64,000 bases of DNA from a virus, in the IMG/VR virus record IMGVR_UViG_3300045988_179616, positions 43,395 to 107,394 of that record; one strand, given 5' to 3'. How positions within the stretch are numbered: position 1 is the stretch's first letter; every line of letters begins with the position of its first letter. Positions 1 through 64,000 of the stretch are shown here, piece by piece. Both the position numbers and the translations under genes were made by a program. The notes below the pieces were generated by a model. The model was not told the origin of the DNA. It saw only the letters and a program-made list of their open reading frames with translations, and did not search any database.

Positions 1-15
1 GTGTGTCATTTTTTG

Positions 16-47
16 GCCCGGGCAATTCTTTAACAAGATAAAGAAAA
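16..47 (-). repeat. Conserved intergenic element, copy 1 (GCCCGGGC palindrome plus CTTTA-N6-TAAAG inverted repeat)
   Basis: gcccgggcaattctttaacaagataaagaaaa (16-47) matches gcccgggcaagttctttagcgagataaagaaaa (730-762) at about 26 of 29 positions. In minus-strand sense both copies directly follow a hairpin terminator. Confidence 0.6.
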
Positions 48-65
48 GATGGGATTCCTCCCACC
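48..65 (-). terminator. Rho-independent terminator (minus strand)
   Basis: Minus-strand GGTGGGA-GGAA-TCCCATC hairpin followed by TTTTCTTT. Confidence 0.5.
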
Positions 66-217
66 TTTATTCTTCAGAAATTTTGTTTAATTCTTTTCTC
101 ACATTTTACTTTTTTTATTTGACTTCACCATTTTTTGTGTAAAAAGCAACAGGGGCAAGTTCATAGGCACGAGGATTAGCCCAACCATTTTCTTTTTGGA
201 AAAATAGTGCCGAAGTG

Positions 218-418
218 CTATCTTTCAAAAAGGTCCTGGATACCTTGAGAAAGAAAACACTCTTTCCAAGAAAAATATTCTCTATTTTCATCAAGGTATC
301 TTTTTATTCTTTGATAGCAAGCAGAATATTCGTCTGCCGAATAATCAGAACAGAGATTCAAAAGTAATTCTTCTTCGGTGACAACTTTACAAACAGCTTC
401 ATTATAAAAAAATCTCAT
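218..418 (-). CDS. Hypothetical protein (66 aa)
   Basis: Open frame in the ORF track, in the same operon as the upstream small membrane protein. Ends in TAG. No recognisable motif. Confidence 0.45.
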   Translation of the reverse strand: MRFFYNEAVCKVVTEEELLLNLCSDYSADEYSACYQRIKRYLDENREYFSWKECFLSQGIQDLFER

Positions 419-433
419 AAAAATTCCCCTTTC

Positions 434-610
434 TTACCAATTCATAACAAAAATCCAGCCGATGAAAAATACAGCTCCAAGGGCATATATACCAGCTTTC
501 GCCGCATAATGCCAATTGTGGCTTTTTGCAAATGAATACATATTCATAAAGGACATACCAGCATACGTCAATCCAGCAAGCAGGACACCCAGTACAGCAA
601 CAACAACCAT
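434..610 (-). CDS. Small two-helix membrane protein (58 aa, below the ORF-track cutoff)
   Basis: Hand translation gives MVVVAVLGVLLAGLTYAGMSFMNMYSFAKSHNWHYAAKAGIYALGAVFFIGWIFVMNW-stop. A GAGG RBS lies upstream of the ATG at 608-610. Two hydrophobic segments are present. Confidence 0.45.
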   Translation of the reverse strand: MVVVAVLGVLLAGLTYAGMSFMNMYSFAKSHNWHYAAKAGIYALGAVFFIGWIFVMNW

Positions 611-633
611 TTCAGAAACCTCATTTCTTTTTT

Positions 634-661
634 ACTGTAATTAAATTATACTATATTTTTC
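634..661 (-). promoter_or_regulatory. Sigma-A/sigma-70 type promoter (TTGACT-16-TATAAT)
   Basis: On the minus strand, TTGACT lies at 656-661 and TATAAT at 634-639, about 25 nt upstream of the ATG at 610. Confidence 0.5.
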
Positions 662-729
662 TAAAAAGTCAAGTCCTTTTTTGAATTTTTCTGAAAAAAT
701 TTTCCTTTATTACTTTAGTGTGATGAAGT

Positions 730-762
730 GCCCGGGCAAGTTCTTTAGCGAGATAAAGAAAA
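730..762 (-). repeat. Conserved intergenic element, copy 2
   Basis: See copy 1. Follows the terminator at 766-788 in minus-strand sense and precedes the promoter at 634-661. Confidence 0.6.
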
Positions 763-765
763 AAA

Positions 766-788
766 GAACGGGTAAATTTTACCCATTC
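766..788 (-). terminator. Rho-independent terminator (minus strand)
   Basis: Minus-strand GAATGGGTAAA-A-TTTACCCGTTC hairpin followed by TTTTTTTCTTT, directly after the stop codon at 791-793. Confidence 0.55.
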
Positions 789-790
789 TT

Positions 791-928
791 TTATTTCATA
801 ATCTTTCGATAGGCTTTCACACTCTTTTCATAGTTTCCTTTTTCTACTGTTCTGAAGAAGGAAATGGTTTCCTTTGTTTCGAAACCATATCTATAAATAA
901 CTTCATCGCACATCCTTTCAATACTCAT
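791..928 (-). CDS. Hypothetical small protein (45 aa, below the ORF-track cutoff)
   Basis: Hand translation gives MSIERMCDEVIYRYGFETKETISFFRTVEKGNYEKSVKAYRKIMK-stop. An AGGAG RBS lies 9 nt upstream of the ATG at 926-928. Confidence 0.4.
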   Translation of the reverse strand: MSIERMCDEVIYRYGFETKETISFFRTVEKGNYEKSVKAYRKIMK

Positions 929-946
929 GGTGTTTAGCTCCTTTTC

Positions 947-1153
947 TTAATCATACAGGCTGAAATCTTCATCATAGGCTTCGCCGGCATAGAAGTAGTC
1001 AATGCCGTTTAGTTCAAGGCCGTTATACTTGTGTTCTCCATTCTGAAGTCGTTCATTCATTTCCTTTACGGTAGCTTTGACGTTCATGGGGTGGCAGATA
1101 GCATAGAGCCAATTATGACCATTCTTGTGGTACATACAAGGAATAACCTTCAT
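947..1153 (-). CDS. Hypothetical protein (68 aa)
   Basis: ORF-track frame with an AGAGG RBS upstream. No recognised domain. Confidence 0.5.
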   Translation of the reverse strand: MKVIPCMYHKNGHNWLYAICHPMNVKATVKEMNERLQNGEHKYNGLELNGIDYFYAGEAYDEDFSLYD

Positions 1154-1208
1154 TTTAGTAACCTCTTTTTTTTATTTGCCCGTCATGCCGATAGCACAGC
1201 CGATTGAT

Positions 1209-1424
1209 TTACAGGTTAATGCCTGCCAGCAGGAGGAACATAGGGCGGACTTCCCTATTCCACCAGTCGAAGAGCTCCCAGTCCCGGCCATTTTCCAGGG
1301 TGTAAAACTCATAGGCCCCATCCGCCCGAATATAGGCATTCCGTGCGATTTCCTTTGCGTGAGCGCAACCAACGCAATCCAGCGCGGCCTACAACTGCTT
1401 GCTGATATAGGTCTTGATATCCAT
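1209..1424 (-). pseudogene. GC-rich 71-codon reading frame interrupted by one in-frame TAG (codon 12)
   Basis: Hand translation gives MDIKTYISKQL-TAG-AALDCVGCAHAKEIARNAYIRADGAYEFYTLENGRDWELFDWWNREVRPMFLLLAGINL-TAA. A GGAGAAGGG RBS lies upstream of the ATG at 1422-1424. The TAG is at 1389-1391. Confidence 0.35.
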
Positions 1425-1467
1425 ATTTTTTTCCCTTCTCCCCGTATCGCCGTTAGGTCAGCGTTTT

Positions 1468-1935
1468 TTACTTATTGTCTTTTGCCATCAGTCGGAACAG
1501 CTGTCCCTCGGACAAGAAACTTGCTTTCTGATACTTGATTTGATAGGGCTTGCCGTCAATCTCGATATCTCCGGCTTCTGTAAATGGGATATTATCGGCT
1601 TTCCATTTCTGCCCATAGAATTCAGTGACCAGCTTTTCAAACATCTGTCCCCGGTTGTATTTGCTATTAGCTACCAAATTTTCAAGGTAACTAACGGAAC
1701 ATAGCGGAATGGACTCACCATTGGCTATTAGCTCTATTTTTTGGGCTGTTGTGGGGGCAAATTTTAATGTTTGTCCCTGTCCCCGGCTTGCGGTTTGTGT
1801 GGTCAAGTAGTGTTCCATATCCGCCATATTACAGGCTTTTTTTACCATGTAGACCGTTCCCCGAACAGCTACACCAAAAATGTAGTTATGAGTAAAAGCA
1901 TGATTATAATAGCATTCAATCAGGTTTTTTTTCAT
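1468..1935 (-). CDS. Hypothetical protein (155 aa)
   Basis: Long open frame with a GGGAGG RBS. First gene after the divergent promoter region. No family confidently recognised. Confidence 0.6.
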   Translation of the reverse strand: MKKNLIECYYNHAFTHNYIFGVAVRGTVYMVKKACNMADMEHYLTTQTASRGQGQTLKFAPTTAQKIELIANGESIPLCSVSYLENLVANSKYNRGQMFEKLVTEFYGQKWKADNIPFTEAGDIEIDGKPYQIKYQKASFLSEGQLFRLMAKDNK

Positions 1936-1952
1936 TATAAGAACCTCCCTTC

Positions 1953-1982
1953 ATTATCAGAATTTTTTTATTGACTTGTCAA
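1953..1982 (-). promoter_or_regulatory. Sigma-70 type promoter (TTGACA-18-GATAAT) for the leftward accessory operon
   Basis: Minus strand reads TTGACAAGTCAATAAAAAAATTCTGATAAT. The -35 element is part of the TTGAC-TT-GTCAA inverted repeat. Confidence 0.45.
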
Positions 1983-2146
1983 GGTACATCGGTCTGCTGC
2001 CGGATTGCTTTTCCATGGTCTTATGTTACCATATCCCGAGCCAGAAGTCAACATTTTTAAGCTAAAAACCTGCACAAAAATAGCCGGGGGTTATTTTCTA
2101 AAATTGTGCATTTTGACGAACGCCTCCCAAAACGGGTCTGGAACAT

Positions 2147-2247
2147 TTTCTCACCGAGATTAAAAATCGAAAACAAAACTCATAAATTTTCTCACCGAGA
2201 TTAAAAATCGAAACTCCTACTTCCTCTTTTTCTCACCGAGATTAAAA
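2147..2247 (+). repeat. Three direct repeats TTTTCTCACCGAGATTAAAA(ATCGAAA), phased at 40 bp
   Basis: Copies start at 2147, 2187 and 2227. The first two are identical over 27 bp. A degenerate fourth copy (cttcaccgaaaatt) lies at 2253-2266. All lie 35-135 bp upstream of the promoter at 2281-2310. Confidence 0.85.
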
Positions 2248-2280
2248 TTTAGCTTCACCGAAAATTTCCTCCCCAAAAAT

Positions 2281-2310
2281 TTGACTCCAACCTTTCTCCC
2301 ATGGTATAAT
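2281..2310 (+). promoter_or_regulatory. Extended -10 sigma-70 type promoter (TTGACT-18-TGgTATAAT) for the rightward arm
   Basis: TTGACT lies at 2281-2286 and TATAAT at 2305-2310, preceded by TGG. The AAGGAG RBS and ATG at 2366 follow. Confidence 0.6.
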
Positions 2311-2365
2311 AAAAATAGAAACTAAGAGCCAATCACACTTTGGCTTATACATAAGGAGCGTATTA

Positions 2366-3685
2366 ATGAATCGTCTAAATCTCGACTTCTCACTTTCCAG
2401 TGATGAAGCCCGCGCCGAATACGTCCAAACCTATATCCAAAACTTCGACGCAGAAAAACCTCTCACAAGTTCCGAACTCGAAAAAATCGCCGACTATCTC
2501 CTATGGGGCAAAAATTCCGAAGGCCTCTCCTCAGACAAAAGCGCAAATATCGAACTAAAGTCTACATGGTCATCTCATCCATTAGTCTCTCTCGACGAAT
2601 TACGTGAAAGTCCCGCCTTTAATGAAGACTCAATCCGCCCCATAAGCGACACCCCAACCAAAACTTCGAAACAAAAATTCTCACGCCAACTCGCGCGCAA
2701 AAACGCCCCGCCTCACATACTCGCCCTATTGGAACCACTCTGGCGTGAAATTGACGAAATCGACTTCCAGCTCTCAACCTACGAAGTTCGAACCGGTAAA
2801 AAAGAAAAAGTTCGCGAAGACCTGCGCGCCCAGTTTACTCCTTCCGAACTCCAAAGCCTCGAAGAAAAATCAAAACTCCTAAATCCCTACTCCTACCTAA
2901 AACAAAAACGTCTCCTAATCGAAAAACGACGTGAACAATTCACTCTCCAAGATTTCTACCAGACAAAACTCCAACGCTTTATCCCTCACACCTATAACCC
3001 ACTCGAAACCCCAATCTTCGATGCTGATATCCCCATCTATCCACTCGGCCTAAAAGGACCTTCAAATTTAGCACGGGCTCTCTTCCCCGAAGGAAGATTT
3101 CCAATTCCCTCAGACTTAAAAAGTGAAAAAGACCAGCGCGCCCTCTCAACTCAAATCTGGACCCCTCGTTCCTCTCGCTACTTTGACTTTGAGGATTTGG
3201 CACATCTTCAAGCTTTGGTAAAAATTTGGGATTCCCTAGAAGAAGGACTAGACTCTTTACCTCTCGAAAGTACATTGCGAGCCCTCTTTGAAACTTTTGA
3301 ATGGTATAAATCCCTAGCTGACCTGACCCCCCTCGAAGAAGATATCTTCCAACTAAAAATGGCCCACCAACAAAACCAGCCAATCGTTGAATACATCAAC
3401 AAAAAATACAACAAAACCTATAACTCAAACTATATCTCCACTATTTTCCACCAAAAAGCCCTCTCAAAAATTTGCGCGGCTGCCGCAACCCATCGTGAGC
3501 ACGCCGAAAATTTATTTTTCCCTGAAAATTTCAAACGTTGTAAAGATTGTGGAAGAACCTTACTTCTGGATAGTAAGTATTTTATGAGGAGACAAAGTTC
3601 TCGTGATGGATATTCTTGTCGGTGTAAGAAGTGCGACCGGCTATTACGATATAAAAGAGAAGGGCGTGAAGCCCCCTTGGTATAA
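2366..3685 (+). CDS. Hypothetical protein (439 aa) with C-terminal Cx2C-x22-CxCx2C zinc ribbon; function unknown
   Basis: Long ORF with RBS. C-terminal sequence is CKDCGRTLLLDSKYFMRRQSSRDGYSCRCKKC. The coding strand is strongly C-rich and G-poor, unlike neighbouring genes. Confidence 0.7.
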   Translation: MNRLNLDFSLSSDEARAEYVQTYIQNFDAEKPLTSSELEKIADYLLWGKNSEGLSSDKSANIELKSTWSSHPLVSLDELRESPAFNEDSIRPISDTPTKTSKQKFSRQLARKNAPPHILALLEPLWREIDEIDFQLSTYEVRTGKKEKVREDLRAQFTPSELQSLEEKSKLLNPYSYLKQKRLLIEKRREQFTLQDFYQTKLQRFIPHTYNPLETPIFDADIPIYPLGLKGPSNLARALFPEGRFPIPSDLKSEKDQRALSTQIWTPRSSRYFDFEDLAHLQALVKIWDSLEEGLDSLPLESTLRALFETFEWYKSLADLTPLEEDIFQLKMAHQQNQPIVEYINKKYNKTYNSNYISTIFHQKALSKICAAAATHREHAENLFFPENFKRCKDCGRTLLLDSKYFMRRQSSRDGYSCRCKKCDRLLRYKREGREAPLV

Positions 3686-3696
3686 AGGAGAAAACT

Positions 3697-3966
3697 ATGG
3701 ATAAAAATAATCGTACAAAAATTTTTATGGAGCTATTAGTAGGACTAGAGGCTATTGAGTTTGTGGGCCTTTGTAAGTTTTTGGGCGTCCGACTCGTTGA
3801 GAAAAAGAGCGAGCCGGCGCCAACTACGCCCAATGATGAAGCTCCTAAAAAATCCGAAACCCGTGATTTTTCAGACTTATTTAGTGATTTGCTCCAAAAA
3901 TTTTCAAACCTATCTCGGCCTCGTCAGCGCGAACTCATAAAAATCCTCAAAAAAGTCAACAAATAA
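3697..3966 (+). CDS. Hypothetical protein (89 aa)
   Basis: ORF with an AAAGGAG RBS. Basic C-terminus. Confidence 0.55.
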   Translation: MDKNNRTKIFMELLVGLEAIEFVGLCKFLGVRLVEKKSEPAPTTPNDEAPKKSETRDFSDLFSDLLQKFSNLSRPRQRELIKILKKVNK

Positions 3967-3984
3967 AAAGGAGGATTAGTAGTA

Positions 3985-4974
3985 ATGCCACTACAACCGA
4001 ATATACCAAAACAAAAACGCTCATTTCTTACAAAAGAATGCCCGCGTTGTAAGCAACAACAACTAGAAGAAGATTTCACAAAAACTCACTCGATTTTCTA
4101 CCCAGATGGAGTACTTCCCATCTGTAATGATTGTATTACTCATTACCTCAAACAGAATGAGTTTAGTTGGCGCGCAGTTGATAAAGTCTGTCAATGGGCC
4201 GATATCCCCTTCATTGTGAAAGAGTTTGAGAGGCTAAGAGATTTGAATTCTGATGATACTGTTTGGGGCGTTTATGCAAAAGTCTTTGCAACAGAAGAAT
4301 ATAAGAATTTAGGATGGGACAGTTATAACTCCCAATATCTCGAACTAAAAAAAGTTGGACTTATTGAGGATGAGATTCCATTAGTAAAGGAAAAGCATTT
4401 TGAGGAATTGCGCCGACGCTGGGGAGGCAACTATGATGATGATGAACTCTATTACTTAGAGGACCTCTATAAAGGCTTGCTTCTTTCTCAAAACGTATCT
4501 GGCGCGCTAGCGATTGACCAAGCTCAAAAGCTCTGTAAGCTTTCGTTAGAAATAGATAAACGAATCCGTGCCGGCGACAAAGACGTCGATAAATTCCTCT
4601 CATCTTATGATAAGATTGTGAAGACAGCAGATTTTACTCCTAAGTCAGTCAAAAACGCAACCGACTTTGATAACATTGGAGAACTGATGCTCTGGCTCGA
4701 AAAGCGCGGGCACCAAAACAAATTCTATGATAATACTACTAGAGATGTTATCGATGAGACTTTGAAAAATATTGAAGCTTGGAATCAGCGTTTATATATA
4801 AATGAAGGTGGTCTTGGAGATGAGGTGACCGCGCGACTTCAGGCTCTTCAAAATGTCGCTCAAACAGATAACTTTTATGACCTCCAAGCAGACAACTTTG
4901 ATGCGGATGTCTATGAGGCCGAAGCTTTCAAAGAGGATGAAAGTGAGGAGTTCGATGCGGGAGGAACCCTCTAA
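3985..4974 (+). CDS. Zn-ribbon protein (329 aa); possible small terminase or packaging accessory subunit (positional inference only)
   Basis: N-terminal sequence is CPRCKQQQLEEDFTKTHSIFYPDGVLPICNDC. Its stop overlaps the TerL start (TAATG). Acidic C-terminus. Confidence 0.6.
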   Translation: MPLQPNIPKQKRSFLTKECPRCKQQQLEEDFTKTHSIFYPDGVLPICNDCITHYLKQNEFSWRAVDKVCQWADIPFIVKEFERLRDLNSDDTVWGVYAKVFATEEYKNLGWDSYNSQYLELKKVGLIEDEIPLVKEKHFEELRRRWGGNYDDDELYYLEDLYKGLLLSQNVSGALAIDQAQKLCKLSLEIDKRIRAGDKDVDKFLSSYDKIVKTADFTPKSVKNATDFDNIGELMLWLEKRGHQNKFYDNTTRDVIDETLKNIEAWNQRLYINEGGLGDEVTARLQALQNVAQTDNFYDLQADNFDADVYEAEAFKEDESEEFDAGGTL

Positions 4975-6761
4975 TGGCTGTAATTACTTTGCGCGACCCT
5001 ACTTCAATTTATAACTCCCAAAATCGTCTTTTTAGAGAAGGGATCGAATTAGAAAAAGGAGTTGTTATAACTGAGGAATTCTTAGAGCGAAATGAGAAGT
5101 TTCTGGAAGAGGAGCTTCAACTTTATACAGTTTATCCTGACATCTATTTAGATACAATAAAACCCATTGACTCCCAATTTGATTTGTTTCCTTATCAACG
5201 CTTATTTCTGCGCGCGCTTATGCGTTATAATCAAATCTATATTACCGCAACTCGCGCAGCTTCAAAGTCATTTCTAAGCGTCCTTGGGCTCTATCTTCAG
5301 TGTGTCTTTATCCCTAATCATAGATGCTCGATTGTCGCCCCTGTCAAGACGCAAGGCGTAAAGATTATGAGACAGAAAGTAGAAGAAATCATAAAGATTT
5401 GGCCTTTATTAGAGAAAGAGCTTGAAGTTTTTATGGGGAAGCCTCATATGAACTTTTCAAAAGATGTGGCCGAGCTTTACTTCAAGAATGGCTCCAAATT
5501 TACTTGCGAGGGCGCTACGGACTCATCACGTGGTCTCAGACTTCACTCAACATTCCTCGACGAGGTACGTGATGCTGATGGAGATATTATTTCCGAAGTT
5601 ATACTTCCTCAACTAAATGTTTCTCGGCGTGACGCAAATGGTCTAGTAAATCCTTATGAAGTTTGTAACCAGCAAGTTATTGCTGGAACTTCAGCAGGTA
5701 TGAAGTCTTCTTATGCTTATTCACTTCTAATAGAAACAATGATACAAGCAATAATTGACCCAAAAAGAGCCTTTGTTATGGGTCTAGACTATCGTATTCC
5801 TGCCCAGCATGGCTTGGTTGATAAAAAACACGTTGAGAAATTGAGGATGTCTTCAGCCTATAACGAAATGACATTCGCATCAGAGTTCATGGGGACTTGG
5901 AGTGGAGGAAGCGAGGAATCTTGGTTTGATTTTGAGAAACTTTCTAAATATCGAACAAAGAAAAATCCAGAATTTACTCAGAAATTTAGAAACCAGCAGA
6001 ATTGTTTCTACTTTATCAGTGTAGACGTAGGACGCCTACAAGACTCAACAATTGCTTGTATCTTTCGAGAAAACATCAAGAATGACAAATACTACTCAAC
6101 TCTCGTCAATATTGAGGTTCTTGGAAGACAAGCAGAAACAAAAACCTTTACACAACAAGCAATTGATTTGAAGCTTCTGATTGAGAGATATAATCCTCGA
6201 GAAGTTTTGATCGACTGCAATGGTTTAGGTTTAGGCCTCGCAGATGAGATGATAAAAACTCATACAGATGCGCGAGGTCGTGAGCTTCCTGCATACGGCT
6301 TTTTCAATAACGATGATTACAAAAAAATCCAACCTAAAGACTCTATTCCTATTTTATATTCTATGAAAGCAAATGGCCCCCTAAAATCAAAAATCAATGG
6401 TAATGCCTATTCTCGTTTGAGTGGCGGATTGGTTCGGTTCTTGATTAGTGAGCAGGAGGCGCGCAATGCTCTTCTTGGAACGAAAGTTGGTCAAAAAATG
6501 ACAATGCGCGAGCGAGTCCAACGGCTACTTCCTCATGAGCAGACAACAAAACTTTTTGAAGAAATGGGTAATCTTCGCGTCAAAAATGTAGGTATAGATA
6601 TAGTCCTTGAAGCGATAAATAAACGGTTCCATGATGACCGCTATTATGCTTTTGCTTATGGGTTATGGCGTATCAAAGAGATTGAAGAGGCTCAAATGAA
6701 AAAACAACGAAGACGGGGCGCTGGAAAACGCAACCTAATATTCTTTACGGGAGGGGCATAA
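4974..6761 (+). CDS. terL: Terminase large subunit
   Basis: 595 aa. Walker-A-like ITATRAASKSF, Walker-B-like STFLDEVRD, and C-terminal nuclease-like acidic motifs (FISVDVGR, LIDCNGLG). Canonical position upstream of the portal gene. Confidence 0.85.
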   Translation: MAVITLRDPTSIYNSQNRLFREGIELEKGVVITEEFLERNEKFLEEELQLYTVYPDIYLDTIKPIDSQFDLFPYQRLFLRALMRYNQIYITATRAASKSFLSVLGLYLQCVFIPNHRCSIVAPVKTQGVKIMRQKVEEIIKIWPLLEKELEVFMGKPHMNFSKDVAELYFKNGSKFTCEGATDSSRGLRLHSTFLDEVRDADGDIISEVILPQLNVSRRDANGLVNPYEVCNQQVIAGTSAGMKSSYAYSLLIETMIQAIIDPKRAFVMGLDYRIPAQHGLVDKKHVEKLRMSSAYNEMTFASEFMGTWSGGSEESWFDFEKLSKYRTKKNPEFTQKFRNQQNCFYFISVDVGRLQDSTIACIFRENIKNDKYYSTLVNIEVLGRQAETKTFTQQAIDLKLLIERYNPREVLIDCNGLGLGLADEMIKTHTDARGRELPAYGFFNNDDYKKIQPKDSIPILYSMKANGPLKSKINGNAYSRLSGGLVRFLISEQEARNALLGTKVGQKMTMRERVQRLLPHEQTTKLFEEMGNLRVKNVGIDIVLEAINKRFHDDRYYAFAYGLWRIKEIEEAQMKKQRRRGAGKRNLIFFTGGA

Positions 6762-6762
6762 T

Positions 6763-8280
6763 TTGGAACAACAAAATACCGAGTTCAAAAGAAATTTTGA
6801 CCTTGCCTCCTTTAAAAGAGCATCAAGCGGAATGGTTTCCAAAAATAATGAGGTTTATGGAGACTACGACTATCTCTCTTGGCGCTCTAGGTCCCGCACT
6901 CTAAAAGATTACAAACCTGAAGAAATTGATAATATCATTAATTCGGGTTCTTTATCAGAACAAAGAGAAGTTTCAAGGAATTATTTCCTAAAAGATGGCT
7001 TATATCGTGCTATCATCCTCTATTATGCTAATCTTCTAAAGTGCGCGAACCTTTTGATTCCAAAAGTAAGTTTTGGGAAAAAACTTTCTGACAAGACCAC
7101 TCAGAAAAGATACTATAAAGCTTTAGATTATTTAGATGAAATAAATCCCCCAATTTTATATAATAAAATCGTGACACGAGCCCTAACCGATGGCGCATAC
7201 TTTGGACTAATTTCATCTTTGGATAAGGAATCTTTTGTCTTGATTGACCTACCTGCCTCTTACTGCCAGTCTAGATTTAGAGACATTTATGGTAGAGATA
7301 TTATTGAATTCAATGTCAATTATTTTGACCATTTTACCGATGAAGATACTCGAAATCAAGTTCTAGAGATTTATCCCAAAGAAGTTATAAGTTTTTATCG
7401 TCGATATCAAAAAGGTAAAACTAAAACTTCTTGGATAAAATTATCTACTGATAGTACTCTTTACTTTAGTATTCTTGAAGAGGGGAATCCGACTTTTTTG
7501 AATGTCATTCCTGCTACAATTCAATATGATGAAGCAGTAGATACTGAAAGAGAAAGAGACTTGGAAGAAATCCGTAAGATTCTCATTCAGAAAATACCTC
7601 ACTTGCAGGATGGGTCGCTTCTTTTTGAACCAGATGAGGCTCTCGAAATGCACACTGGCGCGGTGGGCATGATGAAAGGAAATAAAAATCTTTCTGTTTT
7701 AACTACTTACGCTGATGTAGATAGTATTGTCTCAAAAACTTCATCTGATGCTGTTTCAAACAATCTAGAGAAGATGCTTCAAAATGTTTATGCTGAAGCT
7801 GGCGTCAGTGGTCAACTCTTTGCACCAACTGGTTCTCAAGCATTATCTACTTCTATCCTAAATGATATAAGCTTTATGATGCCAATTACTAATAAAATTT
7901 CAAAATTTATTAGTGAACTTCTAACCCAACTTTTTGGAAATTCTAATATAAAATTTACTTATAAAATTCTACCGGTTTCTATTTATAACCAAAGTGATTA
8001 TTTAACCGATGCTTTTAAATTAGCTCAAAGTGGATATAGTTTCTTCTTACCGGGCGCCGTTATGGACTTAAATCAACGAGAACTCCTAAGCATGAAAGAA
8101 CTTGAAAATGAAGTTGAAAAACTTCAAGAAAAGTTAGTGCCTCTAAATTCAGCTTATACTCAAAGTGGAACTTCTGGAGACCCTGGACGCCCAGAAATGA
8201 AAACAGAAGAAAAAGCACAAACTACTATTGAACAAGAAGCATCAACAGACAAACAAGGAGGCTTGAATATAGATGAATAA
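6763..8280 (+). CDS. Portal protein (putative; TTG start)
   Basis: 505 aa, immediately downstream of terL. GGGAGGGG RBS before the TTG at 6763. The call rests on size and position. Confidence 0.7.
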   Translation: MEQQNTEFKRNFDLASFKRASSGMVSKNNEVYGDYDYLSWRSRSRTLKDYKPEEIDNIINSGSLSEQREVSRNYFLKDGLYRAIILYYANLLKCANLLIPKVSFGKKLSDKTTQKRYYKALDYLDEINPPILYNKIVTRALTDGAYFGLISSLDKESFVLIDLPASYCQSRFRDIYGRDIIEFNVNYFDHFTDEDTRNQVLEIYPKEVISFYRRYQKGKTKTSWIKLSTDSTLYFSILEEGNPTFLNVIPATIQYDEAVDTERERDLEEIRKILIQKIPHLQDGSLLFEPDEALEMHTGAVGMMKGNKNLSVLTTYADVDSIVSKTSSDAVSNNLEKMLQNVYAEAGVSGQLFAPTGSQALSTSILNDISFMMPITNKISKFISELLTQLFGNSNIKFTYKILPVSIYNQSDYLTDAFKLAQSGYSFFLPGAVMDLNQRELLSMKELENEVEKLQEKLVPLNSAYTQSGTSGDPGRPEMKTEEKAQTTIEQEASTDKQGGLNIDE

Positions 8281-9628
8281 ATTTGAGTTTCCGGTCGCTG
8301 TTTATGGCAACATAGAAAAATATAATGATGTATTATCAAAGGCGCGGTGCCGAATTTTCTATAAATATGGTAATAGAAACGGTACTTATATAACGGATGA
8401 GTTTGCAGAAAAACTTCTACAAACTCTTCCTTACGCGCCGGTCAAAGGCATCTATGAATATGATGACTACACCGACCATGGAAGTCGAAGAAGCGAGGGA
8501 AGAATTTATGGAATTGTTCCCGAAAATCCTAATGTCAGCTGGGAGCCTCATCTTGATGAAGACGGAGTAGAAAGAACCTACGCTTGCGCAGATGTTCTAA
8601 TTTTTACTGCGCTTTATGCTGAAGCTGGAGACATCGTAGGGAAATCTCAATCAATGGAACTTTATGAGCCATCTTTGAAATATCATCAGGCAATTTATGA
8701 TGGACAAAAGTTCATTGTGTTTGATGAAGGATGCTTTTTAGGTCTCCAAGTTTTAGGAGATGATGTCGAGCCTTGCTTTGAGGGCGCGAGCTTCTTCGAA
8801 CTTCAAACTAGTATTGATAAAGTTATAAAGAAGATTCAAGAGATTGAAGCTATTTATACTAAAAATGGAGGAACAGAGACTATGGAAATAAATTTCAAAC
8901 TTTCCGATGGCCAAAAGCATGATGCTCTTTGGTCTCTCTTGAACACCGAGTATAATGAGGAAGGAAACTGGACAGTTAGCTATGCTATTTGTGAAGTTTT
9001 TGATGACTATGCTCTAGCCTATAATTATGAGAGCGGTAAGTATGAGCGAGTTTATTATACGAAGAATGATGAGACTGATAGTGTTGAGCTAGGCGAACGT
9101 ATCCAAGTTTATATTATTGATGTAACCGAAAATGAAAAGCAGACTGTTGATACTTTGCGTCAATTGAATGGCGGTACTTATGAACTTGTAAATGAGGATT
9201 TGACAAATGCTGAAACTCTAAAAGAAGAAAATTCTAATTTTAGTTCCAAAATTGAAGAACTAAATGGTGAGATTTCTACTTTACAAGCAGAGAAGGCTGG
9301 TATTGAGGCTCAATATACTGAGGCTCAGGCCCAGGTCCAGACACTAACAGAAGAAAACAGTTCTCTAAATGAGTATAAAGCTCAGATTGAAAAAGAGCAG
9401 AAAGATGCTGTATTCGCTGAGTATGAAGGACATCTAAGTGAAGAAATTCTAAATACTTATCGCGAGAATAGCGCTAACTATTCTGTATCTGATTTGGATA
9501 AAGAGCTAGCTTATGAGTTGAAGAAGACTGGTTTTTCTGCTTTTTCTAAAAACGACCGTCAAGGTCTAATTCCTAAGGACGTGCCTCTACAAGGTCTAGA
9601 TGCCGTCTTAGCTAAATATGTTAAGTAA
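8273..9628 (+). CDS. Prohead scaffolding-like protein (451 aa, coiled-coil C-terminal half)
   Basis: Sits between portal and capsid genes. The C-terminal 150 aa is heptad-rich (LKEENSNFSSKIEELNGEISTLQAEKAGIEAQYTEAQAQVQTL). Whether the N-terminal domain is a protease cannot be judged. Confidence 0.5.
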   Translation: MNKFEFPVAVYGNIEKYNDVLSKARCRIFYKYGNRNGTYITDEFAEKLLQTLPYAPVKGIYEYDDYTDHGSRRSEGRIYGIVPENPNVSWEPHLDEDGVERTYACADVLIFTALYAEAGDIVGKSQSMELYEPSLKYHQAIYDGQKFIVFDEGCFLGLQVLGDDVEPCFEGASFFELQTSIDKVIKKIQEIEAIYTKNGGTETMEINFKLSDGQKHDALWSLLNTEYNEEGNWTVSYAICEVFDDYALAYNYESGKYERVYYTKNDETDSVELGERIQVYIIDVTENEKQTVDTLRQLNGGTYELVNEDLTNAETLKEENSNFSSKIEELNGEISTLQAEKAGIEAQYTEAQAQVQTLTEENSSLNEYKAQIEKEQKDAVFAEYEGHLSEEILNTYRENSANYSVSDLDKELAYELKKTGFSAFSKNDRQGLIPKDVPLQGLDAVLAKYVK

Positions 9629-9642
9629 TTGGAGGAAATAAA

Positions 9643-10197
9643 ATGGCTGCAAAAAGACTAGTAATTAGTGGCTATGGTCAAGTTGAGCTAAATAATGTTG
9701 CCTTCCGTCGTGATGGTCGTATTGAGGCTCAGTGCGCTCCTAATGCCACCGATTTCGCAGATATTCCTGTTGAGAATGGTATGCTTTTGGCTGTTGATGA
9801 TACTAATCATTGTGTAAAGCTACCTAAAGATGATTCTCTACCCATCGCTCTAGTTTATTCTACTGAGCATATGTATGATGAGCGGACTCCTGGTCTAAAG
9901 AACTTCAAGCTAAATGGTTCTGATGACTTCTTCCCCCGTTTAGGCTACCTATCTGTTGGCGACAAGTATCGTACCAATTGCATTTGCTATGATAGTACCG
10001 AATTTGCCACTGAGGAAGCTCTAATTACCGCTCTAAAGGCTTGTGCTACCACGCCTGTATATGGTATGGCTGATGCTTCTGGTGCTACTAAGCTATCTGC
10101 TACTGCAGGTACTTTTGGCCCCAAGCTAAAAGTTGTTGCTTTTGACACTATGCCTGATGGCCAAAAGGGCGTCAAGCTACAAGTGCTAGCTGACTAA
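9643..10197 (+). CDS. Capsid-associated protein (184 aa; decoration or auxiliary head protein candidate)
   Basis: Immediately upstream of the capsid gene. Shares the CTA-Leu-rich codon class of highly expressed late genes. Confidence 0.4.
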   Translation: MAAKRLVISGYGQVELNNVAFRRDGRIEAQCAPNATDFADIPVENGMLLAVDDTNHCVKLPKDDSLPIALVYSTEHMYDERTPGLKNFKLNGSDDFFPRLGYLSVGDKYRTNCICYDSTEFATEEALITALKACATTPVYGMADASGATKLSATAGTFGPKLKVVAFDTMPDGQKGVKLQVLAD

Positions 10198-10217
10198 TAA
10201 AAGGAGGGTAAATTATA

Positions 10218-11270
10218 ATGACTATTAAAGAGCTACAAGAAATTGCCCTTCATTGCGCTAAGGGTACTGTTCCTGCCACCTATGCTAATCAGAATGTAGA
10301 TATGGATTCTGCTTTCCTAGATGGTCTAAAGGAGCTAGCTGGTTCCGTAAACCAGTTTATGAAGAATCGTTATGATATTTATGATATCGTAATTAAGACT
10401 GCCGATGAGGTTATGCCTAAGAAGGTAATTGATGCTATCGGTATGTTCGCTGAGGTTCAGATTGTTCCTCAAAGTCAGAAGGCTATCTTTAAGCGTCGTC
10501 TAGGCAAGATGCGCGCCAAGAAGTTCCTAACTCAGGTTGGTCTATCTGGTGTGTATGAGACCTTCCGTCTAGATAGTGATACCTTTGAGCTAGCTGGCCA
10601 TGCTGTCGGTGGAGGTGCCACTATCGACTTTGAGCGTATGCTAGATGGTGCCGAGACCATGGCTGAGGTTATGCAGGTTCTAACTGATGGTCTAACTGAT
10701 GCCGTATTCTATGAGGTCCATAAGGCTCTTCGCGCTGCCGTAAATGCTTCTGCTCGTCCCGATGCTAATAAGGTAGTTTCTAACACCTTTGAGACTGATA
10801 AGATGGTAAAGCTAATCAATACTGTTCGTGCTTATGGTAACGGTGTTGTAATTTTTGCCCCTCCCGAGTTTGTAGGTGCTATGGGTGCTGACGCCATTGT
10901 AAATGGTATTGCTAATAATACTAATGGTATTTATCATCCTCAGGATATTGACTCAATTCATAACACTGGGTATATCAATATTTTCCGTGGAGCCCCTGTT
11001 GTTCAGATTCCTCAGTCCTTTATTGATGAAACCAATACTAAAACTTGGATTGACCCTCAGCTAGCTTATGTTCTACCCACCGGTGGAGAGAAGGTAGTAA
11101 AGGTTGTTCTAGAAGGCAATACTCAAATCAATGACTTCAAGAATCGTGATAATTCTCTAGAAGTCTATGCTTATAAAAAGATGGGTTGCGCTATTCTAGC
11201 TCATCATAACTGGGGTATTTATCAGAATACGGGGATTACCCAGACTTTTGAGAATCCTTATAATTTTTAA
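10218..11270 (+). CDS. Major capsid protein (putative)
   Basis: 350 aa with a strong AAGGAGG RBS and the expression-biased codon class. Followed by a strong terminator. Position is canonical. Confidence 0.7.
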   Translation: MTIKELQEIALHCAKGTVPATYANQNVDMDSAFLDGLKELAGSVNQFMKNRYDIYDIVIKTADEVMPKKVIDAIGMFAEVQIVPQSQKAIFKRRLGKMRAKKFLTQVGLSGVYETFRLDSDTFELAGHAVGGGATIDFERMLDGAETMAEVMQVLTDGLTDAVFYEVHKALRAAVNASARPDANKVVSNTFETDKMVKLINTVRAYGNGVVIFAPPEFVGAMGADAIVNGIANNTNGIYHPQDIDSIHNTGYINIFRGAPVVQIPQSFIDETNTKTWIDPQLAYVLPTGGEKVVKVVLEGNTQINDFKNRDNSLEVYAYKKMGCAILAHHNWGIYQNTGITQTFENPYNF

Positions 11271-11321
11271 TAAATAAATAACGTATTTAGAGATACGCTA
11301 ACCAAAGATAATTAAATCTCT

Positions 11322-11358
11322 TCGAGGGAGGGACAAACTCCCTCCCTCGATTTATATA
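11322..11358 (+). terminator. Rho-independent terminator after the capsid gene
   Basis: TCGAGGGAGGG-acaaact-CCCTCCCTCGA (11-bp GC-rich stem) followed by TTTATATAT. Confidence 0.75.
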
Positions 11359-11391
11359 TAAAAATTTTTAGGAGTAAAAGGAGTATTTTAA

Positions 11392-11865
11392 ATGGAGAAG
11401 ATTAGAGTAGTTAGTAAGCATCAAGGTCCTATCAGCGTGAACATTCCCGACTTGCGTTTCAAGCGCGAGTGGCCCAATAAGGGTGCCAGCATTCCTATCG
11501 AAAGAGAGACTCTGGAAGAAATGATGTATGATAGTGGCTTTAAGTATATGATTGATACTGGGATGCTTTATATTGAAGACTTAGAGGTAAAGAAGGAGCT
11601 AGGCCTTGAACCTGAAGACGCTACCGAACCTGTTAATATTATTGTTTTGAGCGATAATGATATGAAGCGAATGATGACTGCCATGCCACAGTTTGAGTTT
11701 GATGCTAAGCTAAAGACCTTGAACTATGAGCAGATGTTAGCGTTGGCTGATTTTGCTATCAAAAATGAACTAGGAGATTTCGGTAAGTGTGATGCTATAA
11801 AAAAGGCTTGTGGGAAAGATATTCTAACTGCTATTAAGTTGAATAGAGAGGATAAGGAGGGCTAA
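11392..11865 (+). CDS. Hypothetical head-module protein (157 aa)
   Basis: ORF with an AAAGGAG RBS, between the capsid and connector genes. Confidence 0.5.
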   Translation: MEKIRVVSKHQGPISVNIPDLRFKREWPNKGASIPIERETLEEMMYDSGFKYMIDTGMLYIEDLEVKKELGLEPEDATEPVNIIVLSDNDMKRMMTAMPQFEFDAKLKTLNYEQMLALADFAIKNELGDFGKCDAIKKACGKDILTAIKLNREDKEG

Positions 11866-11867
11866 TA

Positions 11868-12308
11868 ATGGGAACCCCCTTAGAGAAAGTTTATTCTGCC
11901 TTCCTGTCTAAGATGCTCGAAGATGAATGGCTGAACTGGACACAGGAAGAAGTAGAAGAGGACTTATTAACTATCTTAGACGGCGCGCTACCTTGGTTCA
12001 AGTTCCCGCGCAAGTCTCTTGAACATGACGAACAATGCTTTTTTGAAGAATTAGATAATGAAGAAATCCAAATTATTGCCTGCTATATGAAATGTGAGTG
12101 GTTGAATCGAACCATTCTAACTTGGGAAAATGTAAAGCCTTTATATGAGGAAAGGGATTTTTCTCAGGCTAATCTTATTGGTAAATTTACTGAACTTCTA
12201 AGAAAGGAAGAGGAAAAAGTCCATCGTCTAGAAGGAGTTTACTATCGCGCGCCAAAGCGCAAGCCATTTTCATATAGACTACTTGCGGAGCAGTATCAGG
12301 ATGTCTGA
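11868..12308 (+). CDS. Head-tail connector/adaptor candidate (146 aa)
   Basis: Called on position and size only. Confidence 0.4.
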   Translation: MGTPLEKVYSAFLSKMLEDEWLNWTQEEVEEDLLTILDGALPWFKFPRKSLEHDEQCFFEELDNEEIQIIACYMKCEWLNRTILTWENVKPLYEERDFSQANLIGKFTELLRKEEEKVHRLEGVYYRAPKRKPFSYRLLAEQYQDV

Positions 12309-12567
12309 TTTTACTGAAGGATATAGTAATAAATTGAAAAATAAACTTTTTGGACTTTTGTGTGAGTTTGAAAAGAAAGGTGAATGGGAGAAGTTTTTGG
12401 ATAGTATTCTAACAGAATTATTAGGAATTCCAGAAGCTTCTCGAACTATCAATTACTATATTCTGTATTATAAGATTTCTTCATTACGTTATCTCAGATA
12501 TGATTATTTTCGTAGTACGGTTTTTAGCTGTATGACGTTATTGGGAAAATCAGATGAGTTATTTTGA
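12301..12567 (+). CDS. Hypothetical protein (88 aa; start refined to the ATG overlapping the upstream stop)
   Basis: ATGTCTGA overlap with the preceding gene. The ORF-track start at 12283 lies inside the upstream gene. Confidence 0.45.
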   Translation: MSDFTEGYSNKLKNKLFGLLCEFEKKGEWEKFLDSILTELLGIPEASRTINYYILYYKISSLRYLRYDYFRSTVFSCMTLLGKSDELF

Positions 12568-13291
12568 TATATATGAAAAGCGCTTAAATAGATACGGACT
12601 AGATTACCAATCTCGTATCCAAGGTAAGCGCGAGCAGAATTTTGACCTTTATCTTCAAAAAAGTATTTATCGAGTAGATTTTGAGTATAATGATGAGTAT
12701 ATAAGTGGAAGTTTTGAACGATACAAACAGGACGACAGCAAAACTCTTCATTATTTACTCGTAAAAATTGATGTTGAGTTCGCGCCAGGTACAATTTTGA
12801 TGATACCGGATAAAAATGATGAACTCAAGCCTTGGATGGTTTATTATCTTGAGGAAATAAAGGCTAGTGGTTATAATCGCTATGTAATGCTTCGTATGAC
12901 GCATTATCTAATTTGGCATTCTCGTGATGGTTCTGAGCAAGAAAGTTGGGCATATATGTATGGTCAAGAAAACAATATGCTTAGAGATGAAATCAGATCT
13001 CGAAGTCGTATGGATACTGTTTACGCCGAGAATCTCAAAGAAAGTTTCTTTGTTATGCCTTTGACACAATATCTAAAAAAAGATGATTACTTTATTATAG
13101 GTGAAGAACCATATCGAGAGTTCTATCGAGTAACTGGTTATGATATACAATCTTCACCTGGCGTAGAATATGTAACTGTTGATCCGATTTATGAGTTTGA
13201 TTTGACGCCTCCTCCTCAAAAGGAGGAAAGCGATAATGAAGAAGATTACTTCTGGCTACAAGGAGGAAGTGCTGATGGTAAGAAACCTTGA
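12554..13291 (+). CDS. Head-tail joining / neck protein candidate (245 aa)
   Basis: Position in the connector block. Overlapping start and stop suggest translational coupling. Confidence 0.45.
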   Translation: MSYFDIYEKRLNRYGLDYQSRIQGKREQNFDLYLQKSIYRVDFEYNDEYISGSFERYKQDDSKTLHYLLVKIDVEFAPGTILMIPDKNDELKPWMVYYLEEIKASGYNRYVMLRMTHYLIWHSRDGSEQESWAYMYGQENNMLRDEIRSRSRMDTVYAENLKESFFVMPLTQYLKKDDYFIIGEEPYREFYRVTGYDIQSSPGVEYVTVDPIYEFDLTPPPQKEESDNEEDYFWLQGGSADGKKP

Positions 13292-13763
13292 AGAGCTAGG
13301 ACCTTTTCTTCAGAAAATAATGGTTAGATTAACAACTAACCAAAATTTACTAAAGTTGTTGTACTATAGTGATAAAGCTCCTTTGGAAAAAAAAGACCTT
13401 ACACAAGACCAAATTATAAATGAAGTTTTTGATAAACTTATAAAAATAGTCCCTAGAATGGGCCCGAAGGAAGATGCAAAGAGTCTTATTTCATTACGAG
13501 TCGTTGGTGGCGCGCGTCTTTCTTCTAATATTGAATTTCAAAGAATAGTTTTAGCTATTGAAATTTTTGTTCCTTTGACTCAATGGAAAATAAAGGGAAC
13601 AAATCTTCGTCCTTTTAGTATAATGGGTGAAATTCAAAAAAGTCTAAATGGAAAAGTCATTGATGGAATGGGCAAGCTTCAGGGAGGAGATTTTGAAATA
13701 AACTTTCTAACTGATGAAATGTCTTGTTATGAAATGACTTTTGACTTGACCGCTTATGATTGA
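13275..13763 (+). CDS. Neck / tail-completion candidate (162 aa; start refined)
   Basis: AGGAGG lies 8 nt before the ATG at 13275, in frame with ORF-track 13236-13763. Confidence 0.45.
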   Translation: MVRNLEELGPFLQKIMVRLTTNQNLLKLLYYSDKAPLEKKDLTQDQIINEVFDKLIKIVPRMGPKEDAKSLISLRVVGGARLSSNIEFQRIVLAIEIFVPLTQWKIKGTNLRPFSIMGEIQKSLNGKVIDGMGKLQGGDFEINFLTDEMSCYEMTFDLTAYD

Positions 13764-14499
13764 TTGCCATTTTGTGATAAATGAACCAGCGAATTTCCAA
13801 AAGATTTGTAAAGTCTATTCTCCTACTATTCGCCAGGTTATTACAGAAGAGAACTTTTTAGTTTATCGAAAACTTTTGACCCTATCCCAAGAAGAAATTG
13901 AAGATGAGTACATGGAAAAAGAAATGGAATTATCAAATGTTCTAACTCCATTAGAGTATCTTTTGAATTCTTCTTTTAATAATAAACAAGTAGAGGCCCT
14001 TTCTATTAAAGCTTTTGAGTTTTTTATTCACGAACCAGTTTCTTTCATTTATGAAGAAAAAAAGATTTTAGTTGGAGATTTGAAAAAAGTCTTAGAGAGC
14101 GCGCAGTCATTAGACGATTTGCGCTTTTTGACCAGTGAAAATTTTTTTGACTTTCAAAATCTTATCAGAAATAGCGTAGGAGAAGACAGTATTGAGCCTC
14201 CCAATCCTAATGAACATCCAAAGATCAAAAAAATGAAGGCAAAGGCGCGGTATCGTGATAAAGTAAAAGCGAAAAAGGAAGGACTAACACTTGATACTTT
14301 ACTCATTTCAATTTGTTGTATGGGTATTGGAATTACTCCACTTACAGTTGGAGAGTTGAGTTATGCTACTTTTTCCAAGTTGATAGGTGTATATCAAGAA
14401 AAGGAAAAATATGAAGTTGATATAAGAAGCTTATTAGCTGGAGCGAGTAGTAAAGATGTAAAACCAAAATATTGGATACATAATTCTGATAAAAAATAG
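13756..14499 (+). CDS. Hypothetical tail-module protein (247 aa)
   Basis: ORF overlapping the upstream stop. Ends in TAG, followed by an RBS for the next gene. Confidence 0.5.
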   Translation: MIDCHFVINEPANFQKICKVYSPTIRQVITEENFLVYRKLLTLSQEEIEDEYMEKEMELSNVLTPLEYLLNSSFNNKQVEALSIKAFEFFIHEPVSFIYEEKKILVGDLKKVLESAQSLDDLRFLTSENFFDFQNLIRNSVGEDSIEPPNPNEHPKIKKMKAKARYRDKVKAKKEGLTLDTLLISICCMGIGITPLTVGELSYATFSKLIGVYQEKEKYEVDIRSLLAGASSKDVKPKYWIHNSDKK

Positions 14500-14513
14500 G
14501 AGGAAATACGGTA

Positions 14514-15290
14514 ATGGCAATAAATATTCTAGACCGTTATGGTATCAAGGAAGTTTGCGACTTTACCTTTTATCAAATTGATAAGGATGAAAGTGGTAAC
14601 ACTACGCCTGGTGCCCCAGTCTTATATCTTGATACACTAAAAGTTTCTACTACCGAGCAGACTGCTGAAAATACTTCTGCCCGTGGAGGAAAGGGAAATC
14701 CAGAACTTATTACTTGGGACTATGGTAAGGAAATCAATGTAACTCTAGAAGATGCTTTATTCTCCGCCAAGTCTATGGCTATCATGTTTGGTTCTGTAAA
14801 TTCTACTGGAGAGGCTGATGTTGATACTACTAATGCGACTATTTGGCGTACAGTTTCTAAGGCTAATGTACTAGCTGCTGAAGCGGCTGCTTGTAATGTT
14901 GAAATTCGTGGCTCCAAGTATGCTCTATCTGATGTAAAGTATTATAAGGCAGATGGCACAGTTGCTACTGCAAGTGGCAGCGCACCTACTGACTATGCTT
15001 ATGCTGTTGGTAAGATGAATGTGAAAGAGTCTGCTACTATTGATATTAGTCCGGAAACCTTCCCTGGTACTTATTATTGTACTGGTGACACTTATGCTCG
15101 TCGTGAAGATAATGGAGAGGATGAGTTCTTCCAGTTGGTAATTCCTAAAGCAAAGATAACTTCTGAAAATACTCTAACTATGGAAGCTGAGGGTGACCCC
15201 TCTACTTTCAACATGAATCTAAAGGTCCTACGTCCTGCAAATGGTCCTATGATGAAGCTTATCAAGTATTCTTTGACCACTAGCAAATAA
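14514..15290 (+). CDS. Major tail (tube) protein candidate
   Basis: 258 aa, AGGAGG RBS, expression-biased codon class, own terminator downstream. Lies upstream of the tape measure. No sheath-sized gene is present, which suggests a non-contractile tail. Confidence 0.55.
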   Translation: MAINILDRYGIKEVCDFTFYQIDKDESGNTTPGAPVLYLDTLKVSTTEQTAENTSARGGKGNPELITWDYGKEINVTLEDALFSAKSMAIMFGSVNSTGEADVDTTNATIWRTVSKANVLAAEAAACNVEIRGSKYALSDVKYYKADGTVATASGSAPTDYAYAVGKMNVKESATIDISPETFPGTYYCTGDTYARREDNGEDEFFQLVIPKAKITSENTLTMEAEGDPSTFNMNLKVLRPANGPMMKLIKYSLTTSK

Positions 15291-15303
15291 TTAAATAAAA
15301 CTG

Positions 15304-15340
15304 AAACGGAGGAGGGAGGACCTTCTCCGTTTTCTTTTTT
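15304..15340 (+). terminator. Rho-independent terminator / attenuator after the tail tube gene
   Basis: AAACGGAG...CTCCGTTT stem followed by TCTTTTTT. Confidence 0.6.
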
Positions 15341-15350
15341 AGGAGGAAAT

Positions 15351-16130
15351 ATGAACGAGTTTTCTTTCAAAGAATTGGAACAGTGTTATCTAAAAGCTAC
15401 TTATCCAATAGAGATTGGGAATAGAATCATTGAAGCAAAAGAAATCCTTGCAAAATTTGATAAAATTCAAATTGCTGGTCTTGATGAAATCAAACGATGG
15501 GTCAGCGCTAATGGCGGATTTGATAACCGCCCCCATATCTTTTGGGAAACCACGAAAGAAATTGACCTAAGTTTTTCTCAAGGTGTATTCTCAAAAGACC
15601 AGTTCGCGCTTATGACGAATTCTAAACTTTTTGAAATTGAGGAAGAAAAACCAGTTTTGGTAACTAAAATGGAAACTTTGGAAAGTGATGAAGAGAACAA
15701 AATTCACTTGAAAGAAATTCCGGTAGATTTATTTATCTATGAAAAAGAAACTGGAAAGAAAATTTTACCTCTATCCAAAGAAGAAAAAGTTATAGAAATT
15801 AGTGAGCCTTATAAAGAAGTTGTGGTATCTTACACTTATAATTACTTGGGAGGCGCGAAGGTCGTAAAGGTTGGTAATAGGCTTTTCAATGGTTTTGTTG
15901 AATTAGAAGGAAGAACAAGAGTAAAGGATGATACTACTGGTCAGGTAGTTACGGGGCTTATAAAAATCCCAAAGCTAAAATTGATGACTGGCTTATCTAT
16001 AAGGCTGGGCGCGCAAGCTACACCTGTCGTAGCCAATTTCAAAGGAGTTGGCGTTCCAGTGGGGTCAAGAGGAAATTCATATGTTAGTGAGTTTTACTTT
16101 TTGAACAATGATATAGATAGTGATTTCTAA
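15351..16130 (+). CDS. Tail-module protein (259 aa) in the position usually held by tail assembly chaperones
   Basis: Position between the tube gene and the tape measure. No frameshift partner ORF is evident. Confidence 0.4.
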   Translation: MNEFSFKELEQCYLKATYPIEIGNRIIEAKEILAKFDKIQIAGLDEIKRWVSANGGFDNRPHIFWETTKEIDLSFSQGVFSKDQFALMTNSKLFEIEEEKPVLVTKMETLESDEENKIHLKEIPVDLFIYEKETGKKILPLSKEEKVIEISEPYKEVVVSYTYNYLGGAKVVKVGNRLFNGFVELEGRTRVKDDTTGQVVTGLIKIPKLKLMTGLSIRLGAQATPVVANFKGVGVPVGSRGNSYVSEFYFLNNDIDSDF

Positions 16131-16136
16131 TTGTAG

Positions 16137-16171
16137 TCAGCATTAGTTTTTAGCTAATGCTGATTATTTTT
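16137..16171 (+). terminator. Hairpin plus T-tract (attenuator) before the tape measure gene
   Basis: TCAGCATTAG-tttttag-CTAATGCTGA followed by TTATTTTTT. Confidence 0.55.
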
Positions 16172-16185
16172 TAGGAGGAAAAGGA

Positions 16186-19100
16186 ATGGCGGATAAGAAA
16201 ATTAGAATATCTCTTGATATTAATGCTGAGCTTGGAAATGTCCAATCAAAAGTATCTCAGTTGCAACAGCAATTAAATAAAATACAATTGACTGGACTAA
16301 GCGGACAAGCTTTGATTTCAGATTTTAATAATGTACAAAATAGAATAAAAAAACTTCAAGAATTATCTGAGAAGCCGCTAACTGTAAAATCCGATTTTAC
16401 TAAAATAGAAAAAGAGGCTTCTTCAATTCAAGTAGCTGTAGAAAAACTTTTTAGAGAAATTGAACAATTACAAACTAGTTCAAATAAAAAGAAGCTAGAG
16501 CTTTTGCCTAATAGTCAAAAACAGAAAATAGATAAAGCAAATTCAGCTTTAGGCGCTTATGAAAAAACTATCGGAAAGACAATTAGCAAAACAAAAGAAC
16601 TTAAGAAAGCTGAAAAAGATTTGTCTAGTATTCAAACACAATTATCCAAAGAGCAAAAAAAGACTATAGTTTCTCAATCAGATATAGAAATTAAATCAAC
16701 TAACCTAGAAAATGTAAGAAGGCAACTAAAAGAAGCTAGGAGATTGAAACAGGCAACTGCTGAAGTCTACGAAAAAAATAGATGGTCAACAGAGGTTACT
16801 GGTAGAAAATATCAAAGCTCTACTAAAGTAGACGTCAATGGGCAAAAAGTTGCTCTAAAAGATATTACAGAAAAAGTAATTAGACTCAAAGAGGAAGAAA
16901 CAAAACTAATAAGTGATCTAAACAATCTAACAACTCAAGAAAAATTAGATGCAATCAACCAAAAATTAAAAGCTCAAAATGAAATTATTGAAGCTTTAAG
17001 TATTCAATGGAAAGGATTGGATCTAGCAGAAAAGAGTAAAGCTTTTGAAACTTTAAAAGAAACAGCTCAACAATTAGGAGTTAGCTTAGAAGGGATTGCA
17101 AACATTGAGGACGTAGGGACACTTATAAATCGTCTTCAGCAACTAGAAAAAAATGGAGTTAATGCTGTTGATATCGCTTTACAGCAACTAAAAACTGAAA
17201 TTAAAAGTACAGAGCCGCCTCTTGAACAGATTTCTGATAAAGTTAGTCAAGTTGGAAATGAATTCAATTTGGCTTCCCAAAGAGCTCAAGAATTTGCTAA
17301 TCTTAAATCTCAAGTCCTAAGCTTCTTTACAATTACTGGCGCAATTCAACTTTTCCGACGCGCAATTGACAGCGCTTTTGAAACTGTAAAAGAACTAGAC
17401 GAAGCAATGACTGAAATTGCCGTTGTTTCTGATTTCTCAGTTGGAGATATGTGGAAGCAGCTGCCTCGATTCACCGAGCAAGCTAACCAATTAGGAAAAT
17501 CTATTAGAGATGTCTATGGTGCGACTACTCTTTATGTCCAACAGGGTCTAGACCTCGATAATTCACTAAAACTGGCCAATGAAACTCTAAAGATGGCCGC
17601 CGTAGCTGGAATGGATGCTGCGGACGCTACCGATGCTATGACGAGCGCACTTCGTGGTTTCAATATGGAATTAAGTGAAACATCTGCTCAAAAGGTCAAC
17701 GATGTTTATTCTGAGTTGGCTGCGATTTCGGCTGCCGACACTCAAGAAATTTCTACTGCTATGAGTAAGGTAGCATCTTTGGCTCATAACGTCAATATGG
17801 AGTTCGAAACAACCGCTTCATTCCTAACTCAAGGTATTGAAGCTACTCGCGAAGCTCCTGAGACAATTGGTACAGCCCTCAAAACTATCATCGCCAGATT
17901 TGCTGAAGTAAAATCCCTTTATACGAAAGGCCAATTAAGTGGAACAGATGAAGAGGGTGAAACGGTTGATGTAAATAAAGTTCAAACAGCTCTTCGTTCT
18001 GCTGGTATTTCAATGAATGCCTTCCTAAAAGGCGAAGAGGGTCTTGACCAAGTTTTACTAAGACTGTCTAGTCGTTGGAATGACTTAGATGTTCTTACCC
18101 AGCGCTATATAGCGACGATGGCATCTGGTAGCCGTCAGCAATCTCGTTTTATTGCTATGATGGACAACTATGCAAAGACAACGGAGTTTGTCAATTCTGC
18201 ATATAATAGTGCTGGTTCTGGTCAACGTCAGTTTGAAAAGACTCTAGAAAGCTTACAGGCTAAACTAACTAAGTTGAAAAATGCTTGGGATGAGTTTGCT
18301 ATGGGTCTCACTAATAATGTAATTATCAAGGGTGCAGTTGATACTTTGACAGTTTTATTAACTGCTGTAAATAAGTTGATTGATGGCTTATCTGGTGGTC
18401 ATGGACTCATCAAAAGTGTTATGACACTCGGAGCTGTATGGGGCGGACTCAAGCTTGGTGGAAACTTGGTTGATAAAGCCTTAGCGTCTAATTGGGTTCA
18501 GAATAAGATAAAGCTATCAAAAGGTGACCCAGAGACAGTTGCCAATGTTCGAGGGACCAATGCAGAGAGAACTTCTTATTTCCAAAAGGGAGTAAATATG
18601 GCAAAGGAGTTCCAGAAAGGCTTCAAGTCTTTTAAAGCCTTTAATGGAAAAGGTGGCTTCTTTTTGGAAAATGTCCTTGGAATAGATACTAAAAAAAATC
18701 AAATAAGAAAAGATTTGGCCAAAAATGCAGAAGATATAAAACAAGACATAGCAGCAAGTCAAGAAGATTATACTATGGGATATATGGCAGTTTCAGAAGA
18801 CCTTGATGCTCAATTGGCGGGATTAGATAAAAAATATAAAAAAAATATTATATCTGTTGAAGAATATATAAATAGTTTAATCTCTTTAGGAGCCTCTCAA
18901 GAAACTGCCGAAGTTCGAATAGAGTCTTTTAATGAAGAACAGAAAAAAGTTCAGTTAAATGCTGAAAAACTTGGAACTACAGTAACCGCAGTAGGTGGAG
19001 CTTTTATGGCACTTGCTGGTATTTTCTCAATGTTTGGAGACGAAGGAGAAAAAGTAGCTTCAACACTCGCAACAATTGGCGGAGTTTTAGTAGGAATTGG

Positions 19101-22100
19101 ACAAATTATTCCAGTAATAAGCAAAGCTTATCTATCTTTGAAGGCAACTAATCCTGAACTTCTTGCTATTTCCGCTGCATTAGCTGTTATTGCTGGATTA
19201 GTGGCAGCAACACTAATCTCTATGAAAAATAATAGCCCCAAAGCTCAACTTGAAAAAGCCTCTAAAGCAACTGAAAAAGCAAAAGAGATGGCAGAAGGGG
19301 CATCTCAGGCTTATGACGAATTACTGAGTAAAAAATCTGAATTCGATAAGCTTACTACTTCTCTCGAAACCCTAACCCAAGGAACATTTGAATGGCGCAA
19401 AGCTCTGGCTGAAGCGAATAATGAAGTTATTAACCTCCAAAAGGAATTTCCTGAGTTAGAAGTATCGGTAGATAAGGCGACTGGACAATTGAAAATTGAT
19501 AATTGGGGAGATGTTCTAAAGGCTCAAGCGGAAAGAATTGAAGCAACTAATAAACAATTGGCTATGGCACAAGTCAATGAGAATAATAAGCAATTAGAAG
19601 TAACTAGGGCAGATATCTCAAGTGATAATGAACTAACTCCTAATGAAAAAGCAAATAAAAAAGAGGTAGAAAAACTAAAGACAGAAAGTACTAATGTTGC
19701 TTTGATTAGTAGTCTAATTAGTAAATATCAGACCAAGGCTAACGAAGCTGTTTTACAAAATTTGGCAGAAACAATCTTTAAAGATATAACTTATGAAGTT
19801 GAAGTTAAAGATGTGGCAGGTAATGGAAATAATAGACATAGAACAAATACTACACATAAAGAAACAAAAATTTCGAATATCTATGATAGTAAGATCAATG
19901 CTGAAGCCAATAAAGCAGTTAATTCTCTTTCAACCTCTCGAAGAAAAACAAAAGCAGAAGAAATTTTTGGAAAAGATGCTGTAGCAAATATGAAAGATGA
20001 AGAAATCAAAGAAGCTCTAAGAAACTACGAAAAAGGCGTAGCAATAGAGAATATAACTAAACAGATAGCTAGTCTTACTCCTGACCAACAAGAACTTTTA
20101 AAAAGAATTCAAGGAACTTATACTGGCACCAAGAGTGGTTGGAATACTGCCAAAGAAAAAATTTTTAGTGATGAAGATGCTAATGTTATAAAAGATATTT
20201 TAGGATTAAATAATATTCAAACTGTTTTTGATATGGCCGAAAGTGGAACAGAAGCCATTTCTACGAATATTGACAATATTGAATCTCAATTTGAAGATTT
20301 TGGTGAAAAATATACTGGTTCTTTCTTAGACCAATTTTCAGCAGATAATCTTTCAAATATTGCTTCTCAGGTTAAAGAGATGTCAACAGAGAGTGCAAAA
20401 GCTTATCTTGATGCTTATAGTGAGGCTTTGAATGGCGTAGAAAAAGAAGATAGAACACGCTTGGATAACTACCTCTCCTCAATCGACCTATCAGATGCCG
20501 TCCAAGTCCTCGATGCAAAAGAATTCATGAAGAACCTAGGAATGGACGAGACACAAATTGCGAAGTTTTGGGCCACTGCCAATGCCGCTGTTGAACCTTA
20601 TATTACCAGTTTAGAACAAGTACAATCTTTGAATGAGAGAATTTCTAAGCTTGGTGAAGTCCGGAATCTGGTTGAGAATGGAGAGAAAACTTTTAGCTCT
20701 AGTAATAAAGAAAGCCTAGTAAGTGCTGGCTTTGCAGATAGTGACTTCTTACAGACTGGGATTGATGAATGGACTTATATTGGAAAAGATAGCAATGATT
20801 TACTAAGACAGATAAATGAGAAAGTTGCACAGATTGGAGAACATATTGTTGTAAATCTACAAGATAGTGGTGAGAAGGGGAAAGAATACGGTACAATAAT
20901 TGAAAATAATGACAAATTAGGGAAGAGCCTTGCTACCCTTGCTGAAAACGGGTATGAAGGAACAAGTTTCGAGTCTGCCGAACTGAAAGAAATGGCCGAA
21001 ACTTTAGGAATTGCAGTAGAGAATTTATCAGATGAAGGTATTGCAAAAAAACTCATTGATGCCTATAATATGTATAAAAATTTGGGAGAGAATGAAGAAG
21101 CAGTAAGAAAAGAACTTGTTAATAATGCCTCAAGACAATATGATTTAACAGGAAATTTTGGAACTTTCACTGGAAGTATAACTGAAGATGAACAAATAAC
21201 AATAATGACTGCTCAATTGAATAAATATAATGGGGCAATGGAATATTATGAAAAGTTAAAAGCAGAAGCTGGAGTTGACAGTGATAAGTTCAATCTGAAA
21301 TTAGCAAACGAAGCTGTTCAACTTTTTAAATTGCAAAATCAATACAAAAAAACTGCTGAAAGTATTGATGATTATAAAGACGCCTTACTTCAAGGTAAGA
21401 GTGCTGGCACTGACTACTATAATGCTTTAGCTACAACTAAAACAGACTTGAGCACCTTATTTAATGTTGATAAGGGACTAATTACTGATAATTTTATTCA
21501 ACAGTATACTCAAGATATTTATAATTTGGCTGAAGGCGGAGAAGTCGGCACACAAGCTTTTAATCACTTGAGAGATGCCTTATTGAATATTCAAAAAACG
21601 GAATTATCACAAACACTTTCACAATATGGTCTTGAAATAACAGATTATTCTAATTGGATTGAGAATTTAGATCCAACTCTAACAGTTCAAACTGATGACA
21701 CCCAACTTAAAGGACTTTTGCAAAATGTCGTTATTGCTGCTCAGGCAGTTGGGAAAAACGCAGAAGAAGCCTTAAAACCAGTCGTAAAATATCTTGAAGC
21801 AATAACTGGAACACATATTGAATTCCAATGGGAATATGAGTATTCAGGAGCTTTTAAAAGTGAGGATGCTGCCTTACATGCTGGTTGGGAAAAAGTCGGT
21901 GGAGGAATTTATAGACATCCAAAAGCTCTAAAAACTGTCTCCATTAGTGGAGGAAATGGTGGAGGGTTGTATAATAGAGCTTTTACTGCTCCAATTTTAG
22001 GTAATAATGGTGGTTCTACTGGAGGCTCTTCATCAGAAAAGAAAGAATCTACATGGGAAAACCCCTATGACAAACTTTACAATCTAACCGAAGAAATAAA

Positions 22101-23895
22101 TGAAGCTCTCCGCCAGCGCGAAAAGCTCGAAAGAGAATATGACCGCATCCTAGAACGCCGTGGCTCTACATTCCGAGAACTCCGTAAGAATTATAACGCT
22201 CAGCTTCAATCTCTTCAAAAAGAAATTGCACTCCAAAATCAACTGCGCGCAGGCCGTCTCGCGCAACTAAATGCTCTATCTTCCGAAACTTACAAAGGGC
22301 AAGATAGTGAAGGAAATGAACTTATAAAGTCCTTTGCTGATTGGGGTGTTACAAAATATGGTAGCTATAATCCTAATACTGGACTTCTTCAGATTGATTG
22401 GAATGCAATTGATCGAGTAAAAGATGAAAATACTGGTGGAGCGATTGAAGCCTATATTAATCGTTTGGAAGAGCTTCAAGGCCAAATTGAAGATATAGAC
22501 AGTCAAATTGAAGACTTTCAAGACAAAATAACCGAACTTCAAAAAGAAGGAATGCAAGGATATCTTGATTTCGAGCAAAAAGTCTATGATGCTATCGTAA
22601 ATCAACAACAAGAATTGATTGATAGTTATCAAAATTTATCTGATGAACTGACAGAATCAAATCAAAGAATTCTTAATAGTATTCAAGATTCAATTGACCT
22701 TCAACGACAAATTCGAGATAATACTAAAACCGAAGATGATTTAAATGAAAAAGAAGCTCGTTTAGCTTATCTTCGCCGGGACACTTCTAATGCAAATCTT
22801 CTAGAAATAAAACAATTAGAGGATGAATTAGCAAATAGTCGTCAAGATTATGAGGATAATTTAATTGACCAGCAATTAGAACGTCTTTCAAAGCAAAATG
22901 ACGATGCCCAAACGGCCCGAGAGAAACAAATTGAATTGATGCAAGCTCAGCTCGACTACTCAGAAAAAAGTGGTGAATTTTGGGATAAAACCTATGAATT
23001 AATAATGGAAGGCTTTTCCGAAACTGGAGATTATAGTATGTCTTCTAATCTTTGGAATCTTCTCCAAAAAGACGAAGGCTGGAAGGGAATGAGTAAATTT
23101 GGACAGTTAAATTGGCAAGAAGAGATCTCAAAAGCTATTTTAGCAGCAAGTCATGGATATGCTAACTGGAATATGTATAAGGCTAAAGAAATTGATAAAA
23201 GTTTAACTACTGGTGATGGTCAACAACTTACCTATGATGGAAAACAATGGAAAGATAGTAATGGAAATATTTATAGCGGAGTTGACTATGATTCTTCAAT
23301 TGGGCAATTTATATATTCTGGAATGATTCCTGCAAAAAAGCCAAGTCCTTCTGGTGCAGATGGAGGCGGTCATGGCTCAGTTGGTATTGGAAGTCGTGTT
23401 CGTGTTGATAGTAAAACTCCAATCTATTCCAACTCTTATGGCGGAGGCGCGGGTAGACAATATTATGCTAATGACCCAATCTATAACATTCTTGATGAAA
23501 AAAATGGATACTATTTAGTAAGACATCATAAGTTAAGTTCTGGTTATACTGGTTGGTTTAAAAAGAGCGATGTTAAAGCTTATAAGAAGGGCGGTCTTGC
23601 TGATTTTACTGGACCAGCATGGTTGGATGGAACAAAATCTAGCCCAGAACTTATTTTGAATGCTCGCGATACTGAAAACTTTATTGAATTAAAGAATATT
23701 CTTGGATCTTTAATGAAATCAGGAATTACTGAAACTACTTCAAGTTCTGTTGGCGATATGTATTTCGATATAGATATAAATGTTGATGAAATTAGTAACG
23801 ATTACGACGTTGAACAGCTCAAGAAAAAGATAAAGGAAGATATAACAAATGATGCAATGTATCGAAATGTGAATCTAATAAATCTGATTAGATAA
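16186..23895 (+). CDS. Tail tape measure protein (2569 aa)
   Basis: Extensive coiled coil. TP901-type TMP core (ELDEAMTEIAVVSDF...AADATDAMTSALRGFNM). Hydrophobic helices (TVTAVGGAFMALAGIFSMFG, VLVGIGQIIPVI). A C-terminal SH3b-like segment lies around 23385-23585. Confidence 0.9.
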   Translation: MADKKIRISLDINAELGNVQSKVSQLQQQLNKIQLTGLSGQALISDFNNVQNRIKKLQELSEKPLTVKSDFTKIEKEASSIQVAVEKLFREIEQLQTSSNKKKLELLPNSQKQKIDKANSALGAYEKTIGKTISKTKELKKAEKDLSSIQTQLSKEQKKTIVSQSDIEIKSTNLENVRRQLKEARRLKQATAEVYEKNRWSTEVTGRKYQSSTKVDVNGQKVALKDITEKVIRLKEEETKLISDLNNLTTQEKLDAINQKLKAQNEIIEALSIQWKGLDLAEKSKAFETLKETAQQLGVSLEGIANIEDVGTLINRLQQLEKNGVNAVDIALQQLKTEIKSTEPPLEQISDKVSQVGNEFNLASQRAQEFANLKSQVLSFFTITGAIQLFRRAIDSAFETVKELDEAMTEIAVVSDFSVGDMWKQLPRFTEQANQLGKSIRDVYGATTLYVQQGLDLDNSLKLANETLKMAAVAGMDAADATDAMTSALRGFNMELSETSAQKVNDVYSELAAISAADTQEISTAMSKVASLAHNVNMEFETTASFLTQGIEATREAPETIGTALKTIIARFAEVKSLYTKGQLSGTDEEGETVDVNKVQTALRSAGISMNAFLKGEEGLDQVLLRLSSRWNDLDVLTQRYIATMASGSRQQSRFIAMMDNYAKTTEFVNSAYNSAGSGQRQFEKTLESLQAKLTKLKNAWDEFAMGLTNNVIIKGAVDTLTVLLTAVNKLIDGLSGGHGLIKSVMTLGAVWGGLKLGGNLVDKALASNWVQNKIKLSKGDPETVANVRGTNAERTSYFQKGVNMAKEFQKGFKSFKAFNGKGGFFLENVLGIDTKKNQIRKDLAKNAEDIKQDIAASQEDYTMGYMAVSEDLDAQLAGLDKKYKKNIISVEEYINSLISLGASQETAEVRIESFNEEQKKVQLNAEKLGTTVTAVGGAFMALAGIFSMFGDEGEKVASTLATIGGVLVGIGQIIPVISKAYLSLKATNPELLAISAALAVIAGLVAATLISMKNNSPKAQLEKASKATEKAKEMAEGASQAYDELLSKKSEFDKLTTSLETLTQGTFEWRKALAEANNEVINLQKEFPELEVSVDKATGQLKIDNWGDVLKAQAERIEATNKQLAMAQVNENNKQLEVTRADISSDNELTPNEKANKKEVEKLKTESTNVALISSLISKYQTKANEAVLQNLAETIFKDITYEVEVKDVAGNGNNRHRTNTTHKETKISNIYDSKINAEANKAVNSLSTSRRKTKAEEIFGKDAVANMKDEEIKEALRNYEKGVAIENITKQIASLTPDQQELLKRIQGTYTGTKSGWNTAKEKIFSDEDANVIKDILGLNNIQTVFDMAESGTEAISTNIDNIESQFEDFGEKYTGSFLDQFSADNLSNIASQVKEMSTESAKAYLDAYSEALNGVEKEDRTRLDNYLSSIDLSDAVQVLDAKEFMKNLGMDETQIAKFWATANAAVEPYITSLEQVQSLNERISKLGEVRNLVENGEKTFSSSNKESLVSAGFADSDFLQTGIDEWTYIGKDSNDLLRQINEKVAQIGEHIVVNLQDSGEKGKEYGTIIENNDKLGKSLATLAENGYEGTSFESAELKEMAETLGIAVENLSDEGIAKKLIDAYNMYKNLGENEEAVRKELVNNASRQYDLTGNFGTFTGSITEDEQITIMTAQLNKYNGAMEYYEKLKAEAGVDSDKFNLKLANEAVQLFKLQNQYKKTAESIDDYKDALLQGKSAGTDYYNALATTKTDLSTLFNVDKGLITDNFIQQYTQDIYNLAEGGEVGTQAFNHLRDALLNIQKTELSQTLSQYGLEITDYSNWIENLDPTLTVQTDDTQLKGLLQNVVIAAQAVGKNAEEALKPVVKYLEAITGTHIEFQWEYEYSGAFKSEDAALHAGWEKVGGGIYRHPKALKTVSISGGNGGGLYNRAFTAPILGNNGGSTGGSSSEKKESTWENPYDKLYNLTEEINEALRQREKLEREYDRILERRGSTFRELRKNYNAQLQSLQKEIALQNQLRAGRLAQLNALSSETYKGQDSEGNELIKSFADWGVTKYGSYNPNTGLLQIDWNAIDRVKDENTGGAIEAYINRLEELQGQIEDIDSQIEDFQDKITELQKEGMQGYLDFEQKVYDAIVNQQQELIDSYQNLSDELTESNQRILNSIQDSIDLQRQIRDNTKTEDDLNEKEARLAYLRRDTSNANLLEIKQLEDELANSRQDYEDNLIDQQLERLSKQNDDAQTAREKQIELMQAQLDYSEKSGEFWDKTYELIMEGFSETGDYSMSSNLWNLLQKDEGWKGMSKFGQLNWQEEISKAILAASHGYANWNMYKAKEIDKSLTTGDGQQLTYDGKQWKDSNGNIYSGVDYDSSIGQFIYSGMIPAKKPSPSGADGGGHGSVGIGSRVRVDSKTPIYSNSYGGGAGRQYYANDPIYNILDEKNGYYLVRHHKLSSGYTGWFKKSDVKAYKKGGLADFTGPAWLDGTKSSPELILNARDTENFIELKNILGSLMKSGITETTSSSVGDMYFDIDINVDEISNDYDVEQLKKKIKEDITNDAMYRNVNLINLIR

Positions 23896-23901
23896 TTAGA
23901 A

Positions 23902-23967
23902 AGCCATAGCGGTTTTTCTACTTAATCTTAGAAGAAATTCGAGAAAAGGAGGAAAACCGCTATGGCT
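23902..23967 (+). promoter_or_regulatory. 15-bp perfect inverted repeat (extendable to about 18 bp) enclosing the SD and ATG of the Dit gene
   Basis: AGCCATAGCGGTTTT (23902-23916) is the exact reverse complement of AAAACCGCTATGGCT (23953-23967). The ATG at 23962-23964 is inside the right arm. No T-tract follows. Confidence 0.6.
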
Positions 23968-24894
23968 ATTGCGTTAAAAGGAGATTTTATTAGTTTTTCC
24001 TTTAATGGATACCGTTCCGAAGATTTAGGAATTGTGCGTGTTAGCGATGGTAGTAGATATAGTGAAAACTTAATTCCTACCCCTCAAGATAAAACCGTAC
24101 AGGTTCCTGGAGGGGACGGTTTTTATTATTTTGGGAGTGATAATACTCAAAGAACGTTTAATATAAATATTGCCTTTGGTGAACTAACTGAGGAACAATT
24201 TCGAAAGTTGCGACAGGTTTTTGGAACAAAGGAACTCGGTAAGTTAATTTTTGATGAAAGACCTTATAAATATTATATGGTTAAAGCTGGAGAACCACAA
24301 TTAAAATATATTTGTTTTACAGTAAAAAATAGTGATGGAACCAACTCTCGTATTTATAAAGGAGAAGGAACAATTACTTTTACAGCATATTATCCTTATG
24401 CAAAAAGTGTTTATAAATATCTAAATGAATATTCTAATACAAATAAGGATGAATGGAGTGCCTCAAGTCGAATGATAGCAGCCGAAGATAACACTTTCTC
24501 AGTTGAGGGAAATTCAAGTCCTTATTCTCTTAGAGTTTATAATGCTGGAGATCTTGAAGCAGACTTTATTTTAAAATTAAATTTTGGTACAGTTGGAGAC
24601 ATTTCTTTAATAAAAAAAGATAGTAAAGAAAACACAGTAGCAATTTTACAGCTATCTTCTTTTTCAGCAAAAGGTTCTGATGTTAGATGTCAAATAAATA
24701 CAAAAACAAATCTTATTGAAGGAATAGATTCAAATGGAAAACCAACTGGTAATCTTTATAATGAATATATTATCGGAGGAGATTTTTTTAAAATTCCAAC
24801 AATGAGTTCTTCAGATGAGTTTTGGAAAATTAAATTCTCTTGTGATGGAGTCCCTTCAAAAAAAGATTTAGTTTATGATTATATTTATTATTAA
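23962..24894 (+). CDS. Distal tail protein (Dit, siphovirus tail component family)
   Basis: 310 aa. The N-terminus FISFSFNGYRSEDLGIVRV is typical of Sipho_tail/Dit proteins. Lies directly after the TMP. Confidence 0.7.
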   Translation: MAIALKGDFISFSFNGYRSEDLGIVRVSDGSRYSENLIPTPQDKTVQVPGGDGFYYFGSDNTQRTFNINIAFGELTEEQFRKLRQVFGTKELGKLIFDERPYKYYMVKAGEPQLKYICFTVKNSDGTNSRIYKGEGTITFTAYYPYAKSVYKYLNEYSNTNKDEWSASSRMIAAEDNTFSVEGNSSPYSLRVYNAGDLEADFILKLNFGTVGDISLIKKDSKENTVAILQLSSFSAKGSDVRCQINTKTNLIEGIDSNGKPTGNLYNEYIIGGDFFKIPTMSSSDEFWKIKFSCDGVPSKKDLVYDYIYY

Positions 24895-24905
24895 GGAGGC
24901 TTATT

Positions 24906-27900
24906 ATGATAAAAAACAAATATGAAATAAGCCTGTGGAACGATAAATTTATTAAATCAACCGAGACAATTCCAGCTCATTACGAGGAAGAAAAGATTTG
25001 TATTCTTGGTTCTGATTCTATGACTTCGCAGGCAAGAGTAGTTGAACCAAAACTCGTACAAAATGTCAATGGAACTAATATTTTAACTTTTAAACTTTTT
25101 TATTATTATATTGATAATGAAACTGGAGAAAAAGTTAGAAATCCCTTTTTATCTCTTTTAGTTAATGAGCGAAAAATAAAATGTAGATGGGATAATAAAT
25201 GGTATGATTTTGTAATTAAAGGCATCCAAGAGGATAGTAGTGGGAAATCTATTACCTACACCTGTTCTGATTTATTTGTTAATGAACTAAGTAAGACAGG
25301 TTTTAATTTAGAATTTAATACTGATTTGAATAATAATCAGGGAACGGCGCAAGAATTAGCCGAAAAAGTTCTTGAGGGAACTGATTGGAAATTAGATATT
25401 CAAAAAAGCGATCATATTCTTCAAACAATAGAAGAGCCTCTTTATAAAACAATAACGACTCAAGTTATAGACACTCTTGAAGGAACAAAAATTGGTGAAA
25501 ATTCTGAAATTTATCTATTTTATTCTGTTGTGTCAGAGAAAGAGACCTTTATTCAGTTTATCTACAATGAAAAAGGATATGAAACAGAAGCAAATAGTCA
25601 ATTATTAAAAGAGAATAACTGTTTTTCTATTGAGGTTGCAGACTACGATAAATGGTTAGAAAAATATACCACAGGTATTGGCTCTACTCTTTCTGATTAT
25701 CGTGGGAAAAGATTAGTACGTCAACAACTTCAAGAATTTAATGATGCAGTAGGAAGAAATTGCTATGTTTTTAATAAATCAAATACTGATAAAACAAAAG
25801 TTTTAGGTTATTCGACCATTGAGTATAAAGATCCGACTGTCATTTTAAATTTAATTTCTAATTCAAAAGATTTTGTTGATACTAATGGATGGCTAGGTAA
25901 TTTAGAATGGCAACTTTATCCTCTTTTTTATAACTCTGAAAATATCCCAATAGATTATGAAGGAAAAACTTATCTTTTAACGAGTGGGGAGCAAGATTCT
26001 AAAAACAATTATCTTCCTATTTTTAATTCTGGCTTACAAAATTCTGCCATATATTTAGAAAACGGCTTACAAACTGGTCAAAAATATATTGTAAGAATTA
26101 AAGCTTATACTGATGATAATGGTAAGCCATCAAACACTTTAATTGCCCCAACTGATGTTTCTTTCCAAATTCTAGATTATTTCAACAGTTTGGGCGCGGG
26201 AAGTGATGGTGTTCCGGAGCACAACTCTGATAGTTATTGTAATTTTACAACCCCATTAATAAAAAATACTTATGTTTCTACAAAAGATACTACTCCTTCG
26301 CCCGAAAAGACCTATTATATTTGGGAGAATAAAGAATATACTATTCAAAAAAATTTAGATTCTTTTTCTGCTGACTTAAAATATTATGAATTAGGTGACA
26401 AAGTAATTGAATTTGAAGTTGAAATATTGAAATCAATTCCTAGAGCTGATATAACAGCAGGATATTTGAAGGAGGCGGAGAAAGATAATAGTCAGCATAT
26501 TGCAAAGCCAGGACTTTTTATTTATTTGCCTAAATGTTGGTTAGAAGAAATTCAATTTTATCAAAAAGTTGAAGGTTATAATGGACAGGTAATTCATATC
26601 GGTGATTTGGACACCCAATCTGTTGGGACTACTTATTATAAATATTTTATTCCTAATAATTCTTATAAGAATGAAGATGACATAAAATTTCTTTATTCTG
26701 GAACAGAAAAGCAAACTGATTATGTAAAACTTTATAAAGATGACACAAAAGTTTTATATGAAAAAATTCGGAGTATAAATAAAAAGCAGTCAAATCGTTT
26801 TAATCTTCTTCAATCAATAGCTGAAACCTTTGAATGTTGGGTACGCTTTAATATAGATCATGATAGTAGTGGTAAGATAATTTATGATAATGGCTTTCCA
26901 AAGAAAACTGTCTATTTAAAAGAAAAGATTGGAAATGAATTAGGATATGGTTTTAAGTATGGAATTGACTTAAAAACCATTTCTCGTTCAATTGATAGCA
27001 ATCAAATTACTACAAAAGTAATTGTTTCTCCGAATATAAATGAACACGCTGAAGAAGGAATCTGTGAAATAGCTAAAAGTTTATATAGTGAAACAGGAGA
27101 AAATTATATTTACGATTTTGGATATTATATTTCTCAAGGACTTCTAAATAGTGGAGAATTAAATAAGTATTTTTATTTGCCTGAAGATGGAACATCCGGT
27201 TTTTATATCCAACTAAAACAACTAAATACTGAGTATAATGCTCGTGTGCAAAAAATTGCAGCAAGAAAAATCGAATTATCGAAGCAAACAAGCTTACAAA
27301 CAGTTTATGATCAATATGTCTCATCTGCTCAAGAAGAGATAATAAGTTTGAGAAGTCAATTAGCGCAGCTTGCTGGTTTAAAAAATTATAATATTGAAAA
27401 AGTTTTAGCGTACATTTCTAATCATCAAGATAATGAAAAAGCGATAAATTTATTAACAACATTAACCACTGCTGAGCATAATTTAGAAAATTATAAAAAT
27501 TCTTTATTCTTAATTGAAAGAAGCGTATCCAATCTTACTTCTTTTATTGATACAGAAGAAGAAAAAAACAAGAAAATTCTCGATAAGAAAAAAAATCTTG
27601 AAGAAAATTTTTATAAAAGATTTTCTCGCTTTATTCAGGAAGGAACATGGACTTCTCAAGATTATATAGATGAAAATTTATATTATCTTGATGCAAAAAG
27701 CGTAGCATATACGAGTTCTCGACCAAAAGTTTCTTATAATATTTCGGTAATTCGACTCAATGCTCTTCCTGAATTTGCAGGAAAAATCTTTAATGTTGGA
27801 GATATATCCTACATTGAAGATACAGAGTTCTTTGGGTATGTAATTGGAAAGAATGGATGGAAAACGCCATACCGTGAACGAATTCTTATAAGTGAAAAAA

Positions 27901-30900
27901 CTATTAATTTTGATAGTCCAGAAAAAGATACTTTTACTGTTCAAAATTATAAAACTCAATTTGAAGATTTATTTCAACGTATAACCTCAACAACTCAATC
28001 TCTTCAATACTCAACTGGTGAATATAACAGGGCCTCGAATGCTATTGAGGGGAAGGGAGTTATAAATAGTGAAACTCTTCAAAATAGTATAAATATAAAT
28101 AATGAATTAGTTTTTAAATCTCAGAATGAAGCGATTTTTCAAGATTCAACAGGTTTAACTTTAAGTGATACAACAGACCCGTCAAAGAAGACCAAATTGA
28201 CTTCTGGAGGATTATTTATCTCAGTAGATGGCGGTGTAACTTGGAAAAATGCAGTAAGAGGAGAAGGAGTTTCAACTCAATATTTAACTTCTGGTTCCAT
28301 TAATACTGAGAACATTTCTATTTTAGATGGTCAATTTCCAACTTTTAGATGGGACAAATATGGTCTAAATGCCTTTGAAGCGGTATATGAAAACGACACC
28401 TTGGTTGGCATTGTCGATAATAATTATATTCGTTTTGACCAGTTTGGTATTTATGGGGTAAACCAAAGTGGCAGCAATACTCCTTTAAATCCAAAAAGTT
28501 TAGATGAAGTAAAAGAAAATGCTTTTTTCGGTTTAATTAGAAATGGATTCTTTTTAAAATCAGAAGAAGAGAATGGAATAGTTGAAATTTCTAGCGAAAA
28601 TAATATTTTAGTAAAGACAGATGAAATTGAAAGAATTAAAATAGGAAAACTTAGTGAAAGTCAATATGGATTAAGAATTAAAGATAAGAACAATATTATT
28701 TCCCTTGAAACTGATGATAATGGAAAACTTTGGTTAAAAGATAGTTTAAATATTTATAACACAACTGAGACATATGTTCTTTCCACTGATACAATAGTAG
28801 ACGATACCAAAACTTATTATCAATTAGATAAAGAAAATAATACTTATATTAAAGTTATCACCCCTTATGGAAATCCATCAGAAAATGGTTATTTTGAAAA
28901 ATATAATTATGATATTAAAATTGGAAATATTGAAACTTCAGTTGGTCAATTAAATCAAGTTTTTAATGCCAACAATAATTTTATAGTATATGAAGATGGC
29001 TCTATAAAAGCAACTACTGGTAGTTTTTCAGGAGATATTACTGGTTCAACAGGAACTTTTTCTGGAAAAATATTTGCTTCTAGTGGACGCATTGGAGGCT
29101 TAGAAATTAATGGTGATTTTACCCGTGAGCCAATTGCAGAAATAAGAGAAGATAAATTAGTAATTAAAGGAACCGGTTTAGAAGTTAGAAATAATAATGG
29201 AGACTTGTCATTAGGAGCACTTTCTAATGGGGATTTGATTTTTTCGGGAGAACTGCAGGGTGCTACTGGAACTTTTTCAGGTGATATTAGCGCCGCATCA
29301 GGTACATTTTCTGGAGGTTTACTTGCCAGTTCAGGAAAAATTGGAGGATTTAAAATCTCTTCGGATTATTTATATAAAGAAATATACAAGTTATCTGAAG
29401 ATACTTCCAGAGATATTAATAAAAAATATTATGCACTTGAAAATGGAGAATATGTTGAAGTTATTTTTTCTAATGAAAATTCTGTAGAAATAAATCCAAA
29501 AGAAAAAGGATATTATGAGGATGATATAAATAACAGTCCTCTGATTCTCTTTGGAACAGAAGGGAAAATAAAAACAACTAATATTGAATTAGGTTCTGGT
29601 GCTAAAATTGTTGATAAAATTGTTCTTTCTTCTGGGGTCGGAAAACCAGAAGCATATATTTATAATCCAGAAAAATATTCAGATGTATTTTTAAAAGCTG
29701 GAAATTTAGAATTAAAAACTAATGGTCTTTTTGAGATTGGTGACATTATAATTGATGGCTCTGCTGAAGGGCCTAGTATTCGATCAACAAAATGGGCAAT
29801 TACACCAGATACTGCAACTTTTAAAAATGTAATTGCTCAAGGCGGAACAATTGAAAATGTTGTTTTTTCAAATTCTTCTACTCAGAGCGCCGGAGGTATA
29901 ATGATTTTTAAACCTTCGGGCACTTGCTCCTATGATTCAACTCAAGTAACAGAAGGAAAAAATATTTATTATTATCTTTTAGATAAAAATAGCAATTTAG
30001 AATTAGAACAAGGAACCCAAGTTTTGCTTCAAAAATATGAAGCTAATGTTGAAATAGTTGAAGAATTAGGAGATTCTTTCAAAAAAGTTGGACTTTGTTT
30101 TTCTAAGAGCTACAATGAAGAAGATATTATTAACCCACAAATCACTTATACTCTCACAACTCTTTATGGTTTTAAAGAAGGAGAATTAGTTGATAGTCTT
30201 TTAATAGGAATAAATTCATCTAGTGTTGCTCAGTTTAATCTTAAACCAAAAGGAATAACTTTAATTTCACCAAAATTAATTGATGGAGAAGTTGTTTATC
30301 CTGATGAACCAGGTCTTTTTATTGGCGATTTATCAAGTATAGATTTAAGTGGAAGATATAAAGGATATGGCCTCATTGGAGACAATGTTTATTTAAATGG
30401 GACCTTGACAACAAAAGTTAAAGGGGTTTCTAATTCAACTTATGCGGGAGTAAATACTACTACCGGTGTAGCTTCTAAGAAATTTGGTGATTTTGAAAAA
30501 ATTGTTTTTTGGGCAGGAGCAGAGAATGAAAAAGATACTTCAATTCAAGAAGCGCCCTTCCAAGTAACAGATTACGGTAATTTATATGCTTCACAAGGAA
30601 AATTCTCTAATTCAATTTTTACCGATAGCTCAATTTATGGTGGAGATATCTATACTGCAAGAATTCATGGATATGAAAATGATACTTCTTCAGCTTTAAG
30701 TATTTATAATACTGGAAATGAGAAAGGAATTACCTTTTTTGAAGGAGATAAGGTTCTTACAGGAGAAGAAGAGAAAGTCACTCTTCAAATTAATAAAAAC
30801 GGTTTAAAATTTAGAAATACTGAATTTATTAGTTTAAATGAAGAAGATTCTAAGTTAAAAATAGCTTTCAAGACTGTACCTCAAGAAAATAGTTATTTGG

Positions 30901-31142
30901 AACTTTCAGATTTTACTCTTCAAAGAATAACCAAAAGCCTAGAAGAAGAGAAAATTATCTCTAGCCTCTTTTTTGGAAAGGATGAAATCCAAGGAACTAT
31001 CGGAACTGAAACACTTCTTTCTATTTCTAATCAGTCAGTTAAAGCGTTAAAAGACTTAGAAGTTTTTAACGATGTTAGATTTTCTAGATTTCTAGAATAT
31101 AGAAAGGTAGATAATGGATATGACTTATACATATCTGAGTAA
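24906..31142 (+). CDS. Tail-associated (Tal-like) minor structural protein, 2078 aa
   Basis: The N-terminus (YEISLWNDKF...) resembles the prophage tail endopeptidase / minor structural N-terminal region. Internal GxFSG repeats (GSFSGDITGSTGTFSGKIFASSGRIGG; GATGTFSGDISAASGTFSGGLLASSGKIGG). Position after Dit. Confidence 0.7.
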   Translation: MIKNKYEISLWNDKFIKSTETIPAHYEEEKICILGSDSMTSQARVVEPKLVQNVNGTNILTFKLFYYYIDNETGEKVRNPFLSLLVNERKIKCRWDNKWYDFVIKGIQEDSSGKSITYTCSDLFVNELSKTGFNLEFNTDLNNNQGTAQELAEKVLEGTDWKLDIQKSDHILQTIEEPLYKTITTQVIDTLEGTKIGENSEIYLFYSVVSEKETFIQFIYNEKGYETEANSQLLKENNCFSIEVADYDKWLEKYTTGIGSTLSDYRGKRLVRQQLQEFNDAVGRNCYVFNKSNTDKTKVLGYSTIEYKDPTVILNLISNSKDFVDTNGWLGNLEWQLYPLFYNSENIPIDYEGKTYLLTSGEQDSKNNYLPIFNSGLQNSAIYLENGLQTGQKYIVRIKAYTDDNGKPSNTLIAPTDVSFQILDYFNSLGAGSDGVPEHNSDSYCNFTTPLIKNTYVSTKDTTPSPEKTYYIWENKEYTIQKNLDSFSADLKYYELGDKVIEFEVEILKSIPRADITAGYLKEAEKDNSQHIAKPGLFIYLPKCWLEEIQFYQKVEGYNGQVIHIGDLDTQSVGTTYYKYFIPNNSYKNEDDIKFLYSGTEKQTDYVKLYKDDTKVLYEKIRSINKKQSNRFNLLQSIAETFECWVRFNIDHDSSGKIIYDNGFPKKTVYLKEKIGNELGYGFKYGIDLKTISRSIDSNQITTKVIVSPNINEHAEEGICEIAKSLYSETGENYIYDFGYYISQGLLNSGELNKYFYLPEDGTSGFYIQLKQLNTEYNARVQKIAARKIELSKQTSLQTVYDQYVSSAQEEIISLRSQLAQLAGLKNYNIEKVLAYISNHQDNEKAINLLTTLTTAEHNLENYKNSLFLIERSVSNLTSFIDTEEEKNKKILDKKKNLEENFYKRFSRFIQEGTWTSQDYIDENLYYLDAKSVAYTSSRPKVSYNISVIRLNALPEFAGKIFNVGDISYIEDTEFFGYVIGKNGWKTPYRERILISEKTINFDSPEKDTFTVQNYKTQFEDLFQRITSTTQSLQYSTGEYNRASNAIEGKGVINSETLQNSININNELVFKSQNEAIFQDSTGLTLSDTTDPSKKTKLTSGGLFISVDGGVTWKNAVRGEGVSTQYLTSGSINTENISILDGQFPTFRWDKYGLNAFEAVYENDTLVGIVDNNYIRFDQFGIYGVNQSGSNTPLNPKSLDEVKENAFFGLIRNGFFLKSEEENGIVEISSENNILVKTDEIERIKIGKLSESQYGLRIKDKNNIISLETDDNGKLWLKDSLNIYNTTETYVLSTDTIVDDTKTYYQLDKENNTYIKVITPYGNPSENGYFEKYNYDIKIGNIETSVGQLNQVFNANNNFIVYEDGSIKATTGSFSGDITGSTGTFSGKIFASSGRIGGLEINGDFTREPIAEIREDKLVIKGTGLEVRNNNGDLSLGALSNGDLIFSGELQGATGTFSGDISAASGTFSGGLLASSGKIGGFKISSDYLYKEIYKLSEDTSRDINKKYYALENGEYVEVIFSNENSVEINPKEKGYYEDDINNSPLILFGTEGKIKTTNIELGSGAKIVDKIVLSSGVGKPEAYIYNPEKYSDVFLKAGNLELKTNGLFEIGDIIIDGSAEGPSIRSTKWAITPDTATFKNVIAQGGTIENVVFSNSSTQSAGGIMIFKPSGTCSYDSTQVTEGKNIYYYLLDKNSNLELEQGTQVLLQKYEANVEIVEELGDSFKKVGLCFSKSYNEEDIINPQITYTLTTLYGFKEGELVDSLLIGINSSSVAQFNLKPKGITLISPKLIDGEVVYPDEPGLFIGDLSSIDLSGRYKGYGLIGDNVYLNGTLTTKVKGVSNSTYAGVNTTTGVASKKFGDFEKIVFWAGAENEKDTSIQEAPFQVTDYGNLYASQGKFSNSIFTDSSIYGGDIYTARIHGYENDTSSALSIYNTGNEKGITFFEGDKVLTGEEEKVTLQINKNGLKFRNTEFISLNEEDSKLKIAFKTVPQENSYLELSDFTLQRITKSLEEEKIISSLFFGKDEIQGTIGTETLLSISNQSVKALKDLEVFNDVRFSRFLEYRKVDNGYDLYISE

Positions 31143-31156
31143 AAGGAGGAAAATAA

Positions 31157-34123
31157 ATGAGTTGGTTATCTTTTACCTATAGCAACGGTCGCCCCAATAT
31201 TATTTTTAATATAGATTATTCTAAAAAAAGAATCAGTAACGCTACTATGCGCTATACTTTTACAGTAAAGTGGAATTTAAAATATAGTGATTCTTATCTT
31301 TATAGTGGCTATTTTCTCAAAATAAAAGCGACCTGTGAAAATTCTTCCAGCGGTTGGCAAATTATGCGAAATTATAGTGATTCAACGACAGGGACAACCG
31401 TACATACTTTGACCTTCTCTTTAGATGTTCCAAGTACAGCTGGTGGAACTTCACAGACAATTACTTTTACTGGATTAAATGACAGTTCCTATGATTCAAA
31501 CTATATGAACTTTTCGCGAAGTGGGACTGTTATAACGGATGCTCTTCTTTGGACAAATTGTTCTTCAGCATCTAATATTCTAATTCCTTCTGTTTTTACC
31601 CCAAAAGACGGACTAGAAGTAACTTGGACCAAAGGTAGTGGAGGAACTAATAATCCTATAATTGGTTATGATGTTTATTTATGGGGCTCAGCCTCTGGAA
31701 CCTATCCCTCGACTTCACGATATGATTATAAAATTTCTACTACATCTACTAGTGTTACTTTTTCATCTCCTGAATATCAAAGTTTTTTTGATAAATATCG
31801 TGGATATTTTTTCTATATAGGAATAGTAACAAAAAGTCAATATAATACAACTTCTATGGCTTATAGCAATAGGGCAGTACTAAATGTACTGCCCCCTGCT
31901 CCAACTTCTCCAGTCCGGGAAAAAACAATTAGTTCAAATTCTACCGGGGCCACTTTAACTATAACCCCTGGGACCAAAACCCCAAATCAAGGATATACTA
32001 CTACATCTGTTTATTATAGTACTTCAGCCAATTCTAATTATCAAAAATTTACATCTGACTCGACCCTCTTACCTAGTGGAGCAACTTATTATTTTAAGAC
32101 TTATGATGGAAAAGAATATAGTAAAAATTATATCGAAGTACAAATTTTAAAAAATATCGCTCCAACAGTAGCTCTTTCTTTTAATAGTAGTAATTCAACC
32201 AAAACAACAGTTTATAAAAATGGAGTTTTACAAGATAACTACTATGAAAGTTTAAATTTTTCTTTTACAACGAATAAATCTTCTGGAACCATTAAATTGT
32301 ATCAAAAAGGAGAAAATTCAGATAATTTAGTTACTTCTTATTCAATAGCTTCGACCTCAACCCAAAAAAATTTAAATCTTAGAAATTGCGGTTTTCTTTC
32401 TAATGTCTCTCTAGAATTTTATGCTATTTTTAATGACGGAATAGAAGATTCATCCGAATCTATTCATACTACCAACATAATTATGATATCCGCTCCTCCA
32501 AGTTTTTTGACTACATACAATCAATTTGCTCTTTCAGATATAGTTGGAACAACCAAAGGACATTTTTATGATAAGGTTCGTTTTGTATATGATTATGATA
32601 GCTATTATTACAATGGGACTTTTACTTCTAATCTTTCTAATAATTTTATTAATATTACAAAAGATAAAAGTGAAAAACAAATGTGGTGGGATGTAACTTT
32701 TAGTACTGCCTCTTTTTCAAATGGCGAGACTGTTTCATTTTCAAACGTTTTAAGTCAAGAAGAATCAATAACTTCTTTAGGAAATTTAATACGTGCTCAA
32801 GAAATTAAGTTTGTAAATGATACTTTAAAGAGAACTATAAAACCTTTTTCATCTGAAGATAGTTTTTCTCTCTCTCCCTTTTATCTTAGTACAGAAAAAA
32901 CCTTAGAGGCTTTTTACGCTGAAAAAGATTTAAACAAAAATGGAGCAGACATAAAATTAGTTTTTAATTCAATAATTTATAATGAGATAAAAGAATCTGT
33001 AGAATGGGAAGAGGGAAATAACGATAGTGTTGCCGTTAAATTTAATTTTTCTGGAAAAGGTTTTTATGAAAAAATTAAAAATCTTATTCCTCCTTCTCGA
33101 AGCGGGAAAATTTCTTGTTCCTTGCAAGTTATTATTACAAATCTTTTTGGACAGAATTTTTCGAATAGCTACCCATTAATTTTAGATTATGATGAACCTA
33201 TTAATGTTTCTAATTTTTCAATTTCAAAAGGAATTTATGGTTCTAATTCCTTTAATTTTTCTAATGGAGATAGAATCTGCGAAGGAATTAAATTAAACTT
33301 TGAACCACTTATATCTATTTACAATGGCAATTCTTTTGACTATATGATTCAGATAAAAAGAGGTTCTGGAAATTTTATTGACTATTTAAATGATTGGCAA
33401 ACAATTGAAACTCAGAATTTGGTTGTAGGACACAAGTCTCCAATGTCAATAAAATTATCAATTACTACTCCGACAGTTCAAGAAATCAGCTCAGGAGAAA
33501 ACTGTGTTTTTCGTCTTTTAATTAGAGTAACAAATCAAACTTTTATATTTGATTCTCAAAGCTATGAAAGAATTAAATATATACCATCGGAAATTTCTTT
33601 TATCAAAGGAGAGTATTCAAAAGGAACTGGCTATTCTTTAGTTTATAAAATTACAGAAGGATATGAAACATTATCCTCCCCTCTACCAGAGGTAAAAAAA
33701 GTATACGCTATTGGAGTAGAGAAAGAAAAGACAGAACTGCCTTCTGAAGCTTGGGAAAAAACCAATATAGTATATTCTGGAAGTCCGATGGGAGAACACG
33801 AAACTTTTAAAGAGGTTTCGTTGCAGACAGAAACTACCTTAACTGTAACTTTTGGGACGGTAAAGGTTCAATTAACAAAAAGTGCCACTTCTAATTCTAT
33901 TTTAATTTATTCTTTGGCTCCAACAATTTCTTATAGACAAAATAACTTAGGATTAAATACTTTCCCAAACAAAACAGATTCTGTTTTAGAAATTTCTCCT
34001 TATAAAACTAGAGATAAAATTTATTTAATTCCTCCTACTGAGAGTATTCCTACAGTAGCCTTTGATTTAACAAAAGGGACTTTTTTAAATTTGATAATTG
34101 ATTGCGGAGAAATTACTATTTAA
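31157..34123 (+). CDS. Tail fibre / receptor-binding protein candidate (988 aa, S/T/N-rich, FN3-like segment)
   Basis: Position after Tal. Beta-rich S/T/N composition. Contains a VTWTKGSGGTNNPIIGYDVYLWG segment typical of FN3-like repeats. Confidence 0.5.
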   Translation: MSWLSFTYSNGRPNIIFNIDYSKKRISNATMRYTFTVKWNLKYSDSYLYSGYFLKIKATCENSSSGWQIMRNYSDSTTGTTVHTLTFSLDVPSTAGGTSQTITFTGLNDSSYDSNYMNFSRSGTVITDALLWTNCSSASNILIPSVFTPKDGLEVTWTKGSGGTNNPIIGYDVYLWGSASGTYPSTSRYDYKISTTSTSVTFSSPEYQSFFDKYRGYFFYIGIVTKSQYNTTSMAYSNRAVLNVLPPAPTSPVREKTISSNSTGATLTITPGTKTPNQGYTTTSVYYSTSANSNYQKFTSDSTLLPSGATYYFKTYDGKEYSKNYIEVQILKNIAPTVALSFNSSNSTKTTVYKNGVLQDNYYESLNFSFTTNKSSGTIKLYQKGENSDNLVTSYSIASTSTQKNLNLRNCGFLSNVSLEFYAIFNDGIEDSSESIHTTNIIMISAPPSFLTTYNQFALSDIVGTTKGHFYDKVRFVYDYDSYYYNGTFTSNLSNNFINITKDKSEKQMWWDVTFSTASFSNGETVSFSNVLSQEESITSLGNLIRAQEIKFVNDTLKRTIKPFSSEDSFSLSPFYLSTEKTLEAFYAEKDLNKNGADIKLVFNSIIYNEIKESVEWEEGNNDSVAVKFNFSGKGFYEKIKNLIPPSRSGKISCSLQVIITNLFGQNFSNSYPLILDYDEPINVSNFSISKGIYGSNSFNFSNGDRICEGIKLNFEPLISIYNGNSFDYMIQIKRGSGNFIDYLNDWQTIETQNLVVGHKSPMSIKLSITTPTVQEISSGENCVFRLLIRVTNQTFIFDSQSYERIKYIPSEISFIKGEYSKGTGYSLVYKITEGYETLSSPLPEVKKVYAIGVEKEKTELPSEAWEKTNIVYSGSPMGEHETFKEVSLQTETTLTVTFGTVKVQLTKSATSNSILIYSLAPTISYRQNNLGLNTFPNKTDSVLEISPYKTRDKIYLIPPTESIPTVAFDLTKGTFLNLIIDCGEITI

Positions 34124-34125
34124 AT

Positions 34126-34154
34126 TTGACTTTTTCTTTAGAATGAATTATAAT
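34126..34154 (+). promoter_or_regulatory. Consensus sigma-70 type promoter (TTGACT-17-TATAAT) at the end of the fibre gene
   Basis: TTGACT at 34126-34131, TATAAT at 34149-34154, 21 nt upstream of the ATG at 34176. Confidence 0.55.
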
Positions 34155-34175
34155 AAAAGAAAAGGAGGGGAAAAA

Positions 34176-34559
34176 ATGAAAATTAGTTTATATAATTTAA
34201 TAAACGTGCTGGCTATAGAAGATAAGCTTTCTGCACAAAAACTTCCAATAAAAGTTACTTATCGTCTTTCAAAGATTTTCTCATGCGCTCATGAGGAAGC
34301 AAATTTTTATCAAGAAAAACTTTTAGAAATTTTAAAAAACTATGGTGAGAAAGATTCTAATGGAGAAATCATTACCTCTGAAAATGGAACTGTTTCAATT
34401 CAAAAAGATAAGATAGATGAGTGTTCTAAGGAGTTAAGCGAGCTTCAAAATTTAGAATTAGAAATTCCAGATTATTTTATTTCTTTAGATAGCTTAGAAA
34501 CTATAAAAATTTCTCTCGATGAAATTTCAGTATTACTACCATTTATTTGCGAAAAGTAA
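34176..34559 (+). CDS. Hypothetical protein (127 aa; start refined), own promoter and terminator (moron-like unit)
   Basis: AAAGGAGGGG RBS before the ATG at 34176. The ORF-track extension from 34098 overlaps the fibre gene. Acidic helical protein. Confidence 0.5.
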   Translation: MKISLYNLINVLAIEDKLSAQKLPIKVTYRLSKIFSCAHEEANFYQEKLLEILKNYGEKDSNGEIITSENGTVSIQKDKIDECSKELSELQNLELEIPDYFISLDSLETIKISLDEISVLLPFICEK

Positions 34560-34570
34560 ATAAAGACCCA

Positions 34571-34625
34571 AGCCCGTTTTCGATTTGTTATTAGAACTTA
34601 TCGAAAGCGGGCTCTTTTTATTTTG
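34571..34625 (+). terminator. Rho-independent terminator
   Basis: AGCCCGTTTTCGAT-loop-ATCGAAAGCGGGCT (14-bp stem with one G-U wobble) followed by CTTTTTATTTT. Confidence 0.7.
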
Positions 34626-34677
34626 GAGTAAGATTCTTTTATTCGCTTATAAATAGAGGAGAAAAAGGAGGGATAAA

Positions 34678-35019
34678 ATGGCAGGATATAATCCATATGC
34701 TACAAATTCATATCAGGGAACTCAAATGTTCCCACAACCTCAAGGAAATGTTTATACCCTAAATAACTCAATGGAAATTGCTAATATACCCGTTAGTGGT
34801 GGTATTTCAGTTGGCATCTGTCCAAGTGAAAATCTTATGTATATAAAAGCTATGGTCAATGGCGCTCCATCTTTGATGGTATATACAATCACTCCTTGTG
34901 AAACGAAACAAAACTTACAAAATGATGAAGTTTCTTCAAGACTAGAAAGACTTGAAGGTCAAATTGAAGAAATCAAAAAACTATTAGGCGGAGGAGGCAA
35001 GTTAAAAAATGAACTCTAA
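34678..35019 (+). CDS. Hypothetical protein (113 aa; Q/N/Y-rich N-terminus, coiled-coil and G-rich C-terminus)
   Basis: ORF with an AAGGAGGG RBS. Confidence 0.55.
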   Translation: MAGYNPYATNSYQGTQMFPQPQGNVYTLNNSMEIANIPVSGGISVGICPSENLMYIKAMVNGAPSLMVYTITPCETKQNLQNDEVSSRLERLEGQIEEIKKLLGGGGKLKNEL

Positions 35020-35227
35020 TATGTTATCAGCTTTAATGAATATGGGCCACAATCAAACTCAAACTCCGACTCAAATAACTCCTCCAATTGATCCTGAAAA
35101 GATGAAACAAATGATACCGAATTTAACAAAAGAAAACCTTGTCCAATTAGTTCAACGGGCTCGTTTGCAAGGAATACCCGAAGACCAAATCGAACAAGGT
35201 CTCAACTTTATATTAAGTTTAAAATAA
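35009..35227 (+). CDS. Hypothetical protein (72 aa)
   Basis: ORF overlapping the upstream stop by 11 nt. Confidence 0.45.
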   Translation: MNSNMLSALMNMGHNQTQTPTQITPPIDPEKMKQMIPNLTKENLVQLVQRARLQGIPEDQIEQGLNFILSLK

Positions 35228-35275
35228 CTTTTGCGTCCGGGGCATAAGTTATAATAAATAAATGGAGGAATAAAA

Positions 35276-35965
35276 ATGATGAATGAAGGACTATCAGTAG
35301 GTGATATCCTAGCTCTAACTCGCGACCAAGATGGAATGAGTAATGCATGGAACAACCCCTTTATCTATCTTGTCTGGCTTGTATTACTTGGAGGTAATGG
35401 AGGTCTATTCGGAAATCGTGACAGCAATGCCTTACAGGGTGCGCTAACTCGCTCAGATATGTTTGAAGGATTTAATAACCAAGACATCAATAGTCAGCTC
35501 CGTGGAATTACAAATGAACTCTGTGATGGTTTTTATGCTGTCAATAATGGATTGAAAGATGGCTTCTATGGTAATCAAGGCACTATGAAAGATGGCTTCT
35601 ATGGCGTCCAGGGCGCGCTAGCTGAGAACCGTTTTGCTCAACAAAATTGTTGCTGTGAAATTAAGGGTGGTATTAAAGACCTTTCTGCCGAAGGTTATCG
35701 TAATACCTGCGAAATCACAACCGCTATTCATGCTGAAGGTGAAGCCACTCGCGCTCTAATCAATAGCAATACTATGCAGGAACTACGAGATAAATTAACT
35801 GAAAAGGATCGAGAGGTCCAGGCCCGTGACTTCCAGCTATCTCAAATCGCGCAGACTAATAATATTGTAGGCCAGATTAGACCATGTCCTGTTCCTGCAT
35901 ATGTTACCTGTAACCCTTGGGGAAGCAACCATAACTATAATAATGGTTGCGGTTGTGGAATTTAA
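35276..35965 (+). CDS. Cys-rich single-pass membrane protein (229 aa), function unknown
   Basis: Hydrophobic FIYLVWLVLLGGNGGLFG segment. Internal KDGFYG duplication (18-bp perfect repeat at 35554-35571 and 35587-35604). A CCCE motif and a C-terminal NNGCGCGI. Confidence 0.55.
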   Translation: MMNEGLSVGDILALTRDQDGMSNAWNNPFIYLVWLVLLGGNGGLFGNRDSNALQGALTRSDMFEGFNNQDINSQLRGITNELCDGFYAVNNGLKDGFYGNQGTMKDGFYGVQGALAENRFAQQNCCCEIKGGIKDLSAEGYRNTCEITTAIHAEGEATRALINSNTMQELRDKLTEKDREVQARDFQLSQIAQTNNIVGQIRPCPVPAYVTCNPWGSNHNYNNGCGCGI

Positions 35966-36008
35966 GCTTTTTACCGTGAATACATATCCGTATCGGAGGT
36001 AAATAAAA

Positions 36009-36425
36009 ATGATTGATAGCTATTCAAATACTTCTCAAGAGGTTGTGGCTGGAGGCAATATCTCCTTTGCTATAAACAGTATCCAAACTGGATGTACCGT
36101 AACTCACAGCGCCGGTAGTACCACTTTCTCACTAAACAAGCCTGGTTTCTACTTTATAACATTCAATGGGACTGGTGCTATTACTGGAGCAACTGCGGGT
36201 ACAATAATTGTCTCCATGTTGAATAATGGAACTTTGGTTCCTGGAGCAACTGCTAGTGTTTCTTCCGCTTCAACAACTGATGTGCGTAGCTTAGCATTCT
36301 CTAAACTCATCCAAGTAAAACCTTCTTGTTGTGCCGTAAATAATACCACTAACCTAACCTTCAACAATGCTGGTTTAGCTGCGACTTTTACTAATGTAAA
36401 TATTGTAATAACTAAAATAGCATAA
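36009..36425 (+). CDS. Small beta-rich G/T/N/S protein (138 aa); possible C1q/TNF-like (BclA C-terminal-like) jelly roll, low confidence
   Basis: Composition and alternating beta-strand pattern (FYFITFNGTG...IIVSMLNNGTLVPGA...TNLTFNNAG...NVNIVITK). The resemblance is from memory only. Confidence 0.35.
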   Translation: MIDSYSNTSQEVVAGGNISFAINSIQTGCTVTHSAGSTTFSLNKPGFYFITFNGTGAITGATAGTIIVSMLNNGTLVPGATASVSSASTTDVRSLAFSKLIQVKPSCCAVNNTTNLTFNNAGLAATFTNVNIVITKIA

Positions 36426-36437
36426 GGAGGCACAATT

Positions 36438-36743
36438 ATGGTAAAATTCAAAGCACTATATAAGGGAATGAACGACGACCTAAAAGATGCAGAAATGATG
36501 ATTGACTATGCTTGCGAAATCAGTAAACACGAAGAAGATAAAGCGTTAGCAGATGAAATCGCAAAATACGCTCAATACCGACTAGAACATTTCATGAATT
36601 TTCACAAATTATTTGAAAACGAGGCTTCTAAAGAAAAGAATGTAGATAAAGAAACTGTCTCAGGGTGTATGTGGCATGAAACCCATGAAATGTTCCAGCA
36701 TTGGTATGATGATATTGAACGAAAAATAAAGAAATATTCCTAA
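36438..36743 (+). CDS. Hypothetical helical protein (101 aa)
   Basis: ORF with an AGGAGG RBS. Last gene of the rightward arm. Confidence 0.5.
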   Translation: MVKFKALYKGMNDDLKDAEMMIDYACEISKHEEDKALADEIAKYAQYRLEHFMNFHKLFENEASKEKNVDKETVSGCMWHETHEMFQHWYDDIERKIKKYS

Positions 36744-36749
36744 TTATAA

Positions 36750-36777
36750 GAGAGAAGGGCTTTATTGCTCTCCTCTC
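36750..36777. terminator. Bidirectional terminator between the convergent arms
   Basis: GAGAGAAGGGC-tttatt-GCTCTCCTCTC, flanked by A/T runs on both sides. Lies between the stops at 36743 (+) and 36780 (-). Confidence 0.6.
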
Positions 36778-36779
36778 TT

Positions 36780-37508
36780 TTATTCCCAATTTACGACTTC
36801 AACTTTTTTATAACAAGTTTCACTTATATATTTTCCGATTCCAACAGCGTCAGCTTCATCTTCAGTAAGACTTACATCAAACCAATCCTTTGCCAGTTGG
36901 CGCATTGAACGCTTTTTATCAGACCTTGAGCGCCCCTTTACCCCACAATGCGCGCGCCAGGTATTTGTTGGAGCAATTTTGAAGGGAACTCCTAAATCAA
37001 AACAGGTTTCCATCAGAATTCCTTGAAGTCGCGCCAGAGTCTCAAAAGTAGTCACGCCCATCTTTTCTTGATACTGAATACCCTCAATTCCGACAAAATC
37101 TATACCAAAAGTTTTTATAATTGAAACTAACCATTCTTTTATGATGTGGTCTCTAGCAATTTCTTCTAAATCAACGGGGGCACTAAAAATGCCATATTTG
37201 ATAAGCTTTTTATCATCATAGATTGAAAAGCCAGAAACTTTTGTTGCTTGGTCTAATCCCAATACCCGAAAAGTGTCTTTCTTTTTAGGAATAGTTTTCA
37301 AAGTTGAAGAGACTAGTGGATTTTCTTTACACAAAGGGCAATCGCGCCGAGTACGAATTTTTTTCCAAGGAGCGAAAACATGGTGTCCTTCATTACAGGT
37401 ATATTCGAGAATTTCGTCTAAATTATGATACTCAGTAGAAATTAAATTCCACCCATCTTTAGACAATTCTGCTTTTATATCTTCTATTTGAATTTTTGCC
37501 AATTTCAC
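36780..37508 (-). CDS. RuvC-like Holliday junction resolvase with N-terminal Zn-finger domain
   Basis: LGLDQATKVSGFSIY (first catalytic Asp), VGIEGIQYQ (Glu) and EDEADAVGIG (C-terminal acidic pair). N-terminal C/H cluster (CNEGHH...CPLC). Confidence 0.65.
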   Translation of the reverse strand: MKLAKIQIEDIKAELSKDGWNLISTEYHNLDEILEYTCNEGHHVFAPWKKIRTRRDCPLCKENPLVSSTLKTIPKKKDTFRVLGLDQATKVSGFSIYDDKKLIKYGIFSAPVDLEEIARDHIIKEWLVSIIKTFGIDFVGIEGIQYQEKMGVTTFETLARLQGILMETCFDLGVPFKIAPTNTWRAHCGVKGRSRSDKKRSMRQLAKDWFDVSLTEDEADAVGIGKYISETCYKKVEVVNWE

Positions 37509-37518
37509 CCACTTCCTA

Positions 37519-38421
37519 TTATTTTAGCCCAGTAGAACCGAAGCCTCCATCAGCCCTTTCTGTATCTTTCATAACTTTATCTACCAGATAGAAATTAGCT
37601 TTGGGAACTTCAGCGAGGACTAACTGGGCAAATTTCTCACCCTTATGAATGTAATGGTCCGTGCCATGTAGGATAGAAGTAATAATAGGATGGCCATTAT
37701 TATCGAATTCATAAGTAATATCTTGAATAGGTGCTTCCACATTTTCAACAATAACACAGACTTCTCCACGGAACCCAGCATCAATAGTTGCGGGGGTATT
37801 CGCGACTCTTAACTTTGTCTTTAGACAACGACCACTCTTAGGACGAATCTGTAACTCATAACCATTAGGAATAGCAAACTTTAAGCCAGTAGGAATTAAT
37901 TTTGTCTCTCCGGGATGGATAGTATAATCTTGTAGTGCATACAAGTCCATTCCACTATCATCTATATGCGCATATTCAGGCATCCGGGCCCCTTTTCGGC
38001 ATTTCTCATAAGGAATTTGGATGTATTTCTTAGCAACTCCTTGAGTTTCACTGATACAGTTGGCTAGCCCATTAGCTAGTTGCTTCAGGAAATCTTTCTT
38101 TTGAGCAGAGAAGCCTTTTAGTGTATCAATCTTTTGACCTAATTGGACAAAATTTTGAACCATATCTTCGACAGTGGCGCCATTAGCATTTATCGCTTGG
38201 GCAAGGAACAAACGAGTATTTGCATTATTCAAACTCCGTAAGTAGCTATCCAAAACTCCAGGAGCTAACAAAGTGAATTTATCTTCGGGGAGGTCTAGTA
38301 ATCCCCCAATTGCTTCAAGTGTATCTTCTTTGCCAGAAAGCTCTCCCATTAGAGAAGATAGTTGATGGACATCTTCTTTAGTAATTTCCTCTTGAGTAGA
38401 AAAATCAAATATCTCAGCCAT
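37519..38421 (-). CDS. dut: dUTPase (trimeric type) with a roughly 150-aa N-terminal extension of unknown function
   Basis: The C-terminal half carries SGMDLYA, GETKLIPTGL, IRPKSG, IDAGFRGEV and a GGFGSTG tail, which are typical dUTPase motifs. The N-terminal half has no recognised motif. Confidence 0.8.
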   Translation of the reverse strand: MAEIFDFSTQEEITKEDVHQLSSLMGELSGKEDTLEAIGGLLDLPEDKFTLLAPGVLDSYLRSLNNANTRLFLAQAINANGATVEDMVQNFVQLGQKIDTLKGFSAQKKDFLKQLANGLANCISETQGVAKKYIQIPYEKCRKGARMPEYAHIDDSGMDLYALQDYTIHPGETKLIPTGLKFAIPNGYELQIRPKSGRCLKTKLRVANTPATIDAGFRGEVCVIVENVEAPIQDITYEFDNNGHPIITSILHGTDHYIHKGEKFAQLVLAEVPKANFYLVDKVMKDTERADGGFGSTGLK

Positions 38422-38638
38422 CTAATTCCTCCCATAGCTCTCCAAAAATTTCAGTTATCTTGACTAACCATAGCTCACCGATAATCTCACCTTTGGCCTT
38501 TTTCGTTTTATAGGTGTATCCTGCTGAACCAATAGTAAATCCTTTTTCACAAGCATCTTTTCGATAATTTTCAATTACTTGCTTGGCTTCTTCTTCAGTA
38601 AAACAGATAATTTCTGTTTTTTCTTTATAAGTTCTCAT
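38414..38638 (-). CDS. Hypothetical protein (74 aa)
   Basis: ORF overlapping the dut start. Confidence 0.45.
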   Translation of the reverse strand: MRTYKEKTEIICFTEEEAKQVIENYRKDACEKGFTIGSAGYTYKTKKAKGEIIGELWLVKITEIFGELWEELDG

Positions 38639-38647
38639 ATATTCTCC

Positions 38648-38887
38648 TTAGTCTTTTACATCAATATTTAGAGAATCAAGATTATTTTTATCAATTGATG
38701 TTGATGAATTGCTTGTAGTAATTGTAGAATAACAGTTAGGTGTAGTTGTAATATTAGAACCATAATAAATAGTATAGCTATCTATTTTACCTTCATTATA
38801 AACCTCATTCAGTAGTTTTTGAAGCTCTTCTTTCGTAAATTCTATCTTACCCTTTTCGTTATGAGGAAATACTCTAATTTTTGTCAT
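38648..38887 (-). CDS. Hypothetical protein (79 aa)
   Basis: ORF in the operon. Confidence 0.45.
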   Translation of the reverse strand: MTKIRVFPHNEKGKIEFTKEELQKLLNEVYNEGKIDSYTIYYGSNITTTPNCYSTITTSNSSTSIDKNNLDSLNIDVKD

Positions 38888-38888
38888 A

Positions 38889-39488
38889 TCAATTCTCCTT
38901 TTGTGTCAATTCCATAAATCTTGGTAGTGTCTCAATCCAATCACAAATCATCTGCCAATCAGGTAGGCGATGATGACGTCGTTGTTGATAAATTGTTTTT
39001 AGTTGTTGATAGTTTGTTGTCATTCCGGCTGTTAGCTCAAAACCCATTGGAATATTATAAAGAATTTCAAGATACTTTTCATTCATAAGTTTATGAGTTT
39101 CTTCTGTTTTTTTCTCTAAAGAAGATAATCTATTATATTCATCAATTTTTTCCTGACAAATATCAATAATTCTTCTATCAACATAAACATTACATTGTTT
39201 AGTTAGAGAAAATTTTAAAACCTTATGCATTTTGCTTTGGCTTGAAATGGGCTCCATCCAATGATACCGTTCCGCTTGCATCCAAGCATTTTGACTAATT
39301 GTTAAATCAAATTGGACAATAATTCCTTTTAGAGCATTATCATGTCCTTGACCAGTCGGGCAAGTAAGACAATTCCTAATACCAGGAGTAAGCTCACTAT
39401 TCAAATTTTCAATATTGACAGCCTTTGGATATTTAGCAGTTTTAATTGCTCGTTCAAGGCCATACACTTCAGTATTTTCAATCTTCAA
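38889..39488 (-). CDS. ThyX-like (flavin-dependent thymidylate synthase fold) protein with non-canonical active-site motif
   Basis: By eye it aligns to ThyX. GQGHDNALKGIIVQFDLTIS matches the HGHxxxxEHxxFTFxI block. QAERYHWMEPISSQSKMH lies where ThyX has QxxRHRxxSxxxxSxRY. MTTNYQQLKTIYQQRRHHRLPDWQ matches the NxRxLxxFxxLRxxxxAQxEI block. Confidence 0.55.
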   Translation of the reverse strand: MKIENTEVYGLERAIKTAKYPKAVNIENLNSELTPGIRNCLTCPTGQGHDNALKGIIVQFDLTISQNAWMQAERYHWMEPISSQSKMHKVLKFSLTKQCNVYVDRRIIDICQEKIDEYNRLSSLEKKTEETHKLMNEKYLEILYNIPMGFELTAGMTTNYQQLKTIYQQRRHHRLPDWQMICDWIETLPRFMELTQKEN

Positions 39489-39901
39489 ATATATCTCTCC
39501 TTTACAAAATCTCCATCTTCATCTATATAATAAACATTCTTGATTCCCAAATTTTTTATAAGCTTACTACAAGCAGGACAAGGTTTGCTACAAGCCCTTT
39601 CTCCTGTTTTACGTTCTCTAAAAGTAAAAATGGAAACTTTATCCCATTCTATCTCTTTTCCAATTAAAGGAGATAGAGCAGAAATTTCCGCGTGTTCACA
39701 AGAATTGGAATTTTTATAATCTTCAAAATTACGATACTTATTATAGTAAAATTGAAGAGGACGAGTTTTTGTAGAGTTGCAAGAAGCAGATAAAATTCTT
39801 TTTCCACTAACAACTACTGCGCCGACTCTTGCTCTATCAAAATTAGAAAGCCGACACATTTGTTTAGCGATATTGAAGAAACTTTTTTCTCTGTGGGTCA
39901 T
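39485..39901 (-). CDS. dCMP deaminase (ComEB/CDA-fold)
   Basis: CEHAE zinc/catalytic motif and PCPACSKL. 138 aa. Confidence 0.8.
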   Translation of the reverse strand: MTHREKSFFNIAKQMCRLSNFDRARVGAVVVSGKRILSASCNSTKTRPLQFYYNKYRNFEDYKNSNSCEHAEISALSPLIGKEIEWDKVSIFTFRERKTGERACSKPCPACSKLIKNLGIKNVYYIDEDGDFVKERYI

Positions 39902-39949
39902 TCTATCAACGCATCCTTTTCTTTTTACTATAATAAGTATATCATAAAA

Positions 39950-41230
39950 TTATTCTTTTTTCAAATTTTTCCTTTTATCCAACTCTTTTATAATTTGGTC
40001 TATTCGGCGCGCGCACTCTCTAAATTCAACCGATGTCCACCCTTTTGTAGTCATAGCTGGTGTTCCAATTCGTAAACCAGAAGTCTCCATCGGACTTCGA
40101 TTTTCATTAGGGATACAATTCTTATTTAGAGTAATATTATGCTTATCAAGTTCTTCTTGAACTTCGCGCCCTGTAAGATTAGGATAGTTATAAGTGAGAT
40201 CAATTAGGAATAGGTGATTATCTGTTCCTCCACTTACAATTTTATATCCAAGGCTCTGAAATTCGTTGCACATTGCTTTGGAATTCAAAACTACTTGCTT
40301 AGCATAATCTCTAAATTCAGGAGTTAGGGCCTCTTCAGCGCAGACTGCTTTTCCTGCAATGACGTGCATCAAAGGCCCTCCCTGATTACCCGGGAAGACC
40401 GCGCCGTCTACCTTCTTCGCTAGTTCTGGCTTACAAAAGATTAGTCCGCCACGTGGCCCGCGCAGAGTCTTATGAACAGTAGTAGTAATAATATCAGCCA
40501 AACCAAAAGGAGAAGGATGACATCCACTGGCTATCAATCCTGCAATATGTGCCATGTCAACCATAAAATATGGTCGATAATTATCATTTCTTTCAATCAT
40601 CCCTTCAAGTTGAATCACATCAATTATTTCTTTCATTCTCTTGAAATCAATAATGCGACTATAGGCACTTGCGCCAGCTAAGACTAGTTGTGGATGGTAA
40701 AAACGAATTTTTTGTTCAAAATCCTTATAATCAATAAATCCATTTTTATCTACTCCATACTCAATATGATTGAAAATTTTACCACTAATATTGACAGGAG
40801 AGCAATGTGATAAGTGGCCTCCATTCGCCAAGGACATGGAAAGAATTGTATCTCCTGGTTTTAGAACTGCCATATATGCCGAAATATTAGCTTGAGTTCC
40901 ACTATGAGGCTGGACATTTACATGATAGTCAGTATTGAAAACTTCTCTCCACTTATTACAGCAATATTCTTCTATTTGGTCTACTACTTGACATCCACCA
41001 TAATAGCGTCCTTGACGTCCAGAATATCGTGAACATTCAGGATATCCCTCAGCGTATTTAGCTGTAAGACAAGAAGCCATAGTAGCTCGAACTGCATCAC
41101 TAGGATAGTTTTCACTAGCGATGAGCTCGATATTTTTTTGTTGGCGTTCTGCTTCAATTCTAATTAGATTAGCTACCGTTGGAGAATGGTCATTTACAAA
41201 ATTATAAACTATTGGATCTAAAGAACTCAA
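39950..41230 (-). CDS. glyA: Serine hydroxymethyltransferase
   Basis: 426 aa. LIASENY, GYPxxRYYGG, TTTVHKTLRGPRGG (PLP-lysine motif) and NKNxIP. Confidence 0.9.
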   Translation of the reverse strand: MSSLDPIVYNFVNDHSPTVANLIRIEAERQQKNIELIASENYPSDAVRATMASCLTAKYAEGYPECSRYSGRQGRYYGGCQVVDQIEEYCCNKWREVFNTDYHVNVQPHSGTQANISAYMAVLKPGDTILSMSLANGGHLSHCSPVNISGKIFNHIEYGVDKNGFIDYKDFEQKIRFYHPQLVLAGASAYSRIIDFKRMKEIIDVIQLEGMIERNDNYRPYFMVDMAHIAGLIASGCHPSPFGLADIITTTVHKTLRGPRGGLIFCKPELAKKVDGAVFPGNQGGPLMHVIAGKAVCAEEALTPEFRDYAKQVVLNSKAMCNEFQSLGYKIVSGGTDNHLFLIDLTYNYPNLTGREVQEELDKHNITLNKNCIPNENRSPMETSGLRIGTPAMTTKGWTSVEFRECARRIDQIIKELDKRKNLKKE

Positions 41231-41415
41231 CTTTCTTCCTCCTTTGCTTCTAAATAGCCTCTCATATGTTCATCTTTTAGGGCTTGTTGAATGTTCTTCC
41301 AAGCATCGGGAAAAAGAGAACCAATCAAAAAACTAAAACTAATTTCTTCGCTATCAAAATTTTCAATAACTTTTGAAATTTTTTGAAAACGCTCTTTTGA
41401 AACTGTCATTTCCAT
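41227..41415 (-). CDS. Hypothetical protein (62 aa)
   Basis: ORF with an ATGA overlap with the glyA start. Confidence 0.4.
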   Translation of the reverse strand: MEMTVSKERFQKISKVIENFDSEEISFSFLIGSLFPDAWKNIQQALKDEHMRGYLEAKEEES

Positions 41416-41427
41416 AACTAATTCTCC

Positions 41428-43686
41428 TTATCCACATCTACTCCAACCACAAGATTTACATATGACGCATCCGCCCTCTTGTATAAGCTCAGAACCGCAC
41501 CCTGGACATTTTGCGCCATTATCGGTCTCTGGATTGGATGAGGGTATGCTCTCAGAGCCTAGTGTTTGAGAATTGGAATTTGCCAAGGCAATAATTGAAT
41601 TTCCTTTTTCAATTCTTTCTTTCATCTCCTTCCACATTTCCATAAGAGCATTGCCTACTGCCATAGGACAACAGGCGCCTTTTGAGGTATCATGCTTTGT
41701 GGCAGTCCGGGAGGCATAACTTGGACAGACGCCAGTGCTTTGAAGCTGGTCAGCAATATCTTCAATTTTTACACCGCCACGACAAGCTAGAGAAATCATT
41801 CGAGAAAGACCAACCATAAAGTTAGCACATCCGCCAGCACTTCCTTTATTTAGATAAATCTCCATCAAGTCACCAGTATGCGGGTCAAACCAGGCAGTAC
41901 AATGGAGAGAACCACAACCAGTAGTTAAACGTCGTTTCATTCCAATTAGATTATCAGAACAGCTAATGATTTCTCCACGAGATAGACCTTTTTCCTCTTC
42001 TTTTTCTTGAGAGTTGTTAGTTGTTAGAATCCCAAGTCGCTTACAGCCATTTCTAAAAACAGTAATACCCTTTAGTCTTTCTGTCCAGGCATTTAGATAA
42101 ATCTCTTCAACATCCTTAATAGTTGCTTCTTCTGGAAGATTTACGGTGCTACTAATAGAAGCGTCAATGTGTTTTTGCCATACTCCTTGCATTAGCACTC
42201 TATTTAGAGGAGAAATTGTCGATGAAGTACAAAACCAATTAGGAAGTTCAGTTTCATCTTTTATTCCATGTTCATCCATATATTCTTTTACAATTGGAGT
42301 ATATACCTTATAATATTCATCATGACCATGAAGAGATTCAGTTTTTCGAGTATAGGAATTAGCAAAAATTGGTTCAATCCCTCCACTAATTCCTAACATT
42401 GTAGAAATAGTACCAGTCGGCGCGATTGTCAGCAATTGACTATTACGAAGACCATAAGCCTCTATCGCTTCTCTTGTACTTTCGCAAGTATTATTTTTTA
42501 GGAACTCACTTTTTTGGACACAAGATTTATAATTGTTATAAGAGCCAGCGTGTCCGGCAAGAAAAGCTGAAGTATATAAAGCCTGGTCGGCCATTACTAA
42601 GCCAATTTCTTCACATAACTGTCGGGCCTGTTCTGAATCATAAGGAAGCTCCATTTTTATAAGCATATCAGCCAGCCCCATAATTCCAAGACCTATTTGA
42701 CGCCAATCTGCTACTGATTGCCTTTGTTCTTCTAAGGGATGCAAAGAAAGTCCTTCTTCCAGTACTTCGTTTAGATAGATGACACCATTAGCTACCGTTT
42801 CACTAAAATCATCAAAATCAAACTCTTTATCTTTTACAAAAGCAGAGAGATTTATACTTGACAAGAGACAAGACCCTCCCGCAGGAAGAGGCTCCTCCGC
42901 GCAGGGGTTGACTCCTGCATATTCAAAAGTATCGTCAAACTCAAGTAGATTATATTCTTTAATATTATCCCAGAATAGAATTCCAGGTTCTCCCCAATCC
43001 CAATTATTTTTACATAGTTTTTCAAAAATATCCCTAGCCTTAGCACTTTTTGTAATGGTCTCTCCAGTTTCTGGACGAGTAAAAGACATGACCCAATTCT
43101 CGTCATTGATTACGGCTTCCATAAAATCATCAGTTACTCGAACAGAAATGTTTGCTTTAGTAACAGCATCCGGAGAAGTCTTTGCATCAATAAAGTCCAA
43201 AAGGTCAGGATGATGACAGTCCAAACTAATCATCAATGCTCCGCGCCGGCCAGCTTGACCAATCTCTTCAGTCGTTTGACTATATCCTTGCATAAAACTT
43301 ACTGCGCCGGTAGTTTGTTCTGCTTGATTATGAACCTTTGCGCCTGCGGGAGCTAATTTAGAAAGGTCAATTCCACAACCACCACCATAAGAATAGGTTC
43401 TAGCTAGTTTCTTACGACTTTCAAAAATAGATTCAATATTATCTTCTGGAGGAGTAATAACATAACAATTACTATAAGTTACTCGTGTATCAGTGATTCC
43501 CCGATTGCTAAGAATTCGTCCGCCGGGAATGAATTTTTTTTCAATAATTAGTTCTTTTATTGCTTCGTTATTTCCACTAACTCTATCTAGCCATTCGTCA
43601 AAAGTTTCGTTATTCTTTTTATACTTTCGATTCCATATATCTATACCCAAGCTATTATCTTTTCCTAGCCATTGTTCTACTGTCAT
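41428..43686 (-). CDS. nrdJ: Class II (adenosylcobalamin-dependent) ribonucleotide reductase
   Basis: 752 aa, no ATP cone. Motifs: SNCYV, GGGCGIDLS, GRRGALMISL, NPCAEEPL (active-site Cys loop), IAPTGTIS. C-terminal CPGCG...CVICKSCGWSRCG zinc ribbon. Confidence 0.8.
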   Translation of the reverse strand: MTVEQWLGKDNSLGIDIWNRKYKKNNETFDEWLDRVSGNNEAIKELIIEKKFIPGGRILSNRGITDTRVTYSNCYVITPPEDNIESIFESRKKLARTYSYGGGCGIDLSKLAPAGAKVHNQAEQTTGAVSFMQGYSQTTEEIGQAGRRGALMISLDCHHPDLLDFIDAKTSPDAVTKANISVRVTDDFMEAVINDENWVMSFTRPETGETITKSAKARDIFEKLCKNNWDWGEPGILFWDNIKEYNLLEFDDTFEYAGVNPCAEEPLPAGGSCLLSSINLSAFVKDKEFDFDDFSETVANGVIYLNEVLEEGLSLHPLEEQRQSVADWRQIGLGIMGLADMLIKMELPYDSEQARQLCEEIGLVMADQALYTSAFLAGHAGSYNNYKSCVQKSEFLKNNTCESTREAIEAYGLRNSQLLTIAPTGTISTMLGISGGIEPIFANSYTRKTESLHGHDEYYKVYTPIVKEYMDEHGIKDETELPNWFCTSSTISPLNRVLMQGVWQKHIDASISSTVNLPEEATIKDVEEIYLNAWTERLKGITVFRNGCKRLGILTTNNSQEKEEEKGLSRGEIISCSDNLIGMKRRLTTGCGSLHCTAWFDPHTGDLMEIYLNKGSAGGCANFMVGLSRMISLACRGGVKIEDIADQLQSTGVCPSYASRTATKHDTSKGACCPMAVGNALMEMWKEMKERIEKGNSIIALANSNSQTLGSESIPSSNPETDNGAKCPGCGSELIQEGGCVICKSCGWSRCG

Positions 43687-43877
43687 TAGCTCTCCTCCAT
43701 GTCACAAAATTCACAATATCCTCCAACAAAATGATGTTGGCATTGAGATTGATAGTTTTTATTCTCTCGCAAAAGGCGCGCGACCTCATTATTTAGAGTG
43801 AACTGATTAGGCGTGAGAAGCGTATTGATAAGTTGATTATTCAAATCAATAGCTTTTCGAATTTCAATTTGAGTCAT
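43686..43877 (-). CDS. Small Cys/His protein (63 aa)
   Basis: ORF with a C-terminal CQHHFVGGYCEFC cluster. Overlaps both neighbours. Confidence 0.4.
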   Translation of the reverse strand: MTQIEIRKAIDLNNQLINTLLTPNQFTLNNEVARLLRENKNYQSQCQHHFVGGYCEFCDMEES

Positions 43878-45015
43878 TTATAATTTTCCTCCCATCAAAA
43901 ATTACTTTTCTCCATTCATAAAACATTCTAAAGGCTTCATAGTTATTGAATCTAACATATTGAAAAGCATCTCTGGCTTCTTGTGTAGAAGGCCACCTTC
44001 GTTGATATTTTGCTCGCCAGCATTTCCAAGGGTCTTGATGTTTAGCTATCCATTTGCAATAATCAACAATTCTATCTGCTTTATAATTATAGTATTTTGA
44101 CCTTATAAACCAATTCAAGACCTCAAAAAGATTTTGTAATTCAGGAGTTGTGATTAGTGTGTCATCATATACAAGTGAAATTTTTATCCAATGTCTATGG
44201 AAAAATAGAACTTGAGGAATAATTAAGGGTAAACGATTCATTAAAAAGTCATTCTCATCCTTGCATCCCTCGTCAACTTTATAAGACATTTGACTTGTTC
44301 CTAAATCCCATAAATATCTCATTTTGTCACATAAGACGTCATCCATAAAATTATTATATTGTATTCCAAAAACATCTTCCATAATAGGTAGCCGTAACCA
44401 TTTTAGTAGTTCTTCCTCTGAAGATACTTGTATAGGAAATTTAGTTCCAAGCGAATATGGTTTTACAGTATTGCTGTTCAAATTATTTCGAGAATACAAC
44501 CACTCTTTTATGAAATCATAAGCACCATCAATGGCACCTACATCGTAATCATGAAGAATGAGGCATCTTGTATTTTGAAACATATAGTCCTCTTTTTTTA
44601 GCCAAGGGTCTATATTTTTCCCATCAATTGAAAGACGAATATGCGCGCTCCATAAAATTCTCTTGAATAGACGGGCGTCATCTTTTATACGACAAAAATT
44701 AGGAGAATGACGCTCATAGATTGAAAAATCAGGAATGGTTTGTTCAATTTCAAGAGGAAGAGGTTTATATGGACCTGGTTGTATTGCACGTCCTCCAAGA
44801 ATTATCTTATCATCAAATAATTCTCGTGGATAAATTCCATCATCATAATCTTTTCTTACATAAAGAGTAGAGAAGCGTTCTGGCGCCAACTCTGGTGCCA
44901 GAACAGAAATTTCTCTTTTTTTCTTATGATAAGCACAAAGCTTCGCGCACTCAAGATTGGGGAGGACATTTTGGTAAGTAAAGAAATCGTAATCATGTAC
45001 CCCAATTATTCCCAT
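43864..45015 (-). CDS. Hypothetical W/Y-rich protein (383 aa), no recognised motif
   Basis: Long ORF coupled to dnaE (start/stop overlap at 45015). No P-loop or CX3CX2C motif seen. Confidence 0.6.
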   Translation of the reverse strand: MGIIGVHDYDFFTYQNVLPNLECAKLCAYHKKKREISVLAPELAPERFSTLYVRKDYDDGIYPRELFDDKIILGGRAIQPGPYKPLPLEIEQTIPDFSIYERHSPNFCRIKDDARLFKRILWSAHIRLSIDGKNIDPWLKKEDYMFQNTRCLILHDYDVGAIDGAYDFIKEWLYSRNNLNSNTVKPYSLGTKFPIQVSSEEELLKWLRLPIMEDVFGIQYNNFMDDVLCDKMRYLWDLGTSQMSYKVDEGCKDENDFLMNRLPLIIPQVLFFHRHWIKISLVYDDTLITTPELQNLFEVLNWFIRSKYYNYKADRIVDYCKWIAKHQDPWKCWRAKYQRRWPSTQEARDAFQYVRFNNYEAFRMFYEWRKVIFDGRKIINDSN

Positions 45016-48000
45016 TACTGTTCGGTCCTCCCCTGACTTTCTACTGTGCCATCTTCATTTATTTTTGTGATTAGCTCAATGCCATGATAAGGAGTATTTT
45101 TGTACTTTTTCATGACAAATTCGTTCTCTCTTCTGATGCCTGTGATAATGATTTTGTTTCCTCTACTGAAGATACTTTTCTCAATGACGTGTTTTTTGCC
45201 ATCGGCGCCTCGTTCGCTAATTTGCTTGTCATAATAAGAAAAAACTTCACCAAAAACTCTTACATTCACAACGCCCTCTCTAGTCAAAACCGTTACCATT
45301 TTTTTACTCTTATCTCTATCAAGGACAGTACCACAAATGCGATGAATCTTGAAAAGTGGGATTTTCTTTCCTTTTATTTCAATTATTCTATTAATTTCAG
45401 GCTGTTCGTTTAGTTCAAAGAAATTTGAAAAACCGCATAGCCGATAATTAACATCTTGAAGTTCATGCTGATGGAAATAACAAGAAACACTATCCATCTC
45501 CCATTTACTAATAGAACCAAGACAGTATTTATTCCAAACATCAGACATTAGCCTATTATTTACATCATTTAGTAATAATTGGTTATTATCTTTTATGAAA
45601 GGACGAATAATATCCATCTGAGCCTTATAAATTTTATCCCACTTGGTTTGAAGAATCGCAAATCCGCTTTCAGTATCATAAGGTTCTAGAAAGTCAACAT
45701 CGAAGTTCTTTTCGTAAAAGCTCATTGCAATGTTATCTAATCCATAATATTGAGTCCCTATCTTCATCTTCTTTAGATATTTATTGAAATTAAAGACTCG
45801 TCTTTGAAGGTCGTACTCATCAGGAATCAAACCAAAATTAATCAACATCTTCATATTTTGGAGAGTTATCCGCTTTTTCGTATCACTAATTTCTGAGACA
45901 TAATATCGCATTAAGCTCTCTCTATCGCCAAATTCATCAAAAGCACCAGCTTTTATAAGATTTATCATTTGAGGCTTATTGATTTTTACTTTTGAGAGAA
46001 AATCATCAATTGAGGAGTAAGGACGATTTTCGATTATGGATTTTACAATATCTTCGCCTACTTTTACAATTCCGCTCATACCAAAACGAATTATTGATTT
46101 TTCTACATCGGGAGAGAAGGTATAGGTAGACTTATTTATATCTGGGGGAGCAACATCAATTCCCGACATCTTCATTTTTCCAATGGCAGAACTAATTTTT
46201 CCATAATTTGTAGTTTTAGCTTTTTTCTTTTTCTTTTTCTCTTTTATGACTTCTTCATCATCATCTTCATCATCATCGTTATCATCCTCAAATTCTTCTA
46301 CGCAATCAACATAAGTTTCTTCAATAGTATCGTCTTCCTCATCTTCTTCTGCTCCCTCATTTCCTCCACTGTCACTAATAAGACAAGCACAATTCCAGAA
46401 AATAATCGGAAAGCAATAAGCCAGATTCATTTCTTGAAGAGCGATTAATGAGTAAGCTAAGGTATGCGATGCATTAAAGCCATAACCTTTACTCATACAA
46501 ACCAATACATTCCAAACATACTTACAAAATTTCTCATCCAATCCTTTTTCTTTTATGACCCTAAAATATTCATCTTGTAGTTCAAGGAAAGCTTTAGGAT
46601 TTTTCTTTGCGATAGATTTTCTTAGTTTATCTGCCCAGGTAAGATTGAAACCTCCACATTCAGGCAACTGAACCAATTCCATAAATTTCTCTTGAGACTC
46701 ACAGATACCATAAGAAATCTTTACTACTGGTTCAAGAATTTTCATTTCTTCTTTTGTAAGACCGTAATTCTCCATTTCTTTATACCACAAAGAAATATCA
46801 TTTTTAAAACGAGCAAACTTATTTAGAGGTTGCTCAGCTCCTTTTTCTTGAGCCATCAAACGAATTACAGAGTTCAAAACAGCTAAATCATCTACTGATT
46901 GAGGATGAGTCAGTGCAATACCATTAATTCCACTTTGCTTTTCCATTTGAAACAAACTTGTGATTTTGTGGTCCCATACCATTTTCCACATATCCGGCGC
47001 TGTCCGCTCCAAATTGTAAATACCAATGATGCTTTCATAGGTTTCTTTTAGAGTATCTCTTTTTTTGACATATCCATAATCAACTAGTAAATCTAGGCAG
47101 TTATGGATTTTATCCAGAGCTTCTACTGATAACAAGTCATACTTGATAAGCGACACATCCTCGCACGCATGGAGGTCAAAAGCTGTAATGATAGTTCCAT
47201 CTGGCGCACGCATTAGTCCGGTTGAATTGGTAAAAGGCTCATCTACAAAGATTACTCCGCCGGCATGGATTCCGTACCCACAAATCAATCCCTCAATTTT
47301 TTGGGCAACTTTCCAAACTTCGGGATAGTTTTCGGTCATTTCATATACGAATTGTTTGATTGGTTTCCAATCATTTTCGGTATCACCATACATACATTGA
47401 GATAAGGTTCGTAATAATCCTCGGTCAGAGGGTATCAACGAGGCTAAATATGAGGCAATATCAACATCTATCCCTAGACCACGACAGGCGGTAAGGATTG
47501 CTGATTTAGATTTTTCTTGACGAAAAGTCGCAACATTTGAAACTCGATTATCTCCATAGACTTTTCGTAAATGGTTTAAGACCTCTGCGCGCCGACCACC
47601 CTCAATATCTACATCCACATCAAGTACAGAAACTCGGTCTGGATTTAGGAATCTCCATCTAAAAGTCTTAGTGGTTTCTTGCAGAGGATTGATTTGAGTT
47701 ATATTCAAAAGATAAAGTAGGATAAAGCCTACTCCAGAGCCTCTTCCTGGCCCGACTAATGTACCAGCTTTCCAACATTCCTCAATAATTCTTTGAAGAT
47801 TTAGATAGTAAGCTGACCAATGGGCTTTGTTTACATTGGAAGAAATCCAAGTCATTTCAAGGCAGGCATTGACTTCATCCCAGGTCTTCTGATTCCACAA
47901 TTCTTGAGGTCCATCTTCTAGTGCCTCAACAATCATACAAGCCAAAACTTGGTCTCCAACATAATCAGACTCCATGAATGTTTTCAGATAAGGAATTCTT

Positions 48001-48983
48001 TCTATCCAACAATTCTGAACATATTTAATTTTAGATTCTTTCCAAGGGAGTTGTGGAATATATAAAGGCTTTAGGAGACTATAATCCTCACACAAGTCCT
48101 TTATTTTTAGGATATTTCTATATGCTATTTGTAACTGCTCTTGTGAGAAATATCCAAAATAACTTTCAAGCTCTTCTGTATCCATTAGATAAGTTGTAGC
48201 GTAGAAATCATCAACCTCTCTATCACCATTTTGAGCGTTTAGATAAGCCTTATGAATTGCTCTGTCTTCTTTTTTGAGATAATGAGTATCTGTTGTGATA
48301 ATATAAGGAATTTCAAACTCATTTGATAATTCAAAAAGTTTTTTATTGACATAAATTTGTTCTTTATTATTACTGGGTTGCATTTCAAAAAAGAAATTTC
48401 CATGGCCGAATAGGTTGTCCATTTGTTTTATCCAGTTATGAATTTTTGGCATCAACTCTGGATTATCTTTTGCTTTTAGAAGCTGGGTAGAAAGGCATCC
48501 TCCAAGACAAGCAGTTGAACCAATTACGTGGCCAGGATTCGCTCCAATAATTTCAAATAAGTCATTATAATAAGTTGGAACTCGACGCATTCCTCGCGCC
48601 ATATAACTTCTCAACCAAGCATGAGTAGAAATTTCACGAATCTGCTTATGACCGATGGCATCTTTGGCCAATAAGATAAAGTGATAATATTTGTCCTGTC
48701 CAGCTTTATAATTAGAAGCGTTTAGTCCATTTCGACAAAGATAAATTTCGTTTCCTTGGATGACTTTGAAGTTGGGATGGTTTTCTTTTATCTTTTTATA
48801 ATATTTTTCAACTCTAACAGCTCCAGAGATACAATCATGGTTAGTAATGGCTACTACTTCATGTCCCAGCTCAATAGCATAATCAATCAAATCTTCGACT
48901 TTTATGATACAGTCGCGCAGTCGAAGATTTGAGAACTCATCGTGGTTATGCAACGAGCCCGGATATGGGATTCTTTCACTCAT
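45015..48983 (-). CDS. dnaE: DNA polymerase III alpha-type replicative polymerase (PHP domain plus pol core) with acidic/lysine low-complexity insertion
   Basis: N-terminal PHP motifs (HNHDEFS, ITNHD). Catalytic DVDVDIEG, GIHAGGVI and PPDINKS. 1322 aa. Confidence 0.9.
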   Translation of the reverse strand: MSERIPYPGSLHNHDEFSNLRLRDCIIKVEDLIDYAIELGHEVVAITNHDCISGAVRVEKYYKKIKENHPNFKVIQGNEIYLCRNGLNASNYKAGQDKYYHFILLAKDAIGHKQIREISTHAWLRSYMARGMRRVPTYYNDLFEIIGANPGHVIGSTACLGGCLSTQLLKAKDNPELMPKIHNWIKQMDNLFGHGNFFFEMQPSNNKEQIYVNKKLFELSNEFEIPYIITTDTHYLKKEDRAIHKAYLNAQNGDREVDDFYATTYLMDTEELESYFGYFSQEQLQIAYRNILKIKDLCEDYSLLKPLYIPQLPWKESKIKYVQNCWIERIPYLKTFMESDYVGDQVLACMIVEALEDGPQELWNQKTWDEVNACLEMTWISSNVNKAHWSAYYLNLQRIIEECWKAGTLVGPGRGSGVGFILLYLLNITQINPLQETTKTFRWRFLNPDRVSVLDVDVDIEGGRRAEVLNHLRKVYGDNRVSNVATFRQEKSKSAILTACRGLGIDVDIASYLASLIPSDRGLLRTLSQCMYGDTENDWKPIKQFVYEMTENYPEVWKVAQKIEGLICGYGIHAGGVIFVDEPFTNSTGLMRAPDGTIITAFDLHACEDVSLIKYDLLSVEALDKIHNCLDLLVDYGYVKKRDTLKETYESIIGIYNLERTAPDMWKMVWDHKITSLFQMEKQSGINGIALTHPQSVDDLAVLNSVIRLMAQEKGAEQPLNKFARFKNDISLWYKEMENYGLTKEEMKILEPVVKISYGICESQEKFMELVQLPECGGFNLTWADKLRKSIAKKNPKAFLELQDEYFRVIKEKGLDEKFCKYVWNVLVCMSKGYGFNASHTLAYSLIALQEMNLAYCFPIIFWNCACLISDSGGNEGAEEDEEDDTIEETYVDCVEEFEDDNDDDEDDDEEVIKEKKKKKKAKTTNYGKISSAIGKMKMSGIDVAPPDINKSTYTFSPDVEKSIIRFGMSGIVKVGEDIVKSIIENRPYSSIDDFLSKVKINKPQMINLIKAGAFDEFGDRESLMRYYVSEISDTKKRITLQNMKMLINFGLIPDEYDLQRRVFNFNKYLKKMKIGTQYYGLDNIAMSFYEKNFDVDFLEPYDTESGFAILQTKWDKIYKAQMDIIRPFIKDNNQLLLNDVNNRLMSDVWNKYCLGSISKWEMDSVSCYFHQHELQDVNYRLCGFSNFFELNEQPEINRIIEIKGKKIPLFKIHRICGTVLDRDKSKKMVTVLTREGVVNVRVFGEVFSYYDKQISERGADGKKHVIEKSIFSRGNKIIITGIRRENEFVMKKYKNTPYHGIELITKINEDGTVESQGRTEQ

Positions 48984-49013
48984 TTACAAACCTCCTTTTT
49001 ATTTTCTATATAT

Positions 49014-49042
49014 ATTATATACTAAATTCCAAAAAAATTCAA
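49014..49042 (-). promoter_or_regulatory. Sigma-70 type promoter (TTGAAT-17-TATAAT) upstream of dnaE
   Basis: Minus strand reads TTGAATTTTTTTGGAATTTAGTATATAAT. Confidence 0.5.
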
Positions 49043-49045
49043 CTA

Positions 49046-50764
49046 TTAAAAAGCAAACCTTCCATCTTGAACTTCCATATCTACAATAAAAAGTTGAGGG
49101 GTTTTGTGCCCCATCCATTCGTTAATATTAGGTCTACCAACTAAGGTAATTTCCATTTCATTTGAAAAACTTTTTAGTTCTTCTATCAAATCTTTTGCTC
49201 TGAACTTGATATAGGTAATTCCATTTTTCTCAATTCGTAATGTATCTTTATTTTTCCCTATAACTTTTATCTCATTAGGCGAAATTATTAAATTAGTAAT
49301 AGCTATCATAGCTTCAGGATTTTGCTGTCCAAATACTTGCTCATACGGCGCGACATCAAGAATTATGGCTTCTATGTCTTTATCATTAGCTCTTCGAACA
49401 AAATTTACATCATAAATATTTTCTCCAAAATCAATTTGGGAGAGTTCTTTATTTGCTATTTCATGGAGTTTTGAAAGATTCTTGTCAAAAACACTAACTC
49501 CGAATGCTTGGTCGTGGCCAAGAGTATATTCAAAAAGACCCGTCCCCGATAGAAAATCTTTGAAAGAAGTTAGCTCCGTATTACTTGGCGCGCGAGCGCT
49601 ACCTCTGTCATAGCCTTCGGAATTTCGTCTAGCCAATATAGTGGGTTTATGATATTTCGCTGATAATACCATAGCAACTAATCCATTCAACTCAGCAGGG
49701 AAATCGTCATCATCATCAAGTCTTACAAATAAAACCTGATTTTCTAACAAATCTTGCTTGAAGATTTTTACTTCTAATTCCTGGACTATCTTTTCTTTCA
49801 TCTTATCTTGGTGAGCTTTTGCATTCGTACATTCACGCGCGCTCTCTATGCAAAGTCTTTCCATTGTTCCTTTAGCTCCGCGCTTATGACACTCTACCAT
49901 TTCATTTGGTTCAATAAAACTACGATAAAGTCGATATTTTTCTTCCATTGACCCTACTCGAATCATAGCATTTATAAGAGGAACAATATAAAAAGCAACA
50001 GTTGTTGGGTTTATCTTTCCACCCATTGAATAGTCCTGTTTATCTAATAGAACTCGTAGCATTGTATTCTTGATATTTTGAAAACCAGTTTGAACCAAAT
50101 ATTGATTTTCATATTCAAGCATACTCATCATATCTCCAACTAATGAGATTGCACAAAGGTCAATATAGTCATAAGCCCAGTCTCTCAAAAAATAGTCATC
50201 TAGGGCTCGGCAAAATTGCCAAACAACGCCTCCACCACAAAGGTTTTTATTTCTATAATTTTTAGAAGTTTGGTTATTTATAAGTATCATATTGGGTGGA
50301 ATTTCGCTTTCTGCTTCTTTTAGGTGGTGGTCTAAAACGAGAACAGGACAGGTAAACTCCTTTATATATTGTCCGTCATTTGTGGCGCTATCTGGCGCGA
50401 TAATAAGGCTCCATTCTTTTTCCTCTAGCTGGTCCATCATATCAGAAAAACCATGCTGTTTTCCCTCATGAATAAAAAATTCAATTTCTTTATCTGGATT
50501 CCATCTTTTTAGATATTGATAAATTATAGCAAAAGAACAAATTCCATCGCAATCGCAATCTGCAATAATGGCGTAAGGCTTTTTATCAGAAATCGTCTTT
50601 TCAATAGCCTTTATTCCCATCTGATAATTATCCAAATCTTCAAAACTTTGTAAGCATTCTTTCGTTGGATGAAGAAAGGTTTGAATGTCCTGAATACCTC
50701 GCGCGCGAAGTAAGTTCTTTCCATAGTCTTCTTTTATCTCTTGATTTACTAGTCGATATTTCAC
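49046..50764 (-). CDS. RecJ-like DHH-family single-strand exonuclease
   Basis: ADCDCDGICS (DHH motifs I-II) and VLVLDHH (motif III). 572 aa. Confidence 0.7.
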   Translation of the reverse strand: MKYRLVNQEIKEDYGKNLLRARGIQDIQTFLHPTKECLQSFEDLDNYQMGIKAIEKTISDKKPYAIIADCDCDGICSFAIIYQYLKRWNPDKEIEFFIHEGKQHGFSDMMDQLEEKEWSLIIAPDSATNDGQYIKEFTCPVLVLDHHLKEAESEIPPNMILINNQTSKNYRNKNLCGGGVVWQFCRALDDYFLRDWAYDYIDLCAISLVGDMMSMLEYENQYLVQTGFQNIKNTMLRVLLDKQDYSMGGKINPTTVAFYIVPLINAMIRVGSMEEKYRLYRSFIEPNEMVECHKRGAKGTMERLCIESARECTNAKAHQDKMKEKIVQELEVKIFKQDLLENQVLFVRLDDDDDFPAELNGLVAMVLSAKYHKPTILARRNSEGYDRGSARAPSNTELTSFKDFLSGTGLFEYTLGHDQAFGVSVFDKNLSKLHEIANKELSQIDFGENIYDVNFVRRANDKDIEAIILDVAPYEQVFGQQNPEAMIAITNLIISPNEIKVIGKNKDTLRIEKNGITYIKFRAKDLIEELKSFSNEMEITLVGRPNINEWMGHKTPQLFIVDMEVQDGRFAF

Positions 50765-51810
50765 TTCACAATTACTCTCCTTTTCAATAACTCTTCAAAT
50801 TTTTCTTGTCCCTCATCTACCGGAGAGTCCTTCTTTTTTGTAAGATTTTCTCTATCATAGATAAAAGAAAAATTTGAATAATTCTTATATTTACTACACA
50901 TCTTCCATAATTTTTGAAAATAGTCTTCACTTCCGGGCTTTTCTTCATTATCAAAGCAGATAACAATTTCTTTTGGTTGGGCATAACGCATCAAAATATC
51001 AAGTTGATATTTATTGAATTGACTTCCACAAGAAGCAACTGCACAATTAGGAAATGAAAAATTTTCACACATAAGAACGCTTTTCTCTGCTTCAAAGACA
51101 TAGCAAATTCCATAGCGTTTGATATTTTCCAAATTTTTATCTAAACCATAGAGATTCAAACTTAATGGATGAGAATACCACTTACCCTCAATTTGAACTG
51201 GCATATACTTTCCTACGTTTTCTACTTCCCACTGATTGAGCGCGCGCCCTCTAATTCCAACTAATCCGCCCCTAACATTATAATGAGGAATTATGATTTT
51301 ATTTTGACCAATAGAAAAACGAATATTGAATTTATCCATAGCCTTATGAGAAATTCCTTCCTCTTCCCAATCAGCAGGATACTCCTTTATGAAAACATCC
51401 AAAATACCTTTCTCATAAGTTGGAAGCTCTCGTCTTTCTTTTTTGGGCATAAACTCGTTTCTTTTTGATTTATAGCTTTCGTTGATTTCTGTTTCAGTAA
51501 ATCTTTTCTCACCATAACTCCGTACAAATTCTAAAACATCTTCATGCCAGTCATAAGTGATTCCTCTCGTTTCATAATAATGCTCAATAAAACGAAAGAT
51601 ATTTTGCGCGCCACATTCACTATAACACATAAAAATATGTGTATTCTTATAGTAATAAAGTTTCCAAGATGCTTCATCTAAATTAGTATTATGACACGCA
51701 GTTTTACATAAAAGAAAATCTCCCTTATCTTGCCAAGGAATCTCCAATTTATCCAAAATTTTCTCTACTATTTCATCAGTAAGATTTTCAATTATTTCTC
51801 TATAATCCAA
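50761..51810 (-). CDS. dnaG: DnaG-type primase (CHC2 zinc finger plus Toprim)
   Basis: CKTACHN...MCYSECG zinc finger. YVFEAEKSV and ICFDNEEKPG Toprim acidic motifs. Confidence 0.7.
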   Translation of the reverse strand: MDYREIIENLTDEIVEKILDKLEIPWQDKGDFLLCKTACHNTNLDEASWKLYYYKNTHIFMCYSECGAQNIFRFIEHYYETRGITYDWHEDVLEFVRSYGEKRFTETEINESYKSKRNEFMPKKERRELPTYEKGILDVFIKEYPADWEEEGISHKAMDKFNIRFSIGQNKIIIPHYNVRGGLVGIRGRALNQWEVENVGKYMPVQIEGKWYSHPLSLNLYGLDKNLENIKRYGICYVFEAEKSVLMCENFSFPNCAVASCGSQFNKYQLDILMRYAQPKEIVICFDNEEKPGSEDYFQKLWKMCSKYKNYSNFSFIYDRENLTKKKDSPVDEGQEKFEELLKRRVIVK

Positions 51811-51824
51811 AGAAATCTCCCTTC

Positions 51825-53369
51825 TTACTTATTTATCTCCTCTAAGAACTTTTGTTCTTTTTCATCTAATTCCCATTCAACCTTTTGCTGAGTATCATAA
51901 AAATCAAGAATAGGATTCATCCTATCATCAGTTACGAATAAATCGGTAAGTCTTAGCGTCCCTGTATTGAAATAACTCCAAATACGGACTTGAGTCCAGC
52001 GACCTGACCGAACTTTGAACACATCAAAGACTCGATTTGGAATCATACCACCCATCAAATTTCCATCTTTTTGAAGTATATCTATTTCATCTTTCGTAGG
52101 TCGCGCGCCAATTATACCATTATCAGCTTTATTGATTGTTGCCCGACCACCAGCTAAACTCGCTTCATTTCGTATTTCTGAATTATCATCTGCTTTGGCA
52201 TTTACTTGAGTTGAAGTAAAAATTGAGACATTTTGCTCAATAGCTAAATCTTTTAGAGCTGTTGCCATCAATGATAGAATTTCATCATTTCTAAGATTGT
52301 GTCCTCGAAACTCATTCAAAACTCCAGGAGAAATAAAAATATAATCAAAAAAGACATAACGTCGTTGAGAAAGAATTACTTCCTCTCTAACACTTAGTTT
52401 TATTTGCTCAATAGAAGGATTTGGTATTCTCATTAGTTTTAAAGTTTTATAGGTCTTGATTATATGACGCGCGACCTCAACTCTTTTTCTTTCATCATCA
52501 GTAAGGGTATTGAACTTAAATTTAGATTCTTCTACTCCACTAAGATATGCCAAAATCATTTTTATTATTTGCTCTGGTTTTTGCTCTGTCATAATAAAAA
52601 GAACTGGCTCACACGCACCATTTTTGACCCACTTCCCATCTGCCTCACTATAGAAAAATGGAAAAGCCAATTTGCACGCGTCCGCGACAGAAAGCCTGGT
52701 CTTTCCGCACCCACTAGCGAGGCTTCGTATTGTGAGAGCCCCAAGCTCTGCGCCGTTTATAATTGACGAAAAAATCTCTCCATTGACTGATAGTCCAATA
52801 CCTTCTTCGCTACCAAATGCTTCAATTACATTATCAATTTCGTTCTCTAACTCCCAAGTTTGAACAGTTTCATTTTGGATATAGGATTTTTCTACATCTA
52901 ATAAATTTTTCTTGACTTCTTTCAGTATATCATCTACTGAAAGATTTTTGAAGCGTTGATTTATATCAAAGGCTTTAGGCTGAGTTAGGTTTTCACAATA
53001 GATATTACTAGTGTCAAGACCCATCCTTTTGAGGTCTCTTACTAAATTGAATTTTTTTAGTTCATTATAATAATAAGGAAAATTATCTGGCTCACTCATA
53101 AATTCAGCGTCTTGAAGATATTCAATACCATTATTTTGGGAAAAAACTAGTTGCCCGCTTGGTGTGCTCTCAAGATAACTTGAAACATCAACCGGAGTAA
53201 TATGAGATGCGCCACCTCGATACAAGTTATCAATTGCTACAAATAAATAACGAGTAAAAGTTGAGGAGAAGTCTGTAGGAGTTATTGTGTATTTATCTAT
53301 CTCACTTAGATATTGAGGGCGCTTCATTAGACTTCCAATAATTTGAAGTTCTGTATTTTTATCAATCAT
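51825..53369 (-). CDS. dnaB: DnaB-like replicative helicase
   Basis: N-terminal ELQIIGSLMKRPQYL. Walker A LASGCGKTR. RecA-like C-terminal domain. 514 aa. Confidence 0.75.
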   Translation of the reverse strand: MIDKNTELQIIGSLMKRPQYLSEIDKYTITPTDFSSTFTRYLFVAIDNLYRGGASHITPVDVSSYLESTPSGQLVFSQNNGIEYLQDAEFMSEPDNFPYYYNELKKFNLVRDLKRMGLDTSNIYCENLTQPKAFDINQRFKNLSVDDILKEVKKNLLDVEKSYIQNETVQTWELENEIDNVIEAFGSEEGIGLSVNGEIFSSIINGAELGALTIRSLASGCGKTRLSVADACKLAFPFFYSEADGKWVKNGACEPVLFIMTEQKPEQIIKMILAYLSGVEESKFKFNTLTDDERKRVEVARHIIKTYKTLKLMRIPNPSIEQIKLSVREEVILSQRRYVFFDYIFISPGVLNEFRGHNLRNDEILSLMATALKDLAIEQNVSIFTSTQVNAKADDNSEIRNEASLAGGRATINKADNGIIGARPTKDEIDILQKDGNLMGGMIPNRVFDVFKVRSGRWTQVRIWSYFNTGTLRLTDLFVTDDRMNPILDFYDTQQKVEWELDEKEQKFLEEINK

Positions 53370-53905
53370 TCAATATCCTCCAGATTCCATCGAGACCTTT
53401 TCTTTTGGGGTGTAGTTTTTGGCTTTTTTAGTAGAACTTTTTGCTGGGACTCTCGTTGTTTGATTTGTTCTTCAATTCCAGCCAAAGTTCCTCGTTCATT
53501 ATTCTCTCTTTGCTTCCAATAAGTAGTAGCTTCTTCGTAGATAAAGGGGACAATTCCTAGTCCACCATGACCTTTTGACCAGTCTCCATTCCTAATTTCA
53601 TAGAAATACTTTAGTGTATAAAAAATACCTTTATAAGTTCCAATTTTATCTTTTTCGACAAATTTTTTCAACTGAGCTTCACAAAGATGATAGTCATAAG
53701 AAACTTTTAGGTCGTGCGCGATAAAATCATAAATACGTTTTTTCCAATCTTTATCTTTTAGAATATTTCCTTTCTTTAGATTTTCATAACAAGATTTGTG
53801 ATAGTACCATCCTTTGGATGGCATTACCCACTCTATATCCGCGCCAGATAGCTGTGCATCAAATCTTTCCTTGCAGGCACGGCAGATAACTAAATGTTTT
53901 GCCAT
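53366..53905 (-). CDS. Hypothetical Zn-binding protein (179 aa) coupled to dnaB; possible helicase loader or replication organiser (position only)
   Basis: CRAC...H..C cluster at the N-terminus. ATGA overlap with dnaB. Basic C-terminus. Confidence 0.45.
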   Translation of the reverse strand: MAKHLVICRACKERFDAQLSGADIEWVMPSKGWYYHKSCYENLKKGNILKDKDWKKRIYDFIAHDLKVSYDYHLCEAQLKKFVEKDKIGTYKGIFYTLKYFYEIRNGDWSKGHGGLGIVPFIYEEATTYWKQRENNERGTLAGIEEQIKQRESQQKVLLKKPKTTPQKKRSRWNLEDIE

Positions 53906-53927
53906 TTATATCCCTCCAATCTTATTA

Positions 53928-53983
53928 TATTATACCACATTTTTCCAAAAATGTCAAAAAAGAGGTAGGATTTCTCCTACCTC
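53928..53983 (-). promoter_or_regulatory. Terminator hairpin followed by a perfect consensus extended -10 promoter (TTGACA-17-TGgTATAAT)
   Basis: Minus strand reads AGAGGTAGGAGAAATCCTACCTCTTTTTTGACATTTTTGGAAAAATGTGGTATAAT. Hairpin at 53960-83, -35 at 53951-56, -10 at 53928-33. Confidence 0.65.
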
Positions 53984-54000
53984 TAATTTAATTTTATGAA

Positions 54001-54972
54001 TTACATCGCACGCAAATCCATGACAGCGAGCTGTAGAAGAGAGACTTGATCTTCAGTAACTTCCGATAGTTTTATCTTTCGTCCAAACACCATCTCTACC
54101 TTTTTAGACATAGCACGAACTACTGCTTCCTTATCTTCATCGGTTTGAGCGTTATTTACCTTAGTGGTCCAAATCTCACGGGCTTCAGACATTAGAGCGT
54201 TGAAGTCGAGTTTTTCTTCCTGGAAAGTTGGTGCTTCATCAGTTACTAAACCACCATTCTTTTCTTCCATATCAATAGCCTTAGCTACTGCTTGTTCAAG
54301 TTCATGGAAACCAAATGGAATACGGGGTTCAAGATACTTATAACGAGAACCTGCGGTAATAGTAGGAGTAGCACGAGTCTGAATCCACCGTTCACTTTCT
54401 CCTTTTTCATTCCAAGTTTGGGTAATAACTCCAATAATATCGACAAGGCCATTGACAATCTTCAAGCAACGATTATTAAGATCAGGCTTATAACCTACTA
54501 CCTTTCCATCATCATCAGTTGTTTCTTTTAGATGACAAGTCATAATAAGGCCAAAGCCCATCATGGTAATTTTACGAAGACAATTCTCAAATTCCTTTGA
54601 AGTTTGACTATATCCACCACCATATGGGATATCTCCGATTTTACTTACACCGTTCTGCTGACAGATAAATTGCTCACAAAGGTCATATAGAATACCAATA
54701 GTATCAATACAAACAGTTGAATACAGTTGTTTTGCTTCAGGCTTTTCTAATTGACGAAGAACTAGCTTAAAATCAGCAAACTTCTGAATAGGAAGAGCAT
54801 GAACGCCAGATTGAGCATTTGTGCCGATTTCAGTCGCAAGGATTAGCGCTTTATCACTTTGGGCACAAAATTCAGTCTTTCCAATTTTAGGAGCGCCCGC
54901 TAGAAGAATAAATTTAGAACGCAGGTCACGAGAGATTTTATTAGGTTGGAGGGAAAAAATATCAATAGCCAT
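54001..54972 (-). CDS. RecA-fold AAA ATPase (Sak4 / AAA_24-like recombination or replication accessory protein)
   Basis: Walker A LLAGAPKIGKTEF, Walker B VCIDTIG. 323 aa, adjacent to the SSB-like gene. Confidence 0.6.
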   Translation of the reverse strand: MAIDIFSLQPNKISRDLRSKFILLAGAPKIGKTEFCAQSDKALILATEIGTNAQSGVHALPIQKFADFKLVLRQLEKPEAKQLYSTVCIDTIGILYDLCEQFICQQNGVSKIGDIPYGGGYSQTSKEFENCLRKITMMGFGLIMTCHLKETTDDDGKVVGYKPDLNNRCLKIVNGLVDIIGVITQTWNEKGESERWIQTRATPTITAGSRYKYLEPRIPFGFHELEQAVAKAIDMEEKNGGLVTDEAPTFQEEKLDFNALMSEAREIWTTKVNNAQTDEDKEAVVRAMSKKVEMVFGRKIKLSEVTEDQVSLLQLAVMDLRAM

Positions 54973-54986
54973 AACTATTTACCTCC

Positions 54987-55910
54987 TTAAAACCCCATAT
55001 CGTCTCCTGCTAAACGAGAAGTAGTTGGCGCAGGAGTCTTCATCTCACCCTTTACTTTGTTCATATCCTTAGCCTTTTGAGCTTCTAGACGAGCCTTACG
55101 TTCCTTCATTGCTTGCGCAAGGTCCTCAACATCAAAGGCCTGTTCGCCCTCTAGAGCACTCTGGGAACCACCAGTAATTAGTAGTTCACTAATACTACGG
55201 GTACGAGTCTTTTCAATAGCTTCACCAAAATCTACATCCTCAATATAAGTCTCAGTAGTAGAGGTAAAGTTCAAACGGCCATTAGCCTTAAAGGTATAGT
55301 CGGGCTCCCAATATTGAGTAATAGCATTGATAACATTAGGATTAGAGGCATATAGCTTCACTACTTCAACTTGCTTATTCCAATTAGGAACAATAGCAGT
55401 AATCTCTAGCTTCTTTGGCTCAACTTCAATACCATCCTTATCAACAACATAATTGATATTAGAAACGGCAAAAGTCAGAGAGAAACTGGCTTCGGGCTTG
55501 AAATCACCAGTAGCCTTACCAACGAAAGAGGCAGTAATACGAGGAGAGCTTACAAAACGACCATCCTTGGAGAAGAACTCATTCATCTTGATTTTTGCGC
55601 CAGTAATACGAATCTTATCAGCACCTTCGCGTCCACCGGCAGAGGCAATAGATATAAACTCTTCCTTGACACGCTGAATGCTTTCATAGGAGGGATTCAG
55701 ACCTCCATCCTTCTTATACTTTTGACTAAAAAGATGGACAGGGATTTCAAGATGTAGAGGAACAGCATTTACGACTTGCTCAACAAGTACCTTGATAGTT
55801 CCTCCAATTGTCTCGATTGTCTCGCCATTCTTGACAAAAGAACCATACTTCAAATCAGTTTCACTTAGTAGACCTTCAATACGAACACGGTTTTCAGCTT
55901 CATGTAGCAT
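54987..55910 (-). CDS. Single-stranded DNA-binding protein candidate (307 aa)
   Basis: Acidic-aromatic C-terminal tip (..LAGDDMGF) resembling SSB/gp2.5 tails. Highly expressed codon class. Neighbour of the Sak4-like ATPase. The OB fold cannot be verified by eye. Confidence 0.4.
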   Translation of the reverse strand: MLHEAENRVRIEGLLSETDLKYGSFVKNGETIETIGGTIKVLVEQVVNAVPLHLEIPVHLFSQKYKKDGGLNPSYESIQRVKEEFISIASAGGREGADKIRITGAKIKMNEFFSKDGRFVSSPRITASFVGKATGDFKPEASFSLTFAVSNINYVVDKDGIEVEPKKLEITAIVPNWNKQVEVVKLYASNPNVINAITQYWEPDYTFKANGRLNFTSTTETYIEDVDFGEAIEKTRTRSISELLITGGSQSALEGEQAFDVEDLAQAMKERKARLEAQKAKDMNKVKGEMKTPAPTTSRLAGDDMGF

Positions 55911-55957
55911 AAAGTTTTTCTCCTTTTTACATTTACAATAATTACTTTGGTTCTTTC

Positions 55958-55987
55958 ATAAAAAGGTAGGAAGGATTTCTTCCTACC
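55958..55987 (-). terminator. Rho-independent terminator
   Basis: Minus strand GGTAGGAAG-aaatc-CTTCCTACC followed by TTTTTAT. Confidence 0.65.
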
Positions 55988-56003
55988 AAATTATCAAAAT
56001 AAA

Positions 56004-56255
56004 TTACTCAGCGTCATCACTGGGGACAAAGGTGGCGCCGGCATCAGTTAGATTTACATAAACTACGGGCTTCTCAGCACCCTCAACCTCAACCTTCTCA
56101 CGCTCAACTAGACCCTTCTTCTGTAGGTCAGTTACATTAGCACCTACGGAACGAGAGGCACGACCAATGGCATTGCAAATCTCATCAATAGAGACATGGC
56201 CTCCACTGGACTTGACATAATCAAATACTTCAGAACTCTTAGCAGTCAGCTTCAT
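56004..56255 (-). CDS. Small winged-helix-like DNA-binding protein candidate (83 aa), own promoter and terminator
   Basis: The pattern VSIDEICNAIGRASRSVGANVTDLQKKGLVER resembles a wHTH recognition helix and wing. Monocistronic unit with a consensus promoter. Confidence 0.4.
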   Translation of the reverse strand: MKLTAKSSEVFDYVKSSGGHVSIDEICNAIGRASRSVGANVTDLQKKGLVEREKVEVEGAEKPVVYVNLTDAGATFVPSDDAE

Positions 56256-56337
56256 AATTTTTTTCTCCTTTTACATATAAATTATTTTTATTATTAGATG
56301 AGTAAAGGTTTCATGCCTCTCTCAACTTTCTATAAAT

Positions 56338-56366
56338 ATTATAGCTAAAATTTACAAAACTTTCAA
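56338..56366 (-). promoter_or_regulatory. Consensus promoter (TTGAAA-17-TATAAT) with an ~80-nt leader
   Basis: Minus strand reads TTGAAAGTTTTGTAAATTTTAGCTATAAT. A tandem CTTTCAAA repeat lies just upstream. Confidence 0.6.
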
Positions 56367-56376
56367 ACTTTCAAAC

Positions 56377-58719
56377 TTAGAAATTTTGGATTTTTATTAC
56401 CTTTGAGTTTTCCCCTAATTTTAGAGTTTTGACTCCTTGCGTACCACGACTTAGTACAGGAATTTCTTCAACTTTCACTCGAATTTGGGTAGTAGAAGAT
56501 ACAACTAGAATATCACTAGAATCAATAAGCGGTAGAAAGTCGCAAAGATTATCTGCTCTTTGAATCTTTACTCCTTTGGTTGCTCGTCCGGTAATTTTGA
56601 ATTCGTTTATATCAGTCCGCTTTGAATATCCATCTTCACTCACAGAAAGAATTTCTCTTGTTTCTTTGGGAATAACTCGTCCAAAAACAACCTTATCTCC
56701 CTCATTTAGCTTGATGCCTACAACCCCTCGAGCCACTCTACCAATAGGTCTAATATCTTTAGTTTCGATAATAATAAAGTTTCCTTCCTCAGTAAGAATA
56801 CCGACTCTCTCATCTTTCAAAATAAGAATAGAAGCAATTAAATCACCATCATCCAACTTTAGAGCTTGAACACCAGTGTTCCTTCGTAAATTATACTCAG
56901 AAAGCGCGGACTTCTTTAAAATTCCATTCTTTGTAAGAAAAAGAATATTTGAAGACTCTGTGTCTTTAGAAAGAATTGTAGCTGATTTTATTTCATCGTC
57001 TCCATTGATAGGTAGAAGTGAATTTAGATACTGCTTTTCTCCAATATTGAATTCTCCCATCTTCAAATGATAAAAGGTCCCGCGCCGTGTGAAAAAGAGA
57101 ACTTCATCTGTGTTGTTTCCAATTAGAGTATCAACTACAAATTCACCTTTATCTAATTTAAATTTTGACCCTACACCATTTCTTCGTTGAGAATAAAGTG
57201 TAGAAGTTTCGCTAACAAATACAGCTCCCTCATTTGTGAAAGAAAGAGACAGTTGTTTTTGCTCGATTGTTTCTTCATCATTTGAAATATTCAAAATTTT
57301 GGTACGACGTTCATCACCAAATTTTTCAGCAACCTCGCGCAATCCTTTTTCAATTTCTTTTTTGAGGAGAATTTCATCACCTAAAATGGCTTCAATTCTT
57401 TCTTTTTCAGTTTCAAGATTGGATTTTTCAGTTTCTAACTTTGTAATATCTAAATGAGTTAAACGAGAAAGCTTTAAGTCTAGAATAGCCTTTGCTTGAA
57501 TTTCATCAATATTCAGTAGGCGCTGAAGGCCAATTGAGGCGTTTTTAGCATCTGCGCATTTTTTGATGGTTTTTACCACTTCATCAATCATTGAAATAGC
57601 TTTCATCAAGCCCTCAATAATATGAAGTCGTGCAAGAATCTTCCTTCGATCAAATTGAAAGCCATTTATATATACGCTTTTTTCATGGTCAAGATGGGAC
57701 TGAAGAAGTTCCTTCCAGCCGAATACTTTTGGAAATCTTCCATCTTCCAACATTGTCATATTTATAGTATAATGATTTTGAAGCGAAGTATTCTTATAAA
57801 GATACTTTAGAACCTTTTCTGGTGAAGCATTTTTGGTTAGATAAATTTTAAGATTACATTGATTACCTGTTAAGTCATTAAATCTCTCAATTCCAGGGTT
57901 CTCATCACCATTTAAAATGTCTTCTAATTGTTGACAAATAGTATTGGTATAAACACCAAAAGGAATTTCAGATACAACAAAGCACTTATCTTTGTTTATA
58001 TATTCAATTACACTTCTTAATTTACAAGCAGAACCGGTTCCATTCTTTAGAGAATTTTTTACTTCTTCTGAATTTAGAAGAATCGCGCCAGTGGCAAAAT
58101 CGGGTAAAATTAAGATTTCTTCTACTGGTATATCTGGATTCCATAACAACTTAATAAGGACCTCATTAAGTTCTTTAATATTAAACTGAGGAATTGAACT
58201 AGCCATTCCAGTAGCAATGCCCGATGATCCATTTACTAAATTATAAAAACCCTTACTTGGTAAAACTGAAGGAAATTGAAGATTGTCAGCATAGTTATCT
58301 CTCCATTCTTCAATTACTTCTTTTTGAATGTCAGCAAAAAGATAATTACAGGTTTCTGCTAATCTTGTTGAAGTATATCTTTCACTCGCCCAACTACCAG
58401 AACTCATAAGAGTGCCACTATTACCTTTTACTTCAGTGAGAGGATAGCGCATACAAAAACTCTCTCCTGCGCGCATCATTATCCCTACACAAGAAGAATC
58501 ACCATGAATATAGAAATCCTTCATTGCATCACCCATAGGAGCATTAGTTTTCTCATATGGTTTATCATGGGTATATTTATTCCGCCACATTGAGTAAAAG
58601 ATTTGCCGAGCACTTGGCTTTAGCATATCACGAGAATCAACTAGGGCTCGAGATTGTAGGACTGCTCCACTATATTGAATAAATGAATCTTTTATTACGG
58701 GAGTCATCTGTATTTCCAT
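56377..58719 (-). CDS. Type IIA topoisomerase subunit A (GyrA/ParC-like)
   Basis: 780 aa. Active-site tyrosine context WASERYTSTRL (compare AAMRYTEARL). C-terminal beta-pinwheel-like repeats. Confidence 0.85.
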   Translation of the reverse strand: MEIQMTPVIKDSFIQYSGAVLQSRALVDSRDMLKPSARQIFYSMWRNKYTHDKPYEKTNAPMGDAMKDFYIHGDSSCVGIMMRAGESFCMRYPLTEVKGNSGTLMSSGSWASERYTSTRLAETCNYLFADIQKEVIEEWRDNYADNLQFPSVLPSKGFYNLVNGSSGIATGMASSIPQFNIKELNEVLIKLLWNPDIPVEEILILPDFATGAILLNSEEVKNSLKNGTGSACKLRSVIEYINKDKCFVVSEIPFGVYTNTICQQLEDILNGDENPGIERFNDLTGNQCNLKIYLTKNASPEKVLKYLYKNTSLQNHYTINMTMLEDGRFPKVFGWKELLQSHLDHEKSVYINGFQFDRRKILARLHIIEGLMKAISMIDEVVKTIKKCADAKNASIGLQRLLNIDEIQAKAILDLKLSRLTHLDITKLETEKSNLETEKERIEAILGDEILLKKEIEKGLREVAEKFGDERRTKILNISNDEETIEQKQLSLSFTNEGAVFVSETSTLYSQRRNGVGSKFKLDKGEFVVDTLIGNNTDEVLFFTRRGTFYHLKMGEFNIGEKQYLNSLLPINGDDEIKSATILSKDTESSNILFLTKNGILKKSALSEYNLRRNTGVQALKLDDGDLIASILILKDERVGILTEEGNFIIIETKDIRPIGRVARGVVGIKLNEGDKVVFGRVIPKETREILSVSEDGYSKRTDINEFKITGRATKGVKIQRADNLCDFLPLIDSSDILVVSSTTQIRVKVEEIPVLSRGTQGVKTLKLGENSKVIKIQNF

Positions 58720-58752
58720 TTATTTATACTCCTTTCTTTTCATTATATAAAT

Positions 58753-58792
58753 ATTATAATAAAAAAAAGAGAGGAAATCAAATTTCCTCTCT
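58753..58792 (-). promoter_or_regulatory. Composite terminator-promoter cassette A (hairpin loop supplies the -35 TTGATT; the T-tract is the spacer; TATAAT)
   Basis: Minus strand reads AGAGAGGAAATTTGATTTCCTCTCTTTTTTTTATTATAAT. Hairpin at 58768-58792, -35 at 58776-58781, -10 at 58753-58758. Confidence 0.6.
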
Positions 58793-58798
58793 CTAAAA

Positions 58799-59191
58799 TT
58801 ATTCACGAATAAGTGAAAAATCTACATTTTCAAAAATAAAGTTAGTTCGTGGTTCAACCTCTTTACCCATGAGAGAATAAAGTAAAAAGAAACTTTCTTT
58901 ATCTGGCTTTAGTACATCAAGTCGTTGAAACTCTGGAGTGAACATTGATTCGTGAGCTTCCTGAGCCTCAAGCGCGCCGAGACCCTTCGCGCGATGAACT
59001 TCACCTTTTACTTTTCCTTCAGACTTAGCTTTTTCAAAGTCTTCATCAGTGAAGTAATAGCTTCTCTTCTTTCCTTGCTCAACAATAAAGAGTGGAGACC
59101 GAAGCCAGCAAAGACGTCCTTCTTCAATAAATTGTGGGGCTACTTTTAATAGACAACTCATAATCAAAAGTCCAATATGATAACCATCTGA
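58799..59191 (-). CDS. Type IIA topoisomerase subunit B (GyrB/ParE-like), exon 2
   Basis: Begins SDGYHIGLLIM, which completes the Toprim DxDxDGxHI motif. C-terminal tail domain (RAKGLGA, PxxRxL-like). Confidence 0.8.
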   Translation of the reverse strand, partial: SDGYHIGLLIMSCLLKVAPQFIEEGRLCWLRSPLFIVEQGKKRSYYFTDEDFEKAKSEGKVKGEVHRAKGLGALEAQEAHESMFTPEFQRLDVLKPDKESFFLLYSLMGKEVEPRTNFIFENVDFSLIRE

Positions 59192-59514
59192 CATTTATAC
59201 CCTCAGTTTCCTGATATTTTACACAATTCTTTTTCATCACCTTCTCCATAAAGGTAGATTTTTATGGAACCTAACTCTAAAGAATTGAGGGATTAGACTA
59301 TACCATCTTCAAAATTTTGAAGTCCCTATTATAGTCGTTGAGCGTCCATCCGTTCTGGATGTTTCGTTGCGTTTGATTGCCCAATCCTTTTCGATTTTAC
59401 CTTACCGTTTCCGTTACTAAACGCCATTTATATATCCCTATATAAACTTGGTTGAAAAGGCTCTAAGGGGTTCCCCGCAATTTAAGGGATTTTACGCGGA
59501 CTCAACGTTGGTTA
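59192..59514 (-). ncRNA. Group I self-splicing intron (323 nt, no ORF)
   Basis: The 5' exon ends in U. P1 pairs GCGGAU with the internal guide GUCCGC (59496-59501), with a G-U wobble at the splice site. The terminal nucleotide is G at 59192. P4 is GCGUUU/AAACGC, P6 is CAUCC/GGAUG, P7 is GACUAU (59331-36) / AUAGUC (59296-301), and P8 is the hairpin CUUCAAAAUUUUGAAG (59307-22). Confidence 0.8.
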
Positions 59515-60981
59515 ATCCGCATCGCTACAGATACCTAATTTTCCATAACGAAGTTTTTTTGCATCATATTTCCCAGGAATAATATTCATTGCACTTAAAA
59601 GAAGTTTAACTTCTTCATTCTGAAAAATCTTTTCATCATCATTTGAAAGACAATTTATTATTTTACCTCGAATGGCCATTAATCCTGTATGTTCTACATC
59701 TCTAGCCTGTGCCATTCCATTTAGCGCACTATCTCCTTCACATACCAGGAGGATTGAATCCTGTCCTAAGAACTCCGCATCCTTCAACTTATCACTTGCA
59801 AAAACTTTTTTCCGTTGATTCTTTTCAACTTCTTTACCAGCTTCAAGAACTTGACGGCGCGCTTTTTCAGCTACTTGCTCAGCCTTAGCCTCCTTTGTAA
59901 GAAGTTCCATTACCTTTTCAAATTCATCAGAATGCTTTCGTTCAAACTCCTCTAACATTTGCCCCGTAGCGCGCTGACAAAGCCCCCGAAGTACGGGATT
60001 ATTTACTTTTGTCTTTGTTTGGTCGCTAAAGCTCGGCTGAGGAACTTTACAGCTAACAGCATAGAATAGTCCTTTTCGAAGTATATCAGGAGAAACTTCA
60101 CCTTTGATTTTTTTCTTGAAGTAATTAGTTAGCGCAGTTTTGACTCCTGTTAGACTTGTTCCGCCAGCAGTATTTTCAAGACCATTAGTAAAAACGTGCC
60201 ATTCCTCATTTCTACTACTAGTCCAACACATTACAATTTCAGCCTCAACATCATTTTCTTTCATTATAATATGAAGAGGAGTTTTGTTTAGAGGCTTGTT
60301 AGCACAAGTTTTCATAAAGTCTAAAAGCCCATTTTTAGCTTGATATTGAACTGTTTCTTCCTCTCCCTTTTTGTGGTTATTCAAAATAAAAGTCAAAAAG
60401 GGATAGAGATATGACCAATTCCGGCACATTTCTTTTATGTCGCAAAATTTGAGGTCAATTGGTTCAAGATTATAGACTTCTTGAGATGGGGTAAAATCAA
60501 CAAAAGTTCCTCGATTATTTGAGCTACCAGTTGTAAGTGAAACTTTTTGTCCTTCTTTTAGGACTAATTCAGACTGTTTTCCATCTCTCATTGATACCGC
60601 GCGGAAGGTATCACTCGACAAGGCTGTCCCTTTTGCCCCAATGCCATTGAGCCCTCCTACATTTTGGTAAATTTTATTATTGAATTTTCCTCCACTATGC
60701 GGAAGGGTATAAATTGCTTCAAGTGCATCGACGCCATCTTCTCGCGGACCGAAAGGACATCCCCTTCCATTGTCTAGGACCGTTATTCGGTTTCCATCAT
60801 AAAGGTCAACAACAATACGATTGCAGAATCCCATTGTAGCTTCGTCTATACTATTTGTAATGATTTCACGCACACATTGAAGTACTCCTTGGTTGTCTGC
60901 GCTTCCCATATACATTGCAACCCTAGAGCGAACGGCGTCTTTGAAACTCAAAGTTTCAATAGAGTTAGCATCATAACTCAA
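59515..60981 (-). CDS. Type IIA topoisomerase subunit B (GyrB/ParE-like), exon 1 (TTG start refined)
   Basis: GHKL ATPase motifs (EIITNSIDEA, GRGCPF, GGLNGIGAKG), QTKTKVNNP, and Toprim LLVCEGDSA. Ends ...ICSDAD. AGGAG lies 9 nt before the TTG at 60981. The ORF-track start at 61023 reads through the promoter. Confidence 0.8.
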
Positions 60982-61014
60982 AATTTTCCAACTCCTTTCT
61001 ACATTTATAATAAT

Positions 61015-61054
61015 ATTATACAAAAAAATAGAGGAGAAATCAAATTCTCCTCTA
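61015..61054 (-). promoter_or_regulatory. Composite terminator-promoter cassette B
   Basis: Minus strand reads TAGAGGAGAATTTGATTTCTCCTCTATTTTTTTGTATAAT. -35 TTGATT at 61038-43, -10 at 61015-20, 17-nt spacer. Confidence 0.6.
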
Positions 61055-61100
61055 CTTAAAATTTTTCAAAATGAAGAAGACTAATATCTTTCTTCTTTTA

Positions 61101-61364
61101 TTATTCTTCCTCTACCCAAGAGAGCCAGCGCATTACCAGGTCTTTGTCACTAATATTACAAAGCCCATAAGGACAGTCCTTGTTCATTTCACAAAAACTT
61201 ACGAGACTTCCATCATAGTCCTCTGTGTCTTGACAATTATTACAAAAAGTATCCACCATCCACTTGTCATAAACCGTACCTTCAAGCGCCATTTGGTCAG
61301 ATAGAAATTCTGCCATTTCTTCCATTGAGAGATTTTTGAGTTTTTCAAAATTTGAGAGATTCAT
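61101..61364 (-). CDS. Hypothetical Cys-rich protein (87 aa)
   Basis: ORF containing CNNCQDTEDYDGSLVSFCEMNKDCPYGLC. Confidence 0.45.
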   Translation of the reverse strand: MNLSNFEKLKNLSMEEMAEFLSDQMALEGTVYDKWMVDTFCNNCQDTEDYDGSLVSFCEMNKDCPYGLCNISDKDLVMRWLSWVEEE

Positions 61365-61660
61365 TCATTCGTCTCCTTTCCAAATCTATATTCATCTTTA
61401 GTATAGGTAATTTTAGGAATATTAACCATTGGAGCAACAACTGTATAGAGTAATTCGTCAGGAATAGTTTTATCCACAATTATCTTATCAAACTTTTCTC
61501 CTCGAGTGTTTTCATAAATTCTACTTCTAAGATTAATATAAAACCATCCGCCTCGAATAGTAATATTGTTTTTATTTTTGACTATAAGACAGCCCCTAAA
61601 AAAAGAAAGCCATTTTTCAATATCGTCTGAAATAATAAGAATTTTTACAAAAAATTTCAT
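61361..61660 (-). CDS. Hypothetical protein (99 aa)
   Basis: ORF with an ATGA overlap with the downstream gene. Confidence 0.45.
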   Translation of the reverse strand: MKFFVKILIISDDIEKWLSFFRGCLIVKNKNNITIRGGWFYINLRSRIYENTRGEKFDKIIVDKTIPDELLYTVVAPMVNIPKITYTKDEYRFGKETNE

Positions 61661-61672
61661 AACACCTTATCC

Positions 61673-61948
61673 TTATCCGGCATTAAAACTTGAACAAATG
61701 ACCTGACGATTTTTCAAAGAAACAGATGCCAATCCAATACAAGTTACTTCCAAAGTTTCGATTTTATCTGTCCAGCACCATTTGAAGTATTCCCTACTTT
61801 CCTCAGACATTCCATCTTTAAAAAATAGCTTTCCACTAGGATAAACTCTTCTTGCTTCATCTTCACTTTCAGCACAAACAACAAAAGAATCATATTCATC
61901 CCAAGTAACCTTATCGGTTCTTTTTACTAAATAAAGATAGCTAACCAT
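61673..61948 (-). CDS. Hypothetical protein (91 aa)
   Basis: ORF with a GGAG RBS, directly after cassette C. Confidence 0.45.
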   Translation of the reverse strand: MVSYLYLVKRTDKVTWDEYDSFVVCAESEDEARRVYPSGKLFFKDGMSEESREYFKWCWTDKIETLEVTCIGLASVSLKNRQVICSSFNAG

Positions 61949-61966
61949 TCAAAAACTCCTTCCATC

Positions 61967-62005
61967 TTTTTATTATATTATAAAAGAAAAATGAGAGAAA
62001 ATCAA
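61967..62005 (-). promoter_or_regulatory. Composite terminator-promoter cassette C
   Basis: Minus strand reads GAGAGGAAATTTGATTTTCTCTCATTTTTCTTTTATAAT. -35 at 61990-95, -10 at 61967-72, 17-nt spacer. Confidence 0.6.
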
Positions 62006-62013
62006 ATTTCCTC

Positions 62014-62745
62014 TCACCCTCCAGCTTTCATATTTAGTTGCTTTTGCGTCCCATACAAGTCGATATAGAATTTTTCTCTCTCACTCTGCTTATCTTTCGG
62101 AACCTCTTCTAAAATTTCAAAATTATAATTCCAAATTCCATTCCGCGCCATATGTGTATGAAGCGTTGAGCTGGCAACTTTTTCCATACCCAGCGCGGTC
62201 TGAATATGGGCTTGCCATCTATCCTTGAAATTGACGGTTCGGCCTATATAAGCTTCACCAGTTGGAATATAAGTAATCTTATAAATTCCTCCAATTTTTT
62301 GACCAACAACTCTTTTTATCATCTCATTTGTAGGGCGCCGAACTATACTCTCCCATATAACCTTAGGAAGAACTTCTTTATGACATAAACGGTCTTTCAT
62401 ACTATCCAGAAGTTTTATATCTTCAATATCGTTTTGTGTAAGTTGGATTTTGTAGAAGTCTTCTTTCTCGTTTAGTTCCCGTTCTCGCCGTATCGCTTCA
62501 TTTATAGCATCGCGCCGACTGCGAAAATCTTCTAACTCTCTCCTCAGATAGGAAAGTTCATTATTATAACTTCTTTGTTTCGCTTGGAATTCTTGTTGAG
62601 CGTTTTCTTCTAAATTTTTGTATTTTTCTTCTAAAGCTTTTCGATATACCTTATCAGTATTGGTTTTTAGCTTTTGAATTTTTCTTCGTTGTTTTAGTAA
62701 AAGGAAAATACATCCTAAAACCAATAAAACTAAAACTACTATCAT
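62014..62745 (-). CDS. GIY-YIG nuclease domain protein with N-terminal transmembrane anchor and coiled coil
   Basis: MIVVLVLLVLGCIFLLLKQRRK (hydrophobic helix plus basic stop-transfer). About 90 aa of charged heptads. GGIYKITYIPTGEAYIGRTVNFKDRWQAH...N...E (GIY-YIG core). Confidence 0.65.
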   Translation of the reverse strand: MIVVLVLLVLGCIFLLLKQRRKIQKLKTNTDKVYRKALEEKYKNLEENAQQEFQAKQRSYNNELSYLRRELEDFRSRRDAINEAIRRERELNEKEDFYKIQLTQNDIEDIKLLDSMKDRLCHKEVLPKVIWESIVRRPTNEMIKRVVGQKIGGIYKITYIPTGEAYIGRTVNFKDRWQAHIQTALGMEKVASSTLHTHMARNGIWNYNFEILEEVPKDKQSEREKFYIDLYGTQKQLNMKAGG

Positions 62746-62749
62746 CTTC

Positions 62750-63793
62750 TTACTCCCAATTAGTAATTTTTGTACGCTTCTTTCTTTGTGGTGTCATCCA
62801 TAAAACTCCATCTCGCGCACGAGTAATCCCAACATAGGATACTCTACACTCTTCGGGACTCCAAAGATTTAATCCAACGCAAGCTACGTAGTCCCATTCT
62901 AAACCTTTCGCGCTATGTACAGTCAAAACCTTTACTGTATTTTCTTCCATTTTTTTATCCAGTTCTTCTTTTTTGAGATCTCCCTGCTTGAAGCTATCAC
63001 AAGGAACCCCGTTATCAACCAGATAATCTTTGATAGTATCGACTTGCGCATTAGTCCGTGCTAATACTGCCCATTTATAATATTTTTTACTAATATTTAT
63101 CATATCTAGGATTAGTTGTTCACTATAAGGCTTCATTGCTACTGTTCCTTTAACCTGGCGTATAGCAACACTGTCATCAGTCATACTACATTTTTGAAGA
63201 GTAGATTTTGCAAAACGAAGAACGTCAGGACAACAGCGATAATTTTCATTCATAGAATAAACTTTTGCCCCAAGTTCATACTGATAACTCTTCAAAAGGT
63301 CCGGACGACTGCCTGCAAAGCCGTATATCGACTGTCGTAAATCAAAGACAATAAAATATTCTTTTGCGTGAAGCATTTCAAAAATAAATTTTAGCTGAAT
63401 TTCATTACTATCTTGCGCTTCGTCACATAAACATATATCAATATTTGGCGTACATTCTGGATGCTTTTGCATTAGATGAAAAAGTCCATCGAATTTTTCG
63501 TCGTTCATATACTTTATGGCTTCTTTTACACCATTTCTGAGTAGAAGGTGCGCGCAGTAAGAGTGGATAGTTCCAATAAATAAGTTATCATTATTATCTA
63601 CTTGAAGACGCTTTTTCATCTCTCCAGATGCCATATTTGTAAATGTAAAAGCCACTACACTTTTTCCATTTTGAATACTTTGACGGACTTTTTCGGTTAG
63701 AACTTTTGTTTTTCCCGAACCGGCACTACTACTCACAAAGATAATTGGCTCTGTTGCTTCTAATATCGTATTCTGTATATTACTTAGTTCCAA
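62750..63793 (-). CDS. Compact SF1 UvrD/PcrA-like helicase (347 aa)
   Basis: Motif I SAGSGKTK, Ia FTFTNMASGEM, II CDEAQD, III QSIYGFAG, V TVHSAKGLEWD, VI YVGITRAR. Too short to contain full 1B/2B accessory domains. Confidence 0.7.
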   Translation of the reverse strand: MELSNIQNTILEATEPIIFVSSSAGSGKTKVLTEKVRQSIQNGKSVVAFTFTNMASGEMKKRLQVDNNDNLFIGTIHSYCAHLLLRNGVKEAIKYMNDEKFDGLFHLMQKHPECTPNIDICLCDEAQDSNEIQLKFIFEMLHAKEYFIVFDLRQSIYGFAGSRPDLLKSYQYELGAKVYSMNENYRCCPDVLRFAKSTLQKCSMTDDSVAIRQVKGTVAMKPYSEQLILDMINISKKYYKWAVLARTNAQVDTIKDYLVDNGVPCDSFKQGDLKKEELDKKMEENTVKVLTVHSAKGLEWDYVACVGLNLWSPEECRVSYVGITRARDGVLWMTPQRKKRTKITNWE

Positions 63794-63814
63794 TTCCTTT
63801 CACCTCTTTTTTAT

Positions 63815-63843
63815 ATTATAACATTTATTTTGATAGGTGTCAA
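63815..63843 (-). promoter_or_regulatory. Perfect consensus promoter TTGACA-17-TATAAT driving the leftward arm
   Basis: Minus strand reads TTGACACCTATCAAAATAAATGTTATAAT, 22 nt upstream of the helicase ATG region. Confidence 0.65.
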
Positions 63844-63905
63844 TTTTTTGGAGATTTTATAAGTGATTTTAACTTATAAGTAGAAACTTATAGGAGGTAA
63901 AGGAA

Positions 63906-64000
63906 ATGGAGATGCTAACTTTGATTGTTGCACTATCTGCCGTACTTTGGTATGTAATTGACCGTGCGCATCCTCTATGGGAAAGTCTTTCTTATGGGAA
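63906..64000 (+). CDS. Small membrane protein, 5' partial (holin-like candidate; runs off the window)
   Basis: AGGAGG RBS. Translates as MEMLTLIVALSAVLWYVIDRAHPLWESLSYG, with a hydrophobic N-terminal helix. The function is a guess from context. Confidence 0.35.
   Translation, partial: MEMLTLIVALSAVLWYVIDRAHPLWESLSYG

Follow-up and report, generated by a model that had tools for sequence, protein, structure and literature searches.

The stretch of DNA analysed here (the window; 64,000 nt, positions 43,395-107,394 of IMGVR_UViG_3300045988_179616) covers about half of a siphophage genome of roughly 115 kb, which belongs to a clade of large phages recovered from human-gut and rumen metagenomes. 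The host of this clade is a putative low-GC Firmicute, and the binning of one clade member, L104, with an Erysipelotrichaceae MAG weakly suggests that family. The window is AT-rich (G 0.173, C 0.182) and carries two transcription arms. The plus-strand arm comprises a sigma-like gene with the packaging and head module (2366..16186), followed by the tape-measure and tail/fibre genes (16186..34123), and the minus-strand arm (36780..63793) comprises the genes for replication, recombination and nucleotide metabolism. The phage encodes its own replisome (DnaE-type polymerase, primase, helicase, RecJ, UvrD-like helicase, ligase and RNase H), recombination proteins (a Sak4-like AAA_24 protein, RecJ and a RuvC-like protein) and a gyrase, consisting of GyrA and a GyrB split by an intron. 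Among the ORFs scanned, which span the window and ~48 kb of flanks from close relatives, the sole DNA methyltransferase found is of the EcoRI-family adenine type.

Across 2366..63793 the window is crowded with short tracts of alternating G and C. The original prediction held that GCGCGC, the BssHII site, is over-represented, and an exact recount bears this out: the hexamer occurs 35 times when overlapping copies are counted, far more than five, at 31 distinct loci, and CGCGCG occurs 17 times. All 31 loci listed earlier exist and none was missed; 23 coordinates were exact and eight were off by 1-10 nt, and these are mended here from 5220 to 5210, 43785 to 43776, 49847 to 49837, 52113 to 52103, 58468 to 58469, 58973 to 58972, 59865 to 59857 and 59968 to 59969. 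Composition predicts 2.0 (order 0) or 1.6 (order 1) copies of GCGCGC, and codon-preserving randomization does not reproduce the excess either (500 synonymous-codon shuffles within genes; mean 4.6, maximum 12, z = 14.7). GCGC is present 196 times against 91.5 expected in the synonymous shuffles (z = 13.4). Under Markov models of order 3 and 4, however, 24.7 and 41 copies of GCGCGC are expected and its enrichment vanishes, because the signal already sits in the 4-5-mers. The hexamer is thus enriched as claimed but is not itself the unit; the enriched entity is a length-graded family of alternating G/C runs that are 5 nt or longer. Runs of 5-8 nt number 89 against 13.8 expected from dinucleotides (ratio 6.5), with 54 of 5 nt, 23 of 6 nt, seven of 7 nt and five of 8 nt.

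Nearly all of these runs fall within coding sequence, in both transcription arms. The sigma-like gene and the packaging/head module contain 35 runs of 5 nt or longer where 5.3 would be expected (6.6-fold; 2.5 per kb). These include CGCGCGC at 2692..2698, GCGCGC at 2824..2829, 3136..3141, 4170..4175 and 4502..4507, CGCGCG at 4830..4835, the 8-nt run GCGCGCGC in the terminase gene (5210..5217), GCGCGC at 6459..6464, 10511..10516 and 11983..11988 (the last invariant in 13/13 close relatives), CGCGCGC at 12246..12252, GCGCGCG at 13510..13516 and GCGCGC at 14099..14104 and 16009..16014. The signal is weakest in the tape-measure and tail/fibre genes (G+C 30-36%), with six runs against 2.2 expected (~2.8-fold; 0.33 per kb), among them GCGCGC at 22245..22250 in the tape-measure gene, with the next CGCGC at 22260. 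A further GCGCGC lies at 35613..35618. The minus-strand arm carries 44 runs that are 5 nt or longer (1.6 per kb); its sub-regions range from 2.8-fold to 9.9-fold, and the excess peaks in the RecJ-primase-DnaB and gyrA-gyrB genes. Here GCGCGCGC recurs in the RuvC-like (36950..36957), SHMT (40007..40014) and primase (51240..51247) genes, and the RecJ gene contains CGCGCGCG (8 nt; 50700..50707) together with 7-nt runs at 49588..49594 and 49836..49842. The arm also holds GCGCGCG, read on the plus strand, at 43776..43782, a 7-nt run in the DnaB gene (52102..52108), GCGCGC at 44643..44648, 47587..47592 (DnaE gene) and 51606..51611, and CGCGCG at 52468..52473. Within the gyrase genes GCGCGC is found in gyrA (58469..58474), in gyrB exon 2 (58972..58977, with CGCGCG 10 nt away at 58988..58993) and twice in gyrB exon 1 (59857..59862 and 59969..59974); beyond them lie CGCGCG at 60598..60603 and GCGCGC in the UvrD-like gene (63550..63555).

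The excess depends steeply on run length. Relative to dinucleotide expectation, runs of 4 nt stand at 0.8-1.4, those of 5 nt at 2.5-2.8, 6 nt at 4-6, 7 nt at 10-17 and 8 nt at 20-24, a gain of ~2.3-fold per extra base that reaches a plateau at 7-8 nt. Isolated GCGC is raised only 1.2-1.4-fold and isolated CGCG is depleted (0.6-0.8-fold), and words composed of G and C without alternation show no enrichment. The flanks of the runs reveal no extended or longer motif, and the spacing between runs is random (CV 0.92-1.15). Strict alternation, indifference to register and grading by length are what a structural propensity would produce, and the phage has a gyrase of its own, so that the runs might be viewed as Z-DNA-prone or structure-forming tracts acting as supercoil sinks or as targets of a structure-specific protein. 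We consider this very unlikely. The gain ends at 8 nt, with nothing further at 9 nt and a drop at 9-11 nt, whereas at physiological supercoiling a B-Z transition takes longer tracts than these; the mixed alternating purine-pyrimidine words ACGC, GTGC, CACG and ACAC are depleted; and a Z-alpha domain was not detected in the phage ORFs scanned. The small winged-helix protein (56004-56255) that had been nominated as a binder is of a generic MarR/Lrs14 type lacking a Z-alpha signature, and nothing ties it to the tracts.

The runs are built by synonymous codon choice. Before C, 70% of GCR codons are GCG, against 23% otherwise, and after G, 61% of CGY codons are CGC, compared with 20% after C or T. 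This confirms the earlier observation that these rare codons are preferred precisely where they create the motif. C is used at third positions in 59% of cases in the context G_C_GC, and in 20-28% when one flanking base is changed. The three phases reported at 2693 (GCG-CGC), 4170 (xxG CGC GCx) and 4502 (xGC GCG Cxx) are correct by the gene starts, and over the window and 729 kb of relatives' coding sequence a synonymous-site preference exists at all four GCGC positions in all three codon phases. When codons are shuffled gene by gene across the clade, the run excess persists and reaches ~6-fold at 7-8 nt. Shuffles and synonymous-site preferences agree, as the original prediction supposed, that the enrichment acts at the DNA level; neither protein sequence nor general codon usage accounts for it. 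A mild coding-strand bias towards GCGCG at pentamer-only sites is real in raw counts (37 vs 17) but shrinks to 1.2-1.5-fold once codon usage is controlled. With the same control the signal is essentially strand-symmetric (1.1-1.5-fold).

The trait belongs to the clade. Every clade locus tested has a run excess (111 loci >10 kb; median 1.6 runs per kb), observed/expected ratios span 1.5-8.5 across 78 loci, and accessory regions of the clade outside the window are enriched as well (2.9-6-fold). Phage k-mer usage commonly resembles that of the host, and the host could bear the same oligonucleotide signature through shared mutational pressure or sequence-specific constraints; the placement of L104 in an Erysipelotrichaceae MAG, binning being partly based on tetranucleotide frequencies, and the mild excess (up to 2.1-fold) in other large gut phages sharing a mobile GmrSD-like gene are in keeping with such mirroring. 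It is nevertheless unlikely. None of 65 gut and rumen Firmicute control loci, a set that may not include the host lineage, exceeds 1.8 (median 0.51), a short Absicoccus (Erysipelotrichaceae) contig among them stands at 0.74, and four outgroup phages of gut Firmicutes show no excess (ratio 0-1.1). Alternating G/C hexamers are generally under-represented across prokaryotic phyla (PMC4060949). GATC avoidance, moreover, varies from 0 to 1.1 across clade members from human gut and rumen, which implies different hosts and restriction regimes, yet the run excess is found in all of them.

The genome sampled by the window shows classical avoidance of other palindromes (GATC 0.13-fold, ACGT 0.24-fold, GTAC 0.36-fold, CATG 0.39-fold and TTAA 0.41-fold). 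The tracts resemble the products of restriction avoidance and of very-short-patch (VSP) systems in being a word-level deviation of short palindromes at synonymous sites; their sign is opposite to that of avoidance, as had been pointed out, and no single 4- or 6-bp site fits them, isolated GCGC and CGCG being unenriched. Enrichment of targets of a GCGC-specific cytosine methyltransferase by Vsr-type repair of T:G to C:G, on the model of CCWGG in Escherichia coli, would suit both the word-level effect at synonymous sites and the GCGC core, the classical HhaI methyltransferase/restriction site; a short palindrome classically becomes over-represented through site-specific T:G repair. This explanation is highly improbable here, since a scan of ORFs from the window and from the ~48 kb of close relatives' flanks turned up neither a cytosine (C5) methyltransferase nor Vsr. 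In addition, the excess rises with run length beyond the GCGC core, the inner (methylatable) and outer GCGC positions behave alike and are equally protected, and there is no specific depletion of GTGC/GCAC, the words that deamination would yield (1.10 vs trinucleotide expectation).

Depletion of GATC bears on another possibility, in which the tracts are preferred binding or cleavage sites of the phage gyrase that replace restriction-avoided GATC on an AT-rich genome. Gyrase cuts at a 4-base GxxC core. GCGC is a palindromic GxxC word, and in Streptococcus pneumoniae 79% of gyrase cleavage sites are GxxC, with GATC the most cleaved (PMC12630141). The densest runs lie in gyrA-gyrB and the replication genes, and across the clade the run excess falls as GATC retention rises (Spearman rho -0.46, p=2e-5). 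This correlation, however, is confounded with G+C content (rho -0.61) and phylogeny, and members that keep GATC (0.9-1.1-fold) still have a run excess. The flanks of 2,926 runs lack the 10-11-bp phased G/C pattern of mapped gyrase sites; isolated GCGC, already a complete GxxC core, is barely enriched; GGCC, the other palindromic GxxC word, is neutral; and the dependence on run length is left unexplained. Nor does a gyrase alone predict the trait: 611 phage records have GyrA homologues, among them records of phages of Enterococcus, Lactococcus and Bacillus. We therefore regard a role as gyrase sites as improbable.

Individual sites are not conserved. At ~62-66% nucleotide identity 19% of GCGC sites are retained, about the average for all 4-mers. 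Synonymous variants that destroy a run are present at 59% of sites compared with 66% for other G/C-to-A/T changes, but 47% of them are singletons against 29% of other variants (30 polymorphic sites, ancestral states by majority rule; Mann-Whitney p=0.018, uncorrected for multiple tests). Run density is buffered, with a log-log slope against expected density of 0.42-0.49 rather than 1 and an interquartile range of 1.4-2.05 per kb over a 13-fold range of expectation. Since run-destroying variants arise normally but stay rare while density is buffered, these data point to a weak selection-like force that holds run density approximately constant while single sites turn over.

The rival that we take most seriously, although we consider it doubtful, is that the excess has no function and arises neutrally from a bias in mutation, repair or gene conversion that is specific to the clade. 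With an error spectrum or heteroduplex repair favouring G:C within alternating G/C, long-resident genes would gradually accumulate such runs. The phage has a complete replisome of its own, the trait goes with the phage lineage and not with the bacterial DNA that was sampled, and the sites turn over, are randomly spaced and have no positional meaning. The signal is weakest in the tail/fibre module, which in phages is typically exchanged more than any other part of the genome. This fits slow amelioration, and it would not be expected of tracts that protect the whole molecule. A/T third positions one transition from GCGC are polymorphic in 62% of cases vs 36% (odds ratio 2.9, p=5e-4), and sites whose mutation creates GCGC are polymorphic 2-3 times more than average; mutational or gene-conversion bias could produce this, which counts against selection, and biased gene conversion would shift frequency spectra too. 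This gain is not specific to alternation, however, as changes creating other G/C words are likewise elevated (GGCG 0.63, CGGC 0.56), and inner and outer GCGC positions do not differ. Pure mutation bias accounts neither for run-destroying variants that arise normally and remain at low frequency nor for the buffered density. A neutral bias would also require a context dependence of 5-8 nt on strict G/C alternation, and we know of no polymerase or repair system with such a bias.

The closest analogue of the tracts is HIP1 (GCGATCGC), the highly iterated palindrome of cyanobacteria, which occurs once per 1131 bp in Synechocystis and is reportedly maintained by selection, with proposed roles in chromosome structure, recombination/repair and regulation (PMC6604393). 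Both are short palindromes with G/C ends and of up to 8 bp, both are over-represented by an order of magnitude or more, mostly within genes, and their densities are comparable (HIP1 about once per kb, phage runs ~1.6 per kb). HIP1 differs in being a single fixed octamer of cellular chromosomes whose GATC core is methylated by cognate methyltransferases, whereas the phage has a graded family of 5-8-nt alternating runs, avoids GATC and has no cognate cytosine methyltransferase that we could find.

The best overall explanation, to which we assign a probability of roughly 0.3, is that the tracts constitute a dispersed signal, preferably a Chi-like one, read by a tracking enzyme. That they are a selected, dispersed DNA-level signal has about an even chance of being right and is considerably better supported than their being Chi-like in particular, a tentative proposal drawn by analogy; the identity of the reading enzyme is a guess. 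The tracts would be many interchangeable, orientation-independent copies of a low-information signal, recognized by an enzyme that scans phage DNA or tracks along it. Among the functional readings we rank first the Chi-like signal suggested in the original prediction, which would attenuate the AddAB/RexAB helicase-nuclease of the host. Chi sites are dense in coding DNA by codon choice and their copies are interchangeable, as are the phage tracts, and a Chi signal is plausibly useful to a phage with linear or concatemeric DNA exposed to the host helicase-nuclease. Chi sites are also asymmetric, act in one orientation and are defined by the host enzyme. The Chi words known from low-GC Bacilli, GCGCGTG (Lactococcus, Streptococcus), AGCGG (Bacillus subtilis) and GAAGCGG (Staphylococcus aureus) (PMC5959072 Table 3), are short and G/C-rich and share with the tracts a GCG(CG) core, which favours the proposal. 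The palindromic extension of GCGCG would display this core on both strands and work from either DNA end, and overlapping copies within 7-8-nt runs might raise the chance of recognition. Against a Chi-like reading, the tracts are palindromic and essentially strand-symmetric, and the lactococcal word itself is avoided, with T after GCGCG in only 4-9% of cases and a single copy of GCGCGTG. It also leaves unexplained the preference for overlapping over separate copies and the end of the benefit at 8 nt. By the pattern published for lambdoid phages, a phage with its own recombination functions has less need for Chi, and this phage possesses such functions. A whole phage lineage enriches its AT-rich genes about sixfold in GCGCG-type tracts through silent codon choice, and the controls do not.

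Restriction pressure normally purges short palindromes from phage genomes. The window shows the opposite pattern for GCGCGC, as the original prediction had claimed: all 31 predicted loci are real (eight with coordinates off by 1–10 nt) and together hold 35 overlapping occurrences, compared with expectations of 2.0 (base composition) and 1.6 (dinucleotides). The excess survives codon-preserving shuffles, in which 4.6 ± 2.1 copies are expected and the maximum in 500 shuffles was 12, and GCGC exceeds within-gene synonymous-codon shuffles (196 observed, 91.5 expected). Other 4-bp palindromes of the same genome are avoided. GATC occurs 27 times in the whole window against 210 expected (0.13×; 160 expected from codon shuffles), and ACGT (0.24×), GTAC (0.36×), CATG (0.39×) and TTAA (0.41×) are also scarce. 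Among the clade members (the window phage and its IMG/VR relatives) GATC avoidance ranges from 0 to 1.1×, which suggests differing host restriction regimes. In Markov models of orders 0–4, the GCGCGC excess holds at low orders and disappears at orders 3–4; the signal therefore arises in shorter words, and GCGCGC is ruled out as the primary word.

When maximal tracts of strictly alternating G and C (runs) are tabulated by length, the window contains 15 isolated CGCG (26.6 expected from a first-order Markov model), 74 isolated GCGC (47.5), 54 5-mers (11), 19 GCGCGC runs (1.3) and 12 7–8-mers (0.2). When 80 clade loci totalling 1.54 Mb are pooled, the observed/expected ratio of runs (dinucleotide expectation) climbs from 0.9 at 2–3 nt, through 1.4 (GCGC) or 0.8 (CGCG) at 4 nt, 2.5–2.8 at 5 nt, 4–6 at 6 nt and 10–17 at 7 nt, to 20–24 at 8 nt. 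The gain stops at 9 nt and above; the pooled counts are 139 runs of 8 nt, 20 of 9 nt, two of 10 nt and two of 11 nt. GCGC is excluded as the unit, its isolated form reaching 1.2–1.4× and isolated CGCG 0.6–0.8×. Non-alternating words made of G and C stand at just 0.4–1.0×, which rules out generic G/C clustering, duplex stability and deamination shielding, and the mixed purine-pyrimidine alternations ACGC, GTGC, CACG and ACAC are depleted. Slippage at other dinucleotide repeats was also rejected, AC/GT alternations being depleted and AT, AG and CT run lengths lacking a comparable shoulder. Except that T is avoided after GCGCG, the flanks contribute at most 0.2 bits of information, and a longer hidden motif is thereby dismissed. 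Regularly spaced priming or loading sites do not fit the random spacing (CV 0.92–1.15), nor do hairpin-forming tract pairs fit the approximately six neighbouring pairs within ~50 nt (hand-estimated chance ~3.6 within 30 nt). The length-graded excess, the unenriched non-alternating words and the bare flanks thus define the entity as a family of alternating G/C tracts of 5–8 bp, and not as the HhaI site or as the BssHII site originally taken as the enriched unit.

The suggestion that the enrichment acts at the DNA level is confirmed by the way in which the runs are built from silent sites. Third-position C is chosen over T in 59% of cases where it completes G-C-G-C, compared with 20–28% when any one flanking base is changed. 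Alanine is encoded by GCG in 70% of cases before C and in 23% otherwise, arginine by CGC in 61% after G and in 20% after C or T, and the share of third-position G before CGC is 66%. These codon-context values are reproduced in 729 kb of the relatives' coding sequence. Across the clade, an excess of ~6× at 7–8 nt and 3.4× at 9 nt persists after per-gene codon shuffling, a conservative control because the phenomenon itself inflates GCG and CGC usage. After codon control the strands are nearly symmetric: G-capped and C-capped runs of odd length differ by 1.1–1.5×, and runs of even length are palindromes. Persistence under codon shuffling together with this near-symmetry argues against a function at the mRNA level.

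The window (64 kb, 35.6% G+C) covers roughly one half of the genome of a large siphophage and is organized in two convergent transcription arms. The plus-strand arm (2366–36743) encodes a sigma-like protein, the large terminase (4974–6761, +), portal, head, tape-measure (2569 aa) and very large tail proteins. The minus-strand arm (36780–63793) carries genes for replication (DnaE-type polymerase, primase and DnaB), recombination and repair (RecJ, a Sak4-like ATPase, a RuvC-like resolvase, a UvrD-like helicase and a GIY-YIG nuclease), DNA topology (GyrA and a split GyrB) and nucleotide metabolism (ribonucleotide reductase, serine hydroxymethyltransferase, dCMP deaminase and dUTPase). The serine hydroxymethyltransferase (SHMT) is full-length (Pfam E = 3e-138) and 60–66% identical to Clostridia enzymes; its companions in the minus-strand region 37519–43686 are the dCMP deaminase, a dUTPase extended by 130 aa at its N terminus and a class II-like ribonucleotide reductase that carries a TSCPD domain. 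Such a folate/pyrimidine gene set is unusual for a phage. No thymidylate synthase was recognized in the window. The sigma-factor-like ORF (439 aa; 2366–3685, +) has the highest G+C content of the window (44%) and a C- and A-rich coding strand (GC skew −0.24 over 2001–4000, all other plus-arm genes having positive skew), and may be a recent acquisition or encode a compositionally odd protein.

No nucleotide match to the window was found among deposited phages, no close relative among plasmids and no record of its capsid-like protein in the assembly index. The terminase shares 34–39% identity with its counterparts in Geobacillus E3, SPbeta-like Bacillus phages, Enterococcus H1 and the gut phage Phass-1. 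Many IMG/VR relatives of 90–120 kb, from human-gut and rumen samples, have terminase identities of 46% to 98%; sample 3300045988 alone contributes dozens of clade genomes. In several close relatives (L007, L008–L010, L044, L045, L052, L053 and L058) the terminase match is split, with residues 1–419/423 only in one piece, or is 250–850 nt longer than the 1785-nt gene, pointing to an intron, intein or homing endonuclease inserted in this gene in some members of the clade.

The excess is clade-specific relative to the sampled controls. Expressed as observed over dinucleotide-expected runs of at least 5 nt, it amounts to 6.5 in the window, 1.5–8.5 (median 3.9) in 78 clade loci around terminase and RecJ and 2.9–6 in accessory regions outside the window; the corresponding values are 1.04 for Phass-1, 0 for Enterocloster PMBT24 (0 observed, 0.9 expected), 1.14 for Geobacillus E3 and 0.69 for Enterococcus H1. 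The possibility that the phage simply mimics its host is quite improbable: 65 gut and rumen Firmicute loci from an SHMT-based genome scan, which yielded controls but not the host, have a median ratio of 0.51 and a maximum of 1.8. Raw GCGC is high in a few bacterial loci, yet run lengths there fit the dinucleotide content. The lone 'bacterial' outlier with the signature, L104 (contig CACZGA010000005.1), is a clade phage binned into a rumen Erysipelotrichaceae MAG. Its SHMT gene (10001–11116) has in-frame stops at conserved glutamine positions ('VNV*PHSG') and few long ORFs follow downstream, so that TAG is probably recoded to glutamine; the window phage uses the standard genetic code. Phass-1, the nearest named phage, is filed under NCBI's 'code 15 clade', and the Phass-1 paper gives no host for it. 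Across prokaryotic phyla, alternating G/C hexamers are under-represented according to a genome survey (PMC4060949), and our literature search returned no prior account of alternating G/C run enrichment in phages. Two large gut phages of 118 and 154 kb (IMGVR_UViG_3300045988_127823 and _144712), without homologues of window proteins in the 21 kb fetched, have 24–25 runs against 11–12 expected, a mild but significant excess of ~2×; a weaker form of the trait may thus occur beyond the clade as defined here.

Individual run sites turn over and are not fixed landmarks. At ~92% identity between relatives 77% of GCGC words are retained, compared with 70% for the average 4-mer and 47–68% for other G/C-only words; at ~62–66% identity the values are 19% for GCGC and 17.5% for the 4-mer average. 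Close relatives differ from one another by ordinary synonymous changes of a single base. The main rival to a selected signal, ahead of host mimicry, is a neutral mutation or conversion bias specific to the clade. In 15 close, related genomes (both arms pooled), GCGC-creating changes stand at 62% compared with 36% for the average A/T-to-G/C change, a difference that is not alternation-specific. These genomes provide a small sample of 30 polymorphic run sites, in which run-destroying alleles are rarer (47% versus 29% singletons; Mann–Whitney p = 0.018); within runs of 5 nt or more, 59% of G/C third positions are polymorphic, a share similar to the 66% at other G/C third positions. Run density over 111 loci stays near a median of ~1.6 per kb (IQR 1.4–2.05) while the expectation spans 13-fold, and the log-log slope of observed on expected density is 0.42–0.49, not 1. 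The frequency shift and the density buffering are suggestive. Taken together, these results speak more for a weak, selection-like force whose returns diminish, be it selection or biased conversion, than for a mutation bias that is purely multiplicative, and we regard the neutral explanation as rather unlikely. The excess falls to 2.8× in the tail module, compared with ~6.7× elsewhere. The tail/fibre region (23962–34123, +; proteins of 310, 2078 and 988 aa) has a G+C content of 29–31%, far below the rest, and the weakest run signal, compatible with a more recent exchange of this module than of the remaining genome.

A structural role as Z-DNA, one of the functions originally proposed, is not borne out. 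The switch to Z-DNA under physiological supercoiling needs a sufficiently long alternating purine-pyrimidine tract. The runs are too short, being capped at 8–9 nt, mixed purine-pyrimidine words are depleted and no Pfam z-alpha domain occurs in the ORFs scanned. Very-short-patch repair at GCGC was rejected on three grounds: neither a C5-methyltransferase nor Vsr is present in the phage ORFs scanned, inner and outer GCGC positions behave alike (derived-allele frequencies 0.098 and 0.102), and the deamination products GTGC/GCAC are not depleted (1.10 relative to trinucleotide expectation). DNA gyrase prefers GxxC, a core into which GCGC fits, and GATC is its favourite in Streptococcus pneumoniae (PMC12630141). 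That GATC is also the word most avoided by the phage is suggestive for a gyrase reading. Gyrase sites in the mapped sense are nevertheless unlikely, isolated GCGC being unenriched and the flanks unphased (spectral amplitudes of 0.0004–0.0016 at 10–11 bp periods, equal to control words).

The nearest analogues of the tracts are the Chi sites of low-GC Bacilli and the cyanobacterial palindrome HIP1. A Chi sequence alters the activity of the host helicase-nuclease (AddAB or RecBCD) that recognizes it, and is over-represented in the host chromosome with a skew to the leading strand. It is asymmetric and acts in one orientation, whereas the phage runs are palindromic or just 1.1–1.5× strand-biased. 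The Chi words AGCGG, GAAGCGG and GCGCGTG share a GCG(CG) core (PMC5959072), and only the GCGCG core recurs in the phage. The lactococcal Chi GCGCGTG is itself excluded as the word, with one copy in total and T following GCGCG in just 4–9% of cases. HIP1 is an 8-bp palindrome, present at ~1 per kb and kept by selection, the function of which is unknown (PMC6604393). The phage tracts resemble it in their order-of-magnitude over-representation (20–24× for 8-nt and 4–6× for 6-nt runs) and density (~1.6 runs per kb). They differ in forming graded 5–8-nt runs in both registers in place of a fixed sequence, and in that the HIP1 core is targeted by cognate methyltransferases whereas the phage has no cytosine methyltransferase in the ORFs scanned.

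A protein that might read or write the tracts was sought in the window and ~48 kb outward in close relatives, corresponding to ~112 kb of a 117.5-kb genome (all but about 5–12 kb); the scan covered the longer ORFs (at least 90–110 aa outside the window). The flanks encode RNase H, an ATP-dependent ligase, a nucleotidase, phosphoesterases, ClpP, PhoH and an AAA_33 kinase. The only methyltransferase found is an EcoRI-family N6-adenine type (Pfam E = 7e-100), which adjoins a type IV-like GmrSD_N+HNH nuclease in close relatives; apart from this enzyme, no obvious methyltransferase, and specifically no cytosine methyltransferase, no Vsr, extra deaminase or Z-alpha domain is present among the ORFs scanned. 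The locus lies ~10 kb past the right end of the window (431–2847, −, of locus L190 on contig IMGVR_UViG_3300045988_180318). The nuclease gene is 69–78% identical to genes of other, apparently unrelated, large gut phages (L220–L227), and the pair resembles a mobile island for defence or anti-defence. The small wHTH protein (56004–56255) originally proposed for binding assays is of the generic MarR/Lrs14 type, without the N..Y/PPxW Z-alpha signature. Base hypermodification was discarded, the 300-aa protein being a canonical dUTPase with an N-terminal extension and no ThyA/ThyX-like enzyme occurring in the window. For ORF383 and ORF199, no related solved structure was found. Structured RNA was likewise discarded, no Rfam family reaching its gathering score in a whole-window scan. 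The gyrB gene is split inside the conserved Toprim DxD motif ('...SDAD*', resuming ~315 nt further on with 'SDGYHIG...'), and the gap (59275–59557, −), between exon 1 (59512–61023) and exon 2 (58799–59194), matches the group I intron family RF00028 along its entire length (40.9 bits, local E = 4e-9); the match was missed in the whole-window scan because this score is below the 50-bit gathering score.

With codon or protein effects, G/C clustering, slippage, a hidden motif, regular spacing, very-short-patch repair, Z-DNA and mapped gyrase sites ruled out or unlikely, what remains is a dispersed, redundant and orientation-free DNA signal. We infer that a protein reads the tracts, and the choice of protein is likewise a proposal. 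The reading that we prefer, with a probability of roughly one half, is that the tracts would be selected, interchangeable signals for a DNA-tracking enzyme. The leading candidate is that they work in the manner of Chi and attenuate the AddAB/RexAB nuclease of the host, a specific assignment that is drawn by analogy and is itself rather doubtful. Tentatively, the lineage may have evolved its own iterated palindromic mark, (GC)3–4, written by silent codon choice, held at ~1.6 copies per kb by selection and read by a phage or host enzyme. Such a mark could spare phage DNA from a nuclease through self-marking, or could mark where an enzyme of replication, recombination or DNA topology loads or pauses.

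For this uncultured clade, the run-length ratio (observed over dinucleotide-expected runs of at least 5 nt) provides a practical marker in metagenomes. If the host carries the same signature, the finding would instead represent an unusual genome signature and a useful clue for host prediction. Since short palindromes are usually purged and alternating G/C tracts are under-represented in prokaryotes generally, a phage lineage that does the opposite stands out, the more so with an excess that is specific, length-graded, strand-symmetric, borne by silent sites and accompanied by signs of selection. An undescribed sequence-reading activity is implied, whether anti-nuclease, topological or replicative, or else a new repair or gene-conversion bias. 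Should the reading as a genome mark be true, these phages would provide the first example of a HIP- or Chi-like system that is particular to a virus clade and not inherited from a host genome.

Follow-up and report, generated by a model that had tools for sequence, protein, structure and literature searches.

The interrupted topoisomerase gene

The minus strand of the window, by which we mean the whole 64,000-nt stretch of viral DNA that was analyzed, carries two open reading frames (ORFs) that an earlier, sequence-only reading took for the two halves of a single GyrB/ParE homologue, separated by a 323-nt insert. The genes and the insert are arranged as follows.

59515..60981, minus strand: exon 1 of a GyrB/ParE-like topoisomerase subunit gene (ORF list; Pfam PF00204, PF02518 and PF01751)
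59192..59514 (323 nt), minus strand: group I intron, phase 0, without an endonuclease ORF (RF00028, intron-less homologues, covariation)
58799..59191, minus strand: exon 2, with the remaining Toprim, the C-terminal domain of GyrB and the stop codon (Pfam PF00986)
56377..58719, minus strand: gene for a GyrA/ParC-like partner subunit, directly downstream (Pfam PF00521, E = 2e-97, and PF03989)

Pfam analysis of the window detected DNA_gyraseB, HATPase_c and a partial Toprim in the upstream ORF and DNA_gyraseB_C in the second ORF. Exon 1 comprises the GHKL ATPase, the transducer and the first part of Toprim; its start codon is probably the TTG at 60981-60979, 9 nt after an AGGAG, and its 3′ end is GAT GCG GAT at 59515. 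The gap that follows ends in GAGGGTATAAATG at 59192. Exon 2 opens with TCA GAT GGT TAT CAT, and the start of the second ORF lies at 59194/59191. When 59515 was joined to 59191, the resulting 618-aa product read GICSDAD/SDGYHIGLL (the slash marks the junction), so that the insertion is in phase 0 and lies in the Toprim metal-binding motif, after the second Asp of DxD and before the Ser that follows. In tblastn searches uninterrupted phage GyrB/ParE genes matched ~99% of the length of the joined product in a single colinear alignment, at ~30% identity, in agreement with the single-homologue reading.

A comparison with intron-less gyrB homologues, which the sequence-only reading had proposed, was made with related IMG/VR loci (80 from the IMG/VR scan; 82 in the set counted here). 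In 73 of the 82 (52-88% identity), the gene ran uninterrupted as a single frame across the junction, with no indel. Since these 73 contigs have the gene uninterrupted, the boundaries of the insert are fixed to the base (59192-59514). Its removal restores a colinear frame, the joined product aligning without indel to 73-76 uninterrupted homologues across ICxDAD/SDGxHI. Megablast of the locus against deposited phages gave no match, and the phage therefore has no close isolate. One related locus, L249, was binned with a Lachnospiraceae metagenome-assembled genome (MAG), which is the sole hint at a host.

Fold and splice sites of the insert

The sequence-only reading had suggested a search with the Rfam model RF00028 (Intron_gpI). 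At the gathering score, Rfam searches of the whole window gave no intron match, and in a permissive whole-window search the match was lost to the filters; it appeared only when ~500 nt were searched. A local search of 59100-59620 then yielded a minus-strand match of 40.9 bits (E = 4.5e-9), which falls below the curated gathering cut-off of 50 bits, and in its alignment the consensus elements P, Q, R and S followed one another as they should. The sequence-only reading had named the absence of an Intron_gpI match as refuting it, a test that it passes only by half. We attribute the sub-cut-off score to the long P5 extension and the absence of P2. A 258-nt sibling in L089 reached 47.0 bits (E = 4.2e-11) in a local search, against the same cut-off of 50. 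Rfam had no match in L010, L075, L078 or L064 when each was searched as a whole locus. The minimum free energy z-score of the insert was only −2.15. The pattern formed by the two P7 strands matched at least 119 contigs in IMG/VR and 48 from genomes or MAGs, and nhmmer with the insert as query recovered 72 homologous stretches from the retrieved viral loci. A profile of the family revealed no second copy within the window, and the other long ORF-free stretches (1-1124 and 1936-2365) gave sub-threshold Rfam noise only and no tRNAs. No ORF longer than 32 aa was found on the sense strand of the insert; it contains remnants of an endonuclease gene only, in agreement with the earlier statement that it lacks a homing-endonuclease ORF.

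An explicit helix model was tested on an alignment of 25 non-redundant homologues over intron nt 8-236. In the P3-P8 model, standard pairs occupied 95.6% of the cells, as against 33-44% when the partners were slid by 1-3 columns. Compensatory changes, on both sides of a pair, were observed in 36 of 55 pairs, and none of 500 shuffles reached any of the observed pairing measures. Covariation says nothing on P7, which is invariant in the alignment because the homologues were retrieved with the P7 pattern. The elements of the core and of the splice sites are listed below (nt, intron numbering; all on the minus strand).

59496..59520, minus strand: P1, 6 bp, exon GCGGAU (59520-59515) with guide GUCCGC (nt 14-19, 59501-59496)
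59485..59489 with 59323-59327, minus strand: P3, nt 26-30 with 188-192; 5/5 pairs compensatory, 99% of cells paired
59368..59479, minus strand: P4-P5 domain, P4 enclosing P5 and the P5 extension (covariation)
nt 36-41 with 139-140 and 144-147, minus strand: P4, UGCGGG with UC..CGCA, with an AAA bulge
nt 46-48 with 133-135, minus strand: P5 (helix model)
nt 55-61 with 123-129, minus strand: P5a; 7/7 pairs compensatory
nt 63-65 with 114-116, minus strand: junction helix (helix model)
nt 69-76 with 81-88, minus strand: P5b; 8/8 pairs compensatory
nt 92-96 with 105-109, minus strand: P5c; 5/5 pairs compensatory
59342..59367, minus strand: P6 and P6a region (alignment and covariation)
nt 148-150 with 171-173, minus strand: P6; pair 148/173 is A.C in the window
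nt 154-158 with 164-168, minus strand: P6a, CAUCC with GGAUG
59296..59336, minus strand: P7, pseudoknotted with P3 and enclosing the P3 3′ strand and P8 (R and S elements aligned by Rfam)
nt 179-184 with 214-219, minus strand: the P7 strands, GACUAU with AUAGUC
nt 193-196 with 205-208, minus strand: P8, outer pairs covarying; nt 193-208 are CUUCAAAAUUUUGAAG
59192..59192, minus strand: terminal G (omega G), in all nine same-site copies and L249 intron A

Most of the helices proposed from the sequence alone were recovered. The CAUCC/GGAUG helix, then called P6, is P6a in the tested model, and both P7 and the P8 hairpin between its strands lie where they had been drawn. The earlier P4, GCGUUU with AAACGC, is refuted: it showed no compensatory change in the 25 homologues and paired at shuffle level (64.8%), GCGUUU being part of the local hairpin P5c. 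The AAA bulge of the P4 identified here is absent from some homologues. The P5 extension of the window intron is three-way. Introns of subgroup IA2 (T4 td-like) carry P7.1/P7.2 between the P3 3′ strand and P8, as well as a P2. Neither P2 nor P7.1/P7.2 is present in the window intron, and, unlike T4-type introns if these are classified as IA2, it has no room for them: the P3 3′ strand (nt 188-192) runs straight into P8 (193-208), and GUAAAA alone separates the guide from P3.

The splice sites were also as first proposed. The U with which the 5′ exon closes makes the U-G wobble at the cleavage site of P1, and the last intron nucleotide, at 59192, is a G that is conserved in all copies. A P10 is possible between intron nt 10-13 (UUGA) and the 3′ exon UCAG. 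Members of this intron family, sharing the guide, sit at precisely this site in L197, L010, L175, L123, L193, L089, L133 and L249. L133 has a compensatory change in P1, where UCGGAU in the exon faces GUCCGA in the guide, and in intron A of L249 P1 is CACGGU with GCCGUG. The exon end GCGGAT occurred in only 1 of 76 intron-less alleles, the Ala codon there being mostly GCT, GCA or GCC; at this synonymous position every allele with the intron has G, as P1 requires. The predicted spliced junction is GAU/UCA, that is, GCGGAU followed by UCAGAUGG, which may be compared with an intron-less junction such as GATGCTGAT followed by TCAGATGGTTATCAT, or that of L012, GATGAAGAT followed by AGTGATGGAAAAGCT. 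Except for the close relatives L197 and L010, the same-site genes share only 41-50% exon 1 protein identity with the window, and the presence of one intron at one site in genes this divergent indicates mobility.

Covariation, the intron-less alleles and an endonuclease-bearing sibling (see below) together settle what the insert is: a group I intron without an ORF, lodged within the DxD motif of Toprim, as the sequence-only reading had proposed. We put at roughly 90% the probability that a group I intron, intact in structure but stripped of its endonuclease, interrupts a phage GyrB-like gene here, with splicing predicted from the fold. Indirect support for guanosine-dependent self-splicing comes from the intact helices and from purifying selection, which acts on both exons. 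In the mechanism that we propose, transcription of the topoisomerase gene would run through the intron, and ribosomes on exon 1 would halt at the TAA of intron nt 1-3, so that they would never enter the ribozyme. The folded RNA would consist of P1, a P4-P6 domain whose P5 extension is three-way, the core of P3, P7 and P8, and a P9 capped by GAAA, and the intron would excise itself by the guanosine-initiated two-step reaction. Joining of GAU to UCA would give an mRNA for the 618-619-aa subunit, the presumed partner of the GyrA-like subunit encoded downstream. The comparisons establish the boundaries, the covarying fold, the homology to the endonuclease-bearing copies, the selection on the exons and the mosaic block; that the intron is catalytically active, what its stop codon does, and how and in which direction it was acquired, we infer.

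The lost LAGLIDADG endonuclease and the arrival of the intron

The 3′ domain of the intron contains P9 together with the traces of a gene, as follows.

59200..59291, minus strand: P9 domain (minimal form in L089)
nt 224-227 with 312-315, minus strand: P9 base
nt 302-304 with 309-311, minus strand: P9 tip, with a GAAA loop
nt 228-236 with 283-291, minus strand: P9.1, 9 bp, branching from the P9 5′ strand
nt 247-254 with 263-270, minus strand: hairpin of the P9 domain
59203..59237, minus strand: remnants of the LAGLIDADG gene (alignment to the L010 intron)
59237-59235, minus strand: remnant ATG (intron nt 278) preceded by GAAGGUG, identical to L010
between 59233 and 59232, minus strand: deletion junction (alignment to the L010 intron)
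59232-59203, minus strand: last 30 nt of the endonuclease ORF including its TGA, now out of frame (alignment to the L010 intron)

In L010, whose protein is 96% identical to that of the window in exon 1 and 100% in exon 2, the same intron is 1134 nt long. It carries, from nt 278, a 281-aa ORF with two LAGLIDADG motifs that matched PF00961 with 26.4 bits (cut-off, 23.1 bits) and had 2dch as its nearest solved structure (E = 0.0016). The window intron corresponds to nt 1-282 plus nt 1094-1134 of the L010 intron with five mismatches, and the 811 nt between them are missing. The ribosome-binding site and ATG of the endonuclease were kept (nt 271-282, GAAGGUGAUGAA, identical to L010), and the deletion stops exactly at the 5′ edge of the P9.1 3′ strand; every helix is preserved. 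P9.1 encloses the endonuclease ORF in the ORF-bearing siblings; it measures 10-13 bp in L010/L175 and has a different, still complementary, sequence in L123/L193. L089 has a minimal P9 consisting of CCCU and AGGG around a CAG-GAAA-CUG hairpin. The states of the endonuclease gene among the same-site copies are as follows.

Intact: L010, L175 and L193
Disrupted: L197 (by a frameshift) and L123
Absent: the window; L089 and L249 (258 nt), by a larger deletion

These alignments indicate that the window intron is a mobile intron minus its mobility gene, which was removed by an 811-nt deletion, and that the same-site copies form the decay series expected of a homing endonuclease gene.

The intron lies in a mosaic part of the locus.

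57700..59780, minus strand: mosaic block of ~2.1 kb holding the intron (sliding identity; ends ±75 nt)

This block was 55-75% identical to intron-less near relatives, as compared with 91-97% on either side of it. The intron-less L012, L006 and L003 shared ~93% nucleotide identity with the window over nt 1-1200 of the coding sequence and 55-70% from nt 1201 on, and high identity resumed ~1 kb into the GyrA-like gene. In the distant, intron-bearing L175 the pattern was reversed: protein identity was 43% for residues 1-400 and 84-85% in the neighbourhood of the intron. Import of an intron with co-converted flanking exons would produce such a pattern, and homing or recombination probably brought the intron into the window lineage along with ~1.8 kb of the exons on its flanks. 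The block could also reflect ordinary phage recombination unrelated to homing.

Two other histories of the short intron have to be weighed against a deletion. If the ORF-less 323-nt form were ancestral, the LAGLIDADG gene would have entered the P9.1 loop later, in the L010/L197 lineage, and the window would have suffered no deletion. Independent invasion of intron loops is known for endonuclease genes, separate short forms exist in L089 and L249 (258 nt), and the 3′ remnant overlaps the P9.1 3′ strand and P9, which would be present anyway. Yet the window retains the ribosome-binding site and ATG of the endonuclease and then jumps to the last 30 nt of the ORF, out of frame. Moreover, the nearest relative of the window, L197, has a frameshifted copy that is a plausible intermediate, and the same ORF, intact or decayed, occurs in the distant hosts L175, L123 and L193, which makes it old relative to the window lineage. 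We therefore regard an ancestral ORF-less form as quite unlikely. It is harder still to believe that the gene is a pseudogene, or that the 811-nt deletion is a mis-assembly of the 1134-nt intron. The exact deletion junction (35-mer) was present in no IMG/VR or JGI metagenome contig, and the 323-nt allele in no other assembly, as an artefact would predict; two 20-mer junction matches in other assemblies proved to be unrelated sequence. Against an artefact, the junction lacks a flanking repeat that would collapse the assembly, the deletion ends exactly at a helix boundary with P9.1 preserved, and independent ORF-less copies exist elsewhere. As for a pseudogene, exon 1 gave dN/dS values of 0.01-0.04 between the window and L197/L010, and exon 2 was 100% identical in aa sequence to both (pN 0, pS 0.12-0.17), indicating that the two exons are under strong purifying selection within the intron-bearing lineage and that the gene is functional.

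Translation signals, the Toprim target and known systems

The sequence-only reading had drawn attention to translation signals at both ends of the intron and to a likeness with the split topoisomerase subunit of phage T4. The signal at the 5′ end is the following.

59512..59514, minus strand: in-frame stop TAA, intron nt 1-3

A stop codon (TAA or TGA) was found at nt 1-3 in 10 of 10 copies examined, including intron A of L249, and plausibly keeps ribosomes out of the ribozyme. T4 td, with an in-frame stop directly after its 5′ splice site, is a precedent. The GAGGG and the terminal AUG at the 3′ end are likewise real. The GAGGG, read as a Shine-Dalgarno sequence, turns out to be the conserved 3′ strand of P9, pairing with CCCUC (nt 224-228), and it overlaps the former endonuclease stop codon, which explains its conservation. 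The terminal AUG was present in 8 of 9 same-site copies. Because the same-site copy in L249 ends in UUG with a different spacing, and the other intron of L249, a family member at another site, ends in UAG, a dedicated restart signal is unsupported.

Separate expression of the two halves from unspliced RNA, which had been suggested on the basis of these signals, is accordingly unlikely. In its full form this alternative supposes that splicing is poor or absent, and that a 489-aa N-terminal protein and a 131-aa C-terminal protein started from GAGGG-N5-AUG assemble with the GyrA-like subunit in the manner of T4. The stop and the in-frame AUG with GAGGG upstream exist, the AUG recurs in most same-site copies, and T4 proves that a split large subunit can work (PMC2988022; bioRxiv 10.1101/2022.08.31.505936). 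However, the GAGGG would be sequestered in the folded RNA, the terminal triplet varies in the family as described above, and the ribozyme helices are all intact and covarying, which would be unexpected were splicing dispensable. The split would also part the acidic residues of one metal site (DxD from xD), and the window proteins lack the added N- and C-terminal tails that are conserved at the T4-type split (bioRxiv 10.1101/2022.08.31.505936). We thus consider a two-piece enzyme highly improbable and retain the reading of a single subunit made from spliced mRNA.

The likeness to T4 holds in part. When T4 gp39 and gp60 were aligned to the joined protein, the gp39-gp60 boundary fell ~46 residues upstream of the intron site, so that the protein split itself does not coincide with it. 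The 50-nt bypass gap of T4 gene 60, which follows DADHDG, lies just 3 codons downstream of DAD/SDG. Of the features of a gp39/gp60-type split, the window has neither terminal tails nor a free-standing endonuclease between the halves; an intact ribozyme stands there. The T4 mobA/gene 60 bypass cassette strikes the same Toprim metal-binding motif, and MobA insertions are always within Toprim (bioRxiv 10.1101/2022.08.31.505936). T4 differs in using a protein split and ribosome hopping, where the window intron would use RNA splicing, and in having a free-standing HNH endonuclease and no ribozyme.

Other insertions were found in related phages. Some of 1034 nt with GIY-YIG ORFs lie at the same phosphodiester as the window intron in L075 and L076, 6 nt downstream of it in L078, and at the KG/LG motif in L064. 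On manual inspection these GIY-YIG insertions obey the rule of a U before and a G at the end of the insert and have plausible guide sequences and R/S-like elements. Rfam found nothing in the L075 insertion searched alone; the L075-, L078- and L064-type insertions are nevertheless probable introns, judging from these sequence features. Further insertions are present near residue 439 in L193 and inside the ATP-binding GxxG/IG motif in L249. The occurrence of different elements at or near one site shows that the DNA encoding the Toprim metal site is a recurrent target of different mobile elements. A bolder proposal has two parts. The first is that several unrelated selfish elements share one landing site in phages, the DxDxDG DNA of the large subunits of type II topoisomerases (the LAGLIDADG or ORF-less intron; the two different probable introns with GIY-YIG ORFs, one at the same phosphodiester and the other 6 nt downstream; and, 9 nt downstream, the mobA/bypass cassette of T4). 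The second is that the stop and GAGGG-N5-AUG act as a fail-safe yielding a T4-like split enzyme from unspliced RNA. Were the fail-safe true, the intron would represent an evolutionary stage between topoisomerase genes that are spliced and those that are split, but we consider the two parts together to be very unlikely.

The window intron is a real and well-supported, but fairly ordinary, mobile element of a known type, and it leaves the knowledge of how group I introns work unchanged. Its locus and relatives show the life cycle of a homing endonuclease at a single site as a small natural series: the endonuclease gene is intact, carries a frameshift, or has been lost through either of two independent deletions. 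As regards annotation, gene callers will give two truncated topoisomerase fragments at this locus, and the whole intron family is likely under-annotated because the default settings of Rfam miss the window intron. It is textbook matter that conserved DNA-metabolism genes of phages contain group I introns, and that these carry endonucleases which decay (PMC2988022). In the literature searched, no intron was reported for a phage topoisomerase or gyrase gene of the GyrB type, which is weak negative evidence.

Among the known systems, the T4 introns td/I-TevI, nrdD/I-TevII and nrdB/I-TevIII and the SPO1/SP82 DNA polymerase introns with I-HmuI and I-HmuII resemble the window intron in interrupting a catalytic motif of a conserved DNA-metabolism gene, in looping the endonuclease ORF out of a peripheral helix, in their sporadic occurrence among close relatives and in the evidence that flanking exons are exchanged (PMC2988022). 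They differ in host gene, which is a GyrB-type topoisomerase subunit here, and in endonuclease, which is of the LAGLIDADG type in the siblings of the window, not GIY-YIG or HNH, and has been lost from the window itself. The intron core shared ~70-72% DNA identity over 120-160 nt with Bacillus phages AR9/PBS1, SPO1-like phages and Staphylococcus phages (Twort/K-like), and ~70% with Lak phages and an Enterocloster phage; the AR9 match lies inside a coding sequence annotated as a six-piece join, beside an HNH homing endonuclease. The AR9/PBS1, SPO1-like and Twort/K-like introns are, however, in other host genes (RNA polymerase beta, among others) with other endonucleases, and the likeness is confined to the core. 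Gut jumbo (Jug) phages carry many ~206-nt ORF-less group I introns in essential genes, about half of them confirmed by metatranscriptome junction reads (PMC12880540). Like the window intron, these introns from gut metagenomes are short, lack an ORF and interrupt essential phage genes; they belong to a different phage group and reside in terL, nrdD and DNA polymerase genes, and topoisomerase IV is listed as an intact core gene of Jug phages (PMC12880540).

Detection of the intron by Rfam and a variable pair in P6

The 323-nt group I intron in the GyrB/ParE-like topoisomerase gene (59192–59514, minus strand) gave no Rfam match at the gathering threshold, nor in a permissive search of the whole window, and was detected by Rfam only when a slice of approximately 500 nt was searched. 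Routine scans will systematically overlook introns of this family. Elsewhere in the window, a match to Rfam traJ_5 (11281–11386, plus strand; 40.2 bits, E = 0.0056) scored below the cut-off of 50; it falls in the 120-nt gap separating the structural-module ORFs 10218–11270 and 11392–11865, and is probably a chance hairpin or a terminator.

In P6, a helix of the intron core, the basal pair, formed by intron nt 148 and 173 (59367 and 59342; columns 146 and 183 of A2, the alignment of intron homologues used for covariation), is A·C or G·U by sequence. When A2 was read by eye, a 5′ A was always accompanied by a 3′ C (six sequences: the window, L120, L091, L202, L001 and L155), and G-U was found in 12 sequences. 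This alternation looks like isosteric wobble covariation; standard pair counting treats the A·C as unpaired.

A mosaic block and an indel hot spot around the topoisomerase genes

The intron lies within a mosaic block (approximately 57700–59780), which also comprises the 3′-terminal third of the GyrB-like gene and the adjoining ~1 kb at the 5′ end of the GyrA-like gene, and where identity to near relatives is 55–75%, compared with 91–97% on both flanks. A stretch of ~590 nt (approximately 61366–61955) with two small ORFs (61361–61660 and 61673–61948), directly preceding the topoisomerase genes, is an indel hot spot; among intron-less near relatives, L012 has ~8 nt in its place and L006 a different sequence. 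The following ORF is also located upstream:

62014–62745, minus strand: ORF of 243 aa, with a GIY-YIG nuclease domain at the C-terminal end (E = 1.7e-7 in Pfam)

Its N-terminal half is hydrophobic and coiled-coil-like, and it is flanked by a 347-aa ORF (62750–63793) on one side and small ORFs on the other. This ORF may be a free-standing homing endonuclease; its region shares ~94% identity with the counterpart in L012.

Insertions in the topoisomerase gene of related phages

The same gene is interrupted in several related viral loci:

L249 (reverse strand), between residues 112 and 113, in the ATP-binding GGxxG|IG motif: 324-nt insertion of the same family as the window intron
L193 5381–6626, near residue 439: 1246-nt insertion
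L075/L076 4465–5498, at the window intron site, between the DAD and SDG codons: insertion with a GIY-YIG ORF
L078 4468–5501, 6 nt downstream of that site: insertion with a GIY-YIG ORF
L064 ~4670–5740, at the KG|LG motif: insertion with a GIY-YIG ORF

The L249 insertion begins with TGA and ends with UAG, and the exon sequence CACGGU pairs with the guide GCCGUG. The insertions with a GIY-YIG ORF (~1.03–1.07 kb) were not detected by Rfam. They satisfy the group I splice-site rules and, by eye, look like T4 td-type introns.
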